Below, piece after piece: positions 1 through 64,000 of a stretch of DNA of 64,000 nucleotides; position 1 is the first letter of the stretch; each line of letters starts with the position of its first letter. The notes under the pieces were generated by a model, which worked only from the letters and a program-made list of their open reading frames with translations, did not search any database and was not told where the DNA came from. Source of the DNA: Intrasporangium sp. GTDB taxonomy: Bacteria; Actinomycetota; Actinomycetes; Actinomycetales; Dermatophilaceae. Location: the NCBI RefSeq assembly GCF_030452765.1, contig NZ_JAKDLO010000001.1, positions 25,273 through 89,272 of the forward strand, read 5' to 3'. The translations under genes and the position numbers were made by a program.

Positions 1-408
1 GAAGGTCGTCGCCCCGGTCAGCTCGTCACCAGCCATGATCGCGTGCTGGACGGGGGCGGCGCCGCGCCACGCGGGCAGGATCGAGAAGTGCAGGTTGACC
101 CAGCCGTGGACCGGGATGTCGAGACCCGCCTGGCTGATGATGTCGCCGTAGGCGACCACTGCCACGAGATCTGGCCCGATCCGGGTCAGCTCCGCCAGGA
201 AGCCAGGGTCCTTGGCCGATCCGGGTGTCAGCACCGGGATGCCGAGCTCCCGCGCGCGCCGACGGACCGGCGAGGGCTCCAGGTGGCGGCCGCGGCCGGC
301 CGGGGCGTCCGGGCGGGTCACCACCGCTACGACCTCGTGCGACGACGCGACGAGGGCCTCGAGGCTCGGCAGGGCGACCTCGGGGGTGCCGGCGAAGACG
401 ACCCTCAC
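1..408 (-). CDS. fmt: Methionyl-tRNA formyltransferase (N-terminal part; runs off the window start)
   Basis: Manual translation from GTG at 408 gives [19 protein letters not shown]...[12 protein letters not shown]...[26 protein letters not shown]; lies directly downstream of def. Confidence 0.95.
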
Positions 409-409
409 G

Positions 410-955
410 TCACATCCCCAGCCCGAAGGTCGAGTGCGGGCTGACCTTGACGGTCGGCGCAGGGGCGCCCGCCCACTGCGCCTCGCGGATCTCGCGCATC
501 GCCAGCCGGCGGGTCTCCCGGTCGAGCCGGTCGATGAACAGCACGCCGTCGAGATGGTCCGTCTCGTGCTGGACGCACCGCGCGAGCAGCTCGGTCCCCT
601 CGAGGAAGACCGGCTCACCCCACATGTTCTGGCCGCGCGCCACGACGCTGAGGGCCCGCTTCGTGTCATATCGCAGGCCCGGGAAGCTGAGGCACCCCTC
701 GGGCCCGTCCTGCTCCTCGGTGGACAGGTCGAGGACAGGGTTGACCAGGTGCCCGAGGATGTCGTCGACCCAGTAGGTGAACACCCGCAGCGACACCCCG
801 AGCTGCGGCGCCGCAAGCCCGACGCCCGGAGCCTCGAGCATCGTGTCCTGCAGGTCCTTGACGAGGGTGTGCAGCTCCCTGTCGAAGTCGACGACCTCGA
901 CAGCGGCAGTGCGCAGCACCGGGTCACCGAAGAGTCGGATGTCCTTGATCGACAC
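410..955 (-). CDS. def: Peptide deformylase
   Basis: Motifs [13 protein letters not shown] and HETDH; adjacent to fmt. Confidence 0.97.
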
Positions 956-1021
956 GCAGACGGTCCTTGTCGGTCGGCAGCAGGGGCGGCGCGAGCCACG
1001 CGAGCGTGACTCGGCGCCAGT

Positions 1022-2275
1022 CTAGATCGCGCCGACAGCGGCGCTCTCGGGCTCCTCAACCCGGTGCCGGAGCCCGCGGACCGAGGGCGAGGCGAGCGCG
1101 GCGAGGGAGACAGCGGCATACACGACGGCGCTGACGACGAGAAGCGTCTCGTGGTCGACAACGGCAGCGAGCCAGCCGTAGAGGAAGGTCCCGACCGGGA
1201 TCGCGACGAACGAGCCGAGCGCGTCGTAGCTCGACACCCGCGAGAGGACCGAGACCGGCACGTGCTCGTGCAGGGCGGTGCTCCAGCCGACACCGAAGAC
1301 CTCGATGGCGGCGCCGCCGACGAAGAAGGCGATCGCGAGCGGGAGGATCGCCGGAGCCAGGCCGAGCATGGCGAGCGGGACCGCGACGACGGCGGTCGCG
1401 ATCATCCCGGCGCGCAGCGGATGGGTGAGACGCAGCCGCATCATGAGCAGCGTCATCAGGACGGTGCCGGCCGCCTCCGCGGACAGGACGACGCCCCAGC
1501 CGGCCTCGCCGAGCGCCGAGGTCGTGGCGGCGACGAGCGGACCCATCACGCCGATGACGCCGACGTGGATGGCGTTCGTGATGCCGAAGGTGAGCACGAC
1601 GACCCAGAGCCACTGCCGGGAGGTGAACTCGCTCCACCCCTCGCGCAGCTCGCGGATCATCGAGCTCCCTTCCTGCCTGGGCTCCTGCCGGACGAGGCGG
1701 ACCCGGGTGAGCGCGAGAACCGCGATGACGTAGGTGAACGCGTTGGCGGCCAGGGCCCAGCCGGGGCCGACCCCGACGACGAGCAGGCCGGCAACGGCCG
1801 GCCCGAGGATGCCGAGGCTGCTCCGGCTGAAGGACAGCAGCGCGTTCGCCTGCTGCAGGCGGGGCCGGTCGACGACGAGCGGGACGATACCCATCATCGC
1901 GGGCATGGTGAAGGCAGAGACGGCACCGTTGAGGCCCTCGATGATGGTGATCTGCAGCAGCGTCGCGTGCCCGGAGATGATCAGCGCGGCCGCCACGGCC
2001 TGGGTCAGGCAGGTGAGCAGGTGGGCGACCTGCAGGACCGCGATCCGCGAGAACCGGTCGGAGACGACGCCACCGAGCAGCAGGCAGGCGACCATCGCGA
2101 TGGTCCGCACACCGAGCACCTGACCGAGCGCCATCGCGGACTGGTCGATGTGCAGGACGGCGAAGGCGAGGGCGACGGGGGCCATCGCCGAGCCGGCCAT
2201 CGAGACGCTGCGTGCCGCGAAGAACCAGGCGAACCGGCGGTCGGACAGGACGCCGAGGGAGGCCGTGAGTCTCAT
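1022..2275 (-). CDS. MFS transporter (probable efflux/H+ antiporter type)
   Basis: 417 aa with about 12 hydrophobic segments and an MFS motif-A-like [10 protein letters not shown]; start overlaps the upstream regulator stop (ATGA). Confidence 0.85.
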
Positions 2276-2814
2276 CGGGTCCCCCTGCTCGCGGTCTTCA
2301 ACGGGAACGCGGCGACGGACAGGTTGGTCCGGACCGTGCCCGGAGTCCGCGGCTGCTGCGCCTGCTCGTGGACGAGCCGGCTGGCCCGCTCGAGCAGGTC
2401 GAACGCCTCCTGCCAGACCTCGGGTCGCAGCCAGAGGTCGGCGTCGGTGAACAGCTGCCGCCCCGGCTCGCGGTCGGCGTACCGGGTGGAGATCGCGGCC
2501 GCGAGCGCCGAGACGGAGGCCTGCCGGTCCGCCTCGCTCGCGGTGCCAGCGGCATCATCTGCCGCACTGTCCCACTGGTGGCGGTACTTCTTCGCGCGGC
2601 CGCCGCGCACCCGCTCCTCGCCGGCGAGGACGATCAGGCCGGCCTCGAGCAGGAAGCGCAGGTGGTAGGACGCGTTCGCCTGGGTGATCCCCAGCTCGCG
2701 GGCCACCTCGGCTGCGCTGAGCTCTGCACCGGTCAGCAGGGACAGCATCTGCAGCCGCAACGGGTGCGCGGTCGCCCGGAGCACGTTGCGTCGGTCCTTA
2801 CCTTCCAAAGACAT
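2272..2814 (-). CDS. ArsR/SmtB-family winged-helix transcriptional regulator
   Basis: LRATAHPLRLQMLSLL...SAAEVARELGITQANASYHLRFLLEAGLI; start moved to ATG 2814 because a -35/-10 pair sits just upstream. Confidence 0.85.
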   Translation of the reverse strand: MSLEGKDRRNVLRATAHPLRLQMLSLLTGAELSAAEVARELGITQANASYHLRFLLEAGLIVLAGEERVRGGRAKKYRHQWDSAADDAAGTASEADRQASVSALAAAISTRYADREPGRQLFTDADLWLRPEVWQEAFDLLERASRLVHEQAQQPRTPGTVRTNLSVAAFPLKTASRGTR

Positions 2815-2864
2815 GTTTGGCAGTATGCCGGTCAATGCGTTTACCGTCAAGCATCTCTTTGGGA
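2803..2864 (-). promoter_or_regulatory. Leaderless sigma70-type promoter with flanking inverted repeat (putative operator)
   Basis: Minus strand TTGACG (2845-2850)-N17-CATACT (2822-2827)-N7-ATG (2814); inverted arms TTCCAAAGACAT (2803-2814) and ATCTCTTTGGGA (2853-2864). Confidence 0.7.
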
Positions 2865-2922
2865 GTTCCTCCTTCACACCGTCCTACGATCGGGCGAGCC
2901 CGTCCGCGCGGGTTGGGCTTGT

Positions 2923-4188
2923 TCAGTCGGGCAGGCGCTGCACCTCGAAGGTGAACCCGTGCCGGCGAAGCCGGTCGACCAGCAGGGCTCCCATCGCGGT
3001 CGCCGGGGTCAGGACTCCCGTACGAGCGGGCAGCCCATCGTCCTGGGCCAGGCAGAGGGCGCTCTCACCGAGCATGATGGCGGTGCCGTCGTAGCCTGGG
3101 TCGTACGGTGCTGCGACGGTCGTCCGGTAGCGAGCGCCCGTGCTGGTCGTGGCCCGGATCTCCATCCGGAAGCGCCCGGCCGCCCGCTGGGCGGCGCTCG
3201 GGCCGGTGCCCGGCTTGGGGAGGACGCGGTCGAGGAGAGCCCGCGTCGGTGCGTAGGACAGCCCCGCCAGCACCCCACCGAGGCCGACTGCCATGCCTGC
3301 CGCGAGCAGGGGCGAGAGAGGGCCCGACCCGAAGTCGACGACCTCGCGGTAGCGGAAGTCCCGGCCGTAGGACCAGTCGGTCAGGGTGTTCGACAGCCGC
3401 ACGATCCTGGCGTTGAACGAGGCCATCACGAAGGGGCCGGTCCATCGTCCGGTCGTGGCATCGCGCTCGATCGGCACCAGCCTGCTCAGCGAACCACGAA
3501 CCCCACGGGCCCGGTGCCCGCCGGACGGCGGTTCGTCGTCGCGTCGTGGGCTGAGGCCGTACGGGTCGCTGATCGTCCGCCGGGCCGCCGGGTCGGAGCG
3601 GGCCCTGATCGACTGCGCCCGTCCGGACGCGATGGTGCCCCCGGACAGCCCGCCTCGGAGGGACCGGACAGCGAGCACGGTGTCGGTCAGGGTCCCGGCG
3701 CCGTCGGCGGCAGCCTGCTGCGCCGTGACGAGTACCCCGAGGTCGGACGGTATGGAGTCGAAGCCGCACGCGTGCACGATCCGCGCGCCGGTCTCGGCCG
3801 CCCGGGCCGCGACGTGGTCGAGGGACCAGCGCACGAGCAGGACCTCGCCGGTCAGGTCGGCGTAGTGGGTGCCCATGTCGGCGCAGGCGGCGAGCACGTC
3901 ACGGCCGTGGACGGCATACGGGCCGACCGTCGTCGCGAGCACGTGCGTGCGAGCCGCGAGGTCGCGCAAGCCGGCGGGATCCTCGGCGTCGACCGCGACC
4001 AGCGGCCAGGACGCGGCGGCCGGACCGAGCCCCGCGCGCACGGCCTCGAGCCTGGTCAGGCTGCGACCCGCGAGGGCGATCCTGGCCCCGGTCTCGTCCG
4101 GTGTCGCCTGCCGGGCCAGGTGCCCGGCCGTGATCGCGCCGACGAACCCCGTCGCCCCGAACAGCACGATGTCGAGCTCTCGCGTCAT
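2923..4188 (-). CDS. Saccharopine dehydrogenase-like NAD(P)-binding oxidoreductase (trans-acting enoyl reductase-like)
   Basis: DIVLFGATGFVG Rossmann motif, TTVGPY..HG, HYADLTGE, HACGFDSIPSDLG. Confidence 0.85.
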   Translation of the reverse strand: MTRELDIVLFGATGFVGAITAGHLARQATPDETGARIALAGRSLTRLEAVRAGLGPAAASWPLVAVDAEDPAGLRDLAARTHVLATTVGPYAVHGRDVLAACADMGTHYADLTGEVLLVRWSLDHVAARAAETGARIVHACGFDSIPSDLGVLVTAQQAAADGAGTLTDTVLAVRSLRGGLSGGTIASGRAQSIRARSDPAARRTISDPYGLSPRRDDEPPSGGHRARGVRGSLSRLVPIERDATTGRWTGPFVMASFNARIVRLSNTLTDWSYGRDFRYREVVDFGSGPLSPLLAAGMAVGLGGVLAGLSYAPTRALLDRVLPKPGTGPSAAQRAAGRFRMEIRATTSTGARYRTTVAAPYDPGYDGTAIMLGESALCLAQDDGLPARTGVLTPATAMGALLVDRLRRHGFTFEVQRLPD

Positions 4189-4224
4189 GCCCCCATCGTG
4201 CCGCAGCGGAACAGTGGGCGTCTG

Positions 4225-6267
4225 CTACCAGTCGACCGGGTCGACGCGCACGGTGACGAGCTCGGACTCCTTACGCGCCGACCGAAGCGCCTTGAGGGCG
4301 ATGAGGGCACGACCCAGCTCTGCCGTGCCGGTCACGCCCGTGCGCACGAGCGCATGCCATTCATCACCGGCCCGCAGGCTCTCCCGCGACGTCCGGGACC
4401 CGGCAGGTGCCGGCATCGGGCCGAGCAGCTGTGCCCCCGTGGGGAGGTCGAGCTGGCTCAACGCCTCGCCCAGCGCCCGTCGGGTGCCCGACAGCCGGGC
4501 CATCCGAACCGCCGGTGGCAGGCCCAGCTCCCGACGATCGGCGAGCTCTCGGGCCGCCAGCCAACCGGGATCCCACCGGACGAGGGCCTCGACCGCCGGC
4601 AGGCCCGCGCCTTCGGCAACCCCACACAGCACGACGGCTCGGCCGGGGCGGACCAGAGCCGCGGCAGCGGCCCAGCGTCGGAACGACTCGCTCGCCGCGT
4701 CGAGGACGGGCAGCTCGAGACTCGCCCACGCGTCGAGGAGCAGGACCGCGGCATACCCCGCGCGGGCCACCGGCTCGGCTCCCGGGGTCGCGATGACCAG
4801 CGCCGGCTCGTCGGGCACAGCGCCGAGCACCTCGCCCGACCCCGACGTGACGACGGGCGCGCCGGGGAAGGCACGACCGATCTCCTCTGCGGTTCGGCGC
4901 GCCCCCGTCACCGTCGACCTCAGCCTCCGGGACCCGCACTCGCGGCACTCGAACCGCCCCGGAGGCAGGGCGCTGCCGCACCACCGGCAGGCCGGCTGCT
5001 GCCCCGGCCCACCGAGCGCCATCGGGCCATGGCAGCAGACGCACCGCACCGGGGCGCGGCACTCGGCGCACGTCAGCGCCGGCAGGTAGCCGCGGCGCGG
5101 CACCTGGACGAGGACCGGCCCGTCGTGCAGGGCGTCCTTGGCGGCCCGCCAGGCCCGCGACGGCAGGTGCGCTCGAGCCGCCACGCCGTCGCGCTCCTCG
5201 TCGCTGCCCTCACCTGCGACACCGACCCGCGGAGCGGCCGCGCGCACGGCGGGCGTCGGCGCCTCGACGGCGACGAAGGCGCCCGACTCGATCCTGCCCT
5301 GGAGCTCCAGGCTGCGGGCGAGGCCTCCGGCGAGCAGGGCGGCGCGGGTGTGGCGCGCCCGTGTCTCGAGCACGACGCCGACGTGATGGTAGGGCGCCCG
5401 CGGCTCGACGAGCAGGTCGTCACCGTCGTCCCACCACGCGACGAGGCCGAGGTCGTGCACCGGCGCGAAGGCGGCCGCCCGGGTGCCGATGGCGACCGGC
5501 ACGTGCCCCCTGCGCGCCTTGAGCCACGCGGTGTAGCGCGCCTGCGGTCCCTGGTCGGCCGTGAGCCTGACATGCCGACCGGGCCCGAGGACCCCGGTGA
5601 TCGCCACATCGAGTCGGTCGACGTCCCGGTGGTCCGGCACGACGAGCACCGCGCCGCGGCCGCCGGCGACAGCCGCCGCCGCGGCCGTGGCGAACGCATC
5701 CGGCCAGTCCTGACCGTCGGGCCGGCCGGGCAGGGCCGTCCATGCCGCGGCCGGGCCCTCGCCCGCAGCCACCCGTCGCAGCCAGGCCGGGCCCGCCGGG
5801 TAGGCGGCCCACGGCCCTGGCTGCAGCGCCGGACCGTTCGCGGGAGTTGACGGAGCAGGTGGAGGCGGGGGGTCAAGCGGCAGGGCGCGCTCGGCGGTGG
5901 CGTGCCGCTTGGGGATGGCCAGGCGCAGCACGTCGCTCAACGTGCCGGCATACCGGTCGGCGACGGCCCGGCACAGTGTCAGCAGCTCGGGGGTCAGGAC
6001 CGGCTCGGGGCTCACCACGCGGCGCAGCGGTGACAGGCGCCCGCCGTGGGTGGGCTCGGCGTATCGCTCGACGACGAACCCGTCGAGGTCGCGCCCCGCG
6101 AAGCGCACCCGCACCCGCGCGCCGGGCACGGCCGAGGCGAGCAGGTCGTCAGGGACGAGGTACTCGAAGCTGCGGTCGAGGTGGGCGAGCGGCGTGTCGA
6201 CGACCACGGCCGCCACGGGCAGCGCCGCGCAGCCCTCGCCGCGCGTCACCTCGCCCCGCTCGCTCAC
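4225..6267 (-). CDS. priA: Primosomal protein N' (PriA, actinobacterial type)
   Basis: N-terminal LAHLDRSFEY..VRVRFAGR 3'-DNA-binding domain, Cys clusters CAEC/CVCC/CRWC/CREC, IGTRAAAFAP; conserved position after metK. No clear Walker A motif seen. Confidence 0.92.
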   Translation of the reverse strand: MSERGEVTRGEGCAALPVAAVVVDTPLAHLDRSFEYLVPDDLLASAVPGARVRVRFAGRDLDGFVVERYAEPTHGGRLSPLRRVVSPEPVLTPELLTLCRAVADRYAGTLSDVLRLAIPKRHATAERALPLDPPPPPAPSTPANGPALQPGPWAAYPAGPAWLRRVAAGEGPAAAWTALPGRPDGQDWPDAFATAAAAAVAGGRGAVLVVPDHRDVDRLDVAITGVLGPGRHVRLTADQGPQARYTAWLKARRGHVPVAIGTRAAAFAPVHDLGLVAWWDDGDDLLVEPRAPYHHVGVVLETRARHTRAALLAGGLARSLELQGRIESGAFVAVEAPTPAVRAAAPRVGVAGEGSDEERDGVAARAHLPSRAWRAAKDALHDGPVLVQVPRRGYLPALTCAECRAPVRCVCCHGPMALGGPGQQPACRWCGSALPPGRFECRECGSRRLRSTVTGARRTAEEIGRAFPGAPVVTSGSGEVLGAVPDEPALVIATPGAEPVARAGYAAVLLLDAWASLELPVLDAASESFRRWAAAAALVRPGRAVVLCGVAEGAGLPAVEALVRWDPGWLAARELADRRELGLPPAVRMARLSGTRRALGEALSQLDLPTGAQLLGPMPAPAGSRTSRESLRAGDEWHALVRTGVTGTAELGRALIALKALRSARKESELVTVRVDPVDW

Positions 6268-6309
6268 GCGAGGAATCTAGCGCTGGGCGAGGACAGACCA
6301 GAGAGCACC

Positions 6310-7533
6310 TCATGCCCGGCCGGCGGCCTCCAGCAATGCCTCGACCCGGTCGGTGCGCTCCCACGGGAAGGCGTTCTCGACGCCGTCGGCCTTGGTGCGG
6401 CCGAAGTGTCCGTACGCCGCGGTCGGCCGGTAGATCGGGCGGAGCAGGTCCAGGGCGTCGACGATCGCGCGCGGGCGCAGGTCGAAGACCATGCCGATGG
6501 CGTCCTGGATCTTCTCGACGGGGACGGTCTCGGTGCCGAAGGTCTCGACGTAGAGCCCGACCGGTTGGGCCTTGCCGATCGCGTAGGCGACCTGCACCTC
6601 GCAGCGGCGAGCCAGTCTCGCGGCGACCACGTTCTTGGCGACCCAGCGCATCGCGTAGGCGCCGGACCGGTCGACCTTGCTCGGGTCCTTGCCGGAGAAC
6701 GCGCCGCCGCCGTGGCGGGCCATGCCGCCGTAGGTGTCGACGATGATCTTGCGCCCGGTCAGCCCGGCGTCGCCCATCGGCCCGCCGATCTCGAACCGCC
6801 CGGTCGGGTTGATGAGCGAACGGTACGACGAGACGTCGAGGTCGCTCCCCTCGTCGTGCAGCTCGGCGAGGACCGGGTCGATGACGAAGGCCTTGATGTC
6901 GGGCTCGAGCATCCCCTCGAGCGACACGTCCGGCGCGTGCTGTGTGGACAGGACGATCGTGTCCAGTCGGACCGCCTTGTCACCCTCGTAGGCGATGGTG
7001 ACCTGCGTCTTGCCGTCGGGTCGCAGATAGGCCAGCTTGTCGTTCTTGCGGACCTGCGTCAGACGCTCGGAGAGCCGGTGCGCGAGGTGGATGGGCAGCG
7101 GCATCAGCTCAGCCGTGTCTTCACACGCGTAGCCGAACATGAGGCCCTGGTCGCCGGCACCCTGCTTGTCGAGCGGGTCGACACCGCCGTGCCGCGTCTC
7201 GTGGGCCGTGTCGACGCCCTGGGCGATGTCCGGCGACTGGGCGCCGATCGAGATCGAGACGCCGCACGTTCGCCCGTCGAAGCCCTTCTCGGAACCGTCG
7301 TAGCCGACGTCGAGGATCGTGTCGCGCACGATCTTCGGGATCTCGACGTAGCCGGTCGTCGATACCTCACCGGCGACGTGGACCAGACCGGTCGTCACCA
7401 GCGTCTCGACCGCGACGCGCGCCTGCGCGTCCTCGGTGAGCATGGCGTCGAGGATCGAGTCACTGATCTGGTCGCAGATCTTGTCCGGGTGTCCCTCGGT
7501 GACGGACTCGGACGTGAACAGCCGTGCGGACAA
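6310..7533 (-). CDS. metK: S-adenosylmethionine synthetase
   Basis: [31 protein letters not shown]; TTG start at 7533 behind a GAGGAG RBS. Confidence 0.97.
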
Positions 7534-7594
7534 TGCTTCTCCTCGGTTCGTGCGCTCGCTCGTTCCCGCGGTCGCTACCGCGCGAGTGTATCTG

Positions 7595-8860
7595 TCAGGT
7601 GAGCAGTTCCTCGACGACGTCCAGCACGGCGGCGGCGACCACGTCCTTGCTCGCCGGGCCGACCGAGACGACCTCGGGCACGTCGCGGCGCAGCAGGTGC
7701 ACGGTGTTGTCGTCGCGCCCGAACGCCTTGTCGCGGCCGACCTCGTTGACGACCTGCAGGTCGCTGCCCTTCCTGGCGAACTTGGCCACAGCGTGGTCCA
7801 TGACCGAGCCGGTGGCATCGCCGGTCTCGGCGGCGAAGCTGACGATGACAGGACGCCTCGCGCCGTCCCGGCGCGCGACCAGGCCCCTGACGATGTCGGG
7901 GTTCTCGACGAGATCGAGCCGCAGCCCGGCATCGGGGTCGGCGCCCTTCTTGATCTTGCTCGCGCTCGCCGAGACCGGACGGAAGTCGGCGGGGGCGGCA
8001 GCCATGATCACCGCGTCCGCGTCGCGGGCCGCGGTCTCGACCGCGTCCTTCAGCTCCAGCGTGGTCTCGACGCGGACGACGGTGACCCCGGGTGGGGTCG
8101 GCAGGCTGACGTTGGCCGCGACCAGAACGACCCGCGCTCCCCGCTGGGAGGCGACCTCTGCGATGGCGAGGCCCTGCTTGCCCGAGGACCGGTTGCCGAG
8201 GTAGCGCACCGGGTCGAGCGGCTCTCGGGTGCCCCCGGCGGAGACGACGACGGTGCGGCCGGTGAGGCTCTTGTGCCCGTATGCCGCCATGCTTGCTCCC
8301 GGCGCATCCCCGGTCTGCGCCGGGTCGGCTACCCCCTCGCCGACGGCGCCGAGCGCGGCGGCATACACCTGCTCGGGCTCCGGCAGGCGCCCCTTGCCCG
8401 AGTCGGCGCCGGTCAGACGGCCCTCGGCCGGGTCGATGACGTGCGCTCCGCGCCGGCGCAGGGTCTCGACGTTGGCCTGCGTCGCGGGGTGCTCCCACAT
8501 CTCGGTGTGCATCGCCGGGGCGAAGACGACCGGGCAGCGCGCGGTCAGCAGCGTGTTGGTCAGCAGGTCGTCGGCGATGCCCGCGGCAGCCTTGGCCAGC
8601 AGGTCGGCTGTCGCCGGGACGACGACGACGAGATCGGCGCTCTGGCCGATCCGCACGTGCGGCACCTGGTGGACGTCGGTCCATACGTCGGTGCTCACCG
8701 GGCGGCCGGAGAGCGCGGCCCAGGTCGGCGCGCCGACGAAGCGCAGCGCCGCCTCGGTGGGCACGACGGTCACCTCGTGCCCGGTCTCGGTGAACCGGCG
8801 CACGAGCGAGCAGGCCTTGTAGGCCGCGATCCCACCACCGACGCCGACGACGACGCGCAT
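7595..8860 (-). CDS. coaBC: Bifunctional phosphopantothenoylcysteine decarboxylase/ligase
   Basis: [38 protein letters not shown]; interdomain linker looks longer than usual. Confidence 0.97.
8279..8366. repeat. Branched palindrome bounded by inverted GTATGCCGCC arms, inside coaBC
   Basis: Outer stem GTATGCCGCC/GGCGGCATAC (8279-8288/8357-8366); inner stems CCCGGCGCA/TGCGCCGGG (8298-8306/8316-8324) and GTCGGC/GCCGAC (8324-8329/8339-8344). Confidence 0.75.
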
Positions 8861-8868
8861 GGGAGCTG

Positions 8869-9132
8869 TCAGGCCTCGGTCGGCGTCGAGGTGAGCAGGC
8901 CCTCGTTGATCTCGCGCAGGGCGATCGACAGCGGCTTCTCGTGGACCTCGGCCTCGACGAGCGGGCCGACGTAGTCGAGCAGGCCCTCCTGAAGCTGCGA
9001 GTAGTACGCGTTGATCTGGCGCGCGCGCTTGGCGGCGTAGATGACCAGGGCGTACTTGGAGTCGGCGGCCTTCAGCAGGTCGTCGATCGGCGGGTTGGTG
9101 ATGCCGATGGGGTCGGCCTTGGTTCCGGACAC
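8869..9132 (-). CDS. rpoZ: RNA polymerase omega subunit
   Basis: [43 protein letters not shown]; GTG start at 9132. Confidence 0.96.
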
Positions 9133-9224
9133 AGGGCGTCTCGTTTCGTTTGTTCGCAGGTGCGGGGCGGATCGTCGGCTGTCCGCCCGCTGGGAAGCCC
9201 GGTGGGCACGCCGAAGCGGGAACC

Positions 9225-9983
9225 TCACCGGTCGGTGCGTCCCGATCTCATCAATGATACGAGTTCCTCGCTGGCTCGCCCAACCTCGTCGTTGACGATC
9301 ACCGCGTCGAACTCCGGTTTGGCTGCCAGCTCACGGCGCGCCGTCTCGAGGCGGCGCTCCCGTTCTGCCTGGTCCTCGGTGCCCCGTCCGACGAGCCGAC
9401 GGACCAGCTCGTCCCAGCTCGGCGGCTCCAGGAAGACGAAGAAGGCGTCCGGCATCGTGGCCCTGACCTGTCGGGCGCCCTGCAGGTCGATCTCCAGCAG
9501 GGCGTCGCGCCCCTCGGCGAGGGCCCGCTCGACCGGTCCCCGTGGCGTGCCGTACCTGGCCAGACCGTGCACGACGGCGTGCTCGAGGAACTGGCCGGCC
9601 TCGACGAGCCGGTCGAACTCTCGGTTGTCGACGAAGTGGTACTGGACCCCGTCGACCTCGCCGCGTCGCGGCGGGCGGGTGGTCATCGACACCGAGAAGA
9701 AGACGTCGGGGAAGTGCGTGCGCACGTAGGCGGCGATCGTTCCCTTGCCGGCCGCCGTCGGGCCGGCGAGGACGACGAGCCGCCCGCGTTCGGCGCTCAT
9801 GCCTTCTGGCGCGCCTCTTCCCGCCGCTGCGGGCCGCCCACGCGGAGCGTGGGACCCGCCTCGCCGGCGCTCGGTCGGGTCCTCGCGTCGGTCGGCGCTC
9901 ATGCCTTCGGTCGCGCCTCTTCCCGCCGCTGCGGGCCTCCCTCGCCGGCGCTCGGTCGGGTCCTCGCGTCGGTCGGCGCTCAT
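9225..9983 (-). CDS. gmk: Guanylate kinase (core starts at ATG 9800; in-frame ATGs at 9902 and 9983 add repeat units)
   Basis: [47 protein letters not shown]; ATG 9983 overlaps the mihF TGA. True start uncertain. Confidence 0.93.
9791..9983 (-). repeat. Imperfect in-frame tandem repeat (81 bp + 102 bp units), MIRU-like
   Basis: Units encode [15 protein letters not shown](GSHAPRG)RPAAAGRGA(T/P)EG and each begins ATGAGCGCCGA; the second carries a 21-bp insert with hairpin CCCACGC-GGA-GCGTGGG (9837-9853). Confidence 0.9.
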
Positions 9984-10297
9984 GAACGGTCGAAGCGGCG
10001 CAACAGGGCCGCGACCTGGTTGGCGCCGAGCCCGCGGACCCGTCGGGACTCGGCGATGCCGACCTGTGCCATGATCGCCCGGGCTCGCACCCGTCCCACG
10101 CCCGGCATCGACTCGAGCAGCTCGGTGACCTTCATCTTGCCGATGACCGGGTCGGCCCGGCCGTCCTCGAGGACCTCGGCCAGCGACCCGCTGGAGTACT
10201 TGAGCCGGTTCTTCACCGCCGCACGTTCCCGACGGGCGGCAGCGGCCTTCTTGAGGGCGGCTGCCCGTTGCTCGGGCGTGAGGGGGGGAAGGGCCAC
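9980..10297 (-). CDS. mihF: Actinobacterial integration host factor (mIHF)
   Basis: MALPPLTPEQRAAALKKAAAARRERA..KMKVTELLESMPGVGRVRA; located between pyrF and gmk. Confidence 0.95.
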   Translation of the reverse strand: MALPPLTPEQRAAALKKAAAARRERAAVKNRLKYSSGSLAEVLEDGRADPVIGKMKVTELLESMPGVGRVRARAIMAQVGIAESRRVRGLGANQVAALLRRFDRS

Positions 10298-10419
10298 AGC
10301 GGTTCGCTCCTCGGTCTCGACAGACGTTGCTGCCGAACCTAGCGATTCGGTCGAGGCAGTGGCAACGCGAGTGGGCTCGACGCGCAGCGGGAGTGCCGGT
10401 ATGCCGCCGGGCCGGCCCC

Positions 10420-11262
10420 TCAGGCCCGCAGGCCGTCGGCGACCCGGCGGGCCGCGTCGGCCAGGCCGACCACATCGGGGCCGGCTCCCAGGACCGCCCG
10501 GCTGGATGCGACGAGGACCTGAGGGCGGGCCGCCCCGAAGACCAGGTCTAGATCGGCCACGGTGCCGCCCTGGGCTCCGAAGCCGGGAGCGAGCACCGGG
10601 GTGGCCGCCGTGACGAGGTCGAGACCCAGGCGGTCGACGGCGTCGCCGACGGTGGCGCCGACGACCAGGCCGATGTCCCCCAGCTCGCCCCGCTCCCGGG
10701 CGAGGCTGTTGTCGACGGTGGCCCCCTCGACGATCGAGGCAGCGACGCTACGGCCACCCAGGACCGCGTGCTGCACCGAGGCTCCGTCGGGGTTCGAGGT
10801 CAGCGCGAGCACGAACAGGCCGCGGCCGTGCTGCTGCGCCACGTCGATGGCCGGGCGCAGCGACTCGTAGCCGAGGTAGGGACTGACCGTGAGGGCGTCC
10901 GGGGGCGAGACCGCCTCGGGCCCGAGGTAGGCCGCTGCGTACCCAGCCATCGTCGAGCCGATGTCGCCACGTTTGGCGTCGAGGATCGTCAGCGTGCTCG
11001 CCCATAGGAGGTCGGCGAGCCCCCGCTCCTGCACCCCGCTCCCCCGGCTGCCGAAGACCGCGAAGAAGGCCGACTGTGGCTTGACCGCGGCGACGGCTCC
11101 CGCGAACGCCTCGACGCATGTGAGCGCGAAGCGCTCGAGGCCGGTGACGTCATACGGCAGCCCCCACGCCTCGAGCAGCCGGCGCTGCGGGTCGATCCCC
11201 ACGCAGAGCGGCCCGTGATGGTCCATCGCCCGGCGCAGCCGGGTGCCGAAGCCAGTGGTCAC
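10420..11262 (-). CDS. pyrF: Orotidine-5'-phosphate decarboxylase
   Basis: LCVGIDP, AVKPQ, DAKRGDIGST, LAPGFGAQGG; last gene of the pyr operon. Confidence 0.93.
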   Translation of the reverse strand: MTTGFGTRLRRAMDHHGPLCVGIDPQRRLLEAWGLPYDVTGLERFALTCVEAFAGAVAAVKPQSAFFAVFGSRGSGVQERGLADLLWASTLTILDAKRGDIGSTMAGYAAAYLGPEAVSPPDALTVSPYLGYESLRPAIDVAQQHGRGLFVLALTSNPDGASVQHAVLGGRSVAASIVEGATVDNSLARERGELGDIGLVVGATVGDAVDRLGLDLVTAATPVLAPGFGAQGGTVADLDLVFGAARPQVLVASSRAVLGAGPDVVGLADAARRVADGLRA

Positions 11263-11298
11263 GTGCCCTCCTGGGAGTGAGCGGCATCCATCGTCGCG

Positions 11299-14612
<3,314 letters not shown>

Positions 14613-14613
<1 letters not shown>

Positions 14614-15782
14614 CAGGCGCTCGCTTCCTGCCGTTGGAGCATCTCCACGAAACGGTCGAACAGGTATGCCGCGTCATGCGGCCCGGCGGCAGCCTCGGGG
14701 TGGTACTGGACCGAGTAGGCCGGCGCGTCGAGGCACTCGAGCCCCTCGACGACATCGTCGTTGAGGCAGACGTGCGAGACCCGCACCCGCCCGTATGGGG
14801 TCTCGCGCGGTTCGAAGGAGGGGGCCCCGGGCCACTCGATCGCAAACCCGTGGTTGTGAGCGGTGACCTCGACCTTGCCGGTGGCACGGTCCATGACCGG
14901 CTGGTTGATGCCGCGGTGGCCGTACTTGAGCTTGTACGTGCCGAATCCGAGCGCCCGGCCGAGCAGCTGGTTGCCGAAGCAGATGCCGAAGAACGGGATC
15001 CGCCGGTCCAGCACCTCGCGGAGCAGGGCCACCTCGCGATCGGCCGTCGACGGGTCGCCCGGGCCGTTCGAGAAGAACACGCCGTCAGGGCCGTGCTCGC
15101 CGACGGCCAGTACGTCATCGATCGTCGCGGTGCACGGCAGGACGTGCACCTCGATGCCACGCTGGGTCAGCCGCTGCGGGGTCATCGCCTTGATCCCGAG
15201 GTCGATCGCCGCGACGGTGAAGCGCTTCCCCCCCACGGCGGGCACCACGTACGGTGCCGGTGTCGTGACCTCCTCGGCGAGGGCTGCACCGGCCATCCGG
15301 GGTGCCTCTCGCACCACCTCGACGAGCTCGTCGAGCGAACGGTCCGCATCCGGGCCGCTGAAGATCCCGACCCGCATCGCGCCGCGCTCGCGAAGGTGCC
15401 GGGTCAGGGCGCGTGTGTCGATCCCGCAGATGCCGACGACCTGCTGGGCGCGCAGCTCGTCCTCGAGGTCGCCGGTGGCCCGCCAGCTCGACGGGCGGAG
15501 CGCGGGTTCGCGCACGACATACCCGGCGACCCAGAAGCGCTGCGACTCGGGGTCCTCGGTGTTGATGCCCGTGTTGCCGATGTGCGGCGCGGTCATGACG
15601 ACCACCTGCCGGTGGTAGCTCGGGTCGGTCAGGGTCTCCTGGTAGCCGGTCATCCCGGTCGAGAAGACTGCCTCGCCGACCGTCTCACCGACCGCCCCGT
15701 AGGAGGACCCACGGAAGTCTCGGCCGTCCTCCAGGACGAGGATGGCCGGCTCACGGTGCCGGCTGGGGAGGTTGAGGGTCAC
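14613..15782 (-). CDS. carA: Carbamoyl-phosphate synthase small subunit
   Basis: [35 protein letters not shown]; GTG start overlaps the pyrC stop. Confidence 0.97.
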
Positions 15783-17095
15783 TGTGCGTACTCCGCCTCT
15801 GTGGCGTGGGCGGTCGAGTCGATGCGGTGGGTGACGCGGCCGCGATGGATGGTCGTGTGGACGGCGCCGGTGAAGGTGCGCCCGTGCCATGGGTTGTTGC
15901 GCGAGCGGCTCCGGCTTGCGGCTGCATCCACGGTCACGGGGCGGTCCGGGTCGACGAGGGTGAGGTTTGCCGGCTCACCTGCGACGAGCGGACGGCCTTG
16001 CCCGGGCAAGCCACCGATCCGGGCCGGGTTCGCCGACATGATACGGGCGACGTCGGCCCAGCCGAGGCGGTCGGTGCGCACGAGCAGGTCGCTCACGACG
16101 GGCAGGGCCGTCTCGAGGCCGAGCATCCCGAAGGCCGCGTCGACGAAGGTGTGGTCCTTGTCGTGCCGGGCGTGGGGTGCGTGGTCGGTGGCGACGGCGT
16201 CGATGGTGCCGTCGACGAGGGCATCCCGAAGGGCCTCGACATCCTCCTGGGGCCGAAGTGGCGGGTTCACCTTGTAGACGGGGTCGTAGCCGACGAGCAG
16301 GTCGGTGGTGAGGGCAAGGTGGTGGGGAGTCACCTCGGCGGTGACCGCGATGCCCCGCGCCTTGGCCCAGCGGATCACCTCGACCGTGCCGGCCGTCGAG
16401 ACGTGCGCGACGTGGACGCGCGAGCCGGTGTACCTCGCGAGCATGACGTCACGGGCGACGATCGCCTCCTCGGCGACGCCGGGCCAGCCCGGCAGGCCGA
16501 GCCGCCCCGAGATCTCGCCCTCGTGGCAGCACGCCGACGAGTCGGCCAGCCGGGGGTCCTGGGCGTGCTGGGAGACGACGCCGCCGAAAGGCTTGATGTA
16601 CTCGAGTGCCCGGCGCATGATCCGCCCGTCGGCGACACAACGGCCGTCGTCGGAGAAGACCCTGACGCCTGCCCTCGAGCGTGCCATCAGCCCGAGCTCG
16701 GCGAGCCGCTCCCCCCGCAGGCCCATGGTGACGGCCCCGACCGGGACGACATCGACGAGGCCGCAGGTCCGCCCGAGGTCGCGGACACGCTCGGCGGCCT
16801 CGGCCGTGTCGGTGACCGGGTCGGTGTTCGCCATCGCGAAGATCGCGGTGAACCCGCCCGCGGCGGCGGCCCCGGACCCGCTGGCGATCGTCTCGGCGTC
16901 CTCACGACCCGGCTCGCGCAGATGGGTGTGCAGGTCGACGAGTCCGGGCAGCGCGACGAGGCCGTCGGCGTCGATGACCACCACACCCGGGGACGGGGCG
17001 ATCCGGCCGACCTCGACGATGCGACCGTCCTCGATGAGCAGGTCCGCCGCGTCCCGCCCGAGCACGCGCGCCCCGGTGATCAGCAGGCCGCTCAT
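15779..17095 (-). CDS. pyrC: Dihydroorotase
   Basis: [28 protein letters not shown]. Confidence 0.96.
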
Positions 17096-18075
17096 GCCTG
17101 GGCCCCTTGCGTGACAGGCTCGACGGACTCGGCGGTCTCTCCGGCGAGCAGGTGGTAGAGCACGGCCATCCGCACGGCGACCCCGGCGGAGACCTGGTCG
17201 AGGACGACCGACTGTGGGGCATCGGCGACCTCGGCCGCGATCTCGAGCCCGCGGTTCATCGGGCCGGGGTGCATGACCAGCACGTCAGGATTCCGGGCGA
17301 CGAGACGCGCGAGCCGCTCACCTGTCAGGCCGTACCCGACGGTGTACTCGCGGGGCGTCGGGAAGTAGCCACCCGTCATCCGCTCGCGTTGGACCCGCAG
17401 CATCATCATCGCGTCGACGGGGGCGTCACCGTCGACGACGGCGTCCAGGTCCCAGCTCGTCGCGAAGCCGTCCGATTCGCTCCACTCCCGGACCCCGGCG
17501 GGCATCAGGGTCGGCGGGGCGACGACGGTGACGTGGGCACCGAGCGTGTGCAGGGTGATGATGTTGCTCCGGAAGACCCGCGAGTGGGTCAGGTCGCCGA
17601 CGATGGCCACGTGTTTGCCGTCGAGGTCCCCCATCCGGCTGCGGAGCGTGTAGGCGTCGAGCAGGGCCTGCGTCGGGTGCTCATGCGTGCCATCGCCGGC
17701 GTTGATGACACTGCAGCGGACCCATTCGGAGACCTGCCTGGCGGCGCCGGAGGCGTTGTGCCGGATGACGAGGGCGTCGACCGCCATGGCATCGACGGTC
17801 AGCGCCGTGTCACGCAGGCTCTCGCCCTTCGAGGCCGACGAGCCCTTGGCCGACAGGTTGATCGTGTCGGCCGACATCCACTTGCCCGCGATCTCGAAGG
17901 AGGACCGGGTGCGGGTCGAGTCCTCGAAGAAGAAGTTGATGACGGTTCGCCCCCGCAGGGTCGGGACCTTCTTCACCTCGCGCCGCTGCACGTCATGCAT
18001 CGACTCGGCGGTGGTCAGGATCGACTCGACGTCGTGCCGGGTCAGGTCGGCGGACGAGATGAGGTGGCGGTTCAC
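17092..18075 (-). CDS. pyrB: Aspartate carbamoyltransferase catalytic subunit
   Basis: [32 protein letters not shown]. Confidence 0.97.
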
Positions 18076-18662
18076 CGGCGGTCACCGCCGCTGATCCGTA
18101 CGACGTCCTCGCCGTCGACCTCGGTGACCCGCACGTGGACGCGTTCGTTGCGGGCAGTCGGCAGGTTCTTGCCGACGTGGTCGGCCCGGATGGGCAGCTC
18201 TCGGTGGCCGCGGTCGACGAGCACCGCGAGCCGGACCGCGCGGGGCCGGCCGAGCTCCGCGAGAGCGTCGAGGGCGGCCCTGATCGTCCGACCGGAGTAG
18301 AGCACGTCGTCGACCAGGACGACGATGCGGTCGTCGATGCCGACCTCGGGGATGACGGAGCGGCCGGCCGGGCGCGTGGGCTGTCGTCGCAGGTCGTCGC
18401 GGTAGAGGGTCACGTCGAGCTGCCCGACGGGGATCTCGACTCCCTCGACCGAACCGATCGCGGCGGCGAGCCGGTCGGCGAGCGCCACGCCACGCGTGGG
18501 GATACCGAGCACGACGAGCTCACTCGCGCCCTTGTTGCGTTCGATGATCTCGTGGCCGATGCGCCGCAGCGCCCGGGCGATGTCGTCCGCGCTCATGACG
18601 TCACGCGCATCCGGAGGGATCTGTGCAACGGTGGCCGGTGCAGTGGGCTCAGGGCAGGTCAC
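18072..18662 (-). CDS. pyrR: Bifunctional pyr operon regulator/uracil phosphoribosyltransferase
   Basis: [61 protein letters not shown]; GTG at 18662 after an AGGAGG RBS. Confidence 0.96.
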
Positions 18663-18671
18663 GCGGCCTGA

Positions 18672-18707
18672 CCTCCTTCCCCGCCTCACAGGACGGTGGT
18701 TAAAGGA
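18672..18707 (-). promoter_or_regulatory. PyrR-binding RNA element overlapping the pyrR RBS
   Basis: Minus strand UCCUUUAA-CCACC-GUCCUGUGAGGCGG-GGAAGGAGG matches the CUUUAA and GUCCnGnGAGG consensus of PyrR binding loops; TACACT -10 box at 18723-18728. Confidence 0.85.
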
Positions 18708-18796
18708 CGTCGATCGCGAGTGAGTGTACCTGTTCAGCGCACCTGCTCCCGGCACCGTCCACATCGCGCCGCGCTCTCCCCGCTCTCCCCCTCTCC

Positions 18797-19082
18797 CCCG
18801 ATCGAGAGTTCACCTTTTCCGATCGACAGTGCGCCAGTCCTGATCGACAGTGCGCCAATCCTGATCGACAGTGCGCCAATCCTGATCGACAGTTCACTAC
18901 TCGTGATCGACAGTGCAGTCGGGTGAACTCTCGATCAGGAAAAGTGCTCTCTCGAACGAGGTTTCAGCACTCTCGATCGAGATGCCTGCACTCTCGATCG
19001 AGATGCCTGCACTCTCGATCGAGACTCCTGCACTCTCGATCGAGACTCCTGCACTCTCGAGTGAGATTCCTGCACTCTCGAT
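18797..19082. repeat. Two inverted arrays of a 21-bp tandem repeat (about 290-bp composite palindrome)
   Basis: GATCGA(C/G)AGT.. at 18800, 18821, 18842, 18863, 18884, 18905; reverse-oriented G(C/A)(A/T)CTCTCGA.. at 18925, 18946, 18967, 18988, 19009, 19030, 19051, 19072; centre near 18920. Confidence 0.95.
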
Positions 19083-19107
19083 GGGGGTGGGGGCTGGGGG
19101 CAGCCCG

Positions 19108-19566
19108 TCACGCCTCCATGAGAGTTGCCGCCAGTGTTCCGCCCAGCTCGAACGCGGCCTCCCGAACGGACTTGTCCACAGGCCCGGTCACCAGCAGCGG
19201 CTGCGCCGCCATGACCCAGCCGAGCGCCTGCGCGATCGACTCGATGCCCCGGCGGGCCCCTTCGGTGTCGTTGTTGCCGTGCACCCAGTAGCCATACGGC
19301 ATCCCCGTCTTCGCTTCGAGGGTCGGGTAGTAGACCGTGTCGAAGAAGTGCTTGAGGGCACCGGACATGTAGCCGATGTTGGCCGGTGTCCCGAGCAGCA
19401 CGCCGTCGGCCGCGAGCAGGTCGCTCGCGGTGGCCGACAGCGCCGGCCGCACCTCCACCTCGACGCCTTCGATGCCCTCGGCGTGGGTCCCGGAGACGGC
19501 GGCCTCGAGGATCTCCTGCACGGCCGGGGACGGCGTGTGGTGCACGACGAGGAGGTGGGCGCTCAC
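19108..19566 (-). CDS. Flavodoxin-family (WrbA/FMN reductase-like fold) protein
   Basis: LLVVHHTPS, ADGVLLGTPANIGYMSGALKHFFD, HGNNDTEGA. Confidence 0.82.
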   Translation of the reverse strand: MSAHLLVVHHTPSPAVQEILEAAVSGTHAEGIEGVEVEVRPALSATASDLLAADGVLLGTPANIGYMSGALKHFFDTVYYPTLEAKTGMPYGYWVHGNNDTEGARRGIESIAQALGWVMAAQPLLVTGPVDKSVREAAFELGGTLAATLMEA

Positions 19567-19669
19567 CCGCCCAACCTATGCCGTATGGCGCCGAGCCGCG
19601 CCCAGCCCCGTGTGGTCCTCCCGGTGTCATCGGGAGCAAGCCCAGCGGCATACGGCTACCGTCGTGGGG

Positions 19670-20104
19670 ATGGACCAGCGACTCAACTTCATCACACTCG
19701 CAGTCGCCGACCCGGCTGCATCGCGGCGGTTCTACGCGGACGGGCTCGGGTGGGAGCCGGCCTTCGAGGCGCCCGGGGAGGTCGTCTTCTTCCGGATGGC
19801 ACCGACGATCGTGCTGTCCTTGTGGCGTGCCGACGACTTCGAGGCCGAGGCCGGACCGCTCGACAGGGAGCCGGGCAGGGCACCGATCACCTTGTCGCAC
19901 AACGTCCCTACGCCTGAGCAGGTCGACGCGGTGATCGCCGACGCCGTGAGAGCGGGAGCCCGGCTCGTGGCAGCGGCGAAGGACCGCGACTGGGGTGGCC
20001 GGTCCGGCTACTTCGCCGACCTCGACGGCTACCGCTGGGAGGTCGCGTACAACCCCGGGCCACTCGACAAGGACCTCATGCGGGCGGCGGGCCTGCTGCC
20101 CTGA
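19670..20104 (+). CDS. VOC/glyoxalase-family protein
   Basis: MDQRLNFITLAVADPAASRRFYADGLGW..WGGRSGYFADLDGYRWEVAYNP. Confidence 0.88.
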   Translation: MDQRLNFITLAVADPAASRRFYADGLGWEPAFEAPGEVVFFRMAPTIVLSLWRADDFEAEAGPLDREPGRAPITLSHNVPTPEQVDAVIADAVRAGARLVAAAKDRDWGGRSGYFADLDGYRWEVAYNPGPLDKDLMRAAGLLP

Positions 20105-20111
20105 GCAGTCG

Positions 20112-20693
20112 TCAGTCGTGGCTCGGGGTCTCGGCCTCGCCGGCCGACGCCCGGGCCAGCACGTAGAGCAGGTCGCTCATCCGGTTCAGGGTGAGCAGCA
20201 CCGGGTCGGAGACCTCATGACCGGCGCGGGCCGCGGCGACCGCGTGGCGCTCGGCCCGCCGGACGACGCCGCGCGCCAGGTCCAGCGCGGCCGAGGCCCT
20301 CGACGCACCGGGGACGATGAAGACCGGGCGCAGCGGGTGGCGCTCGGCCAGCTCGTCGATCGCGTGCTCGACATCGGTGACGAGTTGCGGGGTGGCCAGG
20401 GAGATGCCGGGCTCGAGCCGGTCGCGGTCGTGCGGGTTGGCCATGAGGTCGGCCGCGATGACGAACAGCTGCCGTTGGGTCGCGAGGACGAGCGCTGCCA
20501 GCTCCGCCGACTCGTCACCGGCCGGGTCGGAGCTCAGCTCGGCCCGGGCGAGCCCGAGCGCCCCGACGGTCTCGTCGATGTCACCGCACGCCTCCACGAG
20601 CGCGTCGTCCTTGCCGATCCGGCCACCGAAGAGACGACCGGTGGTGCCGTCGTCGCCGGTCTTGGTGTAGATGCGAGACGCGTTGCTGCTCAT
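20112..20693 (-). CDS. PduO-type ATP:cob(I)alamin adenosyltransferase
   Basis: RIYTKTGDDGTT, ACGDIDE, ARGVVRRAER, LNRMSDLLYVLAR; ATG overlaps the upstream stop (ATGA). Confidence 0.9.
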   Translation of the reverse strand: MSSNASRIYTKTGDDGTTGRLFGGRIGKDDALVEACGDIDETVGALGLARAELSSDPAGDESAELAALVLATQRQLFVIAADLMANPHDRDRLEPGISLATPQLVTDVEHAIDELAERHPLRPVFIVPGASRASAALDLARGVVRRAERHAVAAARAGHEVSDPVLLTLNRMSDLLYVLARASAGEAETPSHD

Positions 20694-21505
20694 GAGGATT
20701 CCTCCAGGTCGATCGTCGGTGTCGGGGCTGCCGCGCCGGCGCCGTGCCACGGGACGGGCTCGGCGTAGAACTCCTCGGTGTGCAGCCGCCCGGCGTGGAC
20801 GCCGAGCCGTTGCACGGTGCGGGTGCACGCGTCGACGAAGCCGGGCGAGCCGGCGATGTAGACGGCGTACCCCCCGAGGTCGGGGAGCAGGCCGGGCAGG
20901 ATCTCGGGCACTCTGCCCAGGGGTGGCGCAGCAGATCCGGATGCCACCCGGGTCAGGGTCCGGACGTAGTCCAGCCACGGATGGCTCCGGGCGAGCTCAT
21001 CCAGCTCCGTCTCGTCGATGACGTCGGCGAGCGTCCGCCCCGAGAAGAGCAGGGTATGCCGCTCGGCTGCGTCGCGATCCTGCGTCTCCCGCTGCGCGAC
21101 AGCCTCCTCGAGCAGGGAACGCACGGGAGCCAGCCCCGATCCGCCGGCGAGGTAGAGCGTCGGCCCGTGGTGCCCGGGGTCGGCGACAAAGGTGCCGTAC
21201 GGGCCTGAGACGAGCAGCCGGTCACCGATGCGCGACTCCCGGGCGAGCCAGGTGCTCGTCGGGCCGTCCGGCACGGCCGTGACGAGCAGGGTCAGGCGCC
21301 CATCGGGTCGGGGGGCGTTCGCAACCGAGTACGACCGCACCGGGACGGTCCGGTCCCCGTCCTGGGCCAGGACGTACTGTCCCGCAACGAAGTCGACCTG
21401 CTCCGCCGCCGGCTCGAGGGTGAGCTCGGCGACGACCGGGGTGCACCAGCGGCGGGCAGCCAGCACGAATGGGACGTCCTCGTCGGGCAGGGGGGCGAGC
21501 GGCAT
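20690..21505 (-). CDS. FAD/NAD(P)H oxidoreductase, ferredoxin-NADP+ reductase-like (no Fe-S domain)
   Basis: FVAGQY, RSYSVAN, GPYGTFV, LAGGSGLAP, YIAGSPGFVD, LHTEEFY. Confidence 0.85.
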   Translation of the reverse strand: MPLAPLPDEDVPFVLAARRWCTPVVAELTLEPAAEQVDFVAGQYVLAQDGDRTVPVRSYSVANAPRPDGRLTLLVTAVPDGPTSTWLARESRIGDRLLVSGPYGTFVADPGHHGPTLYLAGGSGLAPVRSLLEEAVAQRETQDRDAAERHTLLFSGRTLADVIDETELDELARSHPWLDYVRTLTRVASGSAAPPLGRVPEILPGLLPDLGGYAVYIAGSPGFVDACTRTVQRLGVHAGRLHTEEFYAEPVPWHGAGAAAPTPTIDLEESS

Positions 21506-21585
21506 ACCCCCATTTGAACGGGCCGGCGCCAGCAGGGCAAGAGCGGCGGGGCGAGGCCGGCGAGGTCCGCGACGGCGCGGCCCGG

Positions 21586-21999
21586 TCAGACGATGGTCTC
21601 CTTGACCTCCGACAGCCGCGCGAGCAGCCCGTTGACGAAGGCCGGCGACTCGTCGGTCGACAGGTCGGTCGCGAGCGCGACCGCCTCGGAGATGGCGACG
21701 GCGTCGGGGATCTCCTCGTTGAAGAGCACCTCCCAGGCGCCGAGCCGCAGCACTGCCCGGTCGACGGCCGGCATCCGTTCGATCGTCCACCCCTGGCTGT
21801 AGTCGGTCAGGGCGGCGTTGATGTCGGCCCACTTCTCGACGACCCCACGGACGACCTGTGCCGTGTAGGGGTTGTTGCCGGCCCGGGACTCGCGGTCGGT
21901 GAGTCGCTCCTCGAGCAGCGCTAGCGCGTTGACGTCGCGCTGGTCGGCCTCGAAGAGGATGTCGAGGGCCCTGGTCCGGGCCTTGGTGCGAGCGGCCAA
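21586..21999 (-). CDS. nusB: Transcription antitermination factor NusB
   Basis: ARTKARTRALDILFEAD..RMPAVDRAVLRLGAWE..FVNGLLA; TTG start directly after efp. Confidence 0.95.
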   Translation of the reverse strand: MAARTKARTRALDILFEADQRDVNALALLEERLTDRESRAGNNPYTAQVVRGVVEKWADINAALTDYSQGWTIERMPAVDRAVLRLGAWEVLFNEEIPDAVAISEAVALATDLSTDESPAFVNGLLARLSEVKETIV

Positions 22000-22000
22000 G

Positions 22001-22564
22001 TCAGTCGTTGACGCGACCGAGGTAGGACCCGTCTCGGGTGTCGACCTTGACCTTCGTGCCGGTCTCGAGGAAGAGCGGCACCTGGATCTGCGCGCCCGTC
22101 TCGAGGGTCGCGGGTTTGGTGCCGCCCGTGGAGCGGTCGCCCTGCAGGCCCGGGTCGGTGTGCGTGATCTCCAGGACGACCGAGGCCGGCAGCTCGACGT
22201 AGAGCGGGGTGCCGTCGTGCGTTGCGACGATCGCGTTCTGGTTCTCGAGCATGTAGCCGGCGGCCTCGCCGACCGTCGCCTCGGAGACCATGAGCTGGTC
22301 GTAGGTGTCGGTGTCCATGAAGACGAAGTCCGCACCGTCCTTGTAGAGGTACTGCATGGTGCGCTTGTCGACATTGCTCGTCTCGACCTTGACGCCGGCG
22401 TTGAACGTCTTGTCGAGGGTCTTGCCCGAGACCACGTTCTTGAGCTTGGTCCGCACGAAGGCGGGACCCTTGCCCGGCTTGACGTGCTGGAACTCGACGA
22501 CGGACCACAGCTGCCCGTCGAGGTTGAGCACGGTGCCGTTCTTCAGGTCGTTGGTCGTTGCCAC
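22001..22564 (-). CDS. efp: Elongation factor P
   Basis: [44 protein letters not shown]. Confidence 0.97.
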
Positions 22565-22732
22565 AGATGAGTCTCTCTCGTATGCCGCTGTCGCCCGGTC
22601 GCGCCGGCACGGCGCGGTCGCGGACGTGGGAAGTATGCCGCGCAAGTCTAGCCGCCATCGCCGGACGTCGAACCACGACGATGTCGGACGTCCGCGGTCG
22701 AGGCCGCACGGATGGTCGCGCTCGCCCGTACC

Positions 22733-22750
22733 GCATGTAAACTGCATGCA
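22733..22750 (+). promoter_or_regulatory. Leaderless -10 box inside a palindromic operator of the TA operon
   Basis: GCATG-TAAACTG-CATGC; TAAACT (22738-22743) ends 6 nt before ATG 22750. Confidence 0.7.
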
Positions 22751-23019
22751 TGGTCGCCCTGCAGATCCGTGACGTACCCGATGACGTCCGACAGGCGCTG
22801 GCCGCCCGGGCGGCGGCGAGGGGACAGTCCTTGCAGGCCTTCCTTCTGACGCTGGTCACGCAGGAGGCCCACCGGTCGACCAACCTTGCCCTGCTGGAGC
22901 GCTTCGGCGCCCGCCAGGACGGCTCGCGTCTGACGAGCGCGCAGGTCGCCGAATCCCTCGACCGGGCCCGAGCCGAACGCGAGGCCTACCTCGCCGGCGG
23001 GCCGGACGACATGTCGTGA
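22750..23019 (+). CDS. vapB: Type II antitoxin, FitA/VapB-like ribbon-helix-helix
   Basis: [32 protein letters not shown]; 89 aa; overlaps the downstream PIN gene by 4 nt. Confidence 0.82.
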
Positions 23020-23420
23020 TCGTCGTCGACGCGTCCGTACTCGCCAACGCCATGACCGACGACGGCCCGGTGGGGGCGTGCGCTCGCTCCGAGCTGGCCC
23101 GCGATGCACATTGGGCCGGTCCCGGGCATCTGGTCGTAGAAGTCTTGTCGGCGATTCGTGGCCGATGGCTCGGTGGCAAGCTCAGTGAGCAACGTGCCCG
23201 CGACGCGCTCGGTGCGCTGGCGGCTGCGACCATCGACATGCTGGCAGTCGCACCCCTGCTGGCACGCATGTGGGAGCTGCGGAGCAACGTGGCAGGCTAT
23301 GACGCCGCCTACGTCGCCGTCGCCGAGGCTCTCGACTGCCCACTCGTGACGGCCGATGCCCGGCTCGGGCGCGTCCTCGACCTACGATGCGAGATCCGGG
23401 TTGCCTTGCCGACCGGCTGA
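23016..23420 (+). CDS. vapC: PIN-domain (VapC) toxin
   Basis: MIVVDASV, VEVLSAIR, YDAAYVAVAEAL, LVTADARL; the acidic tetrad is present. Confidence 0.92.
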   Translation: MIVVDASVLANAMTDDGPVGACARSELARDAHWAGPGHLVVEVLSAIRGRWLGGKLSEQRARDALGALAAATIDMLAVAPLLARMWELRSNVAGYDAAYVAVAEALDCPLVTADARLGRVLDLRCEIRVALPTG

Positions 23421-23479
23421 ACCAAGGCTGGGGATCAGTCGAGGACCTTCCCGCTCACGGCCAGGCCCTGCTCGTCACG

Positions 23480-23914
23480 TCAGACGAGGGCACGCAGGGC
23501 GAGCAGGTAGCTCTGCAGGCCGAAGCCGGCCACGGTCCCCGTCGCCACCGGTCCGACGACCGAGACGTGCCGGAACTGCTCGCGGGCGGCGGGGTTGGAC
23601 AGGTGGACCTCCACAAGGGAGCGGCCGCTCGTCGTGACGATGGCGCACGCGTCGCGGACGGCATACGAGTAGTGGGTGAACGCGCCCGGGTTGAGCACGA
23701 CGTCGGCACCGGCGTCGACGGCCTGGTGAAGCCAGTCGATGAGCTCACCCTCGTGGTTGGTCTGTCGGCAGTCGGCGACAAGGCCGAGGTGCTCGGCCTC
23801 GCGGCGCACGGCGTCGTGAACATCCTCGAGGGTGTCCGAGCCGTAGATCTCCGGCTCGCGTGTGCCGAGCCGGTTCAGGTTGGGCCCGGACAGGACGAAG
23901 ACCGTGGGAGTCAT
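23480..23914 (-). CDS. aroQ: Type II 3-dehydroquinate dehydratase
   Basis: LSGPNLNRLGTREPEIYG, NPGAFTHYS, EVHLSN. Confidence 0.96.
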   Translation of the reverse strand: MTPTVFVLSGPNLNRLGTREPEIYGSDTLEDVHDAVRREAEHLGLVADCRQTNHEGELIDWLHQAVDAGADVVLNPGAFTHYSYAVRDACAIVTTSGRSLVEVHLSNPAAREQFRHVSVVGPVATGTVAGFGLQSYLLALRALV

Positions 23915-23957
23915 GGCGCGATCCTACTGAGCGAGCCGCGGCACGGATCCGTTCGCG

Positions 23958-25043
23958 TCAGGTGGGGGGCGGCGTGGCGATGCGGGCGTAGGCCTCGCGC
24001 AGCAGGGCATCGCTCGGGTCGACCAGGCGGGCGGGTTGGGCGAGCCCGTCGAGGACGACGAAGCGCAGCGTCGAGCCACGCGTCTTCTTGTCGCGCCGCA
24101 TCGCCGTCAGCAGGCCCTCCCAGCGGTCGGCACGATAGCTCGTGGGCAGCCCGACCGAGCTGAGGACATCACGATGGCGGGCCACCAGCCCGTCGTCGAG
24201 GCGCCCGGCCAGTCGAGCGAGCTCGGCGACGTAGACCATGCCGACGCTGACCGCCTCGCCGTGCCGCCAGGCGAAGTGCTCGACCTGCTCGATCGCGTGG
24301 CCGAAGGTGTGGCCGTAGTTGAGGATCTCGCGCAGCGACGCCTCCTTCAGGTCGGCCGAGACGACCTCGGCCTTGACACGAACAGCACGTTCGACGAGCT
24401 CACGCAGGTGCGGGTTGTCCGCCCGCCGGGCGGCCTGCGGGTCGGCCTCGACGAGCTCGAGGATCGTCGGGTCGGCGATGAACCCGGCCTTGATGACCTC
24501 GGCGAGCCCGGCGACGAGGTCGGCCTCGGGAAGCGTGCGAAGGACGTCGAGGTCGCACAGGACCCACGCCGGCGGGTGGAAGGCGCCGACGAGGTTCTTG
24601 CCCTCGGACGTGTTGATGCCCGTCTTGCCTCCGACGGCCGCGTCGACCATGCCGAGCAGCGTCGTCGGCACGTGCCCGACCCTGACCCCGCGCAGCCAGG
24701 TCGCCGCGACGAACCCGGCAAGGTCGGTTACGGCACCCCCGCCGACGCCCACGACAGCGTCGGCGCGGGTGAAGCCGGCCTGCCCGAGCTGCGCCCATAG
24801 CCGGCTCGCGATCCCGGCCGTCTTGGCGGCCTCGGCGTCGGGCACCGCCGCGAGGTGGACGGCATACCCCTCGCGCTCGATGGACGCGGCGACGGTCTCG
24901 GCGTAGCCGCTGAAGGCGACCGAGTGGACGACGAGGACGCGCTCCACGGCCTCGCCGAGCCTGGCGCCGGGCTCCCCCAGCAGACCGTGACCGACGACGA
25001 CGTCGTAGTCGTCGCCGACCCGGGTCGCCGTCCCGTCGTTCAC
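23958..25043 (-). CDS. aroB: 3-dehydroquinate synthase
   Basis: [35 protein letters not shown]; GTG overlaps the aroK stop. Confidence 0.96.
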
Positions 25044-25567
25044 GTCGGCGCCCCTGCCAGCAGGCGCGCGATCTCGTCGGCGATGTCGTCGGGCGGGCGT
25101 CCGGCGGTGTCGACCCGGTGGGTCGCGACGCCCTCGTAGACGGGTCGGCGCCGCTTCATCAACGCGACCCACGTGGCGCGCGGGTTGACGGCGAGGAGCG
25201 GCCGCGACCGGTCGAAGCCGATCCGCTTGCTCGCGTCGGCGATACCGACGTCGAGGAAGACCACGATGTGCCCGTCGAGCGCGGCACGGGTCACCGGGTC
25301 CATCACCGCTCCCCCACCGAGGGCGAGCACGCCGGTCGACTCGCTGAGGGCTCGCGCGACCTCGGCCCGTTCGAGGTCCCGGAAGGTCGGCTCACCGTCT
25401 TCGATGAAGATGTCCGCGATCGTTCGGCTGGTGGCCGCCTCGATCGCGGCGTCGGTGTCGTGCAGGTCGACGCCGAGTCGTGTGGCGAGCGCGCGCCCGA
25501 CGGTGCTCTTGCCCGATCCCGGGGGCCCGACGAGGACGGCGACGGGACGTGCCGCGGCTCTCACCAC
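25040..25567 (-). CDS. aroK: Shikimate kinase
   Basis: [26 protein letters not shown]. Confidence 0.95.
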
Positions 25568-26781
25568 GTGCGCATCCCCTCCGGGATCGACTCGAGGTAT
25601 GCCGCATGGTTGCGCCGCGTCTCGGCGACGGAGTCGCCGCCGAACTTCGCGAGGCAGGCATCGGCCAGGACGAGCGCGACCATGGCCTCGGCGACGACAC
25701 CCGCTGCGGGGACCGCGCAGACGTCGGAGCGCTGGTGGATCGCCGTCGCGGACTCGCCTGTCGCGACGTCGACGGTGGACAGGGCGCGGGGCACGGTGCT
25801 GATCGGCTTCATCGCGGCGCGCACCCGGAGCACCTCCCCCGTCGACATGCCGCCCTCGGTGCCTCCGGCCCGACCGGTGCGGCGGCGGATGATGCCGTCC
25901 ACGACCTCCATCTCGTCGTGGGCCTGCGAGCCGCGGCGGCGTGCGGTCTCGAAGCCGTCGCCGAGGGCGACGCCCTTGATCGCCTGGATGCTCATCAGGG
26001 CGGCGGCGAGCCGTCCGTCGAGCTTGCGGTCCCAGTGCACGTGCGAGCCGAGGCCCGGAGGCAACCCATAGGCGAGGACCTCGACGACGCCACCGAGGGT
26101 GTCGCCGTCCTTCTTGGCCGCGTCGACCTCGGCCACCATGGCGGCCGAGCCGCTCGCGTCGAACGCCCGGACCGGGTCGGCGTCGATGGCGGGCACGTCG
26201 TCCGGGTCCGGCAGCGGTGCCCCCTCCGTGACGGTGGCCAGGCCGATCGCGAGGGTGTGCGAGAGCAGCCGGATGCCGTACGCCTGCCCCAGGAACCTGG
26301 CGGCGACCTCGCCGAGGGCGACGCGAGCGGCGGTCTCGCGGGCCGAGGCGCGCTCGAGGATCGGGCGTGCGTCGGCGTGTCCGTACTTCTGCATGCCGAC
26401 GAGGTCGGCATGCCCGGGCCGCGGCCGGGTCAACGGCTTGTTGCGGGCGACCTCCTTCTCGGCATTGACGTCGTCGGCCGCGGCGAACGCCGCGGTGGAC
26501 ACCGGCTCAGGGCTCATGACGGTCTGCCACTTCGGCCACTCCGTGTTGCCGACCCGCAGCGCGACTGGGCTGCCGATGGTGACACCGTGCCGCACCCCAC
26601 CGAGGAACTCGACCTCGTCCTGCTCGAACTTCATCCGCGCCCCTCGACCGTGGCCGAGCCGGCGCCGGGCCAGCGCCCGTCGCAGGTCCTCGGCGCAGAC
26701 CTCGACCCCGGCCGGCAGTCCCTCGAGCACGGCGACCAGGGCGGGGCCGTGCGACTCGCCGGAGGTCAACCAACGCAACAT
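25561..26781 (-). CDS. aroC: Chorismate synthase
   Basis: [42 protein letters not shown]. Confidence 0.97.
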
Positions 26782-26846
26782 GAGGCGATCCTGTCACGAG
26801 CCGGTGGGACCAGCGCCTGCCCCCCTCCCCGGACCCGTCCCGGACG

Positions 26847-27590
26847 TCACAGCAGCGGGGGCACCTCGACGAGGAGCGCGATGATCGCCCCCGCGACGAG
26901 GAAGGGCCCGAACGGCACGGAGTCGTGCCGGGAGCGGCGCCGCACGACGACGTGGACGAGGGCGTACGCTCCGCCGAGCAGGAACGCGGCGTAGAGGGCG
27001 AGCACCGGTGCGGCCCACCCGACCGAGCCGGTGACGAGGCCGATGAGACCGAGCAGGACGACGTCGCCGAGCCCGAAGCCGCTCCGGAGCAGGGCGGCCA
27101 GCAGGGCGAGCAGGAGACCGAGGACCCCGAGGAACGCCGCACCCAGGACCGCCCTCACGAGCAGGCCCCAGTCGCCGGTCGCCCACGCCGCGAAGGTGAC
27201 CTGGCCCAGCAGGATCGGGAGGCTCGGCAGCGTCAGACCCTCCGGTAGGCGGTGTATATCGAGGTCGACCCATGTCAGGGCGAGCGCGACGGTCGCGAAG
27301 GTGAGCAGGGCGGGCAGCAGCAGCCACCCGGCCGGGATACCGAACTTCCACGCCAGCGCGGCCCAGAGCGGCCCCAGGCCGGCGGTGACCACCCAGCCGG
27401 GCAGCCTGCGCGGCCGATCAGCCTCCTCCTCGAGCCGATAGTCGAACGTCTGCAGCCGGGATCCGAGCAGGTGCCCGACCCCGAGCCCGGACACACCGGC
27501 CGCCACCACGAGCCAGATCGGGGCGCTGGCGGGGGGCGCATCGGTGGCCAAGGCTCCCAGCACTGTCCAGCCCGGCGGACCCCCGATCAT
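26847..27590 (-). CDS. A24-family prepilin peptidase-like membrane protein
   Basis: DLDIHRLP, GFGLGDV, PFGPFL; sits between aroE and aroC as in other Actinobacteria. Confidence 0.85.
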   Translation of the reverse strand: MIGGPPGWTVLGALATDAPPASAPIWLVVAAGVSGLGVGHLLGSRLQTFDYRLEEEADRPRRLPGWVVTAGLGPLWAALAWKFGIPAGWLLLPALLTFATVALALTWVDLDIHRLPEGLTLPSLPILLGQVTFAAWATGDWGLLVRAVLGAAFLGVLGLLLALLAALLRSGFGLGDVVLLGLIGLVTGSVGWAAPVLALYAAFLLGGAYALVHVVVRRRSRHDSVPFGPFLVAGAIIALLVEVPPLL

Positions 27591-28387
27591 CGGTGCGCGG
27601 CGAGAGCCTCGGCGAGCGCGCGGCGCATCTCCTCGAGGGGGGCGGGCTGCCCGGTCATGAGACGGACCTGCTCGGCGGCCTGGTGCAGCAGCAACTCGGT
27701 GCCGTCCACGACGGTCCAGCCACGCTCGCGCGCCGCGTGCTGCAGGGGGGTGTCCCCGGAGCCGTAGACGACGTCGAGGACGGTCGCCGGTCTGTCGTCG
27801 AGCTGCGTGAGGCCGCCCAGCGAGGCCGGTGGAACGGTGCTGACGATCACGTCAGCGGCCGGCCACGTCCCCATCGGTGTCACCGCCACCTCGAGACCTG
27901 CAGCGTGCGCGTGCTGCACAGTCTCGGGACGGGGACGCGCCCGGACCATGAAGACCACGCGACGCGCGCCGAGGTGCTGGGCTGCGGCGAGAGCGGACCG
28001 CGCCGTCGCCCCCGAGCCCACGACGAGCATGCTGTCGAGGTGGTCGAGGCCTGACTCCCGCAGCGACTCGACCATGCCCTGCACGTCGGTGTTGTGCGCC
28101 ATCCAGCCCTGCCGGCCATGCCGGACGAGGGTGTTGGCCGCGTCGGTCCGGCGCGCCTGCTCGCTCGCCTCGCGGGCGGCCGCGAGCGCCACCTCCTTGA
28201 GCGGCATCGTGAGCGACAGGCCGCGCCAGGTCCCGTCGAGTCCGCGCAACGCGGCCTCGAAACCGTCGGTGCCCACCTCGCGGCGCTCGTAGGTCCAGTC
28301 GCGCAGCCCGAGGGCTCCGTATGCCGCTCGGTGCAGCACGGGAGACAGCGAGTGCTCGATCGGCGAGCCCCACACGGCGCACTTCAT
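27587..28387 (-). CDS. aroE: Shikimate dehydrogenase
   Basis: GSPIEHSLSP, SLTMPLK, AANT, HNTD, GSGATA, DVVY. Confidence 0.94.
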   Translation of the reverse strand: MKCAVWGSPIEHSLSPVLHRAAYGALGLRDWTYERREVGTDGFEAALRGLDGTWRGLSLTMPLKEVALAAAREASEQARRTDAANTLVRHGRQGWMAHNTDVQGMVESLRESGLDHLDSMLVVGSGATARSALAAAQHLGARRVVFMVRARPRPETVQHAHAAGLEVAVTPMGTWPAADVIVSTVPPASLGGLTQLDDRPATVLDVVYGSGDTPLQHAARERGWTVVDGTELLLHQAAEQVRLMTGQPAPLEEMRRALAEALAAHR

Positions 28388-28400
28388 CGCTCAGAGCCTC

Positions 28401-29636
28401 TCAACACGTGCCCTTGTTGGCCGCGCACCAGGCCTGGAACTGGGCGACGTTCTTCTCGTGCTCGGCCAGGGTCACGGCGAACTTCGTCTCCCCCGTCCTG
28501 GGGTTGACGGTGACGAAGTAGAGCCAGGGGCCTGTGGCGGGGTGGACGGCGGCCGTGATGGCGCTCTCTCCTGGGTTGCCGATCGGGCCCGGTGGCAGGC
28601 TCGCGTGCACATAGGTGTTGTAGGGGCTCTTGCTGGCGCGGTCGGCGTCGCTCGTCGTGATGCCATGCTTGCCGGCCGCGTAGTTGACGGTCGAGTCGAG
28701 CTGGAGCTTCATCTTCTTCGCGAGGCGGTTCTCGATGACGCGGGCCACCTTGGGCCGGTCCTCGGGGCGCCGGGCCTCGGCCTCGACGAGACTCGCGATG
28801 ATGACGGTTCGCTCCATCCGCTCGTCGGGCACGCCGAGGGCCTCGAGCCGCTTGACCGACTGGGCGACCATCTGGGCCAGCTGGTCCTTGGCCGTCGTGC
28901 CGGGGTCGAAGGAGTACTTGGCCGGGAAGAGGTAGCCCTCGACGTTTCCCTTCGCCGCGGGCGGCAGACCCAGGGCGGCGCCGTCCTTGGCCGCGGCAGC
29001 GTAGTCGGCGACGGGGATGCCGGTGTGCTTCGACAGCTCGGCGTAGATCTCCTTGGCCCAGAGCCCCTCACGGATCGTCACCTGCGTCGTGATCCGGTTG
29101 TCCGGGTCGACGAGTACCGCGACCGCAGCCGCGGCCGACATCTGCTTGCGCAGACGGTAGGTGCCCGGCTGGATGCCGGCGCTCTTCGGGTTGTCGGCGG
29201 CCGCCTCGATGTAGGCCTTGGTGGACTTGACGACGCCGGCATTGACGAGTGTCGTGGCGATCGCGGCCCCGGTGTCGCCGTGCTCGACCACGACGGGTAC
29301 CTCGCCGCTGCCCGGCCCGGGGTAGTCGTTCGACTCGAACATGCCGGCGACGACCGGGCGCAGGTAGGTGTAGGCCACCGCGACGCCACCGCCGATGACG
29401 GCCAGGGCGAGGGTGATCACCGCGATGCGCCGCCACAGGGGCGGTTTGTGCGACCGGGCGCGCCGGGACTTGGCGGACCGCCGCTCGGCTCTGCGGCTCT
29501 CCCGTCGAGTGAGCCGGGCCCGCTCGCCCCGCTCGGACGGGCCCCGCGTCGGGCCGTGCGCCGGACTCTGCCCCCGGTGGTCCCCGACGTGCTCGTCGTG
29601 GTCGCCGAAGATCGACGACTCGAGAGGGTCATTCAT
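28401..29636 (-). CDS. mltG: Endolytic transglycosylase MltG
   Basis: N-terminal Arg-rich tail and one TM helix; EGYLFP, IIASLVEAE, LQLDSTVNY, SPYNTY..LPPGPIGNPG. Confidence 0.94.
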   Translation of the reverse strand: MNDPLESSIFGDHDEHVGDHRGQSPAHGPTRGPSERGERARLTRRESRRAERRSAKSRRARSHKPPLWRRIAVITLALAVIGGGVAVAYTYLRPVVAGMFESNDYPGPGSGEVPVVVEHGDTGAAIATTLVNAGVVKSTKAYIEAAADNPKSAGIQPGTYRLRKQMSAAAAVAVLVDPDNRITTQVTIREGLWAKEIYAELSKHTGIPVADYAAAAKDGAALGLPPAAKGNVEGYLFPAKYSFDPGTTAKDQLAQMVAQSVKRLEALGVPDERMERTVIIASLVEAEARRPEDRPKVARVIENRLAKKMKLQLDSTVNYAAGKHGITTSDADRASKSPYNTYVHASLPPGPIGNPGESAITAAVHPATGPWLYFVTVNPRTGETKFAVTLAEHEKNVAQFQAWCAANKGTC

Positions 29637-30136
29637 GGACGTCGGGCCTTCCTCCGTGGCTTGCGCCCCGGCGAGACGATCTCGCCGGCCGGATCACCGG
29701 ACCGCGTCTCCGCGTCGAGGGCCGCCTGGAGGATGAGCACCGCCGCGGCCTGGTCGACGACGGCCCGCTGCCCCCGACCCGGCACACCGCTGTCGCGTAG
29801 TCTGCGGTGCGCGTCGACTGTCGTCAAGCGTTCGTCGACGAGGCGCACCGGTACCGGACGGACGCGCTCGGCGAGCTGGGCGGCATACGTCCTGGTGAGC
29901 CGGGCCGCGGTGCCCTCCTGACCGGAGAGCAGCAGCGGCAGCCCGACCGCGACCGCGACGGCGGCGCGCTCGGTCACGAGCGCGGCGAGCGTGTCTAGAT
30001 CGGTACCGCCCTCGGCGTCGCGGGCCAGCGTCGTCACCGGGACGGCGAGACTCCCGCCGGGATCCGAGGCGGCGACTCCGACGCGGGCGATGCCCACGTC
30101 GACGCCGATCCGGACCCCGGGATCCATGCGGATCAC
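29633..30136 (-). CDS. ruvX: Holliday junction resolvase-like RuvX/YqgF
   Basis: [34 protein letters not shown]. Confidence 0.94.
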
Positions 30137-32838
30137 GCACTCCGTGCGCGGAGCTGGTCCTCGACCGCCCCCAGCGCCTCGGAGACCTTGGTGGGCTCCG
30201 TGCCCCCGCCCTGGGCGATGTCGTCCTTGCCGCCGCCTCCCCCGCCGAGCTGCTGGGCGGCGGTCCGCACGAAGGCACCTGCCTTGAGGCCGACCTCGCG
30301 GGCCCGCTCGTTCGTCGCGACGATCGCGACCGGGCGCCCCTTGCTGACGGCGGCCATCGAGACGAGTACCGGGCGGTCGTTGCCGAGGCGGTGACGGACG
30401 TCGAGCACGAGCGCGCGCAGGTCGTCGGCGGTGACGTCGCGACCGGCGTCGTGGCTGACGAAGGTGACGCCGTCGAGGTCGCGGGCACTGCCCACGAGGC
30501 CGGCCGCGGCCCCGAGCACCTGGGCCTGCCGGACGGCGGCGATCTCCTTCTCGGCATCCTTGAGCCGGCCGAGGATGCCGGCGATCCGCTCCGGCAGCTC
30601 CTGCGGGCGCGCCTTGACGAGCTCGGCGAGCTGCCCGACGATCGCGGCTTCGCGGGCGAGGAACGAGTAGGCATCCGAGCCGACGAGCGCCTCGACCCGG
30701 CGCACCCCCGATCCGATCGACGACTCCCCGAGCAGCTTGACGACGCCGAGCTGGCCCGAGCGCTGGGCATGCGTGCCGCCGCAGAGCTCACGGGCCCAGT
30801 CCCCGACCGAGACGACGCGCACCTCGTTGCCGTACTTCTCGCCGAAGAGGGCCATCGCGCCGATGTCGTGGGCCTGCTGCTGCGACATGATCTCGGCATG
30901 CACGGGCAGGTCGTCGAGCAGCAGCGCGTTGACCTTGGCCTCGACGTCGGCGAGCACCGCCCCCGGCACGGCGTGCTGGGCGTTGAAGTCGAAGCGGAAC
31001 CGGCCGGGCGCGTTCTCCGAGCCGGCCTGGGTGGCGGTCTCGCCGACCGCCTCACGGATCGCCTTGTGCACCATGTGCGTTGCGGTATGGGCTCGCGAGA
31101 TCGACCGGCGTCGCTCGATGTCGACCTTCGCGTACGCAAGCTCGCCGGGGCCCACCTCGCCGCACACCACCGACGCGCGGTGCACGATGAGCCCGGTGAT
31201 CGGCTTCTGCACGTCGCGCACGTCGATGACCGCGCCGTTCGCGAGCTCGATGAGCCCCCCGTCGGCGAGCTGGCCGCCGCCCTCGGGGTAGAACGGGGTG
31301 CGGTCGAGGACGAGCTCGATGTCATCGCCCGCGCTCGCGATCTCGACGTTCTGCCCGTCCCGGATGATGCCGGCGACCCGTCCCTCGGAGACGACCTCGT
31401 CGTAGCCGGTGAACTCGACATCGTGGCCGAGGGAGTCCGCGACGTGCCGGTACACGTGGGTGTCTCCGTGGGCGGTCTTCTTGGCCCGCGCGTCGGCCTT
31501 GGCCCGGTCGCGCTGCTCGGCCATCAGCCTGCGGAAACCTGGCTCGTCGACCTCGACGCCCTGTTCGGCCGCCATCTCGAGGGTCAGGTCGATGGGGAAG
31601 CCGTAGGTGTCGTGCAGCGTGAACGCCTGCTCGCCCGAGAGTCGTTGTGGTGCCTGGGGTTTCGCCTTGATCCGGCCCACCGCGGAGTCGAGGATCGTCG
31701 TGCCGGACGCCAGGGTGCGGCGGAACGCCTCCTCCTCGGCGTAGGCGACCTGGCTGATCCGCGCGAAGTCGGTGCGCAGCTCGGGGTAGGACTGGCTCAT
31801 CCGCTCCATGCTGATGGGCAGCAGGTGCGGCATCGTCGGCTCGTCCACGCCGAGCAGCACCATCGAGCGGACGGCACGGCGCAGCATCCGACGCAGGACG
31901 TAGCCGCGGCCCTCGTTGCTCGGGGTGACGCCGTCGCCGATGAGCATCAGGCAGGTGCGGACGTGGTCGGCGACCACCCGCAGCCGCACGTCGTCGGGGC
32001 GGCTCTGCGCGGCGACGTGGCTCGGGTTGGCCCCGTAGGTCTTGCCGGCCAGCTCCGCGGCCTTGTCGAGGACCGGGAAGACCTCGTCGATCTCGTAGAG
32101 GTTGTCGACCCCCTGCAGGATGCTGGCCATCCGCTCGAGACCCATGCCGGTGTCGACGTTGCGGGCCGGCAGCGGACCTGCGACGTCGAAGTCGTCCTTG
32201 GCCCGGACCGCCGAGAGCTGGTCCTGCATGAAGACGAGGTTCCACACCTCCATGTAGCGGTCCTCGTCGACGGCCGGGCCCCCCTCGCGGCCGTACTTGG
32301 CGCCGCGGTCGACGAAGATCTCGCTGGAGGGACCGGCTGGGCCGGGGATGCCCATGTGCCAGTAGTTGTCCTGCTTGCCGCGGCGCACGATGCGCTCACG
32401 CGGAATGTCGCTGAGCTTCAGCCAGAGGTCCACCGCCTCGTCGTCGTCCTCGTAGACCGTGGCCCAGAGGCGCTCGGGGTCCAGCCCGTAGCCGCCCTCC
32501 TGCTGGGTGGTGGTCAGCAGCTCCCACGCGTAGGAGATCGCCCCTTCCTTGAAGTAGTCGCCGAAGGAGAAGTTGCCGTTCATCTGGAAGAACGTGCCGT
32601 GCCGGCTGGTCCGACCCACCTCGTCGAGGTCCGGGGTGCGGACGCACTTCTGCACGGAGGTGGCTCGGGACCACTTGGGGGTCTCCTGGCCGACGAAGTA
32701 GGGCACGAAGGGGACCATGCCGGCAGCCACGAAGAGCAGGTTGGGGTCGTCGAACGGCAGCGGTGCGCTCGGGACGACGGTGTGACCCCGGCTCTCGAAG
32801 AACGAGAGCCAACGACGCCTGATCTCAGCGGTTTCCAT
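30133..32838 (-). CDS. alaS: Alanine--tRNA ligase
   Basis: [56 protein letters not shown]. Confidence 0.98.
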
Positions 32839-32939
32839 GCGATGGCGGTCCTTGGTCTGTTGGACGGTAGGCCCCCGCGCTCGACGCGCGAGGCGATGGT
32901 CAACCCTAGCCGACCTGCCCACCTGACCAGCCGCGAGAC

Positions 32940-32974
32940 GTATGCCGCCCAGCTCGGCGAGCAGGGCGGCATAC
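32940..32974. terminator. GC-rich hairpin made of an inverted pair of the GTATGCCG motif, just downstream of oppF
   Basis: GTATGCCGCCC-a-GCTC-ggc-GAGC-a-GGGCGGCATAC, 22 nt after the oppF stop; no U-tract, so terminator function is inferred. Confidence 0.55.
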
Positions 32975-32996
32975 CGTCGGCGAGGTGGCCGGCTCC

Positions 32997-34049
32997 TCAG
33001 GCCGGGGTCTCGACCTCCGCGAGGATGTCGGTCTTGACCTCCGGGAAGTGGCAGGCCTGCAGGTGCACGCCTCGCTCCCGGCCACCCGTCGACTGCTGGT
33101 CGTTCGTCGAGGCGATCAGCGGCGGCTCCTGTGTCGCGCAGATCTCCTGGGCCTTCCAGCACCGGGTGCGGAAGCGGCACCCACTGGGCGGGTCGATCGG
33201 GCTCGGGACGTCGCCGACGAGACGGATCCGCTCCTTCGGCGCGATCCCGCGGGCGACGTTGATGTCCGGCGCGGCCGACAGCAGCGCCTGCGTGTAGGGG
33301 TGCTCGGCACGCTCGTAGATGCCGTGCCGGTCGCCGTACTCGACGATCTTGCCGAGGTACATCACCGCGACCTGGTCGCAGAAGTGGCGCACGACGCCGA
33401 GGTCGTGGGCGACGAAGATGAACGCCAGGCCGAAGTCGTCACGCAGCTTGGCGAGCAGGTTCATCACCTGGGCCTGGATCGACACGTCGAGTGCCGAGAC
33501 GGGCTCGTCCGCGATGATGAGCTTCGGCTCGACCGCGAGCGCCCGTGCGATGCCGATACGCTGCCGCTGGCCGCCAGAGAACTCCGACGGGTAGCGGTTG
33601 ATGTGCTCGGGGTTGAGACCGACCAGCTCCAGCAGCTCCTTGACCCGCTGCTTCTCGCGCCCCTTGTGCAGACCGTGCACCTTGAGCGGCGTCGTGAGGA
33701 TCGAGCCGATCGTGTGCCTCGGGTTGAGCGAGGAGTAGGGGTCCTGGAAGATCATCTGGATGTCCCGGCGGATCTCGCGCAGCCGGGACTCCTTGAGGAA
33801 GGTGATGTCCCGGCCCTCGAAGACGATCCTGCCGGACGTGGGGGTGTCGAGCCGGGTCACGAGGCGCGCCGTCGTCGACTTGCCGCAGCCGGACTCGCCG
33901 ACGAGGCCGAGCGTCTGGCCCTGGGAGACGGTGAAGCCCACTCCGTCGACGGCGCGGACGTTGGCCTTGACCATCCGCAGGCCCTGGACCTCACGGAACG
34001 GGAAGTGGCGGACCAGGTCGGTGACCTCGAGCAGGGGCGTGTCACCCAC
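32997..34049 (-). CDS. oppF: Oligopeptide ABC transporter ATPase (OppF/BldKE-like)
   Basis: [42 protein letters not shown]. Confidence 0.92.
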
Positions 34050-35121
34050 GGTTGGCCTCCTCGTCCGCGGCGATGGCACCCACGGGGTCCTCGAGATGGC
34101 ACCGGATCTGTCGGTTGGCCAGGCCCGGGGCAGCACGCCACTCGGGCACCTCGGTCCAGCACCGTTCACCCACAAGGTCCTTGAAGGTGCATCGCGGGTG
34201 GAAGGAGCACCCCGGCGGCAGCGCGAGCAGACTCGGCGGGGCGCCCTTGATCGCCTTGAGCTCCTCCTGCTCCTCGGTGGGCGAGGGCAGGGACTGGAGC
34301 AGGCCGTAGGTGTAGGGGTGCGCCGGGTGGGCCAGGACCTCCTTCGCGTCCCCCTTCTCGACCAGGCGACCGGCATACATCACGACGATGTCGTCGGCCG
34401 TCTCGGCGACGACGGCGAGGTCGTGCGTGATCAGGACGACCCCCGACCCGAACTCCTTGCGCAGGTCGTTGATGAGGTCGAGGATCTGCGCCTGCACCGT
34501 CACGTCGAGCGCGGTCGTCGGCTCGTCGGCGATGAGCAGCTTCGGGTTGTTGACCAGGCCCAGGGCGATCATCGCCCGCTGGCGCATACCACCGGAGAAC
34601 TCGTGCGGGTACTGCTTGGCGCGACGCTTCGGGTTGGGGATGCCGACCCGGTCGAGCATCTCGACGGCCCGCGCGCGCCCGACGGCCCTCGAGACGCGGT
34701 GATGCGTCCGGTAGGCCTCGGCGATCTGGTCACCGATCTTGTAGAAGGGGTGCAGCGAGCTCTGCGGGTCCTGGAAGACCATCGCGACCTGCCGGCTGCG
34801 GATCCGTTGGAAGGTCGACTGGGGGGCGCCGACGAGCTCCTCGCCGTCGAGCTTGATACTGCCGGTGATCCGGGTCCGCTTCATGTTGTGCAGCCCGAGG
34901 ACCGCCATGCTCGAGACCGACTTGCCGGAGCCGGACTCCCCGACGATCGCCAGGGTGCGCCCGAGCCGGGCCTGGTAGGTCAGGTTCGACACGGCCCGGA
35001 CGACGCCCTCCTCGGTCGGGAAGGCGATGCTGAGGTCCTTGACGTCGAGGACGACGTCACCGGAGTGGTGGGCCTCGCCCTGCGTGGCGTCGGGGAGTTG
35101 GTCGGCGATGGCGGCACTCAC
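34042..35121 (-). CDS. oppD: Oligopeptide ABC transporter ATPase (OppD/BldKD-like)
   Basis: [32 protein letters not shown]. Confidence 0.92.
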
Positions 35122-36104
35122 GAGAGCCTCACTCGGGGGTCGACGAAGGAGTAGGCGATGTCGACGATGAGGTTCATCGTCACGACGATTGCGGCGGTGA
35201 CGAGGACGGTGCCGAGGATGATCGGCAGGTCATCCCGGCCGAGGGCGTCGAGCGAGAGCTTGCCGATCCCGTCGATCTCGAAGATCCGCTCGGTCACGAG
35301 CGTGCCGGACAGCAGTGCGGCGATGTCGAGACCGAGGATCGTCACGATCGGGCTGAGTGCGGCGCGCAGGGCGTGCTTGCCGACGACCTTGCGCTCGCTG
35401 ATGCCCTTGGACCGGGCCGTGCGCACGTAGTCCATCGAGAGGCTGTCGAGCATCGAGTTGCGGGTGTACCTCGTGTACCCGGTTGCGCTGACGAGGCCGA
35501 GGATGATCCAGGGTGCGATGAGGCCGGGCAGGAACTGGATGACGCCGTCGGAGATCGACCCGGCCTGCGGGAGGATGCTGTAGAAGCGCGTCGTGTAGAG
35601 GGCGAAGATCAGGGCGAGGACGTAGTACGGGATGGCGCCGAAGACCTGCGAGCCGCCGATGAGGATCCGGTCGAGGGCCGTGCCGCGGACTGTCGAGGCG
35701 AGGACACCGATCGTCACCCCGACGGTCACCATGACGACGACCACCCCGGCCGTCAACAGCACGGTCGCCGGGAAGCGGCTGAAGATCTCCTCGGACACCG
35801 GACGGTTCGTCAGGAACGACATGCCCAGGCACGGGGCGCTGCAGTGGATCGTGTCGCCGCCGAAGGGAATGTCTCGCCCCACGAACAGTCCCTTGAAGTA
35901 CTCGGCGAACTGCACCGGCAGCGGCCGGTCGAGACCCAGGCTCTCCCGGATCTGGGCGAGCCGGGCGGCTGTGCACTTCTGCTCCGGGCACATCGCCTGC
36001 GCCGGGTCGGCGGGGCCGGCGAAGAAGAGGAGGAACGCGGAGACGAGGGTGGCCAGCATGACGGTGATCGCGAGGCCGAGACGCCGCAGGATGTACGTCA
36101 GCAC
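35118..36104 (-). CDS. oppB: Oligopeptide ABC permease (OppB-like)
   Basis: MLTYILRRL, DYVRTARSKG, HALRAALSP. Confidence 0.92.
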   Translation of the reverse strand: MLTYILRRLGLAITVMLATLVSAFLLFFAGPADPAQAMCPEQKCTAARLAQIRESLGLDRPLPVQFAEYFKGLFVGRDIPFGGDTIHCSAPCLGMSFLTNRPVSEEIFSRFPATVLLTAGVVVVMVTVGVTIGVLASTVRGTALDRILIGGSQVFGAIPYYVLALIFALYTTRFYSILPQAGSISDGVIQFLPGLIAPWIILGLVSATGYTRYTRNSMLDSLSMDYVRTARSKGISERKVVGKHALRAALSPIVTILGLDIAALLSGTLVTERIFEIDGIGKLSLDALGRDDLPIILGTVLVTAAIVVTMNLIVDIAYSFVDPRVRLS

Positions 36105-36130
36105 GAGGGTGCCTTCCGGTGGTCGTGATG

Positions 36131-36197
36131 GGTGGGACGCGAGGGCGCTCGCGCCCCACCCGGGTGAGCCGGCCCGCCCCGCGTGGAGCTGGGCCGG
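36131..36197. terminator. Twin GC-rich hairpins after the substrate-binding gene (attenuator/mRNA stabiliser)
   Basis: GGTGGG-a-CGCGAG-ggcg-CTCGCG-c-CCCACC (36131-36160) and CCGGCCC...GGGCCGG (36169-36197). Confidence 0.6.
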
Positions 36198-36216
36198 GAC
36201 GACCCCTGTCGATGGG

Positions 36217-37980
36217 TTACTGCTCGATCCACATCTGGGTCATGGCCGGCATACCGTGGTTCGGGTCGTTGACGACGTTCTTGACCTTGGTGCCGAACAC
36301 GTAGTTGGCCTTGTCGTACTGGTAGGGGATCGCCGGCAGGTAGTTCTCGAAGAGCCACTTGTCGAACTTGCCCCACTCCGGACCGGCCTCCGTGATCGGC
36401 AGCTTCTGGATGCGCGCGACCTCCGCGTCGACCTTCGGGTCCTGCAGGTTGCCCCAGTTGGTGCTGCCCGAGGCCATCGAGACCGAGGTGACCATGGGCG
36501 GGAAGATCGAGTCCGCGGCAGGCCAGTCGAAGCACCAGCCGGCCGGTGCCTGCAGGAGGTTCTGTTCGCTCTTCGGGTCGGAGTAGAGGTCACGGCGGTC
36601 CTTGGCAGGCACCCCCATGTCCTTGACCTTGAAGCCGGCCGACTCGAGCTTCTGCTTGCGGACCTGGTTGACCTTCTGAGCCGTCGGGTCGTCATTGGTG
36701 TAGTAGTAGATCAGCTCGAACGGCTTGTCCGGGCCGTAGCCCGCGTCGGCGAGCATCTTCTTGGCCTTCGCCGGGTCGCCGTCGCCGGTGCCGTCGAAAC
36801 CGTCCACGCCCTTGTAGTCGAGCCAGCCGGGGATCTGTGGCGGGATGAAGGTCGTGCCCGGCGTGAACGAGTGCGGGGTCTGGCCACCGGCCTTGCGGAT
36901 CGAGTCGAACGGGTACGCGACGGCGACGGCCTTGCGGACCTCCATCGGGATCTTGGAGGAGACCATGTTGACCGTCCAGACGCACGAGGAGGGGCCCTCG
37001 ACGAACTGGTCCTTCTTCGGGCCCTCGATCTGGTCGATCAGCGAGGAGTCGATGGGGTCCCAGTTCATCGAGGTGGCATCGACGCCGTTGCTGGCGAGGA
37101 TCGCCTGCTGGACCTTGACATTGTCGACGCCGAACTTGAAGTGGTAGCCGTCGAGGTAGTTGTTGCGCGACGGGTCGGTGTTCGGGTCCCACTGGTCGTT
37201 GCGCACCAGGGTGAGCTCGGAGCCCGGGGTGTACTTGTCGAACTTGTAGGGACCCGTGGCGAGGGGATGAAGGGTGTAGTTCTTCTTGGTGTCCTTCGCC
37301 TCCGGGATCGGCGAGAACTGCGGGTAGGACACGAAGAAGGGCAGCGACTCGAAGCGCTTCTCGAGATGGATGACGACGGTCTTGTCGTCGGGCGCCTCGA
37401 CGCCGTTCCAGTTCTTGTCGCCCTGGTAGGGGCCCTTGTAGTCCTTGCCGCCCTTGAAGAAGTCGCGCTGGTAGGTCGGGGCGTTCCTCGCCAGGTCGGG
37501 GTCGAACGACCGCTTGATCGCGAAGACGACGTCCTTGGCCGTGACCGGCGTGCCGTCCTCGAACTTGATGCCGTCCTTGAGGGTGAACGTCCAGCTCAGG
37601 CCGTCGTCCGAGACCTTGCCGAGGTCGGTGGCGAGGTCGGGGACGAGCACTGACTTGCCGTCCCGCACCGAGTACGAGGTCAGCGTGCGGTGCGTCACAC
37701 CGAGGATCGCGATCGTGTCGACGTAGTACTGGTCGCTCGGGTCGAAGTTGGCCGGGGTGGTGGAGTAGGGGACGGTGAGGATGCCGCCCTTCTTGGCCCC
37801 CGGCACCTCGGGCGCGGGGCCCTTGGCGTCGGGCATGAGGCCCGAGGAGGCCTGGTCGAGCTTGCCCCCGCTGCCCGTCTCGCCGGGCTTGGTCTCCGCC
37901 GAGGGGTTGGGCGCGCCGCAGGCCGCGACGAATCCGAGGGACGCGGCCGCTCCCACGGTCAGGACTTTGGTCCAGCGCAT
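36217..37980 (-). CDS. oppA: Family-5 peptide-binding lipoprotein (OppA/BldKB-like)
   Basis: Signal peptide with lipobox VAAC; LVPDLATD, WTFTLKDGIKFEDGTPVTAKD, ATGPYK. Confidence 0.93.
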   Translation of the reverse strand: MRWTKVLTVGAAASLGFVAACGAPNPSAETKPGETGSGGKLDQASSGLMPDAKGPAPEVPGAKKGGILTVPYSTTPANFDPSDQYYVDTIAILGVTHRTLTSYSVRDGKSVLVPDLATDLGKVSDDGLSWTFTLKDGIKFEDGTPVTAKDVVFAIKRSFDPDLARNAPTYQRDFFKGGKDYKGPYQGDKNWNGVEAPDDKTVVIHLEKRFESLPFFVSYPQFSPIPEAKDTKKNYTLHPLATGPYKFDKYTPGSELTLVRNDQWDPNTDPSRNNYLDGYHFKFGVDNVKVQQAILASNGVDATSMNWDPIDSSLIDQIEGPKKDQFVEGPSSCVWTVNMVSSKIPMEVRKAVAVAYPFDSIRKAGGQTPHSFTPGTTFIPPQIPGWLDYKGVDGFDGTGDGDPAKAKKMLADAGYGPDKPFELIYYYTNDDPTAQKVNQVRKQKLESAGFKVKDMGVPAKDRRDLYSDPKSEQNLLQAPAGWCFDWPAADSIFPPMVTSVSMASGSTNWGNLQDPKVDAEVARIQKLPITEAGPEWGKFDKWLFENYLPAIPYQYDKANYVFGTKVKNVVNDPNHGMPAMTQMWIEQ

Positions 37981-38074
37981 GTGTTGTGCTCCCTTTTGTG
38001 CGTGTCCCGGCCTTTGTGCCGGAAACATCTGATGGGCCGGTGGCGTGGTCGGCGCTGCCGGCGGGTGGTCGGTG

Positions 38075-39115
38075 CTATCTCCGGGTGGTGGGGTCGAAGG
38101 CGTCACGGATCGAGTCGCCGAGCAGGCTCAGGGCCAGCACGAGCAACGAGATGCCGATGACGGGTGGCCAGAGCCAGAGGGGGTAGCTCTGGAAGGAGTT
38201 CTGGGCGTCCGCGATCGTGCGTCCCCAGGAGGCGGTGGGCTCGACGAGCCCGGCGCCGAGGAACGACAGGGTCGCCTCGGCGGTGATGTAGGCCGGCACC
38301 GCGATCGACGCGGAGACGATGATCGGCCCCACGAGGTTGGGCAGGATCTCCTTGAAGAGGACGTGCCTGGTCGGCACGCCGATGGCGCGAGCGGCCTGGA
38401 CGAACTCGCGCTCGCGCAGGCTGACCACCTCACCGCGCACGAGTCGGGCCAGCCCCATCCAGCCGAAGATGACGAGCAGGGAGATGATCAGCCAGAACCG
38501 GATGTTCGAGGTCTGTTCCGCGGTGAGACTGCCCCGGGCTCCGAAGCGCAGCTCGATGATCGGCGTCGCAGCGATGACGACGAGCAGGAAGGGCAGGCTG
38601 AGGAAGAAGTCGACGACCCACGAGATGGCCCGGTCGATCACACCGCCGAGGTAGCCGCCCACCAGGCCCATCGTCACGCCGATGACGGTCGACAGCGCCG
38701 CGGCGACAAAGCCGATGATCAGGGACGGGCGCGCCCCGTAGGTCCACCGCGCGAACAGATCACGGCCAATGCCCTTCTCGACGCCGAGCCAGTGCGAGCT
38801 GGTGATGCCTTCCTTCGGGAAGCCGTTGAGGTCGACGAGCTCGGGGTGGACCGCGTACGGGTCGGCCTTGACGCCGGTGACCGGGTCGACGGTCTGCAGG
38901 CTCGTCAGCAGGGGCGCGAAGATCGCGACGAGGATGAAGAAGAGGACGACGATGCTGCAGACGACGGCGACCTTGTCCTTCTTGAGTCGCTCCCACGCGA
39001 TCTGTCCGGGTGACCGGCCGGCTCGCTGGTCGTCCCGTTCGTGGGACGCCTCGGCCTCCTCGGCCTCGCGAGCCAGCTCCTCCGTCTCGGCGCCGAGGCC
39101 GGGCACAGTGCTCAC
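38075..39115 (-). CDS. oppC: Oligopeptide ABC permease (OppC/BldKA-like)
   Basis: HWLG...GRDLFAR, ARLVRGEV..LREREFVQAARAIG, ILPNL, EATLSFLG; start uncertain (39115 chosen). Confidence 0.9.
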   Translation of the reverse strand: MSTVPGLGAETEELAREAEEAEASHERDDQRAGRSPGQIAWERLKKDKVAVVCSIVVLFFILVAIFAPLLTSLQTVDPVTGVKADPYAVHPELVDLNGFPKEGITSSHWLGVEKGIGRDLFARWTYGARPSLIIGFVAAALSTVIGVTMGLVGGYLGGVIDRAISWVVDFFLSLPFLLVVIAATPIIELRFGARGSLTAEQTSNIRFWLIISLLVIFGWMGLARLVRGEVVSLREREFVQAARAIGVPTRHVLFKEILPNLVGPIIVSASIAVPAYITAEATLSFLGAGLVEPTASWGRTIADAQNSFQSYPLWLWPPVIGISLLVLALSLLGDSIRDAFDPTTRR

Positions 39116-39344
39116 TGCGGGTGTCTCCCATCCTCGTGGGTCTGCCTGACGGCCCCGTTCCGCTGGACCGGCCTCGAGGGGTGGGGCGATGCGGCGACCC
39201 GCAGCCACCCCCTCGGGACGAGCGTCATCCTGCCCTACGGATTCAGGGATATCCAAGTATTGGGACGCCTGGTTGACAAATCGTTACCGAAGGGCGCATG
39301 GAGACTGCAAGATCTTCGGGAGGCCGCGTGGCCCGGACCGGCCG

Positions 39345-40739
39345 TCACCGAGGATCGGGCCGACGGCCAAGGCGCCCCTCCAGCCATTGGAGCCGCGCGC
39401 GGAGCCGGTCCTCGAAGCCGCGGTCGGTGGGGTGGTAGTAGCTCGCGTCGGCGAGGTCGTCCGGCAGGTACTCCTGCCGCGCCACGGCATCCGGCTCGTC
39501 GTGGGCGTAGACGTATCCGGCGCCGTGCCCGAGCCGTTCCGCCCCGGCGTAGCCGCTGCCGCGCAGGTGCGCCGGCACCGCCCCGCCCCGGCCCGCACGG
39601 ACGTCGGCGATGGCCGCGTTGACACCCGCGTAGGCCGCATTGGACTTCGGCGCGAGAGAGTTGTGCACGACCGCCTGGGCCAGGATGATCCGTGCCTCCG
39701 GCATCCCGACCTGCGCCACCGCGTGCATCGCCGCGACGGCCGTCTGCAGGGCGGTCGGGTCGGCCATCCCGACGTCCTCGCTCGCCGCGATGACGACCCT
39801 TCGGGCGATGAAGCGCGGATCCTCCCCTGCCTCGAGCATCCGGGCCAGGTAGTGCAGCGCGGCGTTGACGTCGCTGCCGCGCATCGACTTGATGAGCGCG
39901 CTCGCGACGTCGTGGTGCTGGTCCCCCGCCCGGTCGTAGCGGACCGCGGCGTGGGCGACGGCCTGCTCGAGGTCACCCAGCGTGATCGTGACCGCGTCGT
40001 CGGTATGCCGCCCAGCGGGCTGCCCGTCCAGGGCCACTCCCGCGGCCGCCTCCAGCGAGGTCAGCGCCCTGCGGGCGTCGCCGCCGGCCACCCGCACCAG
40101 GTGCTCGAGGGCATCGTCGTCAAGCGTGAACTCCGCTGCAAGGCCTCGCTCGTCGGTCAGGGCAGAGTCGACCACCTCTCGAATGTCCTTGTCCGACAAG
40201 GGCGTCAGCGTCACGAGGATCGACCGGGACAGCAGCGGCGAGATGATGCTGAACGACGGGTTCTCCGTGGTCGCCGCGACCAGGATCACCGTGCGGTTCT
40301 CCACGCCGGGCAGCAGCGCGTCCTGCTGCGCCTTGGTGAAGCGGTGGATCTCGTCGAGGAACAGGACGGTCTGCCGGCCGTAGAGATCCCGCTCGCGCAC
40401 CGCCGCGTCCATGACGGCCCGAACGTCCTTGACCCCTGCCGTGACGGCGGACAGCTCGACGAACCTGCGGTCCGCCGAGGTCGCCACGAGGTGCGCGAGC
40501 GTCGTCTTGCCGGTGCCGGGTGGGCCCCAGATGATCGCCGAGAGTGGCCCGGCCGCGCCAGCGGAGCCCTCGATGAGCCGCCGGACCGGGCTGCCCGTGC
40601 GGAGCACGTCACCCTGGCCTCGGAACTCTTCGAGCGAGGCGGGACGCATCCGGGCGGCGAGCGGAGCGGCACCGCGCTGAGCGGCATACCCCTCCCCCTG
40701 CGCCGCGCTCGCGGCACCGAACAGGTCGTCCGAGGTCAC
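39345..40739 (-). CDS. rarA: Replication-associated recombination protein A (RarA/MgsA)
   Basis: PLAARMRP, WGPPGTGKTT, DEIHRF, ATTENP, SALIKSMRGSD, SEDVGMAD. Confidence 0.96.
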   Translation of the reverse strand: MTSDDLFGAASAAQGEGYAAQRGAAPLAARMRPASLEEFRGQGDVLRTGSPVRRLIEGSAGAAGPLSAIIWGPPGTGKTTLAHLVATSADRRFVELSAVTAGVKDVRAVMDAAVRERDLYGRQTVLFLDEIHRFTKAQQDALLPGVENRTVILVAATTENPSFSIISPLLSRSILVTLTPLSDKDIREVVDSALTDERGLAAEFTLDDDALEHLVRVAGGDARRALTSLEAAAGVALDGQPAGRHTDDAVTITLGDLEQAVAHAAVRYDRAGDQHHDVASALIKSMRGSDVNAALHYLARMLEAGEDPRFIARRVVIAASEDVGMADPTALQTAVAAMHAVAQVGMPEARIILAQAVVHNSLAPKSNAAYAGVNAAIADVRAGRGGAVPAHLRGSGYAGAERLGHGAGYVYAHDEPDAVARQEYLPDDLADASYYHPTDRGFEDRLRARLQWLEGRLGRRPDPR

Positions 40740-40756
40740 TGTGGAAGGCTATCCCC
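40740..40756. promoter_or_regulatory. 17-bp bidirectional leaderless promoter region
   Basis: Minus TAGCCT (40746-40751)-N6-GTG (40739); plus AAGGCT (40745-40750)-N6-GTG (40757). Confidence 0.55.
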
Positions 40757-42964
40757 GTGCAGCAGCCGACCTCCCCCACGGACCACGTCCGCACGGGGCC
40801 CTTGGCCTGGCTCGGCCGGCTCGTCGCGCACCACCCGAAGACGTGGCTGCTCGGCTGGGTCGTCGTCACCGTCGCGTGCTTCGTCGTGGCGGTCGGCGGC
40901 GTCACCGGCCAGTCGCTGTTCAACCGGCTCCACACCGGTGACCCCACGGTCGGCGGCGAGGCCCAGCAGGCGCGCACCCTCATCGAGCGGGTCGAGCCGT
41001 CCCTGGACAACCTCACGCTCCAGGTGCGTGGGGCCGACCTCACCGACGCCACCGCCGTCAAGGAAGCCGCGACCCGCACGCTCGCGATCCGGGACATTCC
41101 GGGGGTGCACGAGGTCCGCTCGCCACTGCTGTCCCCCAAGGGCCTCGACGACCCGGCCGCCGCGCCGCTGCTGGCCGGTGGCACACCCGGCTCGGGCGGT
41201 TTCGTCACGGTCGTCGACTTCGACGCGGACCTGACCAAGGCGCAGCAGGATGCGGCGGCGCAGCAGGTCACGACCGCCCTGCAGCAGATCCCCGAGGCCT
41301 GGCCGGACGCGACGGGCAGCGTGGGCGGTGTCGGCCCGGTGGTCGATGCGATCACCTCGACCATCGAGCGGGACCTGTTGCGCGGCGAGGGGATCGCGCT
41401 GCCGCTCACCTTCGTCGTGATGTTCTTCGTCTTCGGCGGATTCATCGCCGCAGGCATGCCGGTGGTCGGTGCGATCGCCGCGATCGGTGGCGCGCTGCTG
41501 TCACTGTTCGTCTTCTCGCACACGATCGAGCTCGACGCGACGGTGGTCAACATCGTCACCCTGCTCGGTTTCGGTCTGTCGATCGACTACGGCCTGCTGA
41601 CGGTGAGCCGCTTCCGCGAGGAGCTGGCCCTCGCTCGCGGAGAGCGACGGGGACTGACCCAGGAGCAGATCGTGGCCGCCACGGAGCGGACCGTGGCGAC
41701 CGCGGGACGCACCGTGCTGTTCTCGGGCCTCACCGTCGCCATCGCCCTGTCCGGGCTGCTCGTCTTCGAGGCGGAGATCATGAAGGCCATCGGTCTGGCC
41801 GGAGTGTCCGTGGTGCTCGTGGCCCTGATCGTCGCGATCACCCTGGTGCCCGCCTTGGCCGTCCTCGGCGCCCGTCAGCTGGCTCGCAGGGCACGGGTGG
41901 TCACGGTCGACGAGGGGGCCTTCTCGACCTTGGCGCGGGCCGTCCAGCGGCGCCCGGTGCTCGTCATCGTCGGGGTGACCGCCGTCCTCGTCTTCCTCGC
42001 CCTGCCGATCTTCTCGGTGAGACTGACCTCCTCGGGCACCGAGCTGCTGCCGAAGTCGGCGCCGCAACGCGTCTTCTTCGAGGAGCTTGCCCGTGACTAT
42101 CCCGCTCTGAGCTCCCCCGAGGTGACGGTCGTCGCCGCCTCCTCGGACCCGGCCGCGGTGACGGCGTGGGCACAGCAGCTCGAGTCGGAGCCGGGGGTCA
42201 CCTCGGTGTCCGTACGGCCACTCGGCACGGACCATCAGCTCGTCTCCGTGCGGGTGACCGGGCCACCCACCTCCGACGACGCCCAGGCGTTGGTCGAGCA
42301 CGTCCGCGAGACGCCGGCTCCCTTCCAGACCCTGACGACCGGGCAGGCCGCCACCCAGATGGACTTCCTCGCCTCGATGGCCCGAGGGGCGCCCTACGCC
42401 GTGCTCCTCGTCGTCGTCGGCACGTTCATCCTGCTGTTCCTCATGACGGGCTCGGTGGTCATCCCGATCAAGGCCTTGGTCCTGAACGTCCTTTCTCTCG
42501 GCGCGGCGCTCGGGGTCGTCGTGTGGATCTTCGAGGACGGCCACCTGCAGGGGCTGCTCAGCTTCTCATCTGTCGGCGCGGTCGAGTCGATGGTGCCCTT
42601 CCTCGTCCTGGCCTTCGGCTTCGGGCTCTCGATGGACTACGAGGTGTTCCTGCTCTCGCGGATCACCGAGTTCCACAACCATGGCCACGACAACGACCGT
42701 TCCGTGTCGCTCGGCCTGCAGCGCACCGGCCGGATCATCACCTCCGCGGCGCTGCTCATCGTCATCGTCTTCGCCGGCTTCATCGCCGGCGACATCCTCA
42801 TCATCAAGGAGGTGGGCGTCGCCCTCGTCGCGGCGGTCCTCATCGACGCCACCCTCGTGCGGCTGCTGCTCGTTCCGGCGACGATGACGGTGTTGGGTCG
42901 GTGGAACTGGTGGGCACCGCGGGGCCTGCGCCGGCTGCACGAGCGGTTCGGGATCACCGACTGA
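40757..42964 (+). CDS. MMPL-family (RND) transporter
   Basis: Two MMPL halves with GLSIDYGLL and GLSMDYEVFL, TGRIITSAA, LLVPATM..LGRWNWWAP. Confidence 0.93.
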   Translation: MQQPTSPTDHVRTGPLAWLGRLVAHHPKTWLLGWVVVTVACFVVAVGGVTGQSLFNRLHTGDPTVGGEAQQARTLIERVEPSLDNLTLQVRGADLTDATAVKEAATRTLAIRDIPGVHEVRSPLLSPKGLDDPAAAPLLAGGTPGSGGFVTVVDFDADLTKAQQDAAAQQVTTALQQIPEAWPDATGSVGGVGPVVDAITSTIERDLLRGEGIALPLTFVVMFFVFGGFIAAGMPVVGAIAAIGGALLSLFVFSHTIELDATVVNIVTLLGFGLSIDYGLLTVSRFREELALARGERRGLTQEQIVAATERTVATAGRTVLFSGLTVAIALSGLLVFEAEIMKAIGLAGVSVVLVALIVAITLVPALAVLGARQLARRARVVTVDEGAFSTLARAVQRRPVLVIVGVTAVLVFLALPIFSVRLTSSGTELLPKSAPQRVFFEELARDYPALSSPEVTVVAASSDPAAVTAWAQQLESEPGVTSVSVRPLGTDHQLVSVRVTGPPTSDDAQALVEHVRETPAPFQTLTTGQAATQMDFLASMARGAPYAVLLVVVGTFILLFLMTGSVVIPIKALVLNVLSLGAALGVVVWIFEDGHLQGLLSFSSVGAVESMVPFLVLAFGFGLSMDYEVFLLSRITEFHNHGHDNDRSVSLGLQRTGRIITSAALLIVIVFAGFIAGDILIIKEVGVALVAAVLIDATLVRLLLVPATMTVLGRWNWWAPRGLRRLHERFGITD

Positions 42965-43032
42965 ACACGTGTGTGAAGTAGCCGTTGACGGCAGTGATCG
43001 TCCGGTGCGCAGGCCCGGCTGGACACCAAGCG

Positions 43033-44847
43033 TCACACCGCGGTTGGAGCCCTGACTGCCGGCTTCGCGTCGACGCCGGCCTCCTTGCGCTGCTGGGCCG
43101 TGATCGGGGCCGGCGCGGCGGTCAGCGGGTCGTAGCCACCGCCTGACTTCGGGAACGCGATGACGTCTCGGATCGAGTCGGTCCCGGCCAGGAGCGAGAC
43201 GATCCGGTCCCAGCCGAACGCGATGCCGCCGTGTGGCGGGGCCCCGTACTGGAAGGCTTCGAGAAGGAAGCCGAACTTGTCCTGCGCCTCGTCCGGGGTG
43301 ATCCCCATGACTGCGAACACGCGCTCCTGCACCTCGCGGCGGTGGATACGGATCGAGCCCCCGCCGATCTCGTTGCCGTTGCAGACCATGTCGTAGGCAT
43401 AGGCGAGCGCCTCGTCGGGCCGCTCGTCGAAGGTGTCCTCGAACTCCTTCTTCGGCGAGGTGAAGGCGTGGTGCACGGCGGTCCACGCGCTGTGCCCGAG
43501 GGCGACGTCGCCGGATGCGGTCGCCTCGGCGGACGGCTCGAAGAGCGGTGCGTCGAGCACCCAGAGGAAGCTCCACGCGTCCTGGTCGATGAGTCCACAG
43601 CGGTGGCCGACCTCGAGCCGCGCGGCGCCGAGCAGCGCCCGCGACTCCTTGGCCCCACCCGCCGCGAAGAAGATGCAGTCGCCCGGCTCGGCCCCGACGT
43701 GGCCGGCCAGCCCGGCCCGCTCGATGTCGCCGAGGTTCTTGGCGACCGGGCCGGAAAGCACGACGGACCCATCCACAGTGTTCTCAGTGACGAGCACGTA
43801 GGCCAGCCCCTTGGCGCCGCGCTGCTTGGCCCAGTCCTGCCATGCGTCGAGCTGTTTGCGCGGCTGCGAAGCGCCGCCGGGCATGACGACGGCGCCGACA
43901 TACGGTGCCTGGAAGACGCGGAAGGTCGTCTCCGTGAAGTAGTCGGTACACTCCACGATCTCCTGCTCGAAGCGCAGGTCCGGCTTGTCGGTGCCGTACC
44001 GGGCCATCGCCTCGGCGTAGGTCATCCGGAGGAAGGGCGCGCTCAGGTCGACGCCGATGAGCTTCCAGATCTCGGTGACGATCGCCTCGCCGAGCTCGAG
44101 GATGTCGTCCTGCTCGACGAAGCTCATCTCGATGTCGAGCTGGGTGAACTCCGGCTGCCGGTCGGCGCGGAAGTCCTCGTCGCGGTAGCACCGGGCGATC
44201 TGGTAGTAGCGCTCCATCCCGGCGACCATGAGCAGCTGCTTGAACAGCTGTGGGCTCTGCGGCAGCGCGTACCAGCTGCCCGGGGCCAACCGTGCGGGCA
44301 CCAGAAAGTCGCGCGCCCCCTCGGGTGTCGACCGGGTCAGGGTCGGGGTCTCGATCTCGATGAAGTCCCGCTCCCCCAGCACCGTGCGGGCCGCGTCGTT
44401 GACCTTGCTGCGCAGCCGGATGGCGGTGCCCGCCGAGTGCGCGCCGGGGCGGCGCAGGTCGAGGTAGCGGTGCTTGAGTCGTGCTTCCTCGCCCACGGTG
44501 ACCCGCTCGTCGATCTGGAAGGGCAGCGGCGCGCTCGGGTTGAGCACCTCCAGCTCGTTCGCGACGACCTCGACCTCGCCGGTCGGCAGGTCCGGGTTGG
44601 CGTTGCCCTCAGGACGCAGGCGCACGTCGCCGGTGACGCGCACGCAGTACTCGTTGCGCACCTCGTGCGCGCCTCCCTCGGCGAGTACCTCGTCACGCGC
44701 CACGACCTGAGCGGCGCCACTCGCGTCACGCAGGTCGAGGAAGGCCACTCCACCGTGGTCTCGCCGCCGCGCCACCCAACCGGTGAGGGTGACGGTTGTA
44801 CCTGCGTGGTCGGCGCGCAGTGTGCCGGCCTCGTGTGTGCGGAGCAC
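43033..44847 (-). CDS. aspS: Aspartate--tRNA ligase, probably non-discriminating (Asp/Asn)
   Basis: [16 protein letters not shown] (His typical of ND-AspRS), [15 protein letters not shown]-like [21 protein letters not shown]. Confidence 0.96.
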
Positions 44848-44922
44848 GAAGGTGTCCTTCCGGGGTGGTGAGTGGTTGGTGGTATGCCGCCGAGCTCGGC
44901 GAGTGGGCACCAGCGCCTCATC

Positions 44923-45642
44923 CTACGGTGTGGTGACGATCCGTCCGGCGTGCAGCTCGATGGTCCGGTCGCACCGGCCGGCGATGGTCGGGTCGTGGGT
45001 GGCCAGGATGAGGGCACCGTCGGGATGCTGGAGCTGTAGCAGCCGTTCGACGACGAGCTCGCGGTGGGCAGGGTCCTGCTCGGCGGTGGGCTCGTCGGCG
45101 AGCAGGACGAATGGCTCGAGGGCCAGGGCGCGGGCGACGGCGACCCGCTGCTGCTGTCCACCCGACAGGGCGCCGACGAGCTGGTCCGCGTGCGTCTCGA
45201 GGTCGAGGTCTGCCAGGGCGGCTGCCGCTCGCTCGACGGCGCGGGCGGGCGGGTGCCCGGCCGCGCGCAGCGTGACCTCGACGTTCTCGGCGGCGGTGAG
45301 CAGGGGGAGCAGGCCGTAGCCCTGCAGGACCAGTGCCGTGCTCACGCCGGCCGCGTCACCCGGGGACCCCGCCACATCGACCGGCGCCGTGACGTCCAGC
45401 CCTGCCGTGACGACCTGGCCCGAGTCCGGCGTCAGCAGGCCGGCGACGATGGTCAGCAGGGTGGTCTTGCCCGATCCGGACGGCCCGACGATGGCGACCC
45501 GCTCCCCCGCGGCCACGTCGATGCCGACGTCGTCGAGGATGACCTGCCCGGCGCGGGCGAACCCGAGGTGTTCGACGCGAACCAGCGGCCCACTGCTTCT
45601 CGGCACCGTCCTGCCGCTGCCCGTCTCGCTCGCCCCACTCAT
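44923..45642 (-). CDS. ABC ATPase (LolD/MacB-like)
   Basis: GPSGSGKT, LSGGQQQR, LADEPT, ATHD; ATG overlaps the upstream stop. Confidence 0.9.
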   Translation of the reverse strand: MSGASETGSGRTVPRSSGPLVRVEHLGFARAGQVILDDVGIDVAAGERVAIVGPSGSGKTTLLTIVAGLLTPDSGQVVTAGLDVTAPVDVAGSPGDAAGVSTALVLQGYGLLPLLTAAENVEVTLRAAGHPPARAVERAAAALADLDLETHADQLVGALSGGQQQRVAVARALALEPFVLLADEPTAEQDPAHRELVVERLLQLQHPDGALILATHDPTIAGRCDRTIELHAGRIVTTP

Positions 45643-46592
45643 GCTTTGTCCCCGTCCTGGCCGGCCGGTCGCAGCTCGATCCCGTCGCTCGTGCGGCGGA
45701 CCTCGGCGAGCGTGCCCGGCGGCAGGACGTCGAGGACCTCGGGTGGCAGGTGCAGCGCACCGTCGCGTCCGATCACGACGTAGTCCTGTCCCGCCCGCGC
45801 CTCGGCGCCGATGCGCCCGTCGCGGATGGTGACCGCTCGGTCCAGCTGCGCAGCCAGGGCCTCGTCGTGGGTCACCATCAGCACTGTGGTGCCGAGGTCC
45901 TTCCGTGCGGCCTGGAGCAGGTCGACGACGCGGGCGGCCGAGGCGGCGTCGAGCTGGCTGGTCGGCTCGTCGGCGAGCAGAACGGCCGGGCCGTTGGCGA
46001 GCGCCATGGCCAGGCCGAGGCGTTGTTGCTCGCCTCCCGAGAGCGCACCTGCGACGCGGTCTCGCTGGGCGTCGAGGCCGACCGCGTCGAGCAGGGCCCG
46101 GGAGCGAGCCGACTTGACCGCTGGTCGCCGCCGGGTGGGCCGCTGGGCGAAGAGCACGTTGTCGAGGGCGGTGCCGTAGGGCAGCAGGTTGCGGGCCGGG
46201 TTCTGCAGGAGCACCCCCACCTGCCGGGCGCGCAGGCTCGCCAGGTCGCCCGAGGACAGGTCCCCGAGCGCTCTGCCGTGCACGAAGAGCCGGCCGGCGG
46301 TGGGCCGGATGAGCCCGGCGAGCAGCCACAGCAGGGTCGACTTGCCGGCGCCGGATGATCCGACGACCGCGACCATCTCGCCGGCAGCAACGCTCAGGTC
46401 GATGCCGCGCAGCGCCACGACCCCGGCCCCGGCCGCTCCGTAGACGTGTACGACGTTGACGCACCGCAGCGCCGGCCCGCTGGCACCCGCATCGTCCTGG
46501 GGCGGCAGGTCCGCCTCAGCGGCATGCGGGGCGGCGCGCGTACCGCGGTCGCTCGAGGCTGGTCCACTGGGTCCATCGGGTCCGCCGGTCAT
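45639..46592 (-). CDS. ABC ATPase with C-terminal AbrB-like extension
   Basis: GSSGAGKS, LSGGEQQR, LADEPT, VTHD; tail VVIGRDGALHLPPEVL...IELRP resembles the AbrB/SpoVT swapped hairpin (inference). Confidence 0.88.
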   Translation of the reverse strand: MTGGPDGPSGPASSDRGTRAAPHAAEADLPPQDDAGASGPALRCVNVVHVYGAAGAGVVALRGIDLSVAAGEMVAVVGSSGAGKSTLLWLLAGLIRPTAGRLFVHGRALGDLSSGDLASLRARQVGVLLQNPARNLLPYGTALDNVLFAQRPTRRRPAVKSARSRALLDAVGLDAQRDRVAGALSGGEQQRLGLAMALANGPAVLLADEPTSQLDAASAARVVDLLQAARKDLGTTVLMVTHDEALAAQLDRAVTIRDGRIGAEARAGQDYVVIGRDGALHLPPEVLDVLPPGTLAEVRRTSDGIELRPAGQDGDKA

Positions 46593-49500
46593 GTCGCCTC
46601 CTCCCGGAGCAGCTCGGTTCGCGTGCCGGCGACGAGCGTGACGGTGCCGAGGACCGCGACGACGGCCACGATCACCGCGATCCCGACCAGGGCGGCTGTC
46701 AGGGCCATTGGGTCGGGGGTGTAGTGCAGCGGTGGCGCGCTCGGTGGTGTCACGAACTGGGGGACGGCGCGCAGGGCGAGCCAGACCGCGAGCAGCCCGG
46801 AACCGACCCCGGACAGGATGCCGAGCCCGAGGGTGAGGGCCTGCTCGAGCAGCAGGCTCCGGCGCAGCTCGGACCGGCGGGCGCCCCCGGCGATGAGGGC
46901 CGCTAGCTCGTGCCGTCGGCGTCTCGCGGACAGGTAGAGCCCGCTCAGGCCGCCGGCTGCCGCGAGCAGCGCGGCGGCAGCGGCATCGGCGAGGAAGAGG
47001 GACAGGGCCAGCGCGGGGCCCTGCTGGCGCAGGGACCGGTCCGCGTCGGCGGTCGTGGCCGTGTCGGTGACCTGTACCCCGGCCTTGCGGAGCCGGTCCG
47101 GGAAGGTGGCGACGGCTCCTGGTGCGAGCCAGACCTGCTGTTGGGTGGAGAACCGCGAGTCGAAGGCGGCCTGCAGCGCGGCCGCCTGGTCGATGATGAC
47201 CCCGTTGTCCGGCGCACCGGGTACCGGCACGACCGCGACCGGCTCGATGGGCAGGGCGGCCCCGTCGAGGCCGGCCACCGTCAGCGACGGGTCGCGGGGC
47301 AGGCCCGCCACGGAAGGGGTCACCAGCGCCGGCATCGGGACCGGCCAGGACGGGGCCGCCCAGCCGATCGTGGTGTTCGGCGGGACGGTGAAGCTCAGGT
47401 GCAGCCCGCCGGGCGCGGCTTTGGCCGAGCCGGTCGAGCCGGTGCCGAAGGTCCCTGCCCAGGACCAGCGGTCACCTGAGTCGAGCCCGGCAGCGACTGG
47501 GCGCCAGCCGGCCTTGCCGCGCTCGTCGATGCCGGTGATGGTGAGGCTCCCGCTGAACGAGGTAGGGACGAGCGCCGGCGAAACCGCGGTGGTGTCCGAC
47601 AGGGTCAGCGACCGCAGCACGCACGGGCAGCCGGGCAGCTGCACGGTGACGCTGCTCGTGCCCGGCTTGACGACGCCGACGGCCAGCGGTGTCTCGGCGA
47701 AGCCGGTCGGCAGCTTGAGGTTCGCGGTGAGCAGCTGCGGGCGCGAGAGCCGGACGTCGCGCAGGCTCACCCGCAGCGAGTCACCCTCGAGCCGGATCGG
47801 CGCCGGCGTGGGCGGGTGCAGCTGCTTGGCAAGCTGCGCCAATGAGGTGGTGGAGAAGTCACTGCGCCAGAAGGCGATCCGCGCAAGCCGATCGGACTGG
47901 ACCGCGAGTGTCTGTCTGGCCTGGTTGGCTGTGTCGATGAAGTCGAGCACCGCCATCGCCTGGGTCCCGGCCGGGTCGAGCCGGGTCACGATGGCCGCGA
48001 GGTCCTGGTCGGCGGGCGCCCTGACGGTCAGGACCGCAGCGGCGCCGGTGCGCGTCGCTGCCACATCGGCGATGTTCGCCCGGTTGACCGTCCAGGCCGA
48101 GATCGCGAACGTGGCCAGCGACAAGGCCGCCGACAGCACGATCAGGGTGCGCATCCCGGCGGGTCGCCGCACCACCTGCCGCACTGCCAGGAACGGGCCG
48201 ATCCCGCCGCGACGGCGAGTCAGCCCGAAGAGTGCTCGACAGACCCAGGGCAGCAGGCGGGACACGAGCACGGCCACGGCCAGTCCGATCAGGCCGGGGA
48301 CGAGCAGCGCGAGCGGGTGCACGGTGCTCTTCCCGACGGCACCGGTGGCCCAGAGATCGGCCAGCGCGGCCGCCGTGGCGACGAGGACCGCAACATCGAG
48401 GACCCAGCCGCGCCGGGTGGACAGGGACGGGCGGCGCCACTGTTCGATGACCGATCGACGCAGCGTACGTCGCGCGCCGAGCAGTGCGGCGCACAGGCCA
48501 CCGGAGACAGCGATGACGGCGGCGGCGACGCTGACCCAACCGACGGTCACCGGGGTCCCCTCGCGCAGCGCCACCTGGGCGAGCAGCAGCATGCCCGCCC
48601 AGCCGACGGCGATCCCGAGGGGCAGGGCGAGCAGGAGCAGGACGAATGACTCGCCCAGCCCGAACCACAGGGTCCGCGTCCCGCCGAGTCCCCGCAGACG
48701 CGCGAGGGCGACATCCGGACCACGCGCCTCGGCGGCGTCGGTGATGGCGAGGAAGAGCAGCAGCCAGACGAGGACGAGCAGCTGCGCCGTGATGAGGATG
48801 ACCGGTATGGCGAGGGTGTCGGCGCTCGCCGTGGCAGCGTCGAGGACAGTGGGGATGTTCGTGTTGACGAAGGCCCCTGCTCCGGCGGCGAGGGACGTCA
48901 GCGCCGTGAGTGTCTCTCTCAGGTCGTCCACCCGGCCAGGGGTGGCCGCGTCCAGATCCAGCAGCAGGTCGATCACGCTGTTGGCCTGGACCGATGCTAC
49001 GGCCTGGAAGGTGTCTGGCACCGTGAATATGGCGTCAACTGGCTCCGGCCCGGGCCGGTTGACGAAGAAGCCCTCCTGCGGAAAGTAACCGCGCCCGCCC
49101 CAGTATCTGCTTTCCGGATCGAGTGGCTCGTAGATGCCGACGACCCGGTTCACCCCGAGCAGGTGCAGGTGCTGCTCGACGACCACGTGGTTCAGCTGCG
49201 CCAGAGCGGAGCTGACCAGGACCTCACCTGCCGCGGTGGGGCATCTGCCCTGCACCAACCGCAGGTGCCCACACAGGTCGTCGCGCCACGCCATCAAACT
49301 CGTCTGCCCGACCCTCGGGACGACACTGATCTCCTGGCCCCGGATGCGTGTGTCGAGAAGGTCGGCGCCTGGCGCAGAGTGGAGTTCTTGGTCGACGAGG
49401 CCGGTGAGCTGGTCCAGCACACCCACACCACCCCGGGAGGTCACCTCGACGAGTTGGCCCGCGGGTGTGGCCGCATGCAGGTCGTCGGCCAGGATCGAGT

Positions 49501-49630
49501 GGCGCGCGGCAGCCTGGTAGGCCGGTCCCGCCGCCGCGGCCGCGACCGCGATGACGGCCACGAGCAGGATGAGGACGGTCAGGCCGCGCCGCGCCGCGAG
49601 ACCGCGCCACAGTAGTCCGATCCGGTTCAT
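46589..49630 (-). CDS. Large FtsX-like ABC permease (two permease halves)
   Basis: About 1014 aa; N-terminal TM, large extracytoplasmic domains, motifs VALARLRG and RRRHELAALIAGG typical of FtsX permeases. Confidence 0.85.
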   Translation of the reverse strand: MNRIGLLWRGLAARRGLTVLILLVAVIAVAAAAAGPAYQAAARHSILADDLHAATPAGQLVEVTSRGGVGVLDQLTGLVDQELHSAPGADLLDTRIRGQEISVVPRVGQTSLMAWRDDLCGHLRLVQGRCPTAAGEVLVSSALAQLNHVVVEQHLHLLGVNRVVGIYEPLDPESRYWGGRGYFPQEGFFVNRPGPEPVDAIFTVPDTFQAVASVQANSVIDLLLDLDAATPGRVDDLRETLTALTSLAAGAGAFVNTNIPTVLDAATASADTLAIPVILITAQLLVLVWLLLFLAITDAAEARGPDVALARLRGLGGTRTLWFGLGESFVLLLLALPLGIAVGWAGMLLLAQVALREGTPVTVGWVSVAAAVIAVSGGLCAALLGARRTLRRSVIEQWRRPSLSTRRGWVLDVAVLVATAAALADLWATGAVGKSTVHPLALLVPGLIGLAVAVLVSRLLPWVCRALFGLTRRRGGIGPFLAVRQVVRRPAGMRTLIVLSAALSLATFAISAWTVNRANIADVAATRTGAAAVLTVRAPADQDLAAIVTRLDPAGTQAMAVLDFIDTANQARQTLAVQSDRLARIAFWRSDFSTTSLAQLAKQLHPPTPAPIRLEGDSLRVSLRDVRLSRPQLLTANLKLPTGFAETPLAVGVVKPGTSSVTVQLPGCPCVLRSLTLSDTTAVSPALVPTSFSGSLTITGIDERGKAGWRPVAAGLDSGDRWSWAGTFGTGSTGSAKAAPGGLHLSFTVPPNTTIGWAAPSWPVPMPALVTPSVAGLPRDPSLTVAGLDGAALPIEPVAVVPVPGAPDNGVIIDQAAALQAAFDSRFSTQQQVWLAPGAVATFPDRLRKAGVQVTDTATTADADRSLRQQGPALALSLFLADAAAAALLAAAGGLSGLYLSARRRRHELAALIAGGARRSELRRSLLLEQALTLGLGILSGVGSGLLAVWLALRAVPQFVTPPSAPPLHYTPDPMALTAALVGIAVIVAVVAVLGTVTLVAGTRTELLREEAT

Positions 49631-50850
49631 GTGCCACTCCCGGTGGGGGTGACGGCCGTGCCGGACAGCCACGCCACCGCGACGCGCTTCGGGTCGTGGT
49701 GGGCCTGATCGACATGATCGTCGGAGAGCCGGATGATGCTGCGGTCACCCGTCTGGACGTCGTCGCAGAGCAGGTGGTCGCCCGCCGGGGAGAAGAGGCA
49801 CGACGTGCCGAGGACCTGAGCGGTGATCGTCCGCGCCTTCACCTGGCTCCCCGTCAGCTGCAGGAGCGTCACGCCGCCGTCGTCGAGGTAGGCCACCTGA
49901 CGGCTGTCGTGCGTCCAGACCGGCTCGATGCTGGTGTAGGAGGTGCGGGTGGCTGCGATCGTGCCGGACCGGTCGATGATGACGAGTGCATGTCGCGCCG
50001 ATGCCGCGCTCGTGTTCGGCACGAGCCCGTCGACGGTGAGGACGATGTGCTGCCCGTCGGGAGCCACGAGGGGCCAGACGGCATACGGCTTGCCCTTCGG
50101 CAGCTCGGTGGCACGCACCAGGTCGGCTGTCGTCGCGAGCACCTGGTGCTGGTCCTTCCACCAGCGCAGCTCGACCCGGCTGGTGTCCCGCTCGGTGTAG
50201 GGCCCGAGGTTGACCTCAGTGCCACCCTGCACCGCGACGACAGCGCCGTCCCGGCTCGGGTCGCCAGCCACACCACCAGCGTCACCGCCGAGCTTGTGTG
50301 CCGACCCGCCATCCAGGTCGACGGTCTCGATGCCGCCGAGCATGGAGCTTGCGCCGGTCCCCATCAGGACGAGACGCTTCCCTCCGTCGGCCCAGGGTTG
50401 CGGCACGGCCGTGCTGTCTCCGGTGGCGTCGAGCAGCGGCCGCTCGCGCCCGGCGACGCCGATGTCGACGACCTGGACTCCGCCCACCACGGCGTGCTGC
50501 CCGTCCGGGCTGACCGTGGCGTAGTTCGCCGGGTAGGCCGGCCCCGGCAGCAGCCGGAACCGGGAGCCGTCGGGGGCGGCAGTCGCGAGGCGACCTGACG
50601 AGCTGTCGAAGACCACCAGGTGGCCCGGCAGGTTCAGCGAAGGAGCGACCGTGGTCGCGGTCGCTGTCGGTGTGCCCCGGCCCAGCCCTCCGAGGACGGC
50701 CCAGAGAACGAGCGCGACGACGGCCACGCCTGCCACCACCGCGCCCGTGATCAACGCCACCGAGCGCCGCGACCGTGGCGGCGGCTCGAGGTCGGTCGCT
50801 GGAAAGCCGGGCGTGGGTACGACTCCTTCGGTCCGGGGCGACCCCTCCAT
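49627..50850 (-). CDS. Membrane-anchored TolB/WD40-like beta-propeller protein
   Basis: One N-terminal TM helix, then repeated blades (VSPDGQH, PWADGGKRL, VAPDGQH, PVWTHDSRQVAY, LFSPAGDHL); translationally coupled to the permease. Confidence 0.7.
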   Translation of the reverse strand: MEGSPRTEGVVPTPGFPATDLEPPPRSRRSVALITGAVVAGVAVVALVLWAVLGGLGRGTPTATATTVAPSLNLPGHLVVFDSSSGRLATAAPDGSRFRLLPGPAYPANYATVSPDGQHAVVGGVQVVDIGVAGRERPLLDATGDSTAVPQPWADGGKRLVLMGTGASSMLGGIETVDLDGGSAHKLGGDAGGVAGDPSRDGAVVAVQGGTEVNLGPYTERDTSRVELRWWKDQHQVLATTADLVRATELPKGKPYAVWPLVAPDGQHIVLTVDGLVPNTSAASARHALVIIDRSGTIAATRTSYTSIEPVWTHDSRQVAYLDDGGVTLLQLTGSQVKARTITAQVLGTSCLFSPAGDHLLCDDVQTGDRSIIRLSDDHVDQAHHDPKRVAVAWLSGTAVTPTGSGT

Positions 50851-50890
50851 CGTGCCATGCCGCCGTCCGTGCGGACGGAGGACGTGTGCC

Positions 50891-51559
50891 TCAGCCGCGC
50901 TGGGACGGGTGCGCCGGCCACGGCGCGTCGGCCGGTCGCAGCGTCGCCCAGCCCAGCGAGCGGGAGGTCGCGGCGGCGAGGACCCCGATGATGGCGGACG
51001 CGTTGTGGACCTGACCGGCGAGGACTGCTCGCACGGCGTCCTCGAGCGGCACCCAGAGGGGACGGATGCCGACCTCCTCTCCGGTCCGTTCGTGCTCGGC
51101 GCCGTCGGGCACGTCGGTCAGGTCGCGGGCGAGGAAGATGCGGGCCGCCTCGGGGAAGGCGCCCGGGGAGGCGAAGCTGTCGGCGAGCACGTCCCATCGC
51201 GACGCCCGCAGGTCGACCTCCTCGGCGAGCTCGCGGGCGGCGGCCTGCCACGGCGGCTCGCCGGAGATGTCGAGCAGGCCGGCGGGCAGCTCCCACAGGT
51301 GGCCGCCGGCCGGGTGGCGGTACTGCCGGATCATCAGGATGTGCTCGACGCCCTCGACCGGGCGCAGCGCGACGATGACGACCGCGCCGGGGTGCTCGAT
51401 GTAGTCGCGCTTCACGACACCGCCCGCGCCGAGGTCGACGGTGTCGCGTCGGACGTCGAAGATCATCCCCTCGAACATGACCGTCGAGTCGAGTACCGGC
51501 AGCGGGTCGAACTCGTCCGTCAGGTCGCTCACCTGCCCGAGGGGCGCCGTCAGGCTCAC
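50891..51559 (-). CDS. nudF: NUDIX hydrolase (ADP-ribose pyrophosphatase-like)
   Basis: [26 protein letters not shown]; directly after pyrG. Confidence 0.9.
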
Positions 51560-53277
51560 TCCGGGTCGGCCCCGGCACCGACGCCGACCGGGGTGGCCTC
51601 GGCCCGACTGGTCCGCTCGACCTCGACGAGCCGCTGGGCGCGCTGTTGTTCGAGCGCGGCACCGATCAGGCCAGCGAAGAGCGGGTGGGCGCGGTTGGGG
51701 CGCGAGCGGAACTCGGGGTGCGCCTGGGTCGCGACGTAGTAGGGGTGCACGTCACGGGGCAGCTCGACGAACTCGACGAGCGTGCCGTCCGGGGACGTGC
51801 CGGAGACGACGAGCCCGGCCAGCTCGAGCCGGTCGCGGTAGGCGTTGTTGACTTCGTAACGGTGCCGGTGGCGCTCGTCGACGTGCTCGGCGGCATACGT
51901 CTGCTGCACGACGCTGCCGGTCTTGAGCCGGGCCGGGTAGAGCCCGAGGCGCATCGTGCCGCCGAGGTCGCCGGCGCCCTCGACGAACGCCTTCTGCTCC
52001 TGCATCGTCGCGATGACGGGCGTGGCACTGTCGGGGTCGAACTCGGTCGAGGACGCGTCCGGCTCGCCGAGGACGGTACGGGCGTACTCGATGACCATGC
52101 ACTGCAGGCCGAGGCAGATGCCGAGCGTGGGCACCTGTCGCTCACGGGCCCAGGTCAGCGCGCCGAGCTTGCCCTCGATGCCCCGGATCCCGAACCCGCC
52201 CGGGACGAGGACCGCGTCGACCCCCGCGAGGGCCTTCTGCGCCCCCGCCGGGCTCTGGCAGTCGTCGCTCGCGACCCAGCGGATCCGCACCTTCGCGTCG
52301 TGGTGGAAGCCGCCGGCCCGCAGCGCCTCGGTCACCGACAGGTAGGCGTCGGGCAGGTCGACGTACTTGCCGACGAGGGCGACCTCGACCTCGTGCTCGG
52401 GGTCGTGGACGCGCTGGAGCAGACGGTCCCACTCGGTCCAGTCGACGTCGCGGAAGGCGAGGCCGAGCCGCCGGATGACGTGGGCGTCGAACCGCTCGGC
52501 GTGCAGCACCCGCGGGATGTCGTAGATGCTCGGCGCGTCGACGCAGGCGGCGACCGCTTCGACCTCGACGTCGCACATGAGCGAGATCTTGCGTTTGATG
52601 CCGTCGGGGATCTCGCGGTCCGCGCGCAGCACGAGCCCGTCCGGCTGCAGGCCCACCTGACGCAGCGCTGCGACGGAGTGCTGGGTCGGCTTCGTCTTCA
52701 GCTCGCCGCTGGGCGCGAGGTAGGGCACGAGAGAGACGTGCAGGAAGAACGAGTTGTCCCGGCCGATGAGGTGGCGCACCTGTCGGGCTGCCTCCAGGAA
52801 CGGCAGCGACTCGATGTCGCCGACGGTGCCGCCGATCTCGGTGATGATCAGGTCCGGTGCGTCGGGGCCGCCGGTCGCCAGCGCCCGCATCCGCGCGACG
52901 ATCTCGTTGGTGATGTGCGGGATGACCTGCACGGTGTCGCCGAGGTACTCGCCGCGCCGCTCGCGGGCGATGACGGTGTTGTAGATCTGGCCGGTCGTGA
53001 CGTTGGCGGAGCCGACGAGGTTCACGTCGAGGAAACGCTCGTAGTGCCCGATGTCGAGGTCGGTCTCGGCTCCGTCGTTCGTGACGAAGACCTCGCCGTG
53101 CTGGAACGGGTTCATCGTGCCCGGGTCGACGTTGATGTAGGGGTCGAGCTTCTGCATCGTGACCTTGAGGCCACGCGACCGCAGCAGGTGTCCGAGGCTC
53201 GAGGCGGTCAGGCCCTTGCCGAGCGAGGAGGCCACGCCCCCGGTCACAAAGATGTGCTTCGTCGTCGTGTCGGCCAC
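51556..53277 (-). CDS. pyrG: CTP synthase
   Basis: [53 protein letters not shown]. Confidence 0.98.
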
Positions 53278-53293
53278 GGGCTTGCAGTCTACG

Positions 53294-54406
53294 TCATGGG
53301 CCGGTGAGCGACTCGTAGCGCCGGGCCCACTGGCGTGCCTCCTGCTCGGGGGTGGCCCAGGTGCGGGCGCGCGCTCGTGCGCGGGCGGCGAGGTCGGCTC
53401 GTCGTGACGGGTCGCGCAACAGGTCGTCCACGGCGGTGGCGGTGGCTGTGGGGTCGGCGGGTGGCACGAGGACTCCTGCGTCGCCGACCAGGCCGGGCAG
53501 CCCGCCGACCGCGGGGACGACGACCGGCACACCGGCCGCCAGCGCCTCCTGCACGACGAGCGCCCGCGCCTCCCATCGGCTCGTCAGGACCAGGACGGTC
53601 GCCGCCCGCAGCCACGCCTCGACGTCCCCGCGCGCCCCCACGAACGTCAGCGGTATGCCGCCCACCTCGCTCTCGAGCCGGCGGCGCAGCTGCGCGTCGC
53701 CGCCTCCCACGACGACCCAGGTGGCCGGTAGGGTCGAGGCGCGGGCCGCGGCGACGAGCGTGGCGAGGTCCTTCTGCGGGGCGATCCGGGACACCGTGAG
53801 GACGAGGGGCCGGTCGGCGGGTGCGTCGATCCCGGCCGACGCGAGCAGTGCCTGCCGCAAGCGGGCGCCCTCATCGGCGTCGGGTGCGTCGGGTGCTTCG
53901 GAAGCCGCCAGGATGGCGGCGGCGCGGGGTGAGGCCACCGTCGCCAGCTCGCTCCGGCGGGCGCCGAGCCGCAGGGCCGTCGCGACGAGGTCGTCGCTCG
54001 CTCCGGCGACGAGGTCGGCTCGGCGCAGGGCCCAGCGGATCGCCCTGGCACCGAGCCCGTCCGCGGGCACCTCGTTGTGCAGGGAGACGACCAGGCGGGG
54101 CCGCGGCCTGGCGCGCAGCACCGCCACCGCGGCGACGAGCGCCGCCTGCTGCCCGTGGGCGTGCACGACCTCGACGGTGCAGGCGAGCCGCATGATGCGG
54201 TGCCAGTCGAGCGGGGCTCGGGCCACCGCCTCGGCGGAGCCGAAGGGCCACAGGGCGTGCGCGTCGGTCCAGCCGAAGTGGCGCACGCTCGATCGGTCGC
54301 TGACGATCACCACCTCGTGGCCGAGACTTCTCAGGTCGTGGCTGAGTCGGCCGACATGGCTGCCGATCCCGCCGGCCGACCGGCCGAGCAGCTGCAGGAT
54401 CCTCAT
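53294..54406 (-). CDS. Glycosyltransferase family 4 (GT-B)
   Basis: MRILQLL...[37 protein letters not shown]. Confidence 0.9.
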
Positions 54407-56151
54407 CGTGTCTCCCTGGGTGGAGGGTCGGTGCTCGTGGCACCGTTGACCGTCGGATCGGTGCTCGTGGCATCGGTGGTCGTGACATCGGAGCGCGTGG
54501 CATCGGTGGCCGTGCGGCGTCGTAGCAGCCGGCGCAGCATGCTGCGGTCGGTGGCGGCCCCGGCCGCGGCGAAGAGCACGGTCGCGAGCAGGCCCGACGC
54601 GACGGTCGCCAGGGCAGCGGCGGGTAGGTCGGCCGGGCGCCAGGTCGCGCCCAGCCACCATCCGGCGAGCGCCGCCACGGCGGTGGCGAGCAGGGCCGCG
54701 CCGAGTGGGCGCGCCGGTGGGCGCAGGGCGGCCGCACCCCAGGCCCGTGCGGCCAGCACGGTCAGGCAGGCCGCTGCGGCCAGCAGCCCGATGCTCGAGC
54801 CGGCACCGATGGCGCTCAGGGTGTCGTCGGGCCCCGGTGCATCGCGCAGCACGATCAGGGGTAGGGCGAGTGTCAGCAGCCATCCGCTGCCGGCGGCCGC
54901 TCCGGCCGTGCGGGCATGCCCGCGCACGTAGAGGGCGCGGGTCAGCAGGCCGATCGCGCCGAGGCCGAGGATCCCCGGGGCGAACGAGACCATCGTCGTC
55001 GGGATCGCGGCCAGGGCCGCAGCGCCCGACCCCGCCGACCGTCCGGCGTCGAGGGCGCTGAAGAACGCACCGACCGGCTGGGCGACGGCGACGAGCAGGG
55101 CGACCCCGTAGAGGCCGGCCACGAGGGTGCCGAGCCAGGCCCCGCGCAGCGTGCGGGCCGCGGAGTCGTCCTCGCGGCTCGTCGAGGCCCCGGACGGGCC
55201 GGCCGCCTGGCTGGCCAGGGTCGGGAAGGCTGCCGTCGCGAGCGGGACGGCCAGGACGGCATACGGGAGCAGGGCGACGGCCTGAACGTAGGTGAACACG
55301 TTGAGCGTGCCGGGCCCCCCGCGGTCGTTCGCGAGGCGGATGACGACCAGCGTCGCGAGCTGTTGCCCGGCCAGTGCGAGCAGCCCGGCGACGGCCAACC
55401 GCCGGACCCGCGCCGACGCGGTGTCGGGGAAGCGGAAGGTCGGCCGGAGCCGGATGCCGGCTCTTCGCAGGGGTACGAGCAGGGGCAGGCTGAGGGCGAC
55501 GACCCCGAGGGTCGTGCCGATCCCGAGCACGAGGACGGCGGCGCCCGGAATGGCGGAAAGGGGCGCGGCAGGATCGGGCACGAGGGCGCCGTAGAGCAGG
55601 TACGTGGCGATGACGACGACACTGGACAGGAGCGGCGCGAGGGCCGCGGCCACGAAGCGACGGTGCGACTGGAGGACTCCGGCCAGGACGATCCCGACGC
55701 CGTACAGCGGTATCTGGATCGCGAAGATCCGCAGCAGGTCGACGCCGAGGCCCAGCTCACCGGAGCACCCCTGGGCGGGCAGGAGCACGCCGGCGATGGG
55801 GCCGGCGGCGGCCACGACGACGAGCGCCAGCGGGACGAGCCCGGCGAGCGCCCAGGTCAGCAGGGCCGAGGCGGTGCGGTCGGCGGCATCCGGCTCCCCG
55901 CGGCCCAGCGCCGCGGAGACGAGCGGCACGACGACCGCGGCCAGGACACCCCCGGCGGCGATCTCGTAGAGGACGTTCGGGACGGTGTTGACGCTCTGGT
56001 AGACCGTGCCGACGCAGGTGGCCCCGACGGAGTGCGAGAAGGCGAACCAGCGGCCGAAGCCGACGAGCCGCGCGGCGATGGTGATGCCCGCGATGGAGCC
56101 GGCCGCGACGGCGATGCCCCGCCCGGTCCGGCTCATCCCGGTCCGGTTCAC
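54403..56151 (-). CDS. MurJ/MviN-like lipid-linked flippase (no cytoplasmic kinase-like extension)
   Basis: ARLVGFGR, YQSVNTVPNVLYEIAAGG, LQSHRRF..AALAPLLSS, RALY; about 14 TM segments; alternative start ATG 56136. Confidence 0.85.
   Translation of the reverse strand: MNRTGMSRTGRGIAVAAGSIAGITIAARLVGFGRWFAFSHSVGATCVGTVYQSVNTVPNVLYEIAAGGVLAAVVVPLVSAALGRGEPDAADRTASALLTWALAGLVPLALVVVAAAGPIAGVLLPAQGCSGELGLGVDLLRIFAIQIPLYGVGIVLAGVLQSHRRFVAAALAPLLSSVVVIATYLLYGALVPDPAAPLSAIPGAAVLVLGIGTTLGVVALSLPLLVPLRRAGIRLRPTFRFPDTASARVRRLAVAGLLALAGQQLATLVVIRLANDRGGPGTLNVFTYVQAVALLPYAVLAVPLATAAFPTLASQAAGPSGASTSREDDSAARTLRGAWLGTLVAGLYGVALLVAVAQPVGAFFSALDAGRSAGSGAAALAAIPTTMVSFAPGILGLGAIGLLTRALYVRGHARTAGAAAGSGWLLTLALPLIVLRDAPGPDDTLSAIGAGSSIGLLAAAACLTVLAARAWGAAALRPPARPLGAALLATAVAALAGWWLGATWRPADLPAAALATVASGLLATVLFAAAGAATDRSMLRRLLRRRTATDATRSDVTTTDATSTDPTVNGATSTDPPPRETR
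54428..54517 (-). repeat. Three imperfect 30-bp in-frame repeats in the MurJ-like C-terminal tail
   Basis: Units start at 54428, 54458 and 54488 (TCGG(T/A)GC(T/G)CGTGGCA..) and encode TDAT(R/S)(S/T)D repeats. Confidence 0.8.
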
Positions 56152-57002
56152 GGCGACGACGGGCGCTCGGGTGGGCGGCCCCACTGGTCGAGGCGGCGCA
56201 GCAGGGGCTGCCGGTCGATGACCGCGGAGAAGCTGACCCGCTCGGAGGCGAGTGTGAGGCCGGTGAGGACAGCGAGGGCGAGCGAGCGAGCGAGGAGCCC
56301 ACTCCGCTCGACGAGCGCCAGGCCGAGCAGGGCGCCGGCCGCGTTGGCGCCCGTGTCGCCGAGCATCGAACGTCCGGCGAGGTCGTCGGCGATGACGCCG
56401 AGCGTGGCGCCGAGCGCGGCGGCTGCCGGCGCGCCACCGGGCGAGAGGGGCATGCCGAGCACGATGACGGACTTGAGGGCCCGCCCGGGACGCAGGTCGA
56501 GCAGGTTGACGAGGTTGGCGGTCCCGGCGATGACCCCGCCACCGACGAGGACGCCGGCGAGGCGCCCCGGCCCGGCACCCGCGCGGGCACCTGGCCGGGG
56601 GAGGTCGACCGCCGCGGTGGCCGCGATCCCGCTCGCGGCCAGCCCGATCAGCTTGACCGCTCCGGTGGTCAGCTCTCCGCGGCCGAGCGCCGTGAGGTGG
56701 CCACGCAGACCCTTGCTCGTCGCCGACCCGGCGAGATCGTCGAGCATGCCGAGGCCGGCTGCCGTCACGACGAGCGCCGCCGCCGTGGTCCGCCCGCCGG
56801 TGCCCGGTAGGACCAGCCCGCCGACGGCGCCGAGGAGCCAGACCGGGCCCTCGAGGAGGGTGACGGGATCACCGGCGTGGTTGGTCCGTGCCCATGGGCG
56901 GCGCGTGTGCTCCGGCAGCCACGGGCAGAGCCTCATCCCTGCTGCGGACAGGGCCGCAGCGAGGGCGAGCCGGGCCGCGCCGTCGGCGGCCGTCACCGGC
57001 AC
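56148..57002 (-). CDS. MraY/WecA-like polyprenyl-phosphate sugar-phosphate transferase-family membrane protein
   Basis: LGMLDDLAG (DD motif), NLVNLLDLRPG, MLGDTGANAAG resemble PNPT family motifs. Confidence 0.65.
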   Translation of the reverse strand: MPVTAADGAARLALAAALSAAGMRLCPWLPEHTRRPWARTNHAGDPVTLLEGPVWLLGAVGGLVLPGTGGRTTAAALVVTAAGLGMLDDLAGSATSKGLRGHLTALGRGELTTGAVKLIGLAASGIAATAAVDLPRPGARAGAGPGRLAGVLVGGGVIAGTANLVNLLDLRPGRALKSVIVLGMPLSPGGAPAAAALGATLGVIADDLAGRSMLGDTGANAAGALLGLALVERSGLLARSLALAVLTGLTLASERVSFSAVIDRQPLLRRLDQWGRPPERPSSP

Positions 57003-57015
57003 ATCCTGGGGGCCG

Positions 57016-57960
57016 TCACGGGCTCACCTTGGGCAGGATCGCGTCCGCGCCGGGGGCCGTGCCGTAGTGCCCCACCTGATCGGCGAGCTGCGCCTCGATG
57101 GCGAGGACCGTCACTGCCGGCCCCCGGGCGACTCCGGCATGGTCGACCGTGGAGACCGCTGCGCTGGCTCGACGGTCGGACCGCACGGCGCTCACCGCAT
57201 CGGTGCTCACCGCCTTGCCCGCCGCCTGGACCGGGGCCCCACCGACGACCACGGTGGCCTGCGACCCACTCTCGAGCCGCAGGGCGAGCGCCCGGACCCG
57301 CTCGGACCAGGCGTCGACCTCGGACTGGCTGCCGGAGTGGTCGCCGGAGACGACCACGGCCAGGTCGGCGGGCGTGAGCTGGGGGTCGCTGCTGTCCAGC
57401 AGGCCGGCGTCGGACAGCTCGGCCATGGCCTTGTCCCGGTCTGCGTTGGTGCCGAGCGGCAGCTCGCTGACGGTGAGTCGGCCGAGGACCTCCGTGAGCA
57501 GCTGGTCTCCCGTCTTCGTGGGCCGCAGGTCGAGCGCGGCTGCGGCGGCGGCTGCGGCCTTGGCGCGTTCGGACGCCTTGGCCGGGTCGAACCAGTCCGC
57601 GGAGAGGGTCACGGTGCCGTGCACCTTCGCGCCGGACTGGGCCAGCGCGCGGCTGGTGGAGTCGACGAGCTTGCTTTCCACCGAGGGCAGCACGACGAGG
57701 ATGACGCCGTGTCCGCTGAGGCGTCCGGCGACGAGGCTCGGCGTGATGGCTGTCTCGAACTCGGCTGCGGCAGCGAGCTGTTTCTGGGTGTCCGTGAGCT
57801 TGGTGTTGAGATCCTGCTTCTCGTTGCGCAGGGCGGTGACCTGGTCGCCGAGGGTGCTGCCGAGGTTCGACTGGAGCGGGCCGGCACCGAGGACGATGCC
57901 GACGGCGAGCGCGAGGAAGATCGAGATGATCGAGACGAGGTGGTAGCGGAAGTCGATCAC
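57016..57960 (-). CDS. steB: SteB/MctB (DUF3186) family protein
   Basis: VIDFRYHLVSIISIFLALAVGIVLGAGPL followed by a coiled coil; ends STVD..G.....VLA; GTGA overlap with steA. Confidence 0.9.
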   Translation of the reverse strand: MIDFRYHLVSIISIFLALAVGIVLGAGPLQSNLGSTLGDQVTALRNEKQDLNTKLTDTQKQLAAAAEFETAITPSLVAGRLSGHGVILVVLPSVESKLVDSTSRALAQSGAKVHGTVTLSADWFDPAKASERAKAAAAAAAALDLRPTKTGDQLLTEVLGRLTVSELPLGTNADRDKAMAELSDAGLLDSSDPQLTPADLAVVVSGDHSGSQSEVDAWSERVRALALRLESGSQATVVVGGAPVQAAGKAVSTDAVSAVRSDRRASAAVSTVDHAGVARGPAVTVLAIEAQLADQVGHYGTAPGADAILPKVSP

Positions 57961-59138
57961 GTGAATATCCCGACGATGGCGGACCAGAGGTCGTCCCAGC
58001 GGGCGGCGAGGACCTGGAGCCACGCCTGACCGGTGGGCGTCGAGGCGATGGCCGCAAAGAGCGCCAGGAGCCCGACCGCGACGAGGGCGACGAGCATGGT
58101 GGCCGAGATGCGCGCCCGGTAGAGCCGGCTGACTCCCTTGGCATCGACGAGCTTGCCGCCCACGCGCAGCCGGGTCAGGAAGGTGCTCGCCTGGCCGTCC
58201 CGGCCCTTGTCGAGGAACTCGTCGAGGGTGATATGGGTGCCGACGGCAACGATGAGCTCGGCTCCGCAGTCATCGGCCAGCAGCATGGCGACATCCTCGC
58301 TCGTGCCGGCCGCAGGGAAGACGACAGCATCGAGGTGGAGCTGCTCCACCCGCGTGAGGCCGGGGGCCCGCCCGTCGCGGTAGGCGTGGACGACCAGCTC
58401 GGCACCCGACCGGAGGGCACCGTCCGAGACGGAGTCCATGTCGCCGACGATGAGGTCGGGCCGGTGGCCGGCCTCGATGATGGCGTCGGCACCCCCGTCG
58501 ACCCCGATCAGGACCGGACGGAACTCCCGGATGTAGGGACGCAGCGTCTCGAGGTCCTCCTTGTAGTGGTAGCCGCGCACCACGATCAAGCAGTGGCGTC
58601 CGTCGATGCGCGTGATGATCGGTGGGACGCCGACGCCGTCGAGGAGCAGGTCGCGCTCCCGGCGGACGTACTGCATCGTGTTCGTCGCAAAGGCCTCGAT
58701 CTGGACGGCGAGACCGGCGCGGGCCTCCTGCATCTTTGCCCGGACCGACTCCTCCCCGAGCACCTGACCGCTCGCGACCCGCCGCTCGCCCTGCCAGAGG
58801 TCGTCGCCGTCGAGCCGGACCGGCTGCCCGTCCTTGAGCGTCATGACCTTCGGGCCCGCCTCGTCGAGGACGGGGATCCCGGCCGAGACCAGAATCTCGG
58901 GGCCCACGTTCGGGTAGCGACCGGAGATGGACGCTGCGGCGTTGACCACGGCGGCGGGCCGCGCGGCGACGAGGGACTCCGCGCTGACGCGGTCGAGGTC
59001 GCGGTGGTCGATGACGGCGACGTCACCAGGCTTCAGACGCTTCGTGAGGTTCTTGGTCCGCCGGTCGACGCGCGCCGGCCCGCAGATGCCGGGGTCGGCG
59101 CCAGATGCGTGGCGGCGTCGACGGATGGAGATGGCCAT
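57957..59138 (-). CDS. steA: Putative cytokinetic ring protein SteA
   Basis: ARVDRRTKNLTKRL, SISGRYPNVGP, VVRGYHYKEDL, IGVDGGADA, IVGDMDS, TSEDVAMLLA, STFLTRL. Confidence 0.92.
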   Translation of the reverse strand: MAISIRRRRHASGADPGICGPARVDRRTKNLTKRLKPGDVAVIDHRDLDRVSAESLVAARPAAVVNAAASISGRYPNVGPEILVSAGIPVLDEAGPKVMTLKDGQPVRLDGDDLWQGERRVASGQVLGEESVRAKMQEARAGLAVQIEAFATNTMQYVRRERDLLLDGVGVPPIITRIDGRHCLIVVRGYHYKEDLETLRPYIREFRPVLIGVDGGADAIIEAGHRPDLIVGDMDSVSDGALRSGAELVVHAYRDGRAPGLTRVEQLHLDAVVFPAAGTSEDVAMLLADDCGAELIVAVGTHITLDEFLDKGRDGQASTFLTRLRVGGKLVDAKGVSRLYRARISATMLVALVAVGLLALFAAIASTPTGQAWLQVLAARWDDLWSAIVGIFT

Positions 59139-59197
59139 GGTGCTCCCATCGTGCCATGCGAGGCCGTCACGGCTGCACCCGCTCGGGGCCCCTCGCG

Positions 59198-60988
59198 TCA
59201 CCCGACGCGACGCGCCTCTCCGGTGACCGGGCGCATCGTCGTCGTCTGTGCGAGCAGGTCCCGTGCGTGGGCGAGGCCGGCGTCCGAGTCGGGATCGCCA
59301 CCCATCATCCGGGACAGCTCGGCGAGCCGCTGCTCGTCCGCGACGGCGACCACGCTGCTCGAGGTGATGGTGCCGTCGTCCGCCTTGCGCACGACCAGGT
59401 GTCGGTCGGCGAACGCCGCGACCTGGGCCAGGTGGGTCACGACGATGACCTGGGCCTGATCGGCAAGCCGCGCGAGTCTGGCCCCGACGTCGAGCGCCGC
59501 CCGTCCACCCACACCCGCGTCGACCTCGTCGAAGACGAACGTCGGGCGGCTTCCGGTGCCCGCGCCGACGAGCTCGATCGCGAGCATGACCCGGGAGAGC
59601 TCGCCACCGGAGGCGACCTTGGTGATGCTGCGCGGGGGTGCCCCCGGGTGGGCGGCCAGCAGGATGTCGACCTCGTCGATGCCGTGCCGGGTCAGGCGGA
59701 CGCGCTCGCCGGAGCGCAGCTCACCGTCGGTACCGGCACGGGCGCCGACCTCGACGACGACCTCGGCGCGTCCCATTGCCAGATGGCGCAGCTCGTCACC
59801 GACGCGGTCGGCGAACTCGACGGCCGCCTGGTGGCGCCGGTGCGAGAGCAGGGACGACGCGTCGATCAGCTCGGCCCGCAGGGTGTGCGCCTGCTCGGCC
59901 AGGTGGGCGACCCGGTCGTCGGCCGTCATGAGCTCGTCGAGACGGGCCGCGGCCTCGCAGGTCCAGCCCAGGACCTGCTCGACCGACTCGCCGTACTTCC
60001 GGGTCAGGGTCGTCAGGGCAGCCCGGCGCTGCTGGACCGCTTCGAGACGTTCGGGATCGAGCTCGATGTCCGACAGGTAGCCCGTCAGGTCGGCGACGAG
60101 TTCGCTGGTGAGGGCGGCGAGCTCGACGAGACGGTCGTCGAGGGATCCGAGCCGTGCGTCGTGGTGCAGCGCCGGGCCGAGGCCGGAGCGAGCCGCCGCG
60201 ATGAGGTCGGCGACGTTGGGAGCGGGCTGAGCGACATACTCGTCGCTCGTGAGCCGGCAAAGGGCATGGCCCACCGCCGTGCGGAGGGTGTCGGCGTGGC
60301 TGAGGCGTTCGTCCTCGGCGCGCAACGCGACGTCCTCCCCGGGCTGTGGGTCGAGCGCCTCGACCTCCTCGAGCGCCGCGGTGAGCGCGTCGATCTGACG
60401 GGCTCGCTCCATCGCGAGCGAGACGAGACGGTCCCGGTCCGACGTGGCCTCCCGCCACTGGTCGTAGAGGGTCGCGACGCGGTCGCGCAGGGCGAGCACG
60501 GGCCCGCCACCGAAGACGTCCAGGACCTCGCGATGTGCCTCGCCTCGCGTGAGGCGCCATTGATCGGCCTGACCGTGGAGCGCGACGAGATGCTCTCCCA
60601 GCTCGGCGAGGACCCCGACCGGGGTTGTCCGGCCACCGACATGTGCTCTGGATCGACCGGTCGCGGTGATGGTCCGGGCGATGACGAGCTCACCGTCGTC
60701 GTGCTCCGCCCCCGCCTGCGCTGCGCGGACCAGGGCCGGGTGGCCCTCGGGCAGCTCGACGACGCCCTCGACGAAGGCATTCGTCCTGCCGCTACGAACG
60801 AGTCCGGAGTCGGCCCGCTGGCCGAGGAGCAGTCCGAGGCCGGAGACGACCATCGTCTTGCCCGCGCCCGTCTCGCCGGTCACGACGTTCAGTCCTGGGC
60901 AGAGGTCGAGCACGGCCTCGTCGATGACGCCGATCCCACGGAGTCTTATCTGTCTGAACACGGTCGCCCTGTGACCCGCGACCGTCAT
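59198..60988 (-). CDS. recN: DNA repair protein RecN
   Basis: TGETGAGKT, LHGQADQ, ASGGELSRVMLA, FDEVDAGVGG, VTHLAQVAAFAD; start is ATG 60988 or GTG 60961. Confidence 0.96.
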   Translation of the reverse strand: MTVAGHRATVFRQIRLRGIGVIDEAVLDLCPGLNVVTGETGAGKTMVVSGLGLLLGQRADSGLVRSGRTNAFVEGVVELPEGHPALVRAAQAGAEHDDGELVIARTITATGRSRAHVGGRTTPVGVLAELGEHLVALHGQADQWRLTRGEAHREVLDVFGGGPVLALRDRVATLYDQWREATSDRDRLVSLAMERARQIDALTAALEEVEALDPQPGEDVALRAEDERLSHADTLRTAVGHALCRLTSDEYVAQPAPNVADLIAAARSGLGPALHHDARLGSLDDRLVELAALTSELVADLTGYLSDIELDPERLEAVQQRRAALTTLTRKYGESVEQVLGWTCEAAARLDELMTADDRVAHLAEQAHTLRAELIDASSLLSHRRHQAAVEFADRVGDELRHLAMGRAEVVVEVGARAGTDGELRSGERVRLTRHGIDEVDILLAAHPGAPPRSITKVASGGELSRVMLAIELVGAGTGSRPTFVFDEVDAGVGGRAALDVGARLARLADQAQVIVVTHLAQVAAFADRHLVVRKADDGTITSSSVVAVADEQRLAELSRMMGGDPDSDAGLAHARDLLAQTTTMRPVTGEARRVG

Positions 60989-61899
60989 GGGCTGCGCCGT
61001 CTCGCAGCACCGTTGCCGCGCCAGCCCTTCACGGCCAGGTCGAACTTCGCGACAAGGCGGTCGGTGAAGGGCGCGTCGTTGAGCCTGGCGAGGCGGACCG
61101 GGCGCCAGCCTTTGCGGACCTCGATCCGGGCCCCGGGTGGCAGCTCGATGTGGCGGCGCCCGTCGCACCACATGATGCCGGAGCCCTCGCTCTGGGACTT
61201 GATCTCGATGGCGACATGGCTGTCCGGTCCCAGTACGAGAGGACGGGCGAAGAGAGCGTGGGCCGAGTTGGGCACGAGCAGGAACGCCTCGACCTGCGGC
61301 CAGACGACGGGGCCGCCTGCCGAGAAGGCATAGGCGGTCGATCCCGTGGGCGTCGACAGGATGACGCCGTCGCAGCCCCAGCTCGACAGCGGCCGGTGGT
61401 CGACCTCGATGACGACCTCGAGCATCCGCTCGCGGGCCGCCTTCTCGACGCTGACCTCGTTCAGCGCCCAGCTGCTGGCGACCAGCTCTCCGTCATGGCG
61501 GACGTCGACATGCAGGGTCATCCGCTCGTCGACCGTGTAGGCGCGTGCGGCGATGTGCTCGACGGTCGCGTCGAGGTTCTCGCGCTCCGCCTCCGCGAGG
61601 AAGCCCACGTGCCCGAGGTTGACCCCGAGCAGCGGCACGTCGAGCCGGCGCGCGAACTCGGCCCCACGCAGGATCGTGCCGTCGCCACCGAGGACGACGA
61701 CGAGCTCACAACCCTCGGGGGCGTAGTGCTCGCTCGGCACGTGGACGTGCGCCGACTCATTCAGGTCGAGAGCGCGCGCCTCGTCAGCCTGCACGAGGAC
61801 CTCGATGTCCAAAGCAGTGAGTCGCTCGACCACGGCCTTGGCCACGACGAGTGCCTCGGGTCGTCGCGGATGGGCGACGAGCAGGATGCGCCGCGTCAC
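60985..61899 (-). CDS. nadK: NAD kinase
   Basis: LGGDGT, GVNLGHVGFL, LNE, DGVILSTPTGSTAYAFSAGGP. Confidence 0.96.
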   Translation of the reverse strand: MTRRILLVAHPRRPEALVVAKAVVERLTALDIEVLVQADEARALDLNESAHVHVPSEHYAPEGCELVVVLGGDGTILRGAEFARRLDVPLLGVNLGHVGFLAEAERENLDATVEHIAARAYTVDERMTLHVDVRHDGELVASSWALNEVSVEKAARERMLEVVIEVDHRPLSSWGCDGVILSTPTGSTAYAFSAGGPVVWPQVEAFLLVPNSAHALFARPLVLGPDSHVAIEIKSQSEGSGIMWCDGRRHIELPPGARIEVRKGWRPVRLARLNDAPFTDRLVAKFDLAVKGWRGNGAARRRSP

Positions 61900-62774
61900 G
61901 AGTCTGCTTTCAGGTCCATGCGCTCCAGCATGTCATCCTCGTCGAGGCCGGCGTCGCCGGCCCGACGGGTCAGCCAGAGCACGAACTCCCGGTTGCCCGC
62001 CGTGCCACGGATCGGGCTGGGTAGCGCCCCGCAGACGACCAGCCCGAGCCCCTTCGCGAGACGGTGGACCTCGAGCAGCACCCGGCTGTGCTCGCGCGGC
62101 GACGTGACGATGCCGTCCCGTCCGAGCCGCTGGCGGCCGACCTCGAACTGCGGCTTGACGAGCACAACGAGGTCGCCGTCCTGCGCCGTCAGCTCACGCA
62201 TGGGCCCCAGGGTGAGTTCGAGGGAGATGAAGCTGAGGTCGGCGACGACAAGGTCGAAGGGCGCGCCCAGGTCGCCCGGCCGCACGTCGCGGATGTTCGT
62301 GCCCGGCAGGTCGGTGACCCGGGGATCGGCCGCGAGCTCGGCGACGAGCTGGCCGTGGCCGACATCGAGAGCAGTCACGCTCGCGGCCCCGGCCGCGAGG
62401 AGGGTCTGGGTGAACCCGCCCGTGCTCGCGCCGACATCGAGGCAGCGTCGGCCACGGGGGTCGAGCAGTCGGCGCGTGGTCCGTGGACGGGCGGTGGTTC
62501 GTGCACGGGCGCGGCTGCCGTCCCCGGGTCCCCACGCCTCGAGGGCGTGCCGCAGCTTCAGAGCGGCCCGACTGACCCAGCGGTCCGGTTCGCGGGTCAG
62601 CTCGATCCGGGTCCCCTCGTGGACGGTGGCAGCAGCCTTGGTCCGGACCTGTCCGTCGACGAGGACGGCGCCGCCGGTGACGAGGTCTCGGGCCTGGCCC
62701 CTGGATCGAGCCAAGCCACGCGCGACGAGCTCGACGTCGAGTCGTCGGGTCAGGTCGTCACGGGGCCGGCTCAC
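61896..62774 (-). CDS. tlyA: TlyA rRNA 2'-O-methyltransferase
   Basis: S4 domain RLDVELVARGLARSR, WVSRAALKL, LDVGASTGGFT, DLSFISL, VKPQFE; carries a basic insertion. Confidence 0.95.
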   Translation of the reverse strand: MSRPRDDLTRRLDVELVARGLARSRGQARDLVTGGAVLVDGQVRTKAAATVHEGTRIELTREPDRWVSRAALKLRHALEAWGPGDGSRARARTTARPRTTRRLLDPRGRRCLDVGASTGGFTQTLLAAGAASVTALDVGHGQLVAELAADPRVTDLPGTNIRDVRPGDLGAPFDLVVADLSFISLELTLGPMRELTAQDGDLVVLVKPQFEVGRQRLGRDGIVTSPREHSRVLLEVHRLAKGLGLVVCGALPSPIRGTAGNREFVLWLTRRAGDAGLDEDDMLERMDLKADS

Positions 62775-62791
62775 GTCGTCGGAGGCCGCGG

Positions 62792-62831
62792 CTCACACGC
62801 CGCCAAGGCCCACTCACGCGCCGCCAAGGCC
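62792..62831. repeat. 21-bp-period duplication of the upstream gene's 3' end
   Basis: CTCACACGCCGCCAAGGCC (62792-62810) vs CTCACGCGCCGCCAAGGCC (62813-62831). Confidence 0.75.
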
Positions 62832-62987
62832 GCCGAGCCGGCCCCGGAGGGTGCCATGCACCGCCTCGCCGATCTCGATATGACGATCAAGCGCCTCGTC
62901 CTCGATGCCCGCCAACCGGGTCAGGGCCATGTCGACCTCTGGGTCGCCGGTCACCGGCGCGGGTTCGGTGCTCTCGTCGTCACTCAT
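62814..62987 (-). CDS. Small acidic hypothetical protein in the conserved position before tlyA
   Basis: MSDDES..TGDPEVDMALTRL..HIEIGEAVHGTLRGRL (57 aa); ATG overlaps the upstream gene end. Confidence 0.75.
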   Translation of the reverse strand: MSDDESTEPAPVTGDPEVDMALTRLAGIEDEALDRHIEIGEAVHGTLRGRLGGLGGA

Positions 62988-64000
62988 CGGTGCTGTCTCC
63001 TGAATCGTCGTCCCCGTCGATGTCCTCGTCGGCGTCTTCTGGCTCGCCTTCGAGCAGGTCGAGGACCGAGATCCCGTCGAGATCGTCAAGCCGCTCGGCC
63101 GCGTCGGTGGTCAGCTCATGGTCGGCGTCGGCAGCTCTGGCGAACCACTCACGGGCAGCGTGCTTATCGCCGCTCGCGAGCAGGGCGTCCGCGTAGGCAT
63201 AGTAGAGCCGTGGCGCCGAGCCCCGGTGTGGGCTGATCCGAGGGGCCAGGTCGGACAGGTTGGCCGCGGCGGCGTCCAGCTGCCCGATGTCCCTCCGGAT
63301 ACCAGAGACGACGATCGCCAGTTCGACTCGTTCGTCGAAGCTGAGACCCTGGGTCTCTTCGCTCTGCGCGATCTCGAGTGCCTTGTGGGGTCGTCCGAGA
63401 CCGCGCTCACAGTCGACCATGAGTGGGAGCAGGTGACTCGAGCCGGACAGGCGGCGTACCGTCCGGAACTCGGACAACGCGCGTGCCCAGTCTCCCAGCC
63501 GGTAGGCCACCAGGCCGAGCGCCTCGCGCGCGGCGGGCACCCGCCCAGCACGGCGCACGGCCGTCTCGGCGTGGGCGAGCGCTGCCTCCGGATCGGTATC
63601 GAGCAGCTCCGCGACCATGACGAGGTGCTGGGCGACCCCCTCGGCGTTCTCCTTGGACAGGGTGCGCAGCTGGTTCTTCACTCCGCGGTCCACCTCACGG
63701 CCCGTCACGCCCTCGCGAATGGCCGGCTCCGGTTTGCGAGGCGACTTCGGCGACAGGCGGGTGGCCCCACGCGAGACGCGCTCACGCTCGACTGCGGCGG
63801 CGCGGCGGTGGTCGTCGTCCCCGGCTTCTCGCCCGCGCCGGTCGTCCCGATCGCGTCGGCCCTGACCACCCTTCCGAGCCTGGGCCGCGCCGCGCCTGTG
63901 GTCTCCGCCCCGGGCATCCTCCCGATCCCGGCCGCCGCGGCCGGCTCGCTGGTCCTTGCCATCGCGATCCGGGTGGTCGTCCCTGCGGTGGCCCTGCCCC
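62980..64000 (-). CDS. TPR-containing protein with Arg/Asp/Gly-rich disordered N-terminus (5'-truncated by the window end)
   Basis: Frame stays open from 64000 (GQGHRRDDHPDRDGKDQR...) into LRTLSKENAEGVAQHLVM..ALSEFRTVRRLSGS..DCERGLGRP..YAYADALL. Confidence 0.88.
   Translation of the reverse strand, partial: GQGHRRDDHPDRDGKDQRAGRGGRDREDARGGDHRRGAAQARKGGQGRRDRDDRRGREAGDDDHRRAAAVERERVSRGATRLSPKSPRKPEPAIREGVTGREVDRGVKNQLRTLSKENAEGVAQHLVMVAELLDTDPEAALAHAETAVRRAGRVPAAREALGLVAYRLGDWARALSEFRTVRRLSGSSHLLPLMVDCERGLGRPHKALEIAQSEETQGLSFDERVELAIVVSGIRRDIGQLDAAAANLSDLAPRISPHRGSAPRLYYAYADALLASGDKHAAREWFARAADADHELTTDAAERLDDLDGISVLDLLEGEPEDADEDIDGDDDSGDSTDE

Follow-up and report, generated by a model that had tools for sequence, protein, structure and literature searches.

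The octamer GTATGCCG is driven to very high density in Dermatophilaceae chromosomes and may be a lineage-specific self-tag

The question raised by this 64-kb stretch of DNA (the window), a core chromosomal region of a Dermatophilaceae (Intrasporangiaceae) bacterium, is why a single octamer, GTATGCCG, should occur in it 30 times. The exact copies span 1114-55264, with 13 on the + strand and 17 on the - strand, against a chance count of 0.72 on average and 4 at most (100 dinucleotide-preserving shuffles of the window) and an order-3 Markov expectation of 1.95. In a ranking of all 8-mers of the window by observed/expected ratio, GTATGCCG and the words overlapping it stand at the top, one-mismatch variants are at background level, and all 30 GTATGCC heptamers continue to the full octamer. 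Of the 30 copies, 21 have C directly after the octamer (position 9); at position 10, 17 have C and 9 have T, and at positions 13-14 G is found in 17 and C in 18. A preliminary description of this DNA had given at least 30 copies (17 + 13) against about 2 expected, a heptamer that always extends and the same preferences for C at position 9 and GC at 13-14; its count is exact (0.7-2 expected from the shuffles and the Markov model) and its other figures agree with ours. We found no earlier report of GTATGCCG hyperabundance, nor any discussion of the word in the searchable literature, where the sole matches were Illumina P7 adapter strings.

Most genic copies are read in two frames, TAT-GCC and GCA-TAC. 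The TAT-GCC reading is used by 13 copies, all on the - strand in genes of that strand: in an MFS-type transporter gene (1114..1121 in 1022-2275; GTG-TAT-GCC-GCT, V-Y-A-A), in the gene at 2923-4188 (3912..3919; CCG-TAT-GCC-GTC, with GTACGCGG-type synonyms in orthologues), twice in priA (4225-6267; GGG-TAT-GCC-GCG at 4749..4756 and CGG-TAT-GCC-GGC at 5946..5953), and in coaBC (8359..8366 in 7595-8860; GTG-TAT-GCC-GCC, present in 13 of 14 aligned genomes), aroQ (23659..23666 in 23480-23914; TCG-TAT-GCC-GTC), aroB (24860..24867 in 23958-25043; GGG-TAT-GCC-GTC), ruvX (29881..29888 in 29633-30136; ACG-TAT-GCC-GCC), an ABC ATPase gene (34371..34378 in 34042-35121; ATG-TAT-GCC-GGT), rarA/mgsA (40682..40689 in 39345-40739; GGG-TAT-GCC-GCT), a hypothetical gene (50079..50086 in 49627-50760; CCG-TAT-GCC-GTC), pyrG (51891..51898 in 51556-53277; ACG-TAT-GCC-GCC) and a membrane protein gene (55257..55264 in 54403-56184; CCG-TAT-GCC-GTC). 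The genic copies on the + strand lie antisense in genes of the - strand. Four are read by the gene as GCG-GCA-TAC, in coaBC (8279..8286, in the linker region, where it is one partner of a convergent pair), near the end of carA (14664..14671 in 14613-15782), in aroC (25597..25604 in 25561-26769) and in a shikimate dehydrogenase-like gene (28319..28326 in 27587-28387). Two are read as CGG-CAT-ACC, in an oxidoreductase gene (21054..21061 in 20690-21505, -; R-H-T) and in rarA/mgsA (40003..40010), and one as GGC-GGC-ATA-CCG in a glycosyltransferase gene (53653..53660 in 53294-54406), where the rare Ile codon ATA is thus used. The ATG-CCG reading occurs on the - strand once within a solute-binding protein gene (36247..36254 in 36217-37980, -; GGT-ATG-CCG-GCC, G-M-P-A) and once over the start codon of the same oxidoreductase gene (21500..21507).

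The remaining 8 of the 30 copies are intergenic. Those on the + strand lie between an ArsR-type gene (2272-2784, -) and the gene at 2923-4188 (2823..2830), 14 nt downstream of the pyrF stop codon (10399..10406; pyrF 10420-11262, -), 16 and 69 nt upstream of efp (22580..22587 and 22633..22640, a direct pair, the former conserved in several relatives; efp 22001-22564, -), and about 35 nt upstream of the likely aspS start, a GTG at 44847 (44882..44889); one on the - strand (19646..19653) separates the divergent genes 19108-19566 (-) and 19664-20104 (+). The last two form an inverted pair, GTATGCCGCCC...GGGCGGCATAC (32940/32967), in a hairpin at 32940..32974 between the stop of an opp-type ATPase gene (32997) and the alaS start (32838). 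These frame counts and the 8 intergenic copies are those of the preliminary description, with the ATG-CCG pair divided between a gene and a start codon; of its inverted pairs at gene ends, hairpin pairs do exist, but the window itself has only this one.

Is the word a by-product of coding? When synonymous codons were shuffled in the 56 called genes of the window, 2.6 ± 1.5 copies remained (maximum 7 in 500 shuffles) versus 21 observed in coding sequence. Thirteen of the 30 TAT codons of the window sit in G-TAT-GCCG; in the context G-TAY-GCCG, TAT is used 13 times and TAC twice, while in C-TAY-GCCG TAT is absent and TAC is used 10 times. The codon-preferred synonym GTACGCCG occurs 4 times in the window, as rarely as had been claimed. 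In rich genomes, 154 of 196 x-Y-A-(G) sites are GTATGCCG and none is G-TAC-GCC-G, and in the richest about 80% of the synonymously accessible Tyr-Ala sites are occupied. The drive overrides codon preference (TAT, GCA, ATA) and has shifted amino-acid usage towards Tyr-Ala and Ala-Tyr, the Y-A and A-Y contexts being 1.9 and 2.9 times commoner in rich than in motif-free genomes. It is the octamer as a whole that is driven, in both orientations, within and outside genes.

Outside the window, GTATGCCG is found at 0.2-1.4 copies per kb in Intrasporangium, Terrabacter, Humibacillus xanthopallidus, Nostocoides, Ca. Phosphoribacter and Metallococcus, and Flexivirga has a relaxed "dialect", GTATGNCG, at about 1.6-1.9 per kb. 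Outgroups have 0-0.04 per kb. The same range holds for the nested lineages (at least three: Janibacter plus Phycicoccus, L011 and L009); the word decays to background where it has been lost. Of 120 metagenome loci retrieved with a single hairpin pair as the seed, about 45 had GC near 0.70 and carried 0.5-2 extra copies per kb. The organism of the window is itself present in 'food metagenome' runs. The enrichment is genome-wide and lineage-specific, with the same density in unrelated metagenome contigs, and an active drive holds the word at very high density, about one copy per 0.7-2 kb, all along Dermatophilaceae chromosomes.

Comparison of orthologous sites shows conservation of GTATGCCG beyond codon expectation: between genome pairs 64% of motif sites are retained versus 33% for the average 8-mer, and near-cognate TAT-containing words are retained at 3-4% of sites. 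The same argument has been made for HIP1 (PMC5861425). Many independent isolate assemblies, complete chromosomes among them, have copies at identical orthologous positions. The priA site at 5946..5953 is common to most relatives and reads GTACGCCG or ATACGCCG in motif-free ones, and the carA site at 14664..14671 is also the motif in the richest genomes and GTAGGCGG or GTAGGCCG in the Terrabacter group. Carriers of patchily distributed sites have no flanking haplotype in common, so that the comparison shows recurrent point changes and not visible transfer tracts. The selected or driven signal proposed in the preliminary description has thus withstood the codon-level nulls, and it is specific to the lineage, genome-wide and conserved.

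Distribution, placement, conservation, saturation and the phage data considered below together show that the signal is actively maintained and that the octamer as a whole defines it. Our preferred reading, to which we give a probability of roughly 40%, is that GTATGCCG acts as a genomic self-tag specific to the lineage, exactly 8 bp of non-palindromic double-stranded DNA that a putative sequence-specific protein would read, with a drive linked to import. Neisseria, Haemophilus and cyanobacteria have DNA "self-tags" of similar appearance. By analogy, the most likely mechanism would be a molecular drive coupled to uptake or transfer, as for DUS in Neisseria and USS in Pasteurellaceae, and as is now proposed for cyanobacterial HIP1, which enhances natural transformation (bioRxiv 10.1101/2024.09.10.611283) and with whose abundance DNA-transfer machinery co-varies (bioRxiv 10.64898/2026.06.24.733823). 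The reader may belong to a DNA-import or recombination pathway, likeliest natural transformation, at uptake or at the processing of incoming DNA. Natural transformation with Tad-type pili is possible in Micrococcales. If word-bearing fragments were imported and recombined more often, alleles gaining the word would spread by biased gene conversion, and inverted pairs in intergenic hairpins could be a cheap storage of copies, some of them perhaps doubling as terminator-like structures. One-off forms retaining TAT are mostly raised only 2-10x, which is what decay products or a graded drive would give, a pattern that resembles Bakkali 2007 (PMC1939737). Weaker points in favour are that the spacing of copies is slightly more even than random, and that the genes of the window include one for a type IV prepilin peptidase, which adds little since this enzyme is common in actinobacteria with or without the motif. 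Against this reading, DUS and USS motifs are longer than GTATGCCG and have graded flanks, and the roughly 80% saturation and extreme 8-mer sharpness of GTATGCCG exceed what is usual for DUS or USS. Enrichment factors also vary by position and mutation type, from >350x for the C-to-T route to about 7x at position 1, which suggests mutation-limited kinetics or an extra, unexplained pressure against GTACGCCG.

A rather unlikely alternative is a HIP1-type signal maintained within the cell, where a sequence-specific modification or repair system would correct heteroduplexes or replication errors towards GTATGCCG, or where the word would be the site of a nucleoid-structuring protein. Near-saturation of accessible sites by a whole-octamer drive and the conservation of sites agree with it, as does the transition from GTACGCCG to GTATGCCG being the most complete route. 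Temperate phages co-reside with the chromosome, and their contigs contain 0.6-0.7 copies per kb; four motif sites that differ between two 92%-identical phages are one-base variants. The host-like density of these contigs fits a process within the cell (repair or mutation bias) no less well than import bias. Position 6 is tolerant in Flexivirga (GTATGNCG), as happens in the specificities of DNA-modifying enzymes. Elhai's HIP model reportedly combines a methyltransferase with a short-patch mismatch endonuclease, and methyltransferases have been linked to HIP sequences (PMC4390886). On the other hand, no methyltransferase or Vsr-like gene was seen in the fetched loci, and very-short-patch repair acts on a single position (T to C) instead of all eight, and does not work towards A/T. 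GTATGCCG is not palindromic, whereas to our knowledge every HIP sequence is. Tetrasphaera phage TJE1 has 2 copies in 49 kb, which is no enrichment, despite a host of a motif-rich genus; the phage is of virulent type, with no annotated integrase.

TJE1 also speaks against the word of a DNA-translocating machine, which we regard as unlikely, the Chi and KOPS readings lacking support. Such a word could be Chi-like (AdnAB/RecBCD-type) or an 8-mer of FtsK/SpoIIIE/TraB type (KOPS, SRS, plasmid TRS), the latter serving chromosome handling or actinomycete double-stranded DNA conjugation. GTATGCCG is exactly 8 bp long and asymmetric, with one tolerant inner position (GTATGNCG), and may be compared with KOPS, GGGNAGGG; the genome-wide, conserved distribution is compatible, and presence in temperate phages would be expected if their DNA were protected or mobilised. 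However, sense and antisense copies number 127 and 125 in the carB loci and 158 and 127 in the metagenome loci, together 285 versus 252, which gives no polarity and bears out the frame- and strand-independence claimed earlier; in the window 53 of the 56 genes lie on the same strand. The 30-40x excess in density and the saturation of rare-codon sites are likewise far above what is usual for Chi or KOPS.

It is very improbable that the word is a passive by-product with no reader, arising from dipeptide or codon-pair preference, from a CpG deamination hot spot converting GTACGCCG to GTATGCCG, or from restriction-site avoidance. The predominance of two frames would fit, and GTACGCCG is the sole neighbouring word with strong depletion (0.7-1.0 vs 14.9 per 100 kb). 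Nevertheless GTATGCCG, at 119-155 per 100 kb, is 8-10x more abundant than that precursor pool of motif-free genomes (14.9 per 100 kb), and the reading falls short about tenfold. The window shows no avoidance of GTAC in itself. Positions 1 and 7 are driven too, in that the preceding third base is changed to G and GCG to GCC in rich genomes, peptide contexts are enriched, and conservation is seen for the exact word but not for near-cognate TAT words. Non-coding DNA makes up roughly 7% of the sequence but holds 19% of the copies, an intergenic enrichment of about 3-fold.

The core of a REP/MITE-type mobile repeat spread by a transposase (RAYT), which the preliminary description had listed as a HUH/RAYT option, or an assembly or adapter artefact (the Illumina P7 adapter contains ACGGCATACG, and adapter strings dominate the literature and sequence matches to the word) is effectively refuted by in-frame, orthologous copies, about 80% of all copies being in frame in conserved genes with flanks that are unconserved beyond about 1 base and do not match the adapter, even though some intergenic copies are set in hairpins at gene ends. 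The hairpin at 32940..32974 has a fold dG of -42.4 kcal/mol (z -4.9).

The octamer GTATGCCG is present in exactly 30 copies in the window (13 on the plus and 17 on the minus strand, from 1114 to 55264), in agreement with the at least 30 copies against about two expected that were claimed in the preliminary description; dinucleotide-preserving shuffles of the window give a mean of 0.72 copies (maximum 4) and an order-3 Markov model predicts 1.95. The word, which differs from its own reverse complement CGGCATAC and is thus non-palindromic, is over-represented 30-40-fold over background. Together with the words overlapping it, it heads the observed/expected ranking of the 8-mers of the window, and unrelated words reach about 7-fold at most, so that equal enrichment of other 8-mers was not found. 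All 30 GTATGCC heptamers extend to the full octamer, as had been stated, the 24 one-mismatch words are at background level in the window, and the base at position 9 downstream of the octamer start is C in 21 of the 30 copies, in line with the flank preference described before. Two further words, CCTTGGCC (18 copies versus 1.7 by dinucleotide expectation) and CTTGCCGA (12 versus 1.8), are also in excess in the window. Both excesses are largely accounted for by higher-order models, and CTTGCCGA is frequent in unrelated loci of actinobacteria too, so that they probably reflect codon or peptide usage.

Gene calling by codon statistics gave 56 genes covering 94% of the window. As many as 53 of them are on the minus strand, which is unusually uniform for 64 kb of actinobacterial chromosome, and on the plus strand G slightly exceeds C (23654 versus 22133). 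The window is a core actinobacterial block comprising fmt, def, priA, metK, coaBC, rpoZ and gmk, the pyrimidine genes pyrF, carB, carA, pyrC, pyrB, pyrR and pyrG, and nusB, efp, aroQ, aroB, aroK, aroC, mltG, ruvX, alaS, the opp operon, rarA, aspS, recN, nadK and tlyA. The nearest CarB proteins belong to Intrasporangium, Terrabacter and Humibacillus (Dermatophilaceae/Intrasporangiaceae) and are 88% identical; no database entry matches the EF-P or CarB of the window exactly. The DNA itself is represented in 'food metagenome' runs. A type IV prepilin leader peptidase gene (26847-27563, minus strand; Peptidase_A24, 29.4 bits) adjoins the aro operon and shows that type IV filament machinery exists; such genes are common in actinobacteria with or without the motif.

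Within the genes of the window the octamer is read as TAT-GCC (13 copies), GCA-TAC (4), CGG-CAT (2), ATG-CCG (2, one of them a start codon) and GGC-ATA (1), and 8 copies are intergenic; these counts from independent gene calls agree with those reported earlier. The enrichment survives a within-gene shuffling of synonymous codons, which gives an expectation of 2.6 ± 1.5 copies versus the 21 observed. Furthermore, 13 of the 30 TAT codons lie inside the octamer, and the tyrosine codons ahead of GCCG are TAT in 13 cases and TAC in 2 when preceded by G, versus 0 and 10, respectively, when preceded by C. The codon shuffle and this context-bound use of TAT therefore indicate a signal in the DNA and not a codon or dipeptide preference.

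The placement of the motif was analysed for 313 copies in 20 motif-rich carB-centred loci. The sense form xxG-TAT-GCC-G accounts for 103 of these copies, the antisense form xCG-GCA-TAC for 100 and other frames for 49, and the remaining 61 (19%) are found in the non-coding DNA, which makes up about 7% of the sequence. The copies are split between the strands (147 on plus, 166 on minus), and also with respect to the genes, with 127 sense and 125 antisense copies in the carB loci and 158 and 127 in metagenome loci. The lack of strand bias noted before is thus confirmed (285 sense, 252 antisense) despite a gene orientation that is more than 90% uniform in the loci. Inverted pairs at gene ends, alluded to earlier, form strong hairpins between the opp ATPase gene and alaS in the window (32940/32967; dG -42.4, z -4.9) and between convergent genes in another locus, L074 (2842/2856; dG -40.9, z -7.1), and such pairs comprise a minority of the copies. 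A convergent pair, 66-81 bp apart, is found in the poorly conserved coaBC linker of the window (8279-8366) and at the equivalent positions of the loci L001, L004, L016 and L074. There is weak evidence of a slightly more regular spacing than expected at random, with coefficients of variation of the gaps of 0.69-0.92 in seven of eight loci versus a random mean of 0.95. A search for motif-free islands in the motif-rich loci returned only carB itself and one stretch of 3.2 kb.

The motif was counted in 80 loci centred on carB, each about 23 kb long. There are 5-15 copies per locus in Intrasporangium, Terrabacter and H. xanthopallidus, and 17-33 copies in Metallococcus, Nostocoides, Ca. Phosphoribacter and related activated-sludge MAGs. 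Phycicoccus jejuensis, Janibacter anophelis, Humibacillus sp. DSM 29435 (L011) and one MAG (L009) have 0-1 copies, and loci of equal GC from outside the family 0-2. Intrasporangium oryzae is among the motif-rich genomes, I. calvum has a low density, and the MAG OH_HDB_167 is motif-free. Expressed per 100 kb, the density is 119-155 in the richest sets and 48 in the group of the window, versus 3.9 in motif-free genomes of equal GC. Three Flexivirga genomes use the relaxed dialect GTATGNCG, in which each of the four bases occurs at position 6 and which numbers about 38-45 copies per locus, and Metallococcus is intermediate between this dialect and GTATGCCG. The base following the octamer also depends on the lineage, being mostly T in some and mostly C in others. 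In a neighbour-joining tree of CarB the motif-bearing genomes extend across the whole sampled family, and because the motif-free ones are nested within it, at least three losses of motif abundance within Dermatophilaceae would be the most parsimonious history. The genus Humibacillus is itself split, with one copy in L011 and 11-12 copies per 23 kb in the two H. xanthopallidus loci; L011 further stands out as the most divergent sequence in an alignment of 14 genomes (72% nucleotide identity to the window), and for both reasons its genus assignment may be loose.

A scan of metagenome contigs, seeded with one hairpin-type pair (GTATGCCGC...GCGGCATAC), gave 120 loci, of which about 45 have a GC content near 0.70, a further 0.5-2 copies of the octamer per kb and unrelated gene contexts. 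The abundance is thus genome-wide and not peculiar to the carB region or confined to the window. An AT-rich metagenome contig of 1412 bp (L221, Ga0206695_1421846; GC 0.31) has 11 octamer copies within repeats such as AACGGCATACCATA and GGTATGCCG, and is unrelated to the actinobacterial signal. The 80 loci were also screened for hyperabundant words of other actinobacteria; the sole striking case, in Actinomadura rayongensis (L034, 20431-20670, near the carB region), was a false signal produced by a plain tandem array in which a 16-bp unit, GCAGCACAGGCATGGC or GCAGCGCAGGCATGGC, is repeated about 15 times.

The alignment of 14 genomes of the window's group contained 33 aligned motif sites, of which 2 are common to 13 genomes and 15 are private, and L011 has a synonym in place of the motif at all 33. 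As the comparison of orthologues suggested in the preliminary description had anticipated, sites which read GTACGCCG, GTAGGCCG or GTAGGCGG in motif-free relatives are GTATGCCG in motif-rich genomes. Between genome pairs 64% of the sites are retained; the average 8-mer window reaches 33%, words of similar composition 7-40%, and near-cognates with the same rare codon 3-4%. The motif is hence actively maintained. Flanking-haplotype sharing, a sign of transfer tracts, was sought among carriers of the patchy sites and none was seen; because the carriers have no common flanking haplotype, the patchy sites seem to have arisen by repeated point changes.

The force acts on all eight positions of the word. 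Of the 196 x-Tyr-Ala-(G..) sites in the richest genomes, 154 carry GTATGCCG, and G-TAC-GCC-G is absent, while motif-free genomes have 13 TAT and 67 TAC in the same context. At the Tyr-Ala sites of the richest genomes the alanine codon GCG is replaced by GCC, and the third base of the preceding codon is G at about 80% of the sites versus 47%. Similarly, for the opposite orientation of the word, alanine is encoded by GCA at 132 of 156 (..CG)-Ala-TAC sites in the richest genomes versus 13 of 104 in motif-free ones, and the peptide contexts themselves are enriched (Tyr-Ala 1.9-fold, Ala-Tyr 2.9-fold). The only neighbouring word that is drained is GTACGCCG, with 0.7-1.0 versus 14.9 copies per 100 kb. 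Most one-off words that keep TAT are raised just 2-10-fold, consistent with their being products of decay or with a graded drive.

The motif is also found in phages. Two bona fide temperate phage contigs of host-like GC have 0.6-0.7 copies per kb: L324/L338, with 7 copies in 11.2 kb and genes for terminase, portal, protease and major head protein, and L326/L381, with 10 copies in 14.8 kb and integrase, excisionase-like, ParB-like and tail genes. In a phage 92% identical to L338 there are 3 copies, and the four extra sites of L338 there read GTACGCCG, ATATGCCG, GTGTGCCG and GGATGCCG; the motif thus turns over through one-base changes that affect different positions. Tetrasphaera phage TJE1 (NC_019930; 49.2 kb, GC 0.577, no annotated integrase), on the other hand, is not enriched, with 2 copies versus 0.6 expected. 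From this difference between the temperate contigs and TJE1, the motif would appear to accumulate with long residence in host chromosomes and to be dispensable for replication in the host. TJE1 has three annotated methyltransferase genes, and its GC content is only 0.577 although its host is high-GC. A viral scan with a 9-mer pair pattern gave a complete set of 33 matches, motif-rich only for L324/L321 and L326, and with the bare 8-mer pair there were, among the matches listed, chance matches at all GC values. No plasmid of Dermatophilaceae was recovered by tblastn with an ABC ATPase as the query. One prophage-like contig of an isolate (L351, IMGVR_UViG_2551306695_000003; 21.2 kb, GC 0.50) has 6 copies versus about 0.65 expected at this GC, with flanks unlike those of the DNA uptake sequence (DUS) of Neisseria; this could be chance, or another lineage using the word.

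A word that is exact, specific position by position with one position relaxed in one genus, free of orientation, genome-wide, costly in codons, conserved, and lost in sublineages calls for a reader protein with sequence specificity and for a force resembling selection that acts on the word as a whole. Uptake-biased transformation with recombination is the only demonstrated mechanism for such patterns of arbitrary asymmetric words (Bakkali 2007, PMC1939737), and HIP1 of cyanobacteria, long of unclear function, is now linked to transformation (bioRxiv 10.1101/2024.09.10.611283; 10.64898/2026.06.24.733823). For these reasons we rank first, at a probability of roughly 0.4, a molecular drive linked to DNA import or recombination, in which DNA carrying GTATGCCG would be preferentially imported and then recombined into the chromosome. 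In terms of sequence pattern the motif can be likened to the receptor-based (ComP) DUS (GCCGTCTGAA, with AT- or AG- extension and genus dialects): both are short, non-palindromic and unpolarised, occur about once per kb, are enriched between genes with inverted-pair hairpins at gene ends, occupy the least costly reading frames within genes, and vary between lineages, in the present case as GTATGNCG in Flexivirga and as C or T at position 9. The DUS core is 10-12 bp, however, versus 8 bp in a high-GC Gram-positive host, the saturation of accessible sites seems stronger for GTATGCCG, and temperate phage contigs carry GTATGCCG, unlike DUS. Both GTATGCCG and AT-DUS contain the six bases ATGCCG, probably by coincidence. 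A likeness, again at the sequence level, exists to the Pasteurellaceae uptake sequence USS (AAGTGCGGT, with AT-rich flanks), which is also genome-wide, unpolarised, spaced slightly more evenly than random, and shapes codon and peptide usage. The one-off forms of USS are modestly over-represented, as molecular drive predicts, and likewise those of GTATGCCG (PMC1939737), but GTATGCCG has no extended helically phased flank and a far sharper drop to one-mismatch words.

An intracellular role in modification, repair or nucleoid function, as proposed for HIP1 (PMC4390886, PMC5861425), is rather doubtful as an alternative to such import-linked drive. In its favour, HIP1 (GCGATCGC) is also an octamer, over-represented 15-300-fold, is conserved within and between ORFs as is GTATGCCG (PMC5861425), here beyond codon or neutral expectation, and marks a whole family or phylum, apart from exceptional lineages lacking it, and has alternative words (PMC4390886), a distribution similar to ours. 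HIP1 is, however, a palindrome embedded in known methyltransferase sites while GTATGCCG is asymmetric. A restriction-modification recognition site would be neutral or avoided in its host, in contrast to the strong excess found here. It is quite improbable that GTATGCCG is a word read by a translocating enzyme, such as Chi, KOPS, SRS or TRS (FtsK/SpoIIIE/TraB); these are likewise asymmetric, of about 8 bp and possibly degenerate at an inner position, but they are few-fold over-represented and polarised along replichores or clustered in the plasmid clt locus, whereas GTATGCCG is unpolarised, also in the window, where nearly all genes are on one strand. Passive compositional causes are very improbable: the drained GTACGCCG would be the precursor of a deamination hot spot, but GTATGCCG exceeds this pool about tenfold, which rules out CpG deamination alone, and positions 1 and 7 are driven too. 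REP elements or artefacts have a negligible probability, since REP/BIME sequences (RAYT) are intergenic imperfect palindromes of about 20-40 bp whereas about 80% of the copies are in frame within genes and the flank is unconserved beyond about one base, which also speaks against the REP core/RAYT suggested earlier, and since in-frame, orthologous copies across independent assemblies rule out adapter contamination.

Compared to DUS, USS and HIP1, the novelty of GTATGCCG lies in its being an asymmetric 8-mer of a high-GC Gram-positive host with unusual sharpness and near saturation. Tentatively, and with considerable reservation, it may be proposed that Dermatophilaceae have the first uptake- or transfer-specificity sequence system in high-GC Gram-positives, with an 8-bp self-tag in genus dialects, a putative reader lost at least three times, a drive filling about 80% of the synonymously accessible sites and reshaping proteins, and tagged co-resident temperate phages; or else that the reader is neither an uptake receptor nor a methyltransferase, which would represent a new kind of genome-wide sequence drive. 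To our knowledge, short words of such abundance have been described in only a handful of lineages, namely Neisseriaceae, Pasteurellaceae and cyanobacteria, to which GTATGCCG adds an independent and phylogenetically distant case. Whether such words originate by functional selection or selfish molecular drive is a long-standing debate. The most useful feature of the present case is that close relatives have high, medium or zero density and a dialect of relaxed specificity; this series (rich, poor, lost, dialect) makes identification of the reader a matter of straightforward comparative genomics and drive versus selection testable. Candidate readers are a minor pilin or ComEA-like protein, a methyltransferase paired with a Vsr-like nuclease, a protein of the FtsK/TraB type and a helicase-nuclease. 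The motif is also a sharp taxonomic marker that can aid the binning of Dermatophilaceae contigs and prophages, including those of the wastewater phosphate accumulators Nostocoides/Tetrasphaera and Ca. Phosphoribacter, and its inclusion in constructs may ease genetic manipulation of the family.

A keyword search of the literature gave no report of such a word for Actinobacteria, and GTATGCCG was not found as a discussed sequence in the searchable literature, the 5,176 substring matches being adapter or primer strings and the single match to the whole word being irrelevant. The Illumina P7 adapter (…GACGGCATACGAGAT) contains the reverse complement CGGCATAC, and searches for the motif are for this reason swamped by adapter strings. 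Because of the same overlap with the P7 core, aggressive adapter trimming could remove genuine Dermatophilaceae reads.

Follow-up and report, generated by a model that had tools for sequence, protein, structure and literature searches.

A palindromic array of 21-bp repeats between a flavodoxin-like gene and pyrR of Intrasporangium, and its candidate partner nuclease

What is a composite palindrome, built of 21-bp repeats, doing in the gap between a flavodoxin-like gene and the pyrimidine operon of an Intrasporangium? The original prediction, made from the letters of the window (the whole stretch of 64,000 nucleotides analysed here), had set three answers side by side: a long RNA hairpin or DNA cruciform that insulates the pyr promoter, a phased protein-binding array, or an orphan member of a dispersed tandem-repeat family, for which similar arrays beside DUF559-type nuclease genes were named. 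The closest proteins to those encoded in the window are from Intrasporangium (Micrococcales, Intrasporangiaceae), with the best match being 92% identical.

The array at the pyr locus

Direct reading of the sequence resolves positions 18800-19083 into 14 contiguous 21-bp units, six on the plus strand and eight on the minus strand, with a spacing of exactly 21 bp across both arms, just as had been described (6 + 8 opposed units meeting near 18920). The six units of the left arm (18800..18916, plus strand) consist of a core, GATCGAsAGTkC, and a variable tail ending in TCCy; the cores start at 18800, 18821, 18842, 18863, 18884 and 18905, and three of the units are near-identical (GATCGACAGTGCGCCAATCCT). 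The right arm (18925..19083, minus strand) has eight 21-bp units in the opposite orientation, with cores at 18925-36, 18946-57 (degenerate), 18967-78, 18988-99, 19009-20, 19030-41, 19051-62 (degenerate) and 19072-83; the 12-bp palindrome noticed earlier in several right-arm units is TCTCGATCGAGA and is present in four of them (18971, 18992, 19013 and 19034). The centre of the composite palindrome, from the last plus-strand core to the first minus-strand core, is AGTCGGGT (18917..18924). If one mismatch is allowed, 18800-19083 has 12 matches to the core GATCGAsAGTkC and the other 63.7 kb of the window a single one; in shuffles the mean is 1.55 and the maximum 6. Units are 90-100% identical within an arm, but the two arms are complementary to no more than about 73%: the S position of the core is C on the left and G on the right, and the linkers differ as well.

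The segment is more AT-rich than its surroundings, as predicted (54-56% GC versus about 70% in the flanks), and the short repeats said to precede it are 3.1 copies of a C-rich 9-bp motif, CGCTCTCCC (18772-18798). This micro-repeat (18772..18799 when taken as a feature) abuts the outer end of the left arm and prolongs the C-run that precedes every unit. The outer flank of the right arm is G-rich (19084..19106, minus strand; GGGCUGCCCCCAGCCC when read on the coding strand) and is a small stem-loop directly after the stop codon of the flavodoxin-like gene; in the RNA hairpin predicted for this region its pairing partner is the C-rich left flank, and its stem is marked by a spurious Prion_pknot match. 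The C-rich 18772-18799 and the G-rich 19084-19104 lengthen the dyad beyond the units. Restriction-site avoidance was considered for the GATC, TCGA and CGATCG content and rejected: outside the array, the window has no shortage of these words. Elsewhere in the window, a 15/30-bp tandem repeat unrelated to the 21-bp family (54428-54514) encodes the Thr/Asp/Ala-rich C-terminal tail of a 593-residue multi-pass membrane protein (54403-56184, minus strand) that has no family assigned.

The palindrome is not an assembly artefact, a possibility that had been raised at the outset, because independent short-read Logan contigs from two runs span both edges and the centre without mismatch (18678-18867, 18864-18996 with the centre, and 19031-19600); these contigs are too short to verify the number of identical units inside each arm. 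In run X3, one low-depth contig joins 18717 to 19309 and skips 591 bp (the array and the 3' part of the flavodoxin-like gene); because of its several mismatches it probably comes from a related strain or is a chimeric unitig.

The minus-strand gene order around the array is aroC-aroK-aroB-aroQ, efp, nusB, two oxidoreductase-type genes, the flavodoxin-like gene, the array and the pyrR operon; a gene of the glyoxalase family is the single plus-strand gene nearby. The gene upstream of the array encodes a flavodoxin-like NAD(P)H-dependent FMN reductase of 152 amino acids (19108..19566, minus strand): the array starts 24 nucleotides past its stop codon, and the other end lies 72 bp before a -10-like hexamer, TACACT (18723..18728, minus strand), that marks the inferred pyrR promoter in a by-eye alignment of five orthologous spacers. 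Then follow a PyrR-binding leader hairpin, UCCUUUAACCACCGUCCUGUGAGGCGGGGAAGGA (18674..18707, minus strand; RF00515 with 27 bits, below the gathering score), and pyrR itself (196 amino acids, 18072..18662, minus strand, GTG start at 18662), the first gene of pyrR-pyrB-pyrC-carA-carB. In the whole window no RNA family reaches its gathering score, and the array region has only sub-threshold matches (the PyrR box and the prion pseudoknot); no tRNA was found, and there is no sigma-70 promoter inside the array. An ORF on the plus strand (18913-19917) that reads the array as PALSIEM heptads is taken as spurious; it is antisense to the flavodoxin-like gene. A CRISPR-like array was rejected: in agreement with the original prediction there are no unique spacers, as the units are contiguous and the linkers repeat, and there are no cas, integrase or transposase genes in the syntenic 20 kb. 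A lone motif similar to the core (GATCGCGAGTGA, two mismatches) lies at the start of the pyrR leader (18712-18723); it is probably a chance resemblance or a part of the leader, because it is kept in relatives with and without the array.

Unit numbers were compared among relatives, as had been suggested. Read along the direction of transcription, the counts are 8+6 units in the window and 5+3 units at the same place in the nearest relative, MAG AS-MESO-3CA.263 (L059/L060), whose flavodoxin-like protein is 92% identical to that of the window; the orthologous spacers of L061, I. calvum (L063) and strain DVR (L065) are 134-171 bp long and contain no array. The -10 region and the PyrR leader are conserved in all orthologous spacers, including the array-free ones: the TACACT hexamer is kept in relatives with and without the array, and the leader hairpin is near-invariant across all relatives compared. 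Presence, absence and unit counts across these spacers indicate that the array is a gain of one lineage that has changed in length since, and, to judge from the same comparison, it is dispensable for pyr expression.

A dispersed family of 21-bp repeats

The suggestion that the array is an orphan member of a dispersed tandem-repeat family is strongly supported. When one genome of each species was searched for two cores in succession, at least 57 loci had this two-unit pattern, and at least 50 of these are in four Intrasporangium genomes: the MAGs AS-MESO-3CA.263 (at least 20), SMAG_U542 (at least 15) and bin063 (at least 8) and I. chromatireducens Q5-1 (at least 7). These loci have the same unit as the window, where the core GATCGAsAGTGC follows a TCCC-like run in 21-bp tandem. 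Many of the array loci listed are at contig ends. The consensus of 330 pooled units is GATCGAsAGTGC-RSnWnTCCC, with the conservation of the core being partly an ascertainment effect of the search pattern; put otherwise, the unit consists of a conserved block of about 17 bp (TCCC-GATCGAsAGTGC) and a variable linker of 4-5 bp. When Tandem Repeats Finder was applied without any core filter to 403 kb of loci, essentially every strong 21- or 42-bp array carried the core. The 42-bp super-period of many arrays (L023, L039, L048, L053, L054, L055 and L056) consists of two alternating unit variants, often with a different base at the S position; duplication may thus have proceeded by two units at a time.

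About 40 of the arrays among the matches listed are one-armed (2-14 units, in either orientation, also relative to the upstream gene), 11 are head-to-head composites (for example L023 with 6+8, L056 with 7+9 and L027 with 4+4 units) and one is tail-to-tail. Unit numbers differ at orthologous loci (4/3/7; 3/6; 2+2 versus 3+3). In the source metagenome, the k-mer depth of arrays is up to 20 times that of the flanks, and contigs run from the array into unrelated flanks, with loose ends that lead to other loci. A list of the genes next to the unit matches, which had been proposed as a check, holds no recurrent neighbour family in 184 flanking ORFs of the listed loci, ubiquitous ABC ATPases aside, and no transposase recurs next to the arrays in these ORFs. 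By eye, no target-site duplication was seen at the outer ends of the window array, of L023, L027, L030 and L056 or of the nuclease gene cassettes described below, all with fuzzy boundaries and units that degenerate outward, and no sharp terminus is visible at the arrays inspected. A phage origin of the array was rejected: the unit pattern has no match in viral contigs. Long arrays are also present on contigs binned to other taxa (L022 1709-2003, L055 3485-3626, L050 5201-5304 and L016 2502-2620, binned to Thermoanaerobaculia, Microlunatus, Jatrophihabitans and a Micrococcales MAG, respectively); the family may be wider than Intrasporangium, or these contigs may be mis-binned. Full-text literature searches found no published description of Intrasporangium repeats, of 21-bp actinobacterial repeats or of a DUF559-repeat or AbiEi link.

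About 12 arrays among the matches listed lie in frame within long ORFs of high GC3, with 21 bp corresponding to seven codons. The unit is read as SEGTHSR in FdrA (five copies; L005 2380-2491), as PIESAAV in an XdhC-like protein on two contigs of one MAG (three copies at L040 3587-3650 versus six at L051 3701-3803), as PIDSAAI in a glycosyltransferase (four copies; L046 4481-4554) and as SGEVHSR in an orthologous ABC ATPase of three genomes (four, three and seven copies at L047 632-714, L052 1755-1808 and L053 7213-7352, respectively). In comparison with the solved E. coli FdrA (PDB 3dmy), the array adds about 44 residues to FdrA, in the interval that separates two conserved blocks. Because the unit is translated in differing frames and orientations in these four proteins, selection acts on the DNA and not on the peptide. 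Most of the copies within genes are tandem arrays with a single arm; in L045, units of both orientations are present.

Inverted repeats around a nuclease gene

In L043, an ORF of 335/350 residues lies between 8 forward units and 5+4 reverse units. The arrays beside DUF559-type nuclease genes to which the original prediction referred do exist: in several genera, the same or related cores flank a DUF559/Vsr-like gene in head-to-head orientation. The Intrasporangium gene has one syntenic position, from an msiK-like ABC ATPase gene to a DUF4032 gene, and is always bracketed head-to-head (units -> gene <- units): by 4+4 and 9 units in L070, by a 21-bp variant with the core CGATCGARAGCAC in L072-L078, and by three forward and three reverse copies of GATCGAAAGAGCAG in I. 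calvum. These GATCGAAAGAGCAG repeats are found nowhere else in the approximately 29 kb of I. calvum scanned, pyr spacer included. A Humibacillus homologue with 57% identity, at an unrelated locus, has three 32-bp repeats in forward orientation upstream and five repeats of about 30 bp in reverse orientation downstream (core CGATCGAAAGAGCAG).

There are 345 homologues of the nuclease ORF at E < 1e-5, mostly on contigs of 1.1-2 kb, and these short contigs indicate that assemblies break on both sides of the gene. In a metagenomic set of 66 homologue loci, all nine homologues with at least 42% identity and adequate flanks have a multi-copy motif that is forward upstream and reverse downstream of the gene (GTCGAGTG, GTCGAAAG, GTCGAGAG, TCGAGTGAG; periods of 22-34 bp); in the direct-orientation control of these cassettes, few k-mers are common to both sides. 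Homologues below about 40% identity have no excess of inverted flanking repeats.

Unit numbers also differ at the cassette: L098 and L101, which are one locus in two samples, have 5/4 versus 3/3 units. The downstream flanks of L089 are 90% identical to those of L098 and L101, while the nuclease gene and its repeats are below 85% and the cores differ (GTCGAAAG versus GTCGAGTG); the cassette may evolve faster than its surroundings or may have been replaced in place. That the nuclease gene is a recently mobile cassette was rejected: synteny is kept in Intrasporangium and near-identical copies are not found in different contexts. In I. calvum (L067 3791-5065) the nuclease gene, and also the DUF4032 gene, is oppositely oriented to msiK and VKOR when compared with L070 and L072, which would fit inversions between flanking inverted repeats. 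Two halves of a GC-rich hairpin, GTATGCCGCTGGGC and GCCCAGCGGCATAC, lie on opposite sides of the nuclease gene of this species. A conserved long GC-rich hairpin, GTATGGCGCTGGGCCGGCACC...GGTGCCGGCCCAGCGGCATAC (L043 1723-1790, L070 ~993-1050 and L072 ~2465-2525), splits the array between msiK and the nuclease gene and may be the msiK terminator. At the pyr locus, the array-free spacer of L061 contains GGTCGAGTGAGACC (~8660-8675), which resembles GTCGAGTGAG, the core of other cassette variants, and could be a relic or a seed unit.

The 335-residue protein is predicted to combine an AbiEi-like winged-helix DNA-binding region with a Vsr/DUF559-type endonuclease domain; its AlphaFold (AF2) model has a pLDDT of 93 and a pTM of 0.90. 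Residues 30-140 match AbiEi models (PADLOC, E = 3e-4 to 2e-2), and the promoters of the genes for AbiEi and Rv2827c contain several inverted repeats to which the respective protein binds (PMC7319586). The C-terminal domain is recognised as REase_MTES_1575 (PF18741) in 27 of 32 members and as DUF559 (PF04480) in 12 of 32, with D233, E245, H252, D261 and R264 invariant in the 32 sequences. A PDB profile search identified the homing endonuclease I-Bth0305I (E = 0.006) and a DUF559 structure; a survey of PD-(D/E)XK nucleases groups I-Bth0305I and DUF559 with Vsr (PMC3424549). Foldseek returned weak matches (E above 0.05) to the nuclease domains of mobile elements (R2, TnsA and I-Bth0305I). The organism of the window probably carries the nuclease gene as well, because a 1210-nt contig with about 81% identity to the gene has the same depth as the contigs of the window in both runs X1 and X2.

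Origin of the array and its relation to known systems

The palindrome is most likely selfish DNA in a harmless gap and not a control element of the pyrimidine genes. The putative binding site of the resident 335-residue protein is most likely the conserved block TCCC-GATCGAsAGTGC, and the phased protein-binding array of the original prediction would fit the link to the nuclease gene. We consider it somewhat better than an even bet that the array is a gene-less copy of the Intrasporangium 21-bp family, that is, an escaped site array of the 335-residue nuclease that spread as selfish DNA. According to this model, the protein's own gene would sit inside a head-to-head pair of its site arrays and, in one Intrasporangium sub-lineage, site arrays would have left the cassette and colonised dozens of positions, and copies would be tolerated 3' of genes, in the gap of convergent pairs and, in frame, within ORFs, with each arm growing, shrinking and homogenising independently by slippage or unequal exchange. 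At the pyr locus, a copy would have settled in the gap that follows the flavodoxin-like gene and precedes the pyrR promoter, once the lineage had separated from that of I. calvum; the window array has the head-to-head polarity of cassette ends, and 21 bp is the period of the spreading sub-lineage. Proposed local by-products are a platform for the protein, phased by two helical turns, and a long hairpin, imperfectly paired, in the 3'-terminal part of the flavodoxin-like transcript.

As to how the arrays spread, our guess is that breaks induced by the nuclease may be repaired by copying from another array, and that this break-induced copying would be followed by slippage and, where a palindrome is unstable, by the loss of one of its arms. 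One-armed arrays are in excess (about 40 versus 12 composites among the matches listed), which argues against simple cut-and-paste of a two-ended element and would not be expected from a simple origin as two cassette ends minus the gene. That nuclease and arrays together form a selfish system of a kind not recognised before, in which the protein binds phased arrays of its own site and its breaks, repaired by copying units, seed 'homing minisatellites' elsewhere on the chromosome, in-frame sites in genes among them, with the pyr palindrome as one offspring, is a tentative and rather doubtful extension of the model.

The array could instead be a plain minisatellite without any protein partner, comparable to MIRU and shaped by slippage and recombination alone, with the repeats at the nuclease gene being a historical accident or hot-spot. 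Unit numbers vary and units are homogenised within arms, most arrays among the matches listed are one-armed, and there is neither a recurrent neighbour gene in the at least 57 loci nor a target-site duplication at the ends inspected by eye, all of which would suit a minisatellite. MIRU are likewise actinobacterial, dispersed and tandem, with a unit that is a multiple of three and with strain-variable copy number, but MIRU units are about 40-100 bp long, and inverted composites, intragenic copies and the gene of a candidate cognate protein, which has these repeats on both sides, set the 21-bp family apart. A minisatellite is made unlikely by three observations: homologues from other genera and from metagenomes come with repeat variants of their own (periods of 22-34 bp and related cores), always in forward orientation on the upstream side and in reverse on the downstream side, also where the locus is unrelated; the ~29 kb of I. 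calvum scanned has repeats at the nuclease gene but neither at the pyr spacer nor elsewhere; and head-to-head composites outnumber tail-to-tail ones 11:1 among the matches listed.

It is less probable still that the array is kept since its transcript forms a hairpin that terminates transcription of the flavodoxin-like gene, insulates the pyrR promoter from it or protects the mRNA 3' end. A hairpin like that of the original prediction is indeed predicted: RNA folding of 18760-19115 (minus strand) gives a single long, imperfect hairpin of about 330 nt (-188.7 kcal/mol, z = -9.2), and the position of the array directly after a stop codon, which arrays of the family often abut, would suit such a function, as would the preference for convergent (~13) and tandem (~14) over divergent (~3) junctions among the matches listed, based on crude gene calls. 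However, the S position is mismatched in every unit between arms of about 73% complementarity, most members of the family are one-armed and in either orientation relative to the upstream gene, and three relatives have no array; the shorter spacer of I. calvum has a small GC-rich inverted repeat, found by eye. An intrinsic (Rho-independent) terminator is not recognisable either: the hairpin is long and imperfect and has no T/U run, and there is no terminator-like site or T-run in 18400-19400. The hairpin after the flavodoxin-like gene is therefore probably a side effect, as indicated by the systematic arm mismatches, the missing U-run and the array-free relatives, and insulation of pyr would at most be the same, even if the predicted hairpin may hinder read-through from the flavodoxin-like gene into pyrR. 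A DNA cruciform, the other structure proposed for insulation, was rejected: cruciform extrusion requires near-perfect repeats, and the DNA fold of the array (-73 kcal/mol) has many internal loops, with arms that are only about 73% complementary.

A classical MITE, here a deleted insertion sequence moved in trans by an ordinary transposase encoded elsewhere, is very improbable. The array does resemble MITEs and Rickettsia palindromic elements (RPEs) in being small, non-coding, multi-copy and palindromic, with a predicted RNA fold and presence or absence at orthologous sites, and the inverted arms, at about 73% complementarity, match the terminal inverted repeats of a MITE. In contrast to both, the family consists of 21-bp tandem units of variable number, most copies are one-armed, and the ends are variable-number arrays without fixed termini; no target-site duplication was seen at the ends inspected by eye, and no transposase recurs near the arrays. 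A gene-containing version exists, as it would for a MITE, but its protein is no known transposase and the cassette keeps synteny. RPEs sit in frame inside unrelated genes (PMC10969869), and this likeness holds for the 21-bp family, not for the window copy; RPEs differ in being about 100-150 bp long and unrelated in sequence and host, and the intragenic 21-bp copies are mostly one-armed.

Three further systems have features in common with the family. REP/BIME/REPIN elements with their RAYT are also interspersed, favour the 3' ends of genes and form mosaic arrays in alternating orientation, but the 21-bp consensus unit is asymmetric, only four window units hold the 12-bp palindrome, no Y1 (RAYT) gene recurs among the neighbour ORFs, and 21-bp copies lie inside ORFs. 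The TnsB sites of Tn7 and the ends of Mu have several direct copies of a ~20-30 bp site per end, inverted between the ends, and TnsA and I-Bth0305I are, like the partner, restriction-endonuclease-fold proteins, albeit weakly matched; the 21-bp system differs in having no DDE partner, and there is no evidence of cassette movement. The operators of the AbiEi antitoxins (S. agalactiae AbiEi and M. tuberculosis Rv2827c) resemble the cassette in the location of repeats at the protein's own gene, and the N-terminal/middle region of the partner protein matches AbiEi models; the window copy is not beside the gene, and further differences are the tandem arrays on both sides of the gene, the genome-wide multiplication of sites, the C-terminal Vsr/DUF559 nuclease in place of an antitoxicity domain and the lack of an adjacent AbiEii toxin gene.

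That the array serves a regulator of the pyr operon as its dedicated operator, or is an iteron or centromere of the plasmid type (ParR-parC), is scarcely credible and runs counter to the comparative data: the exact two-turn phasing of short direct repeats, a likely cooperative binding platform, and the location upstream of the pyrR promoter would suit such a role, but the array is absent from the spacers of I. calvum, DVR and L061 with their intact promoter and PyrR leader, the units are chromosomal and occur at dozens of loci (at least 50 unrelated ones, some inside ORFs), and there are no par or rep genes near the array, whose neighbours are the housekeeping genes aro, efp, nusB and pyr.

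Interspersed repeats are well known in bacteria, and the array belongs among them, near MITEs, RPEs and MIRU; its tandem build is unusual, and it has a candidate cognate nuclease. In the annotation of the window it is no pyr regulatory element. For the genomes that carry the family, the arrays break short-read assemblies, create variable-length heptad-repeat insertions in enzymes and transporters and supply inverted repeats that are able to drive rearrangements. A testable partner protein can now be proposed for a bacterial interspersed repeat family; to our knowledge, no such partner has ever been pinned down for MIRU or ERIC. DUF559-type proteins are very common in Actinobacteria and we know of no role for them; the 'sites -> gene <- sites' layout, conserved across genera, suggests a DNA target of these proteins.
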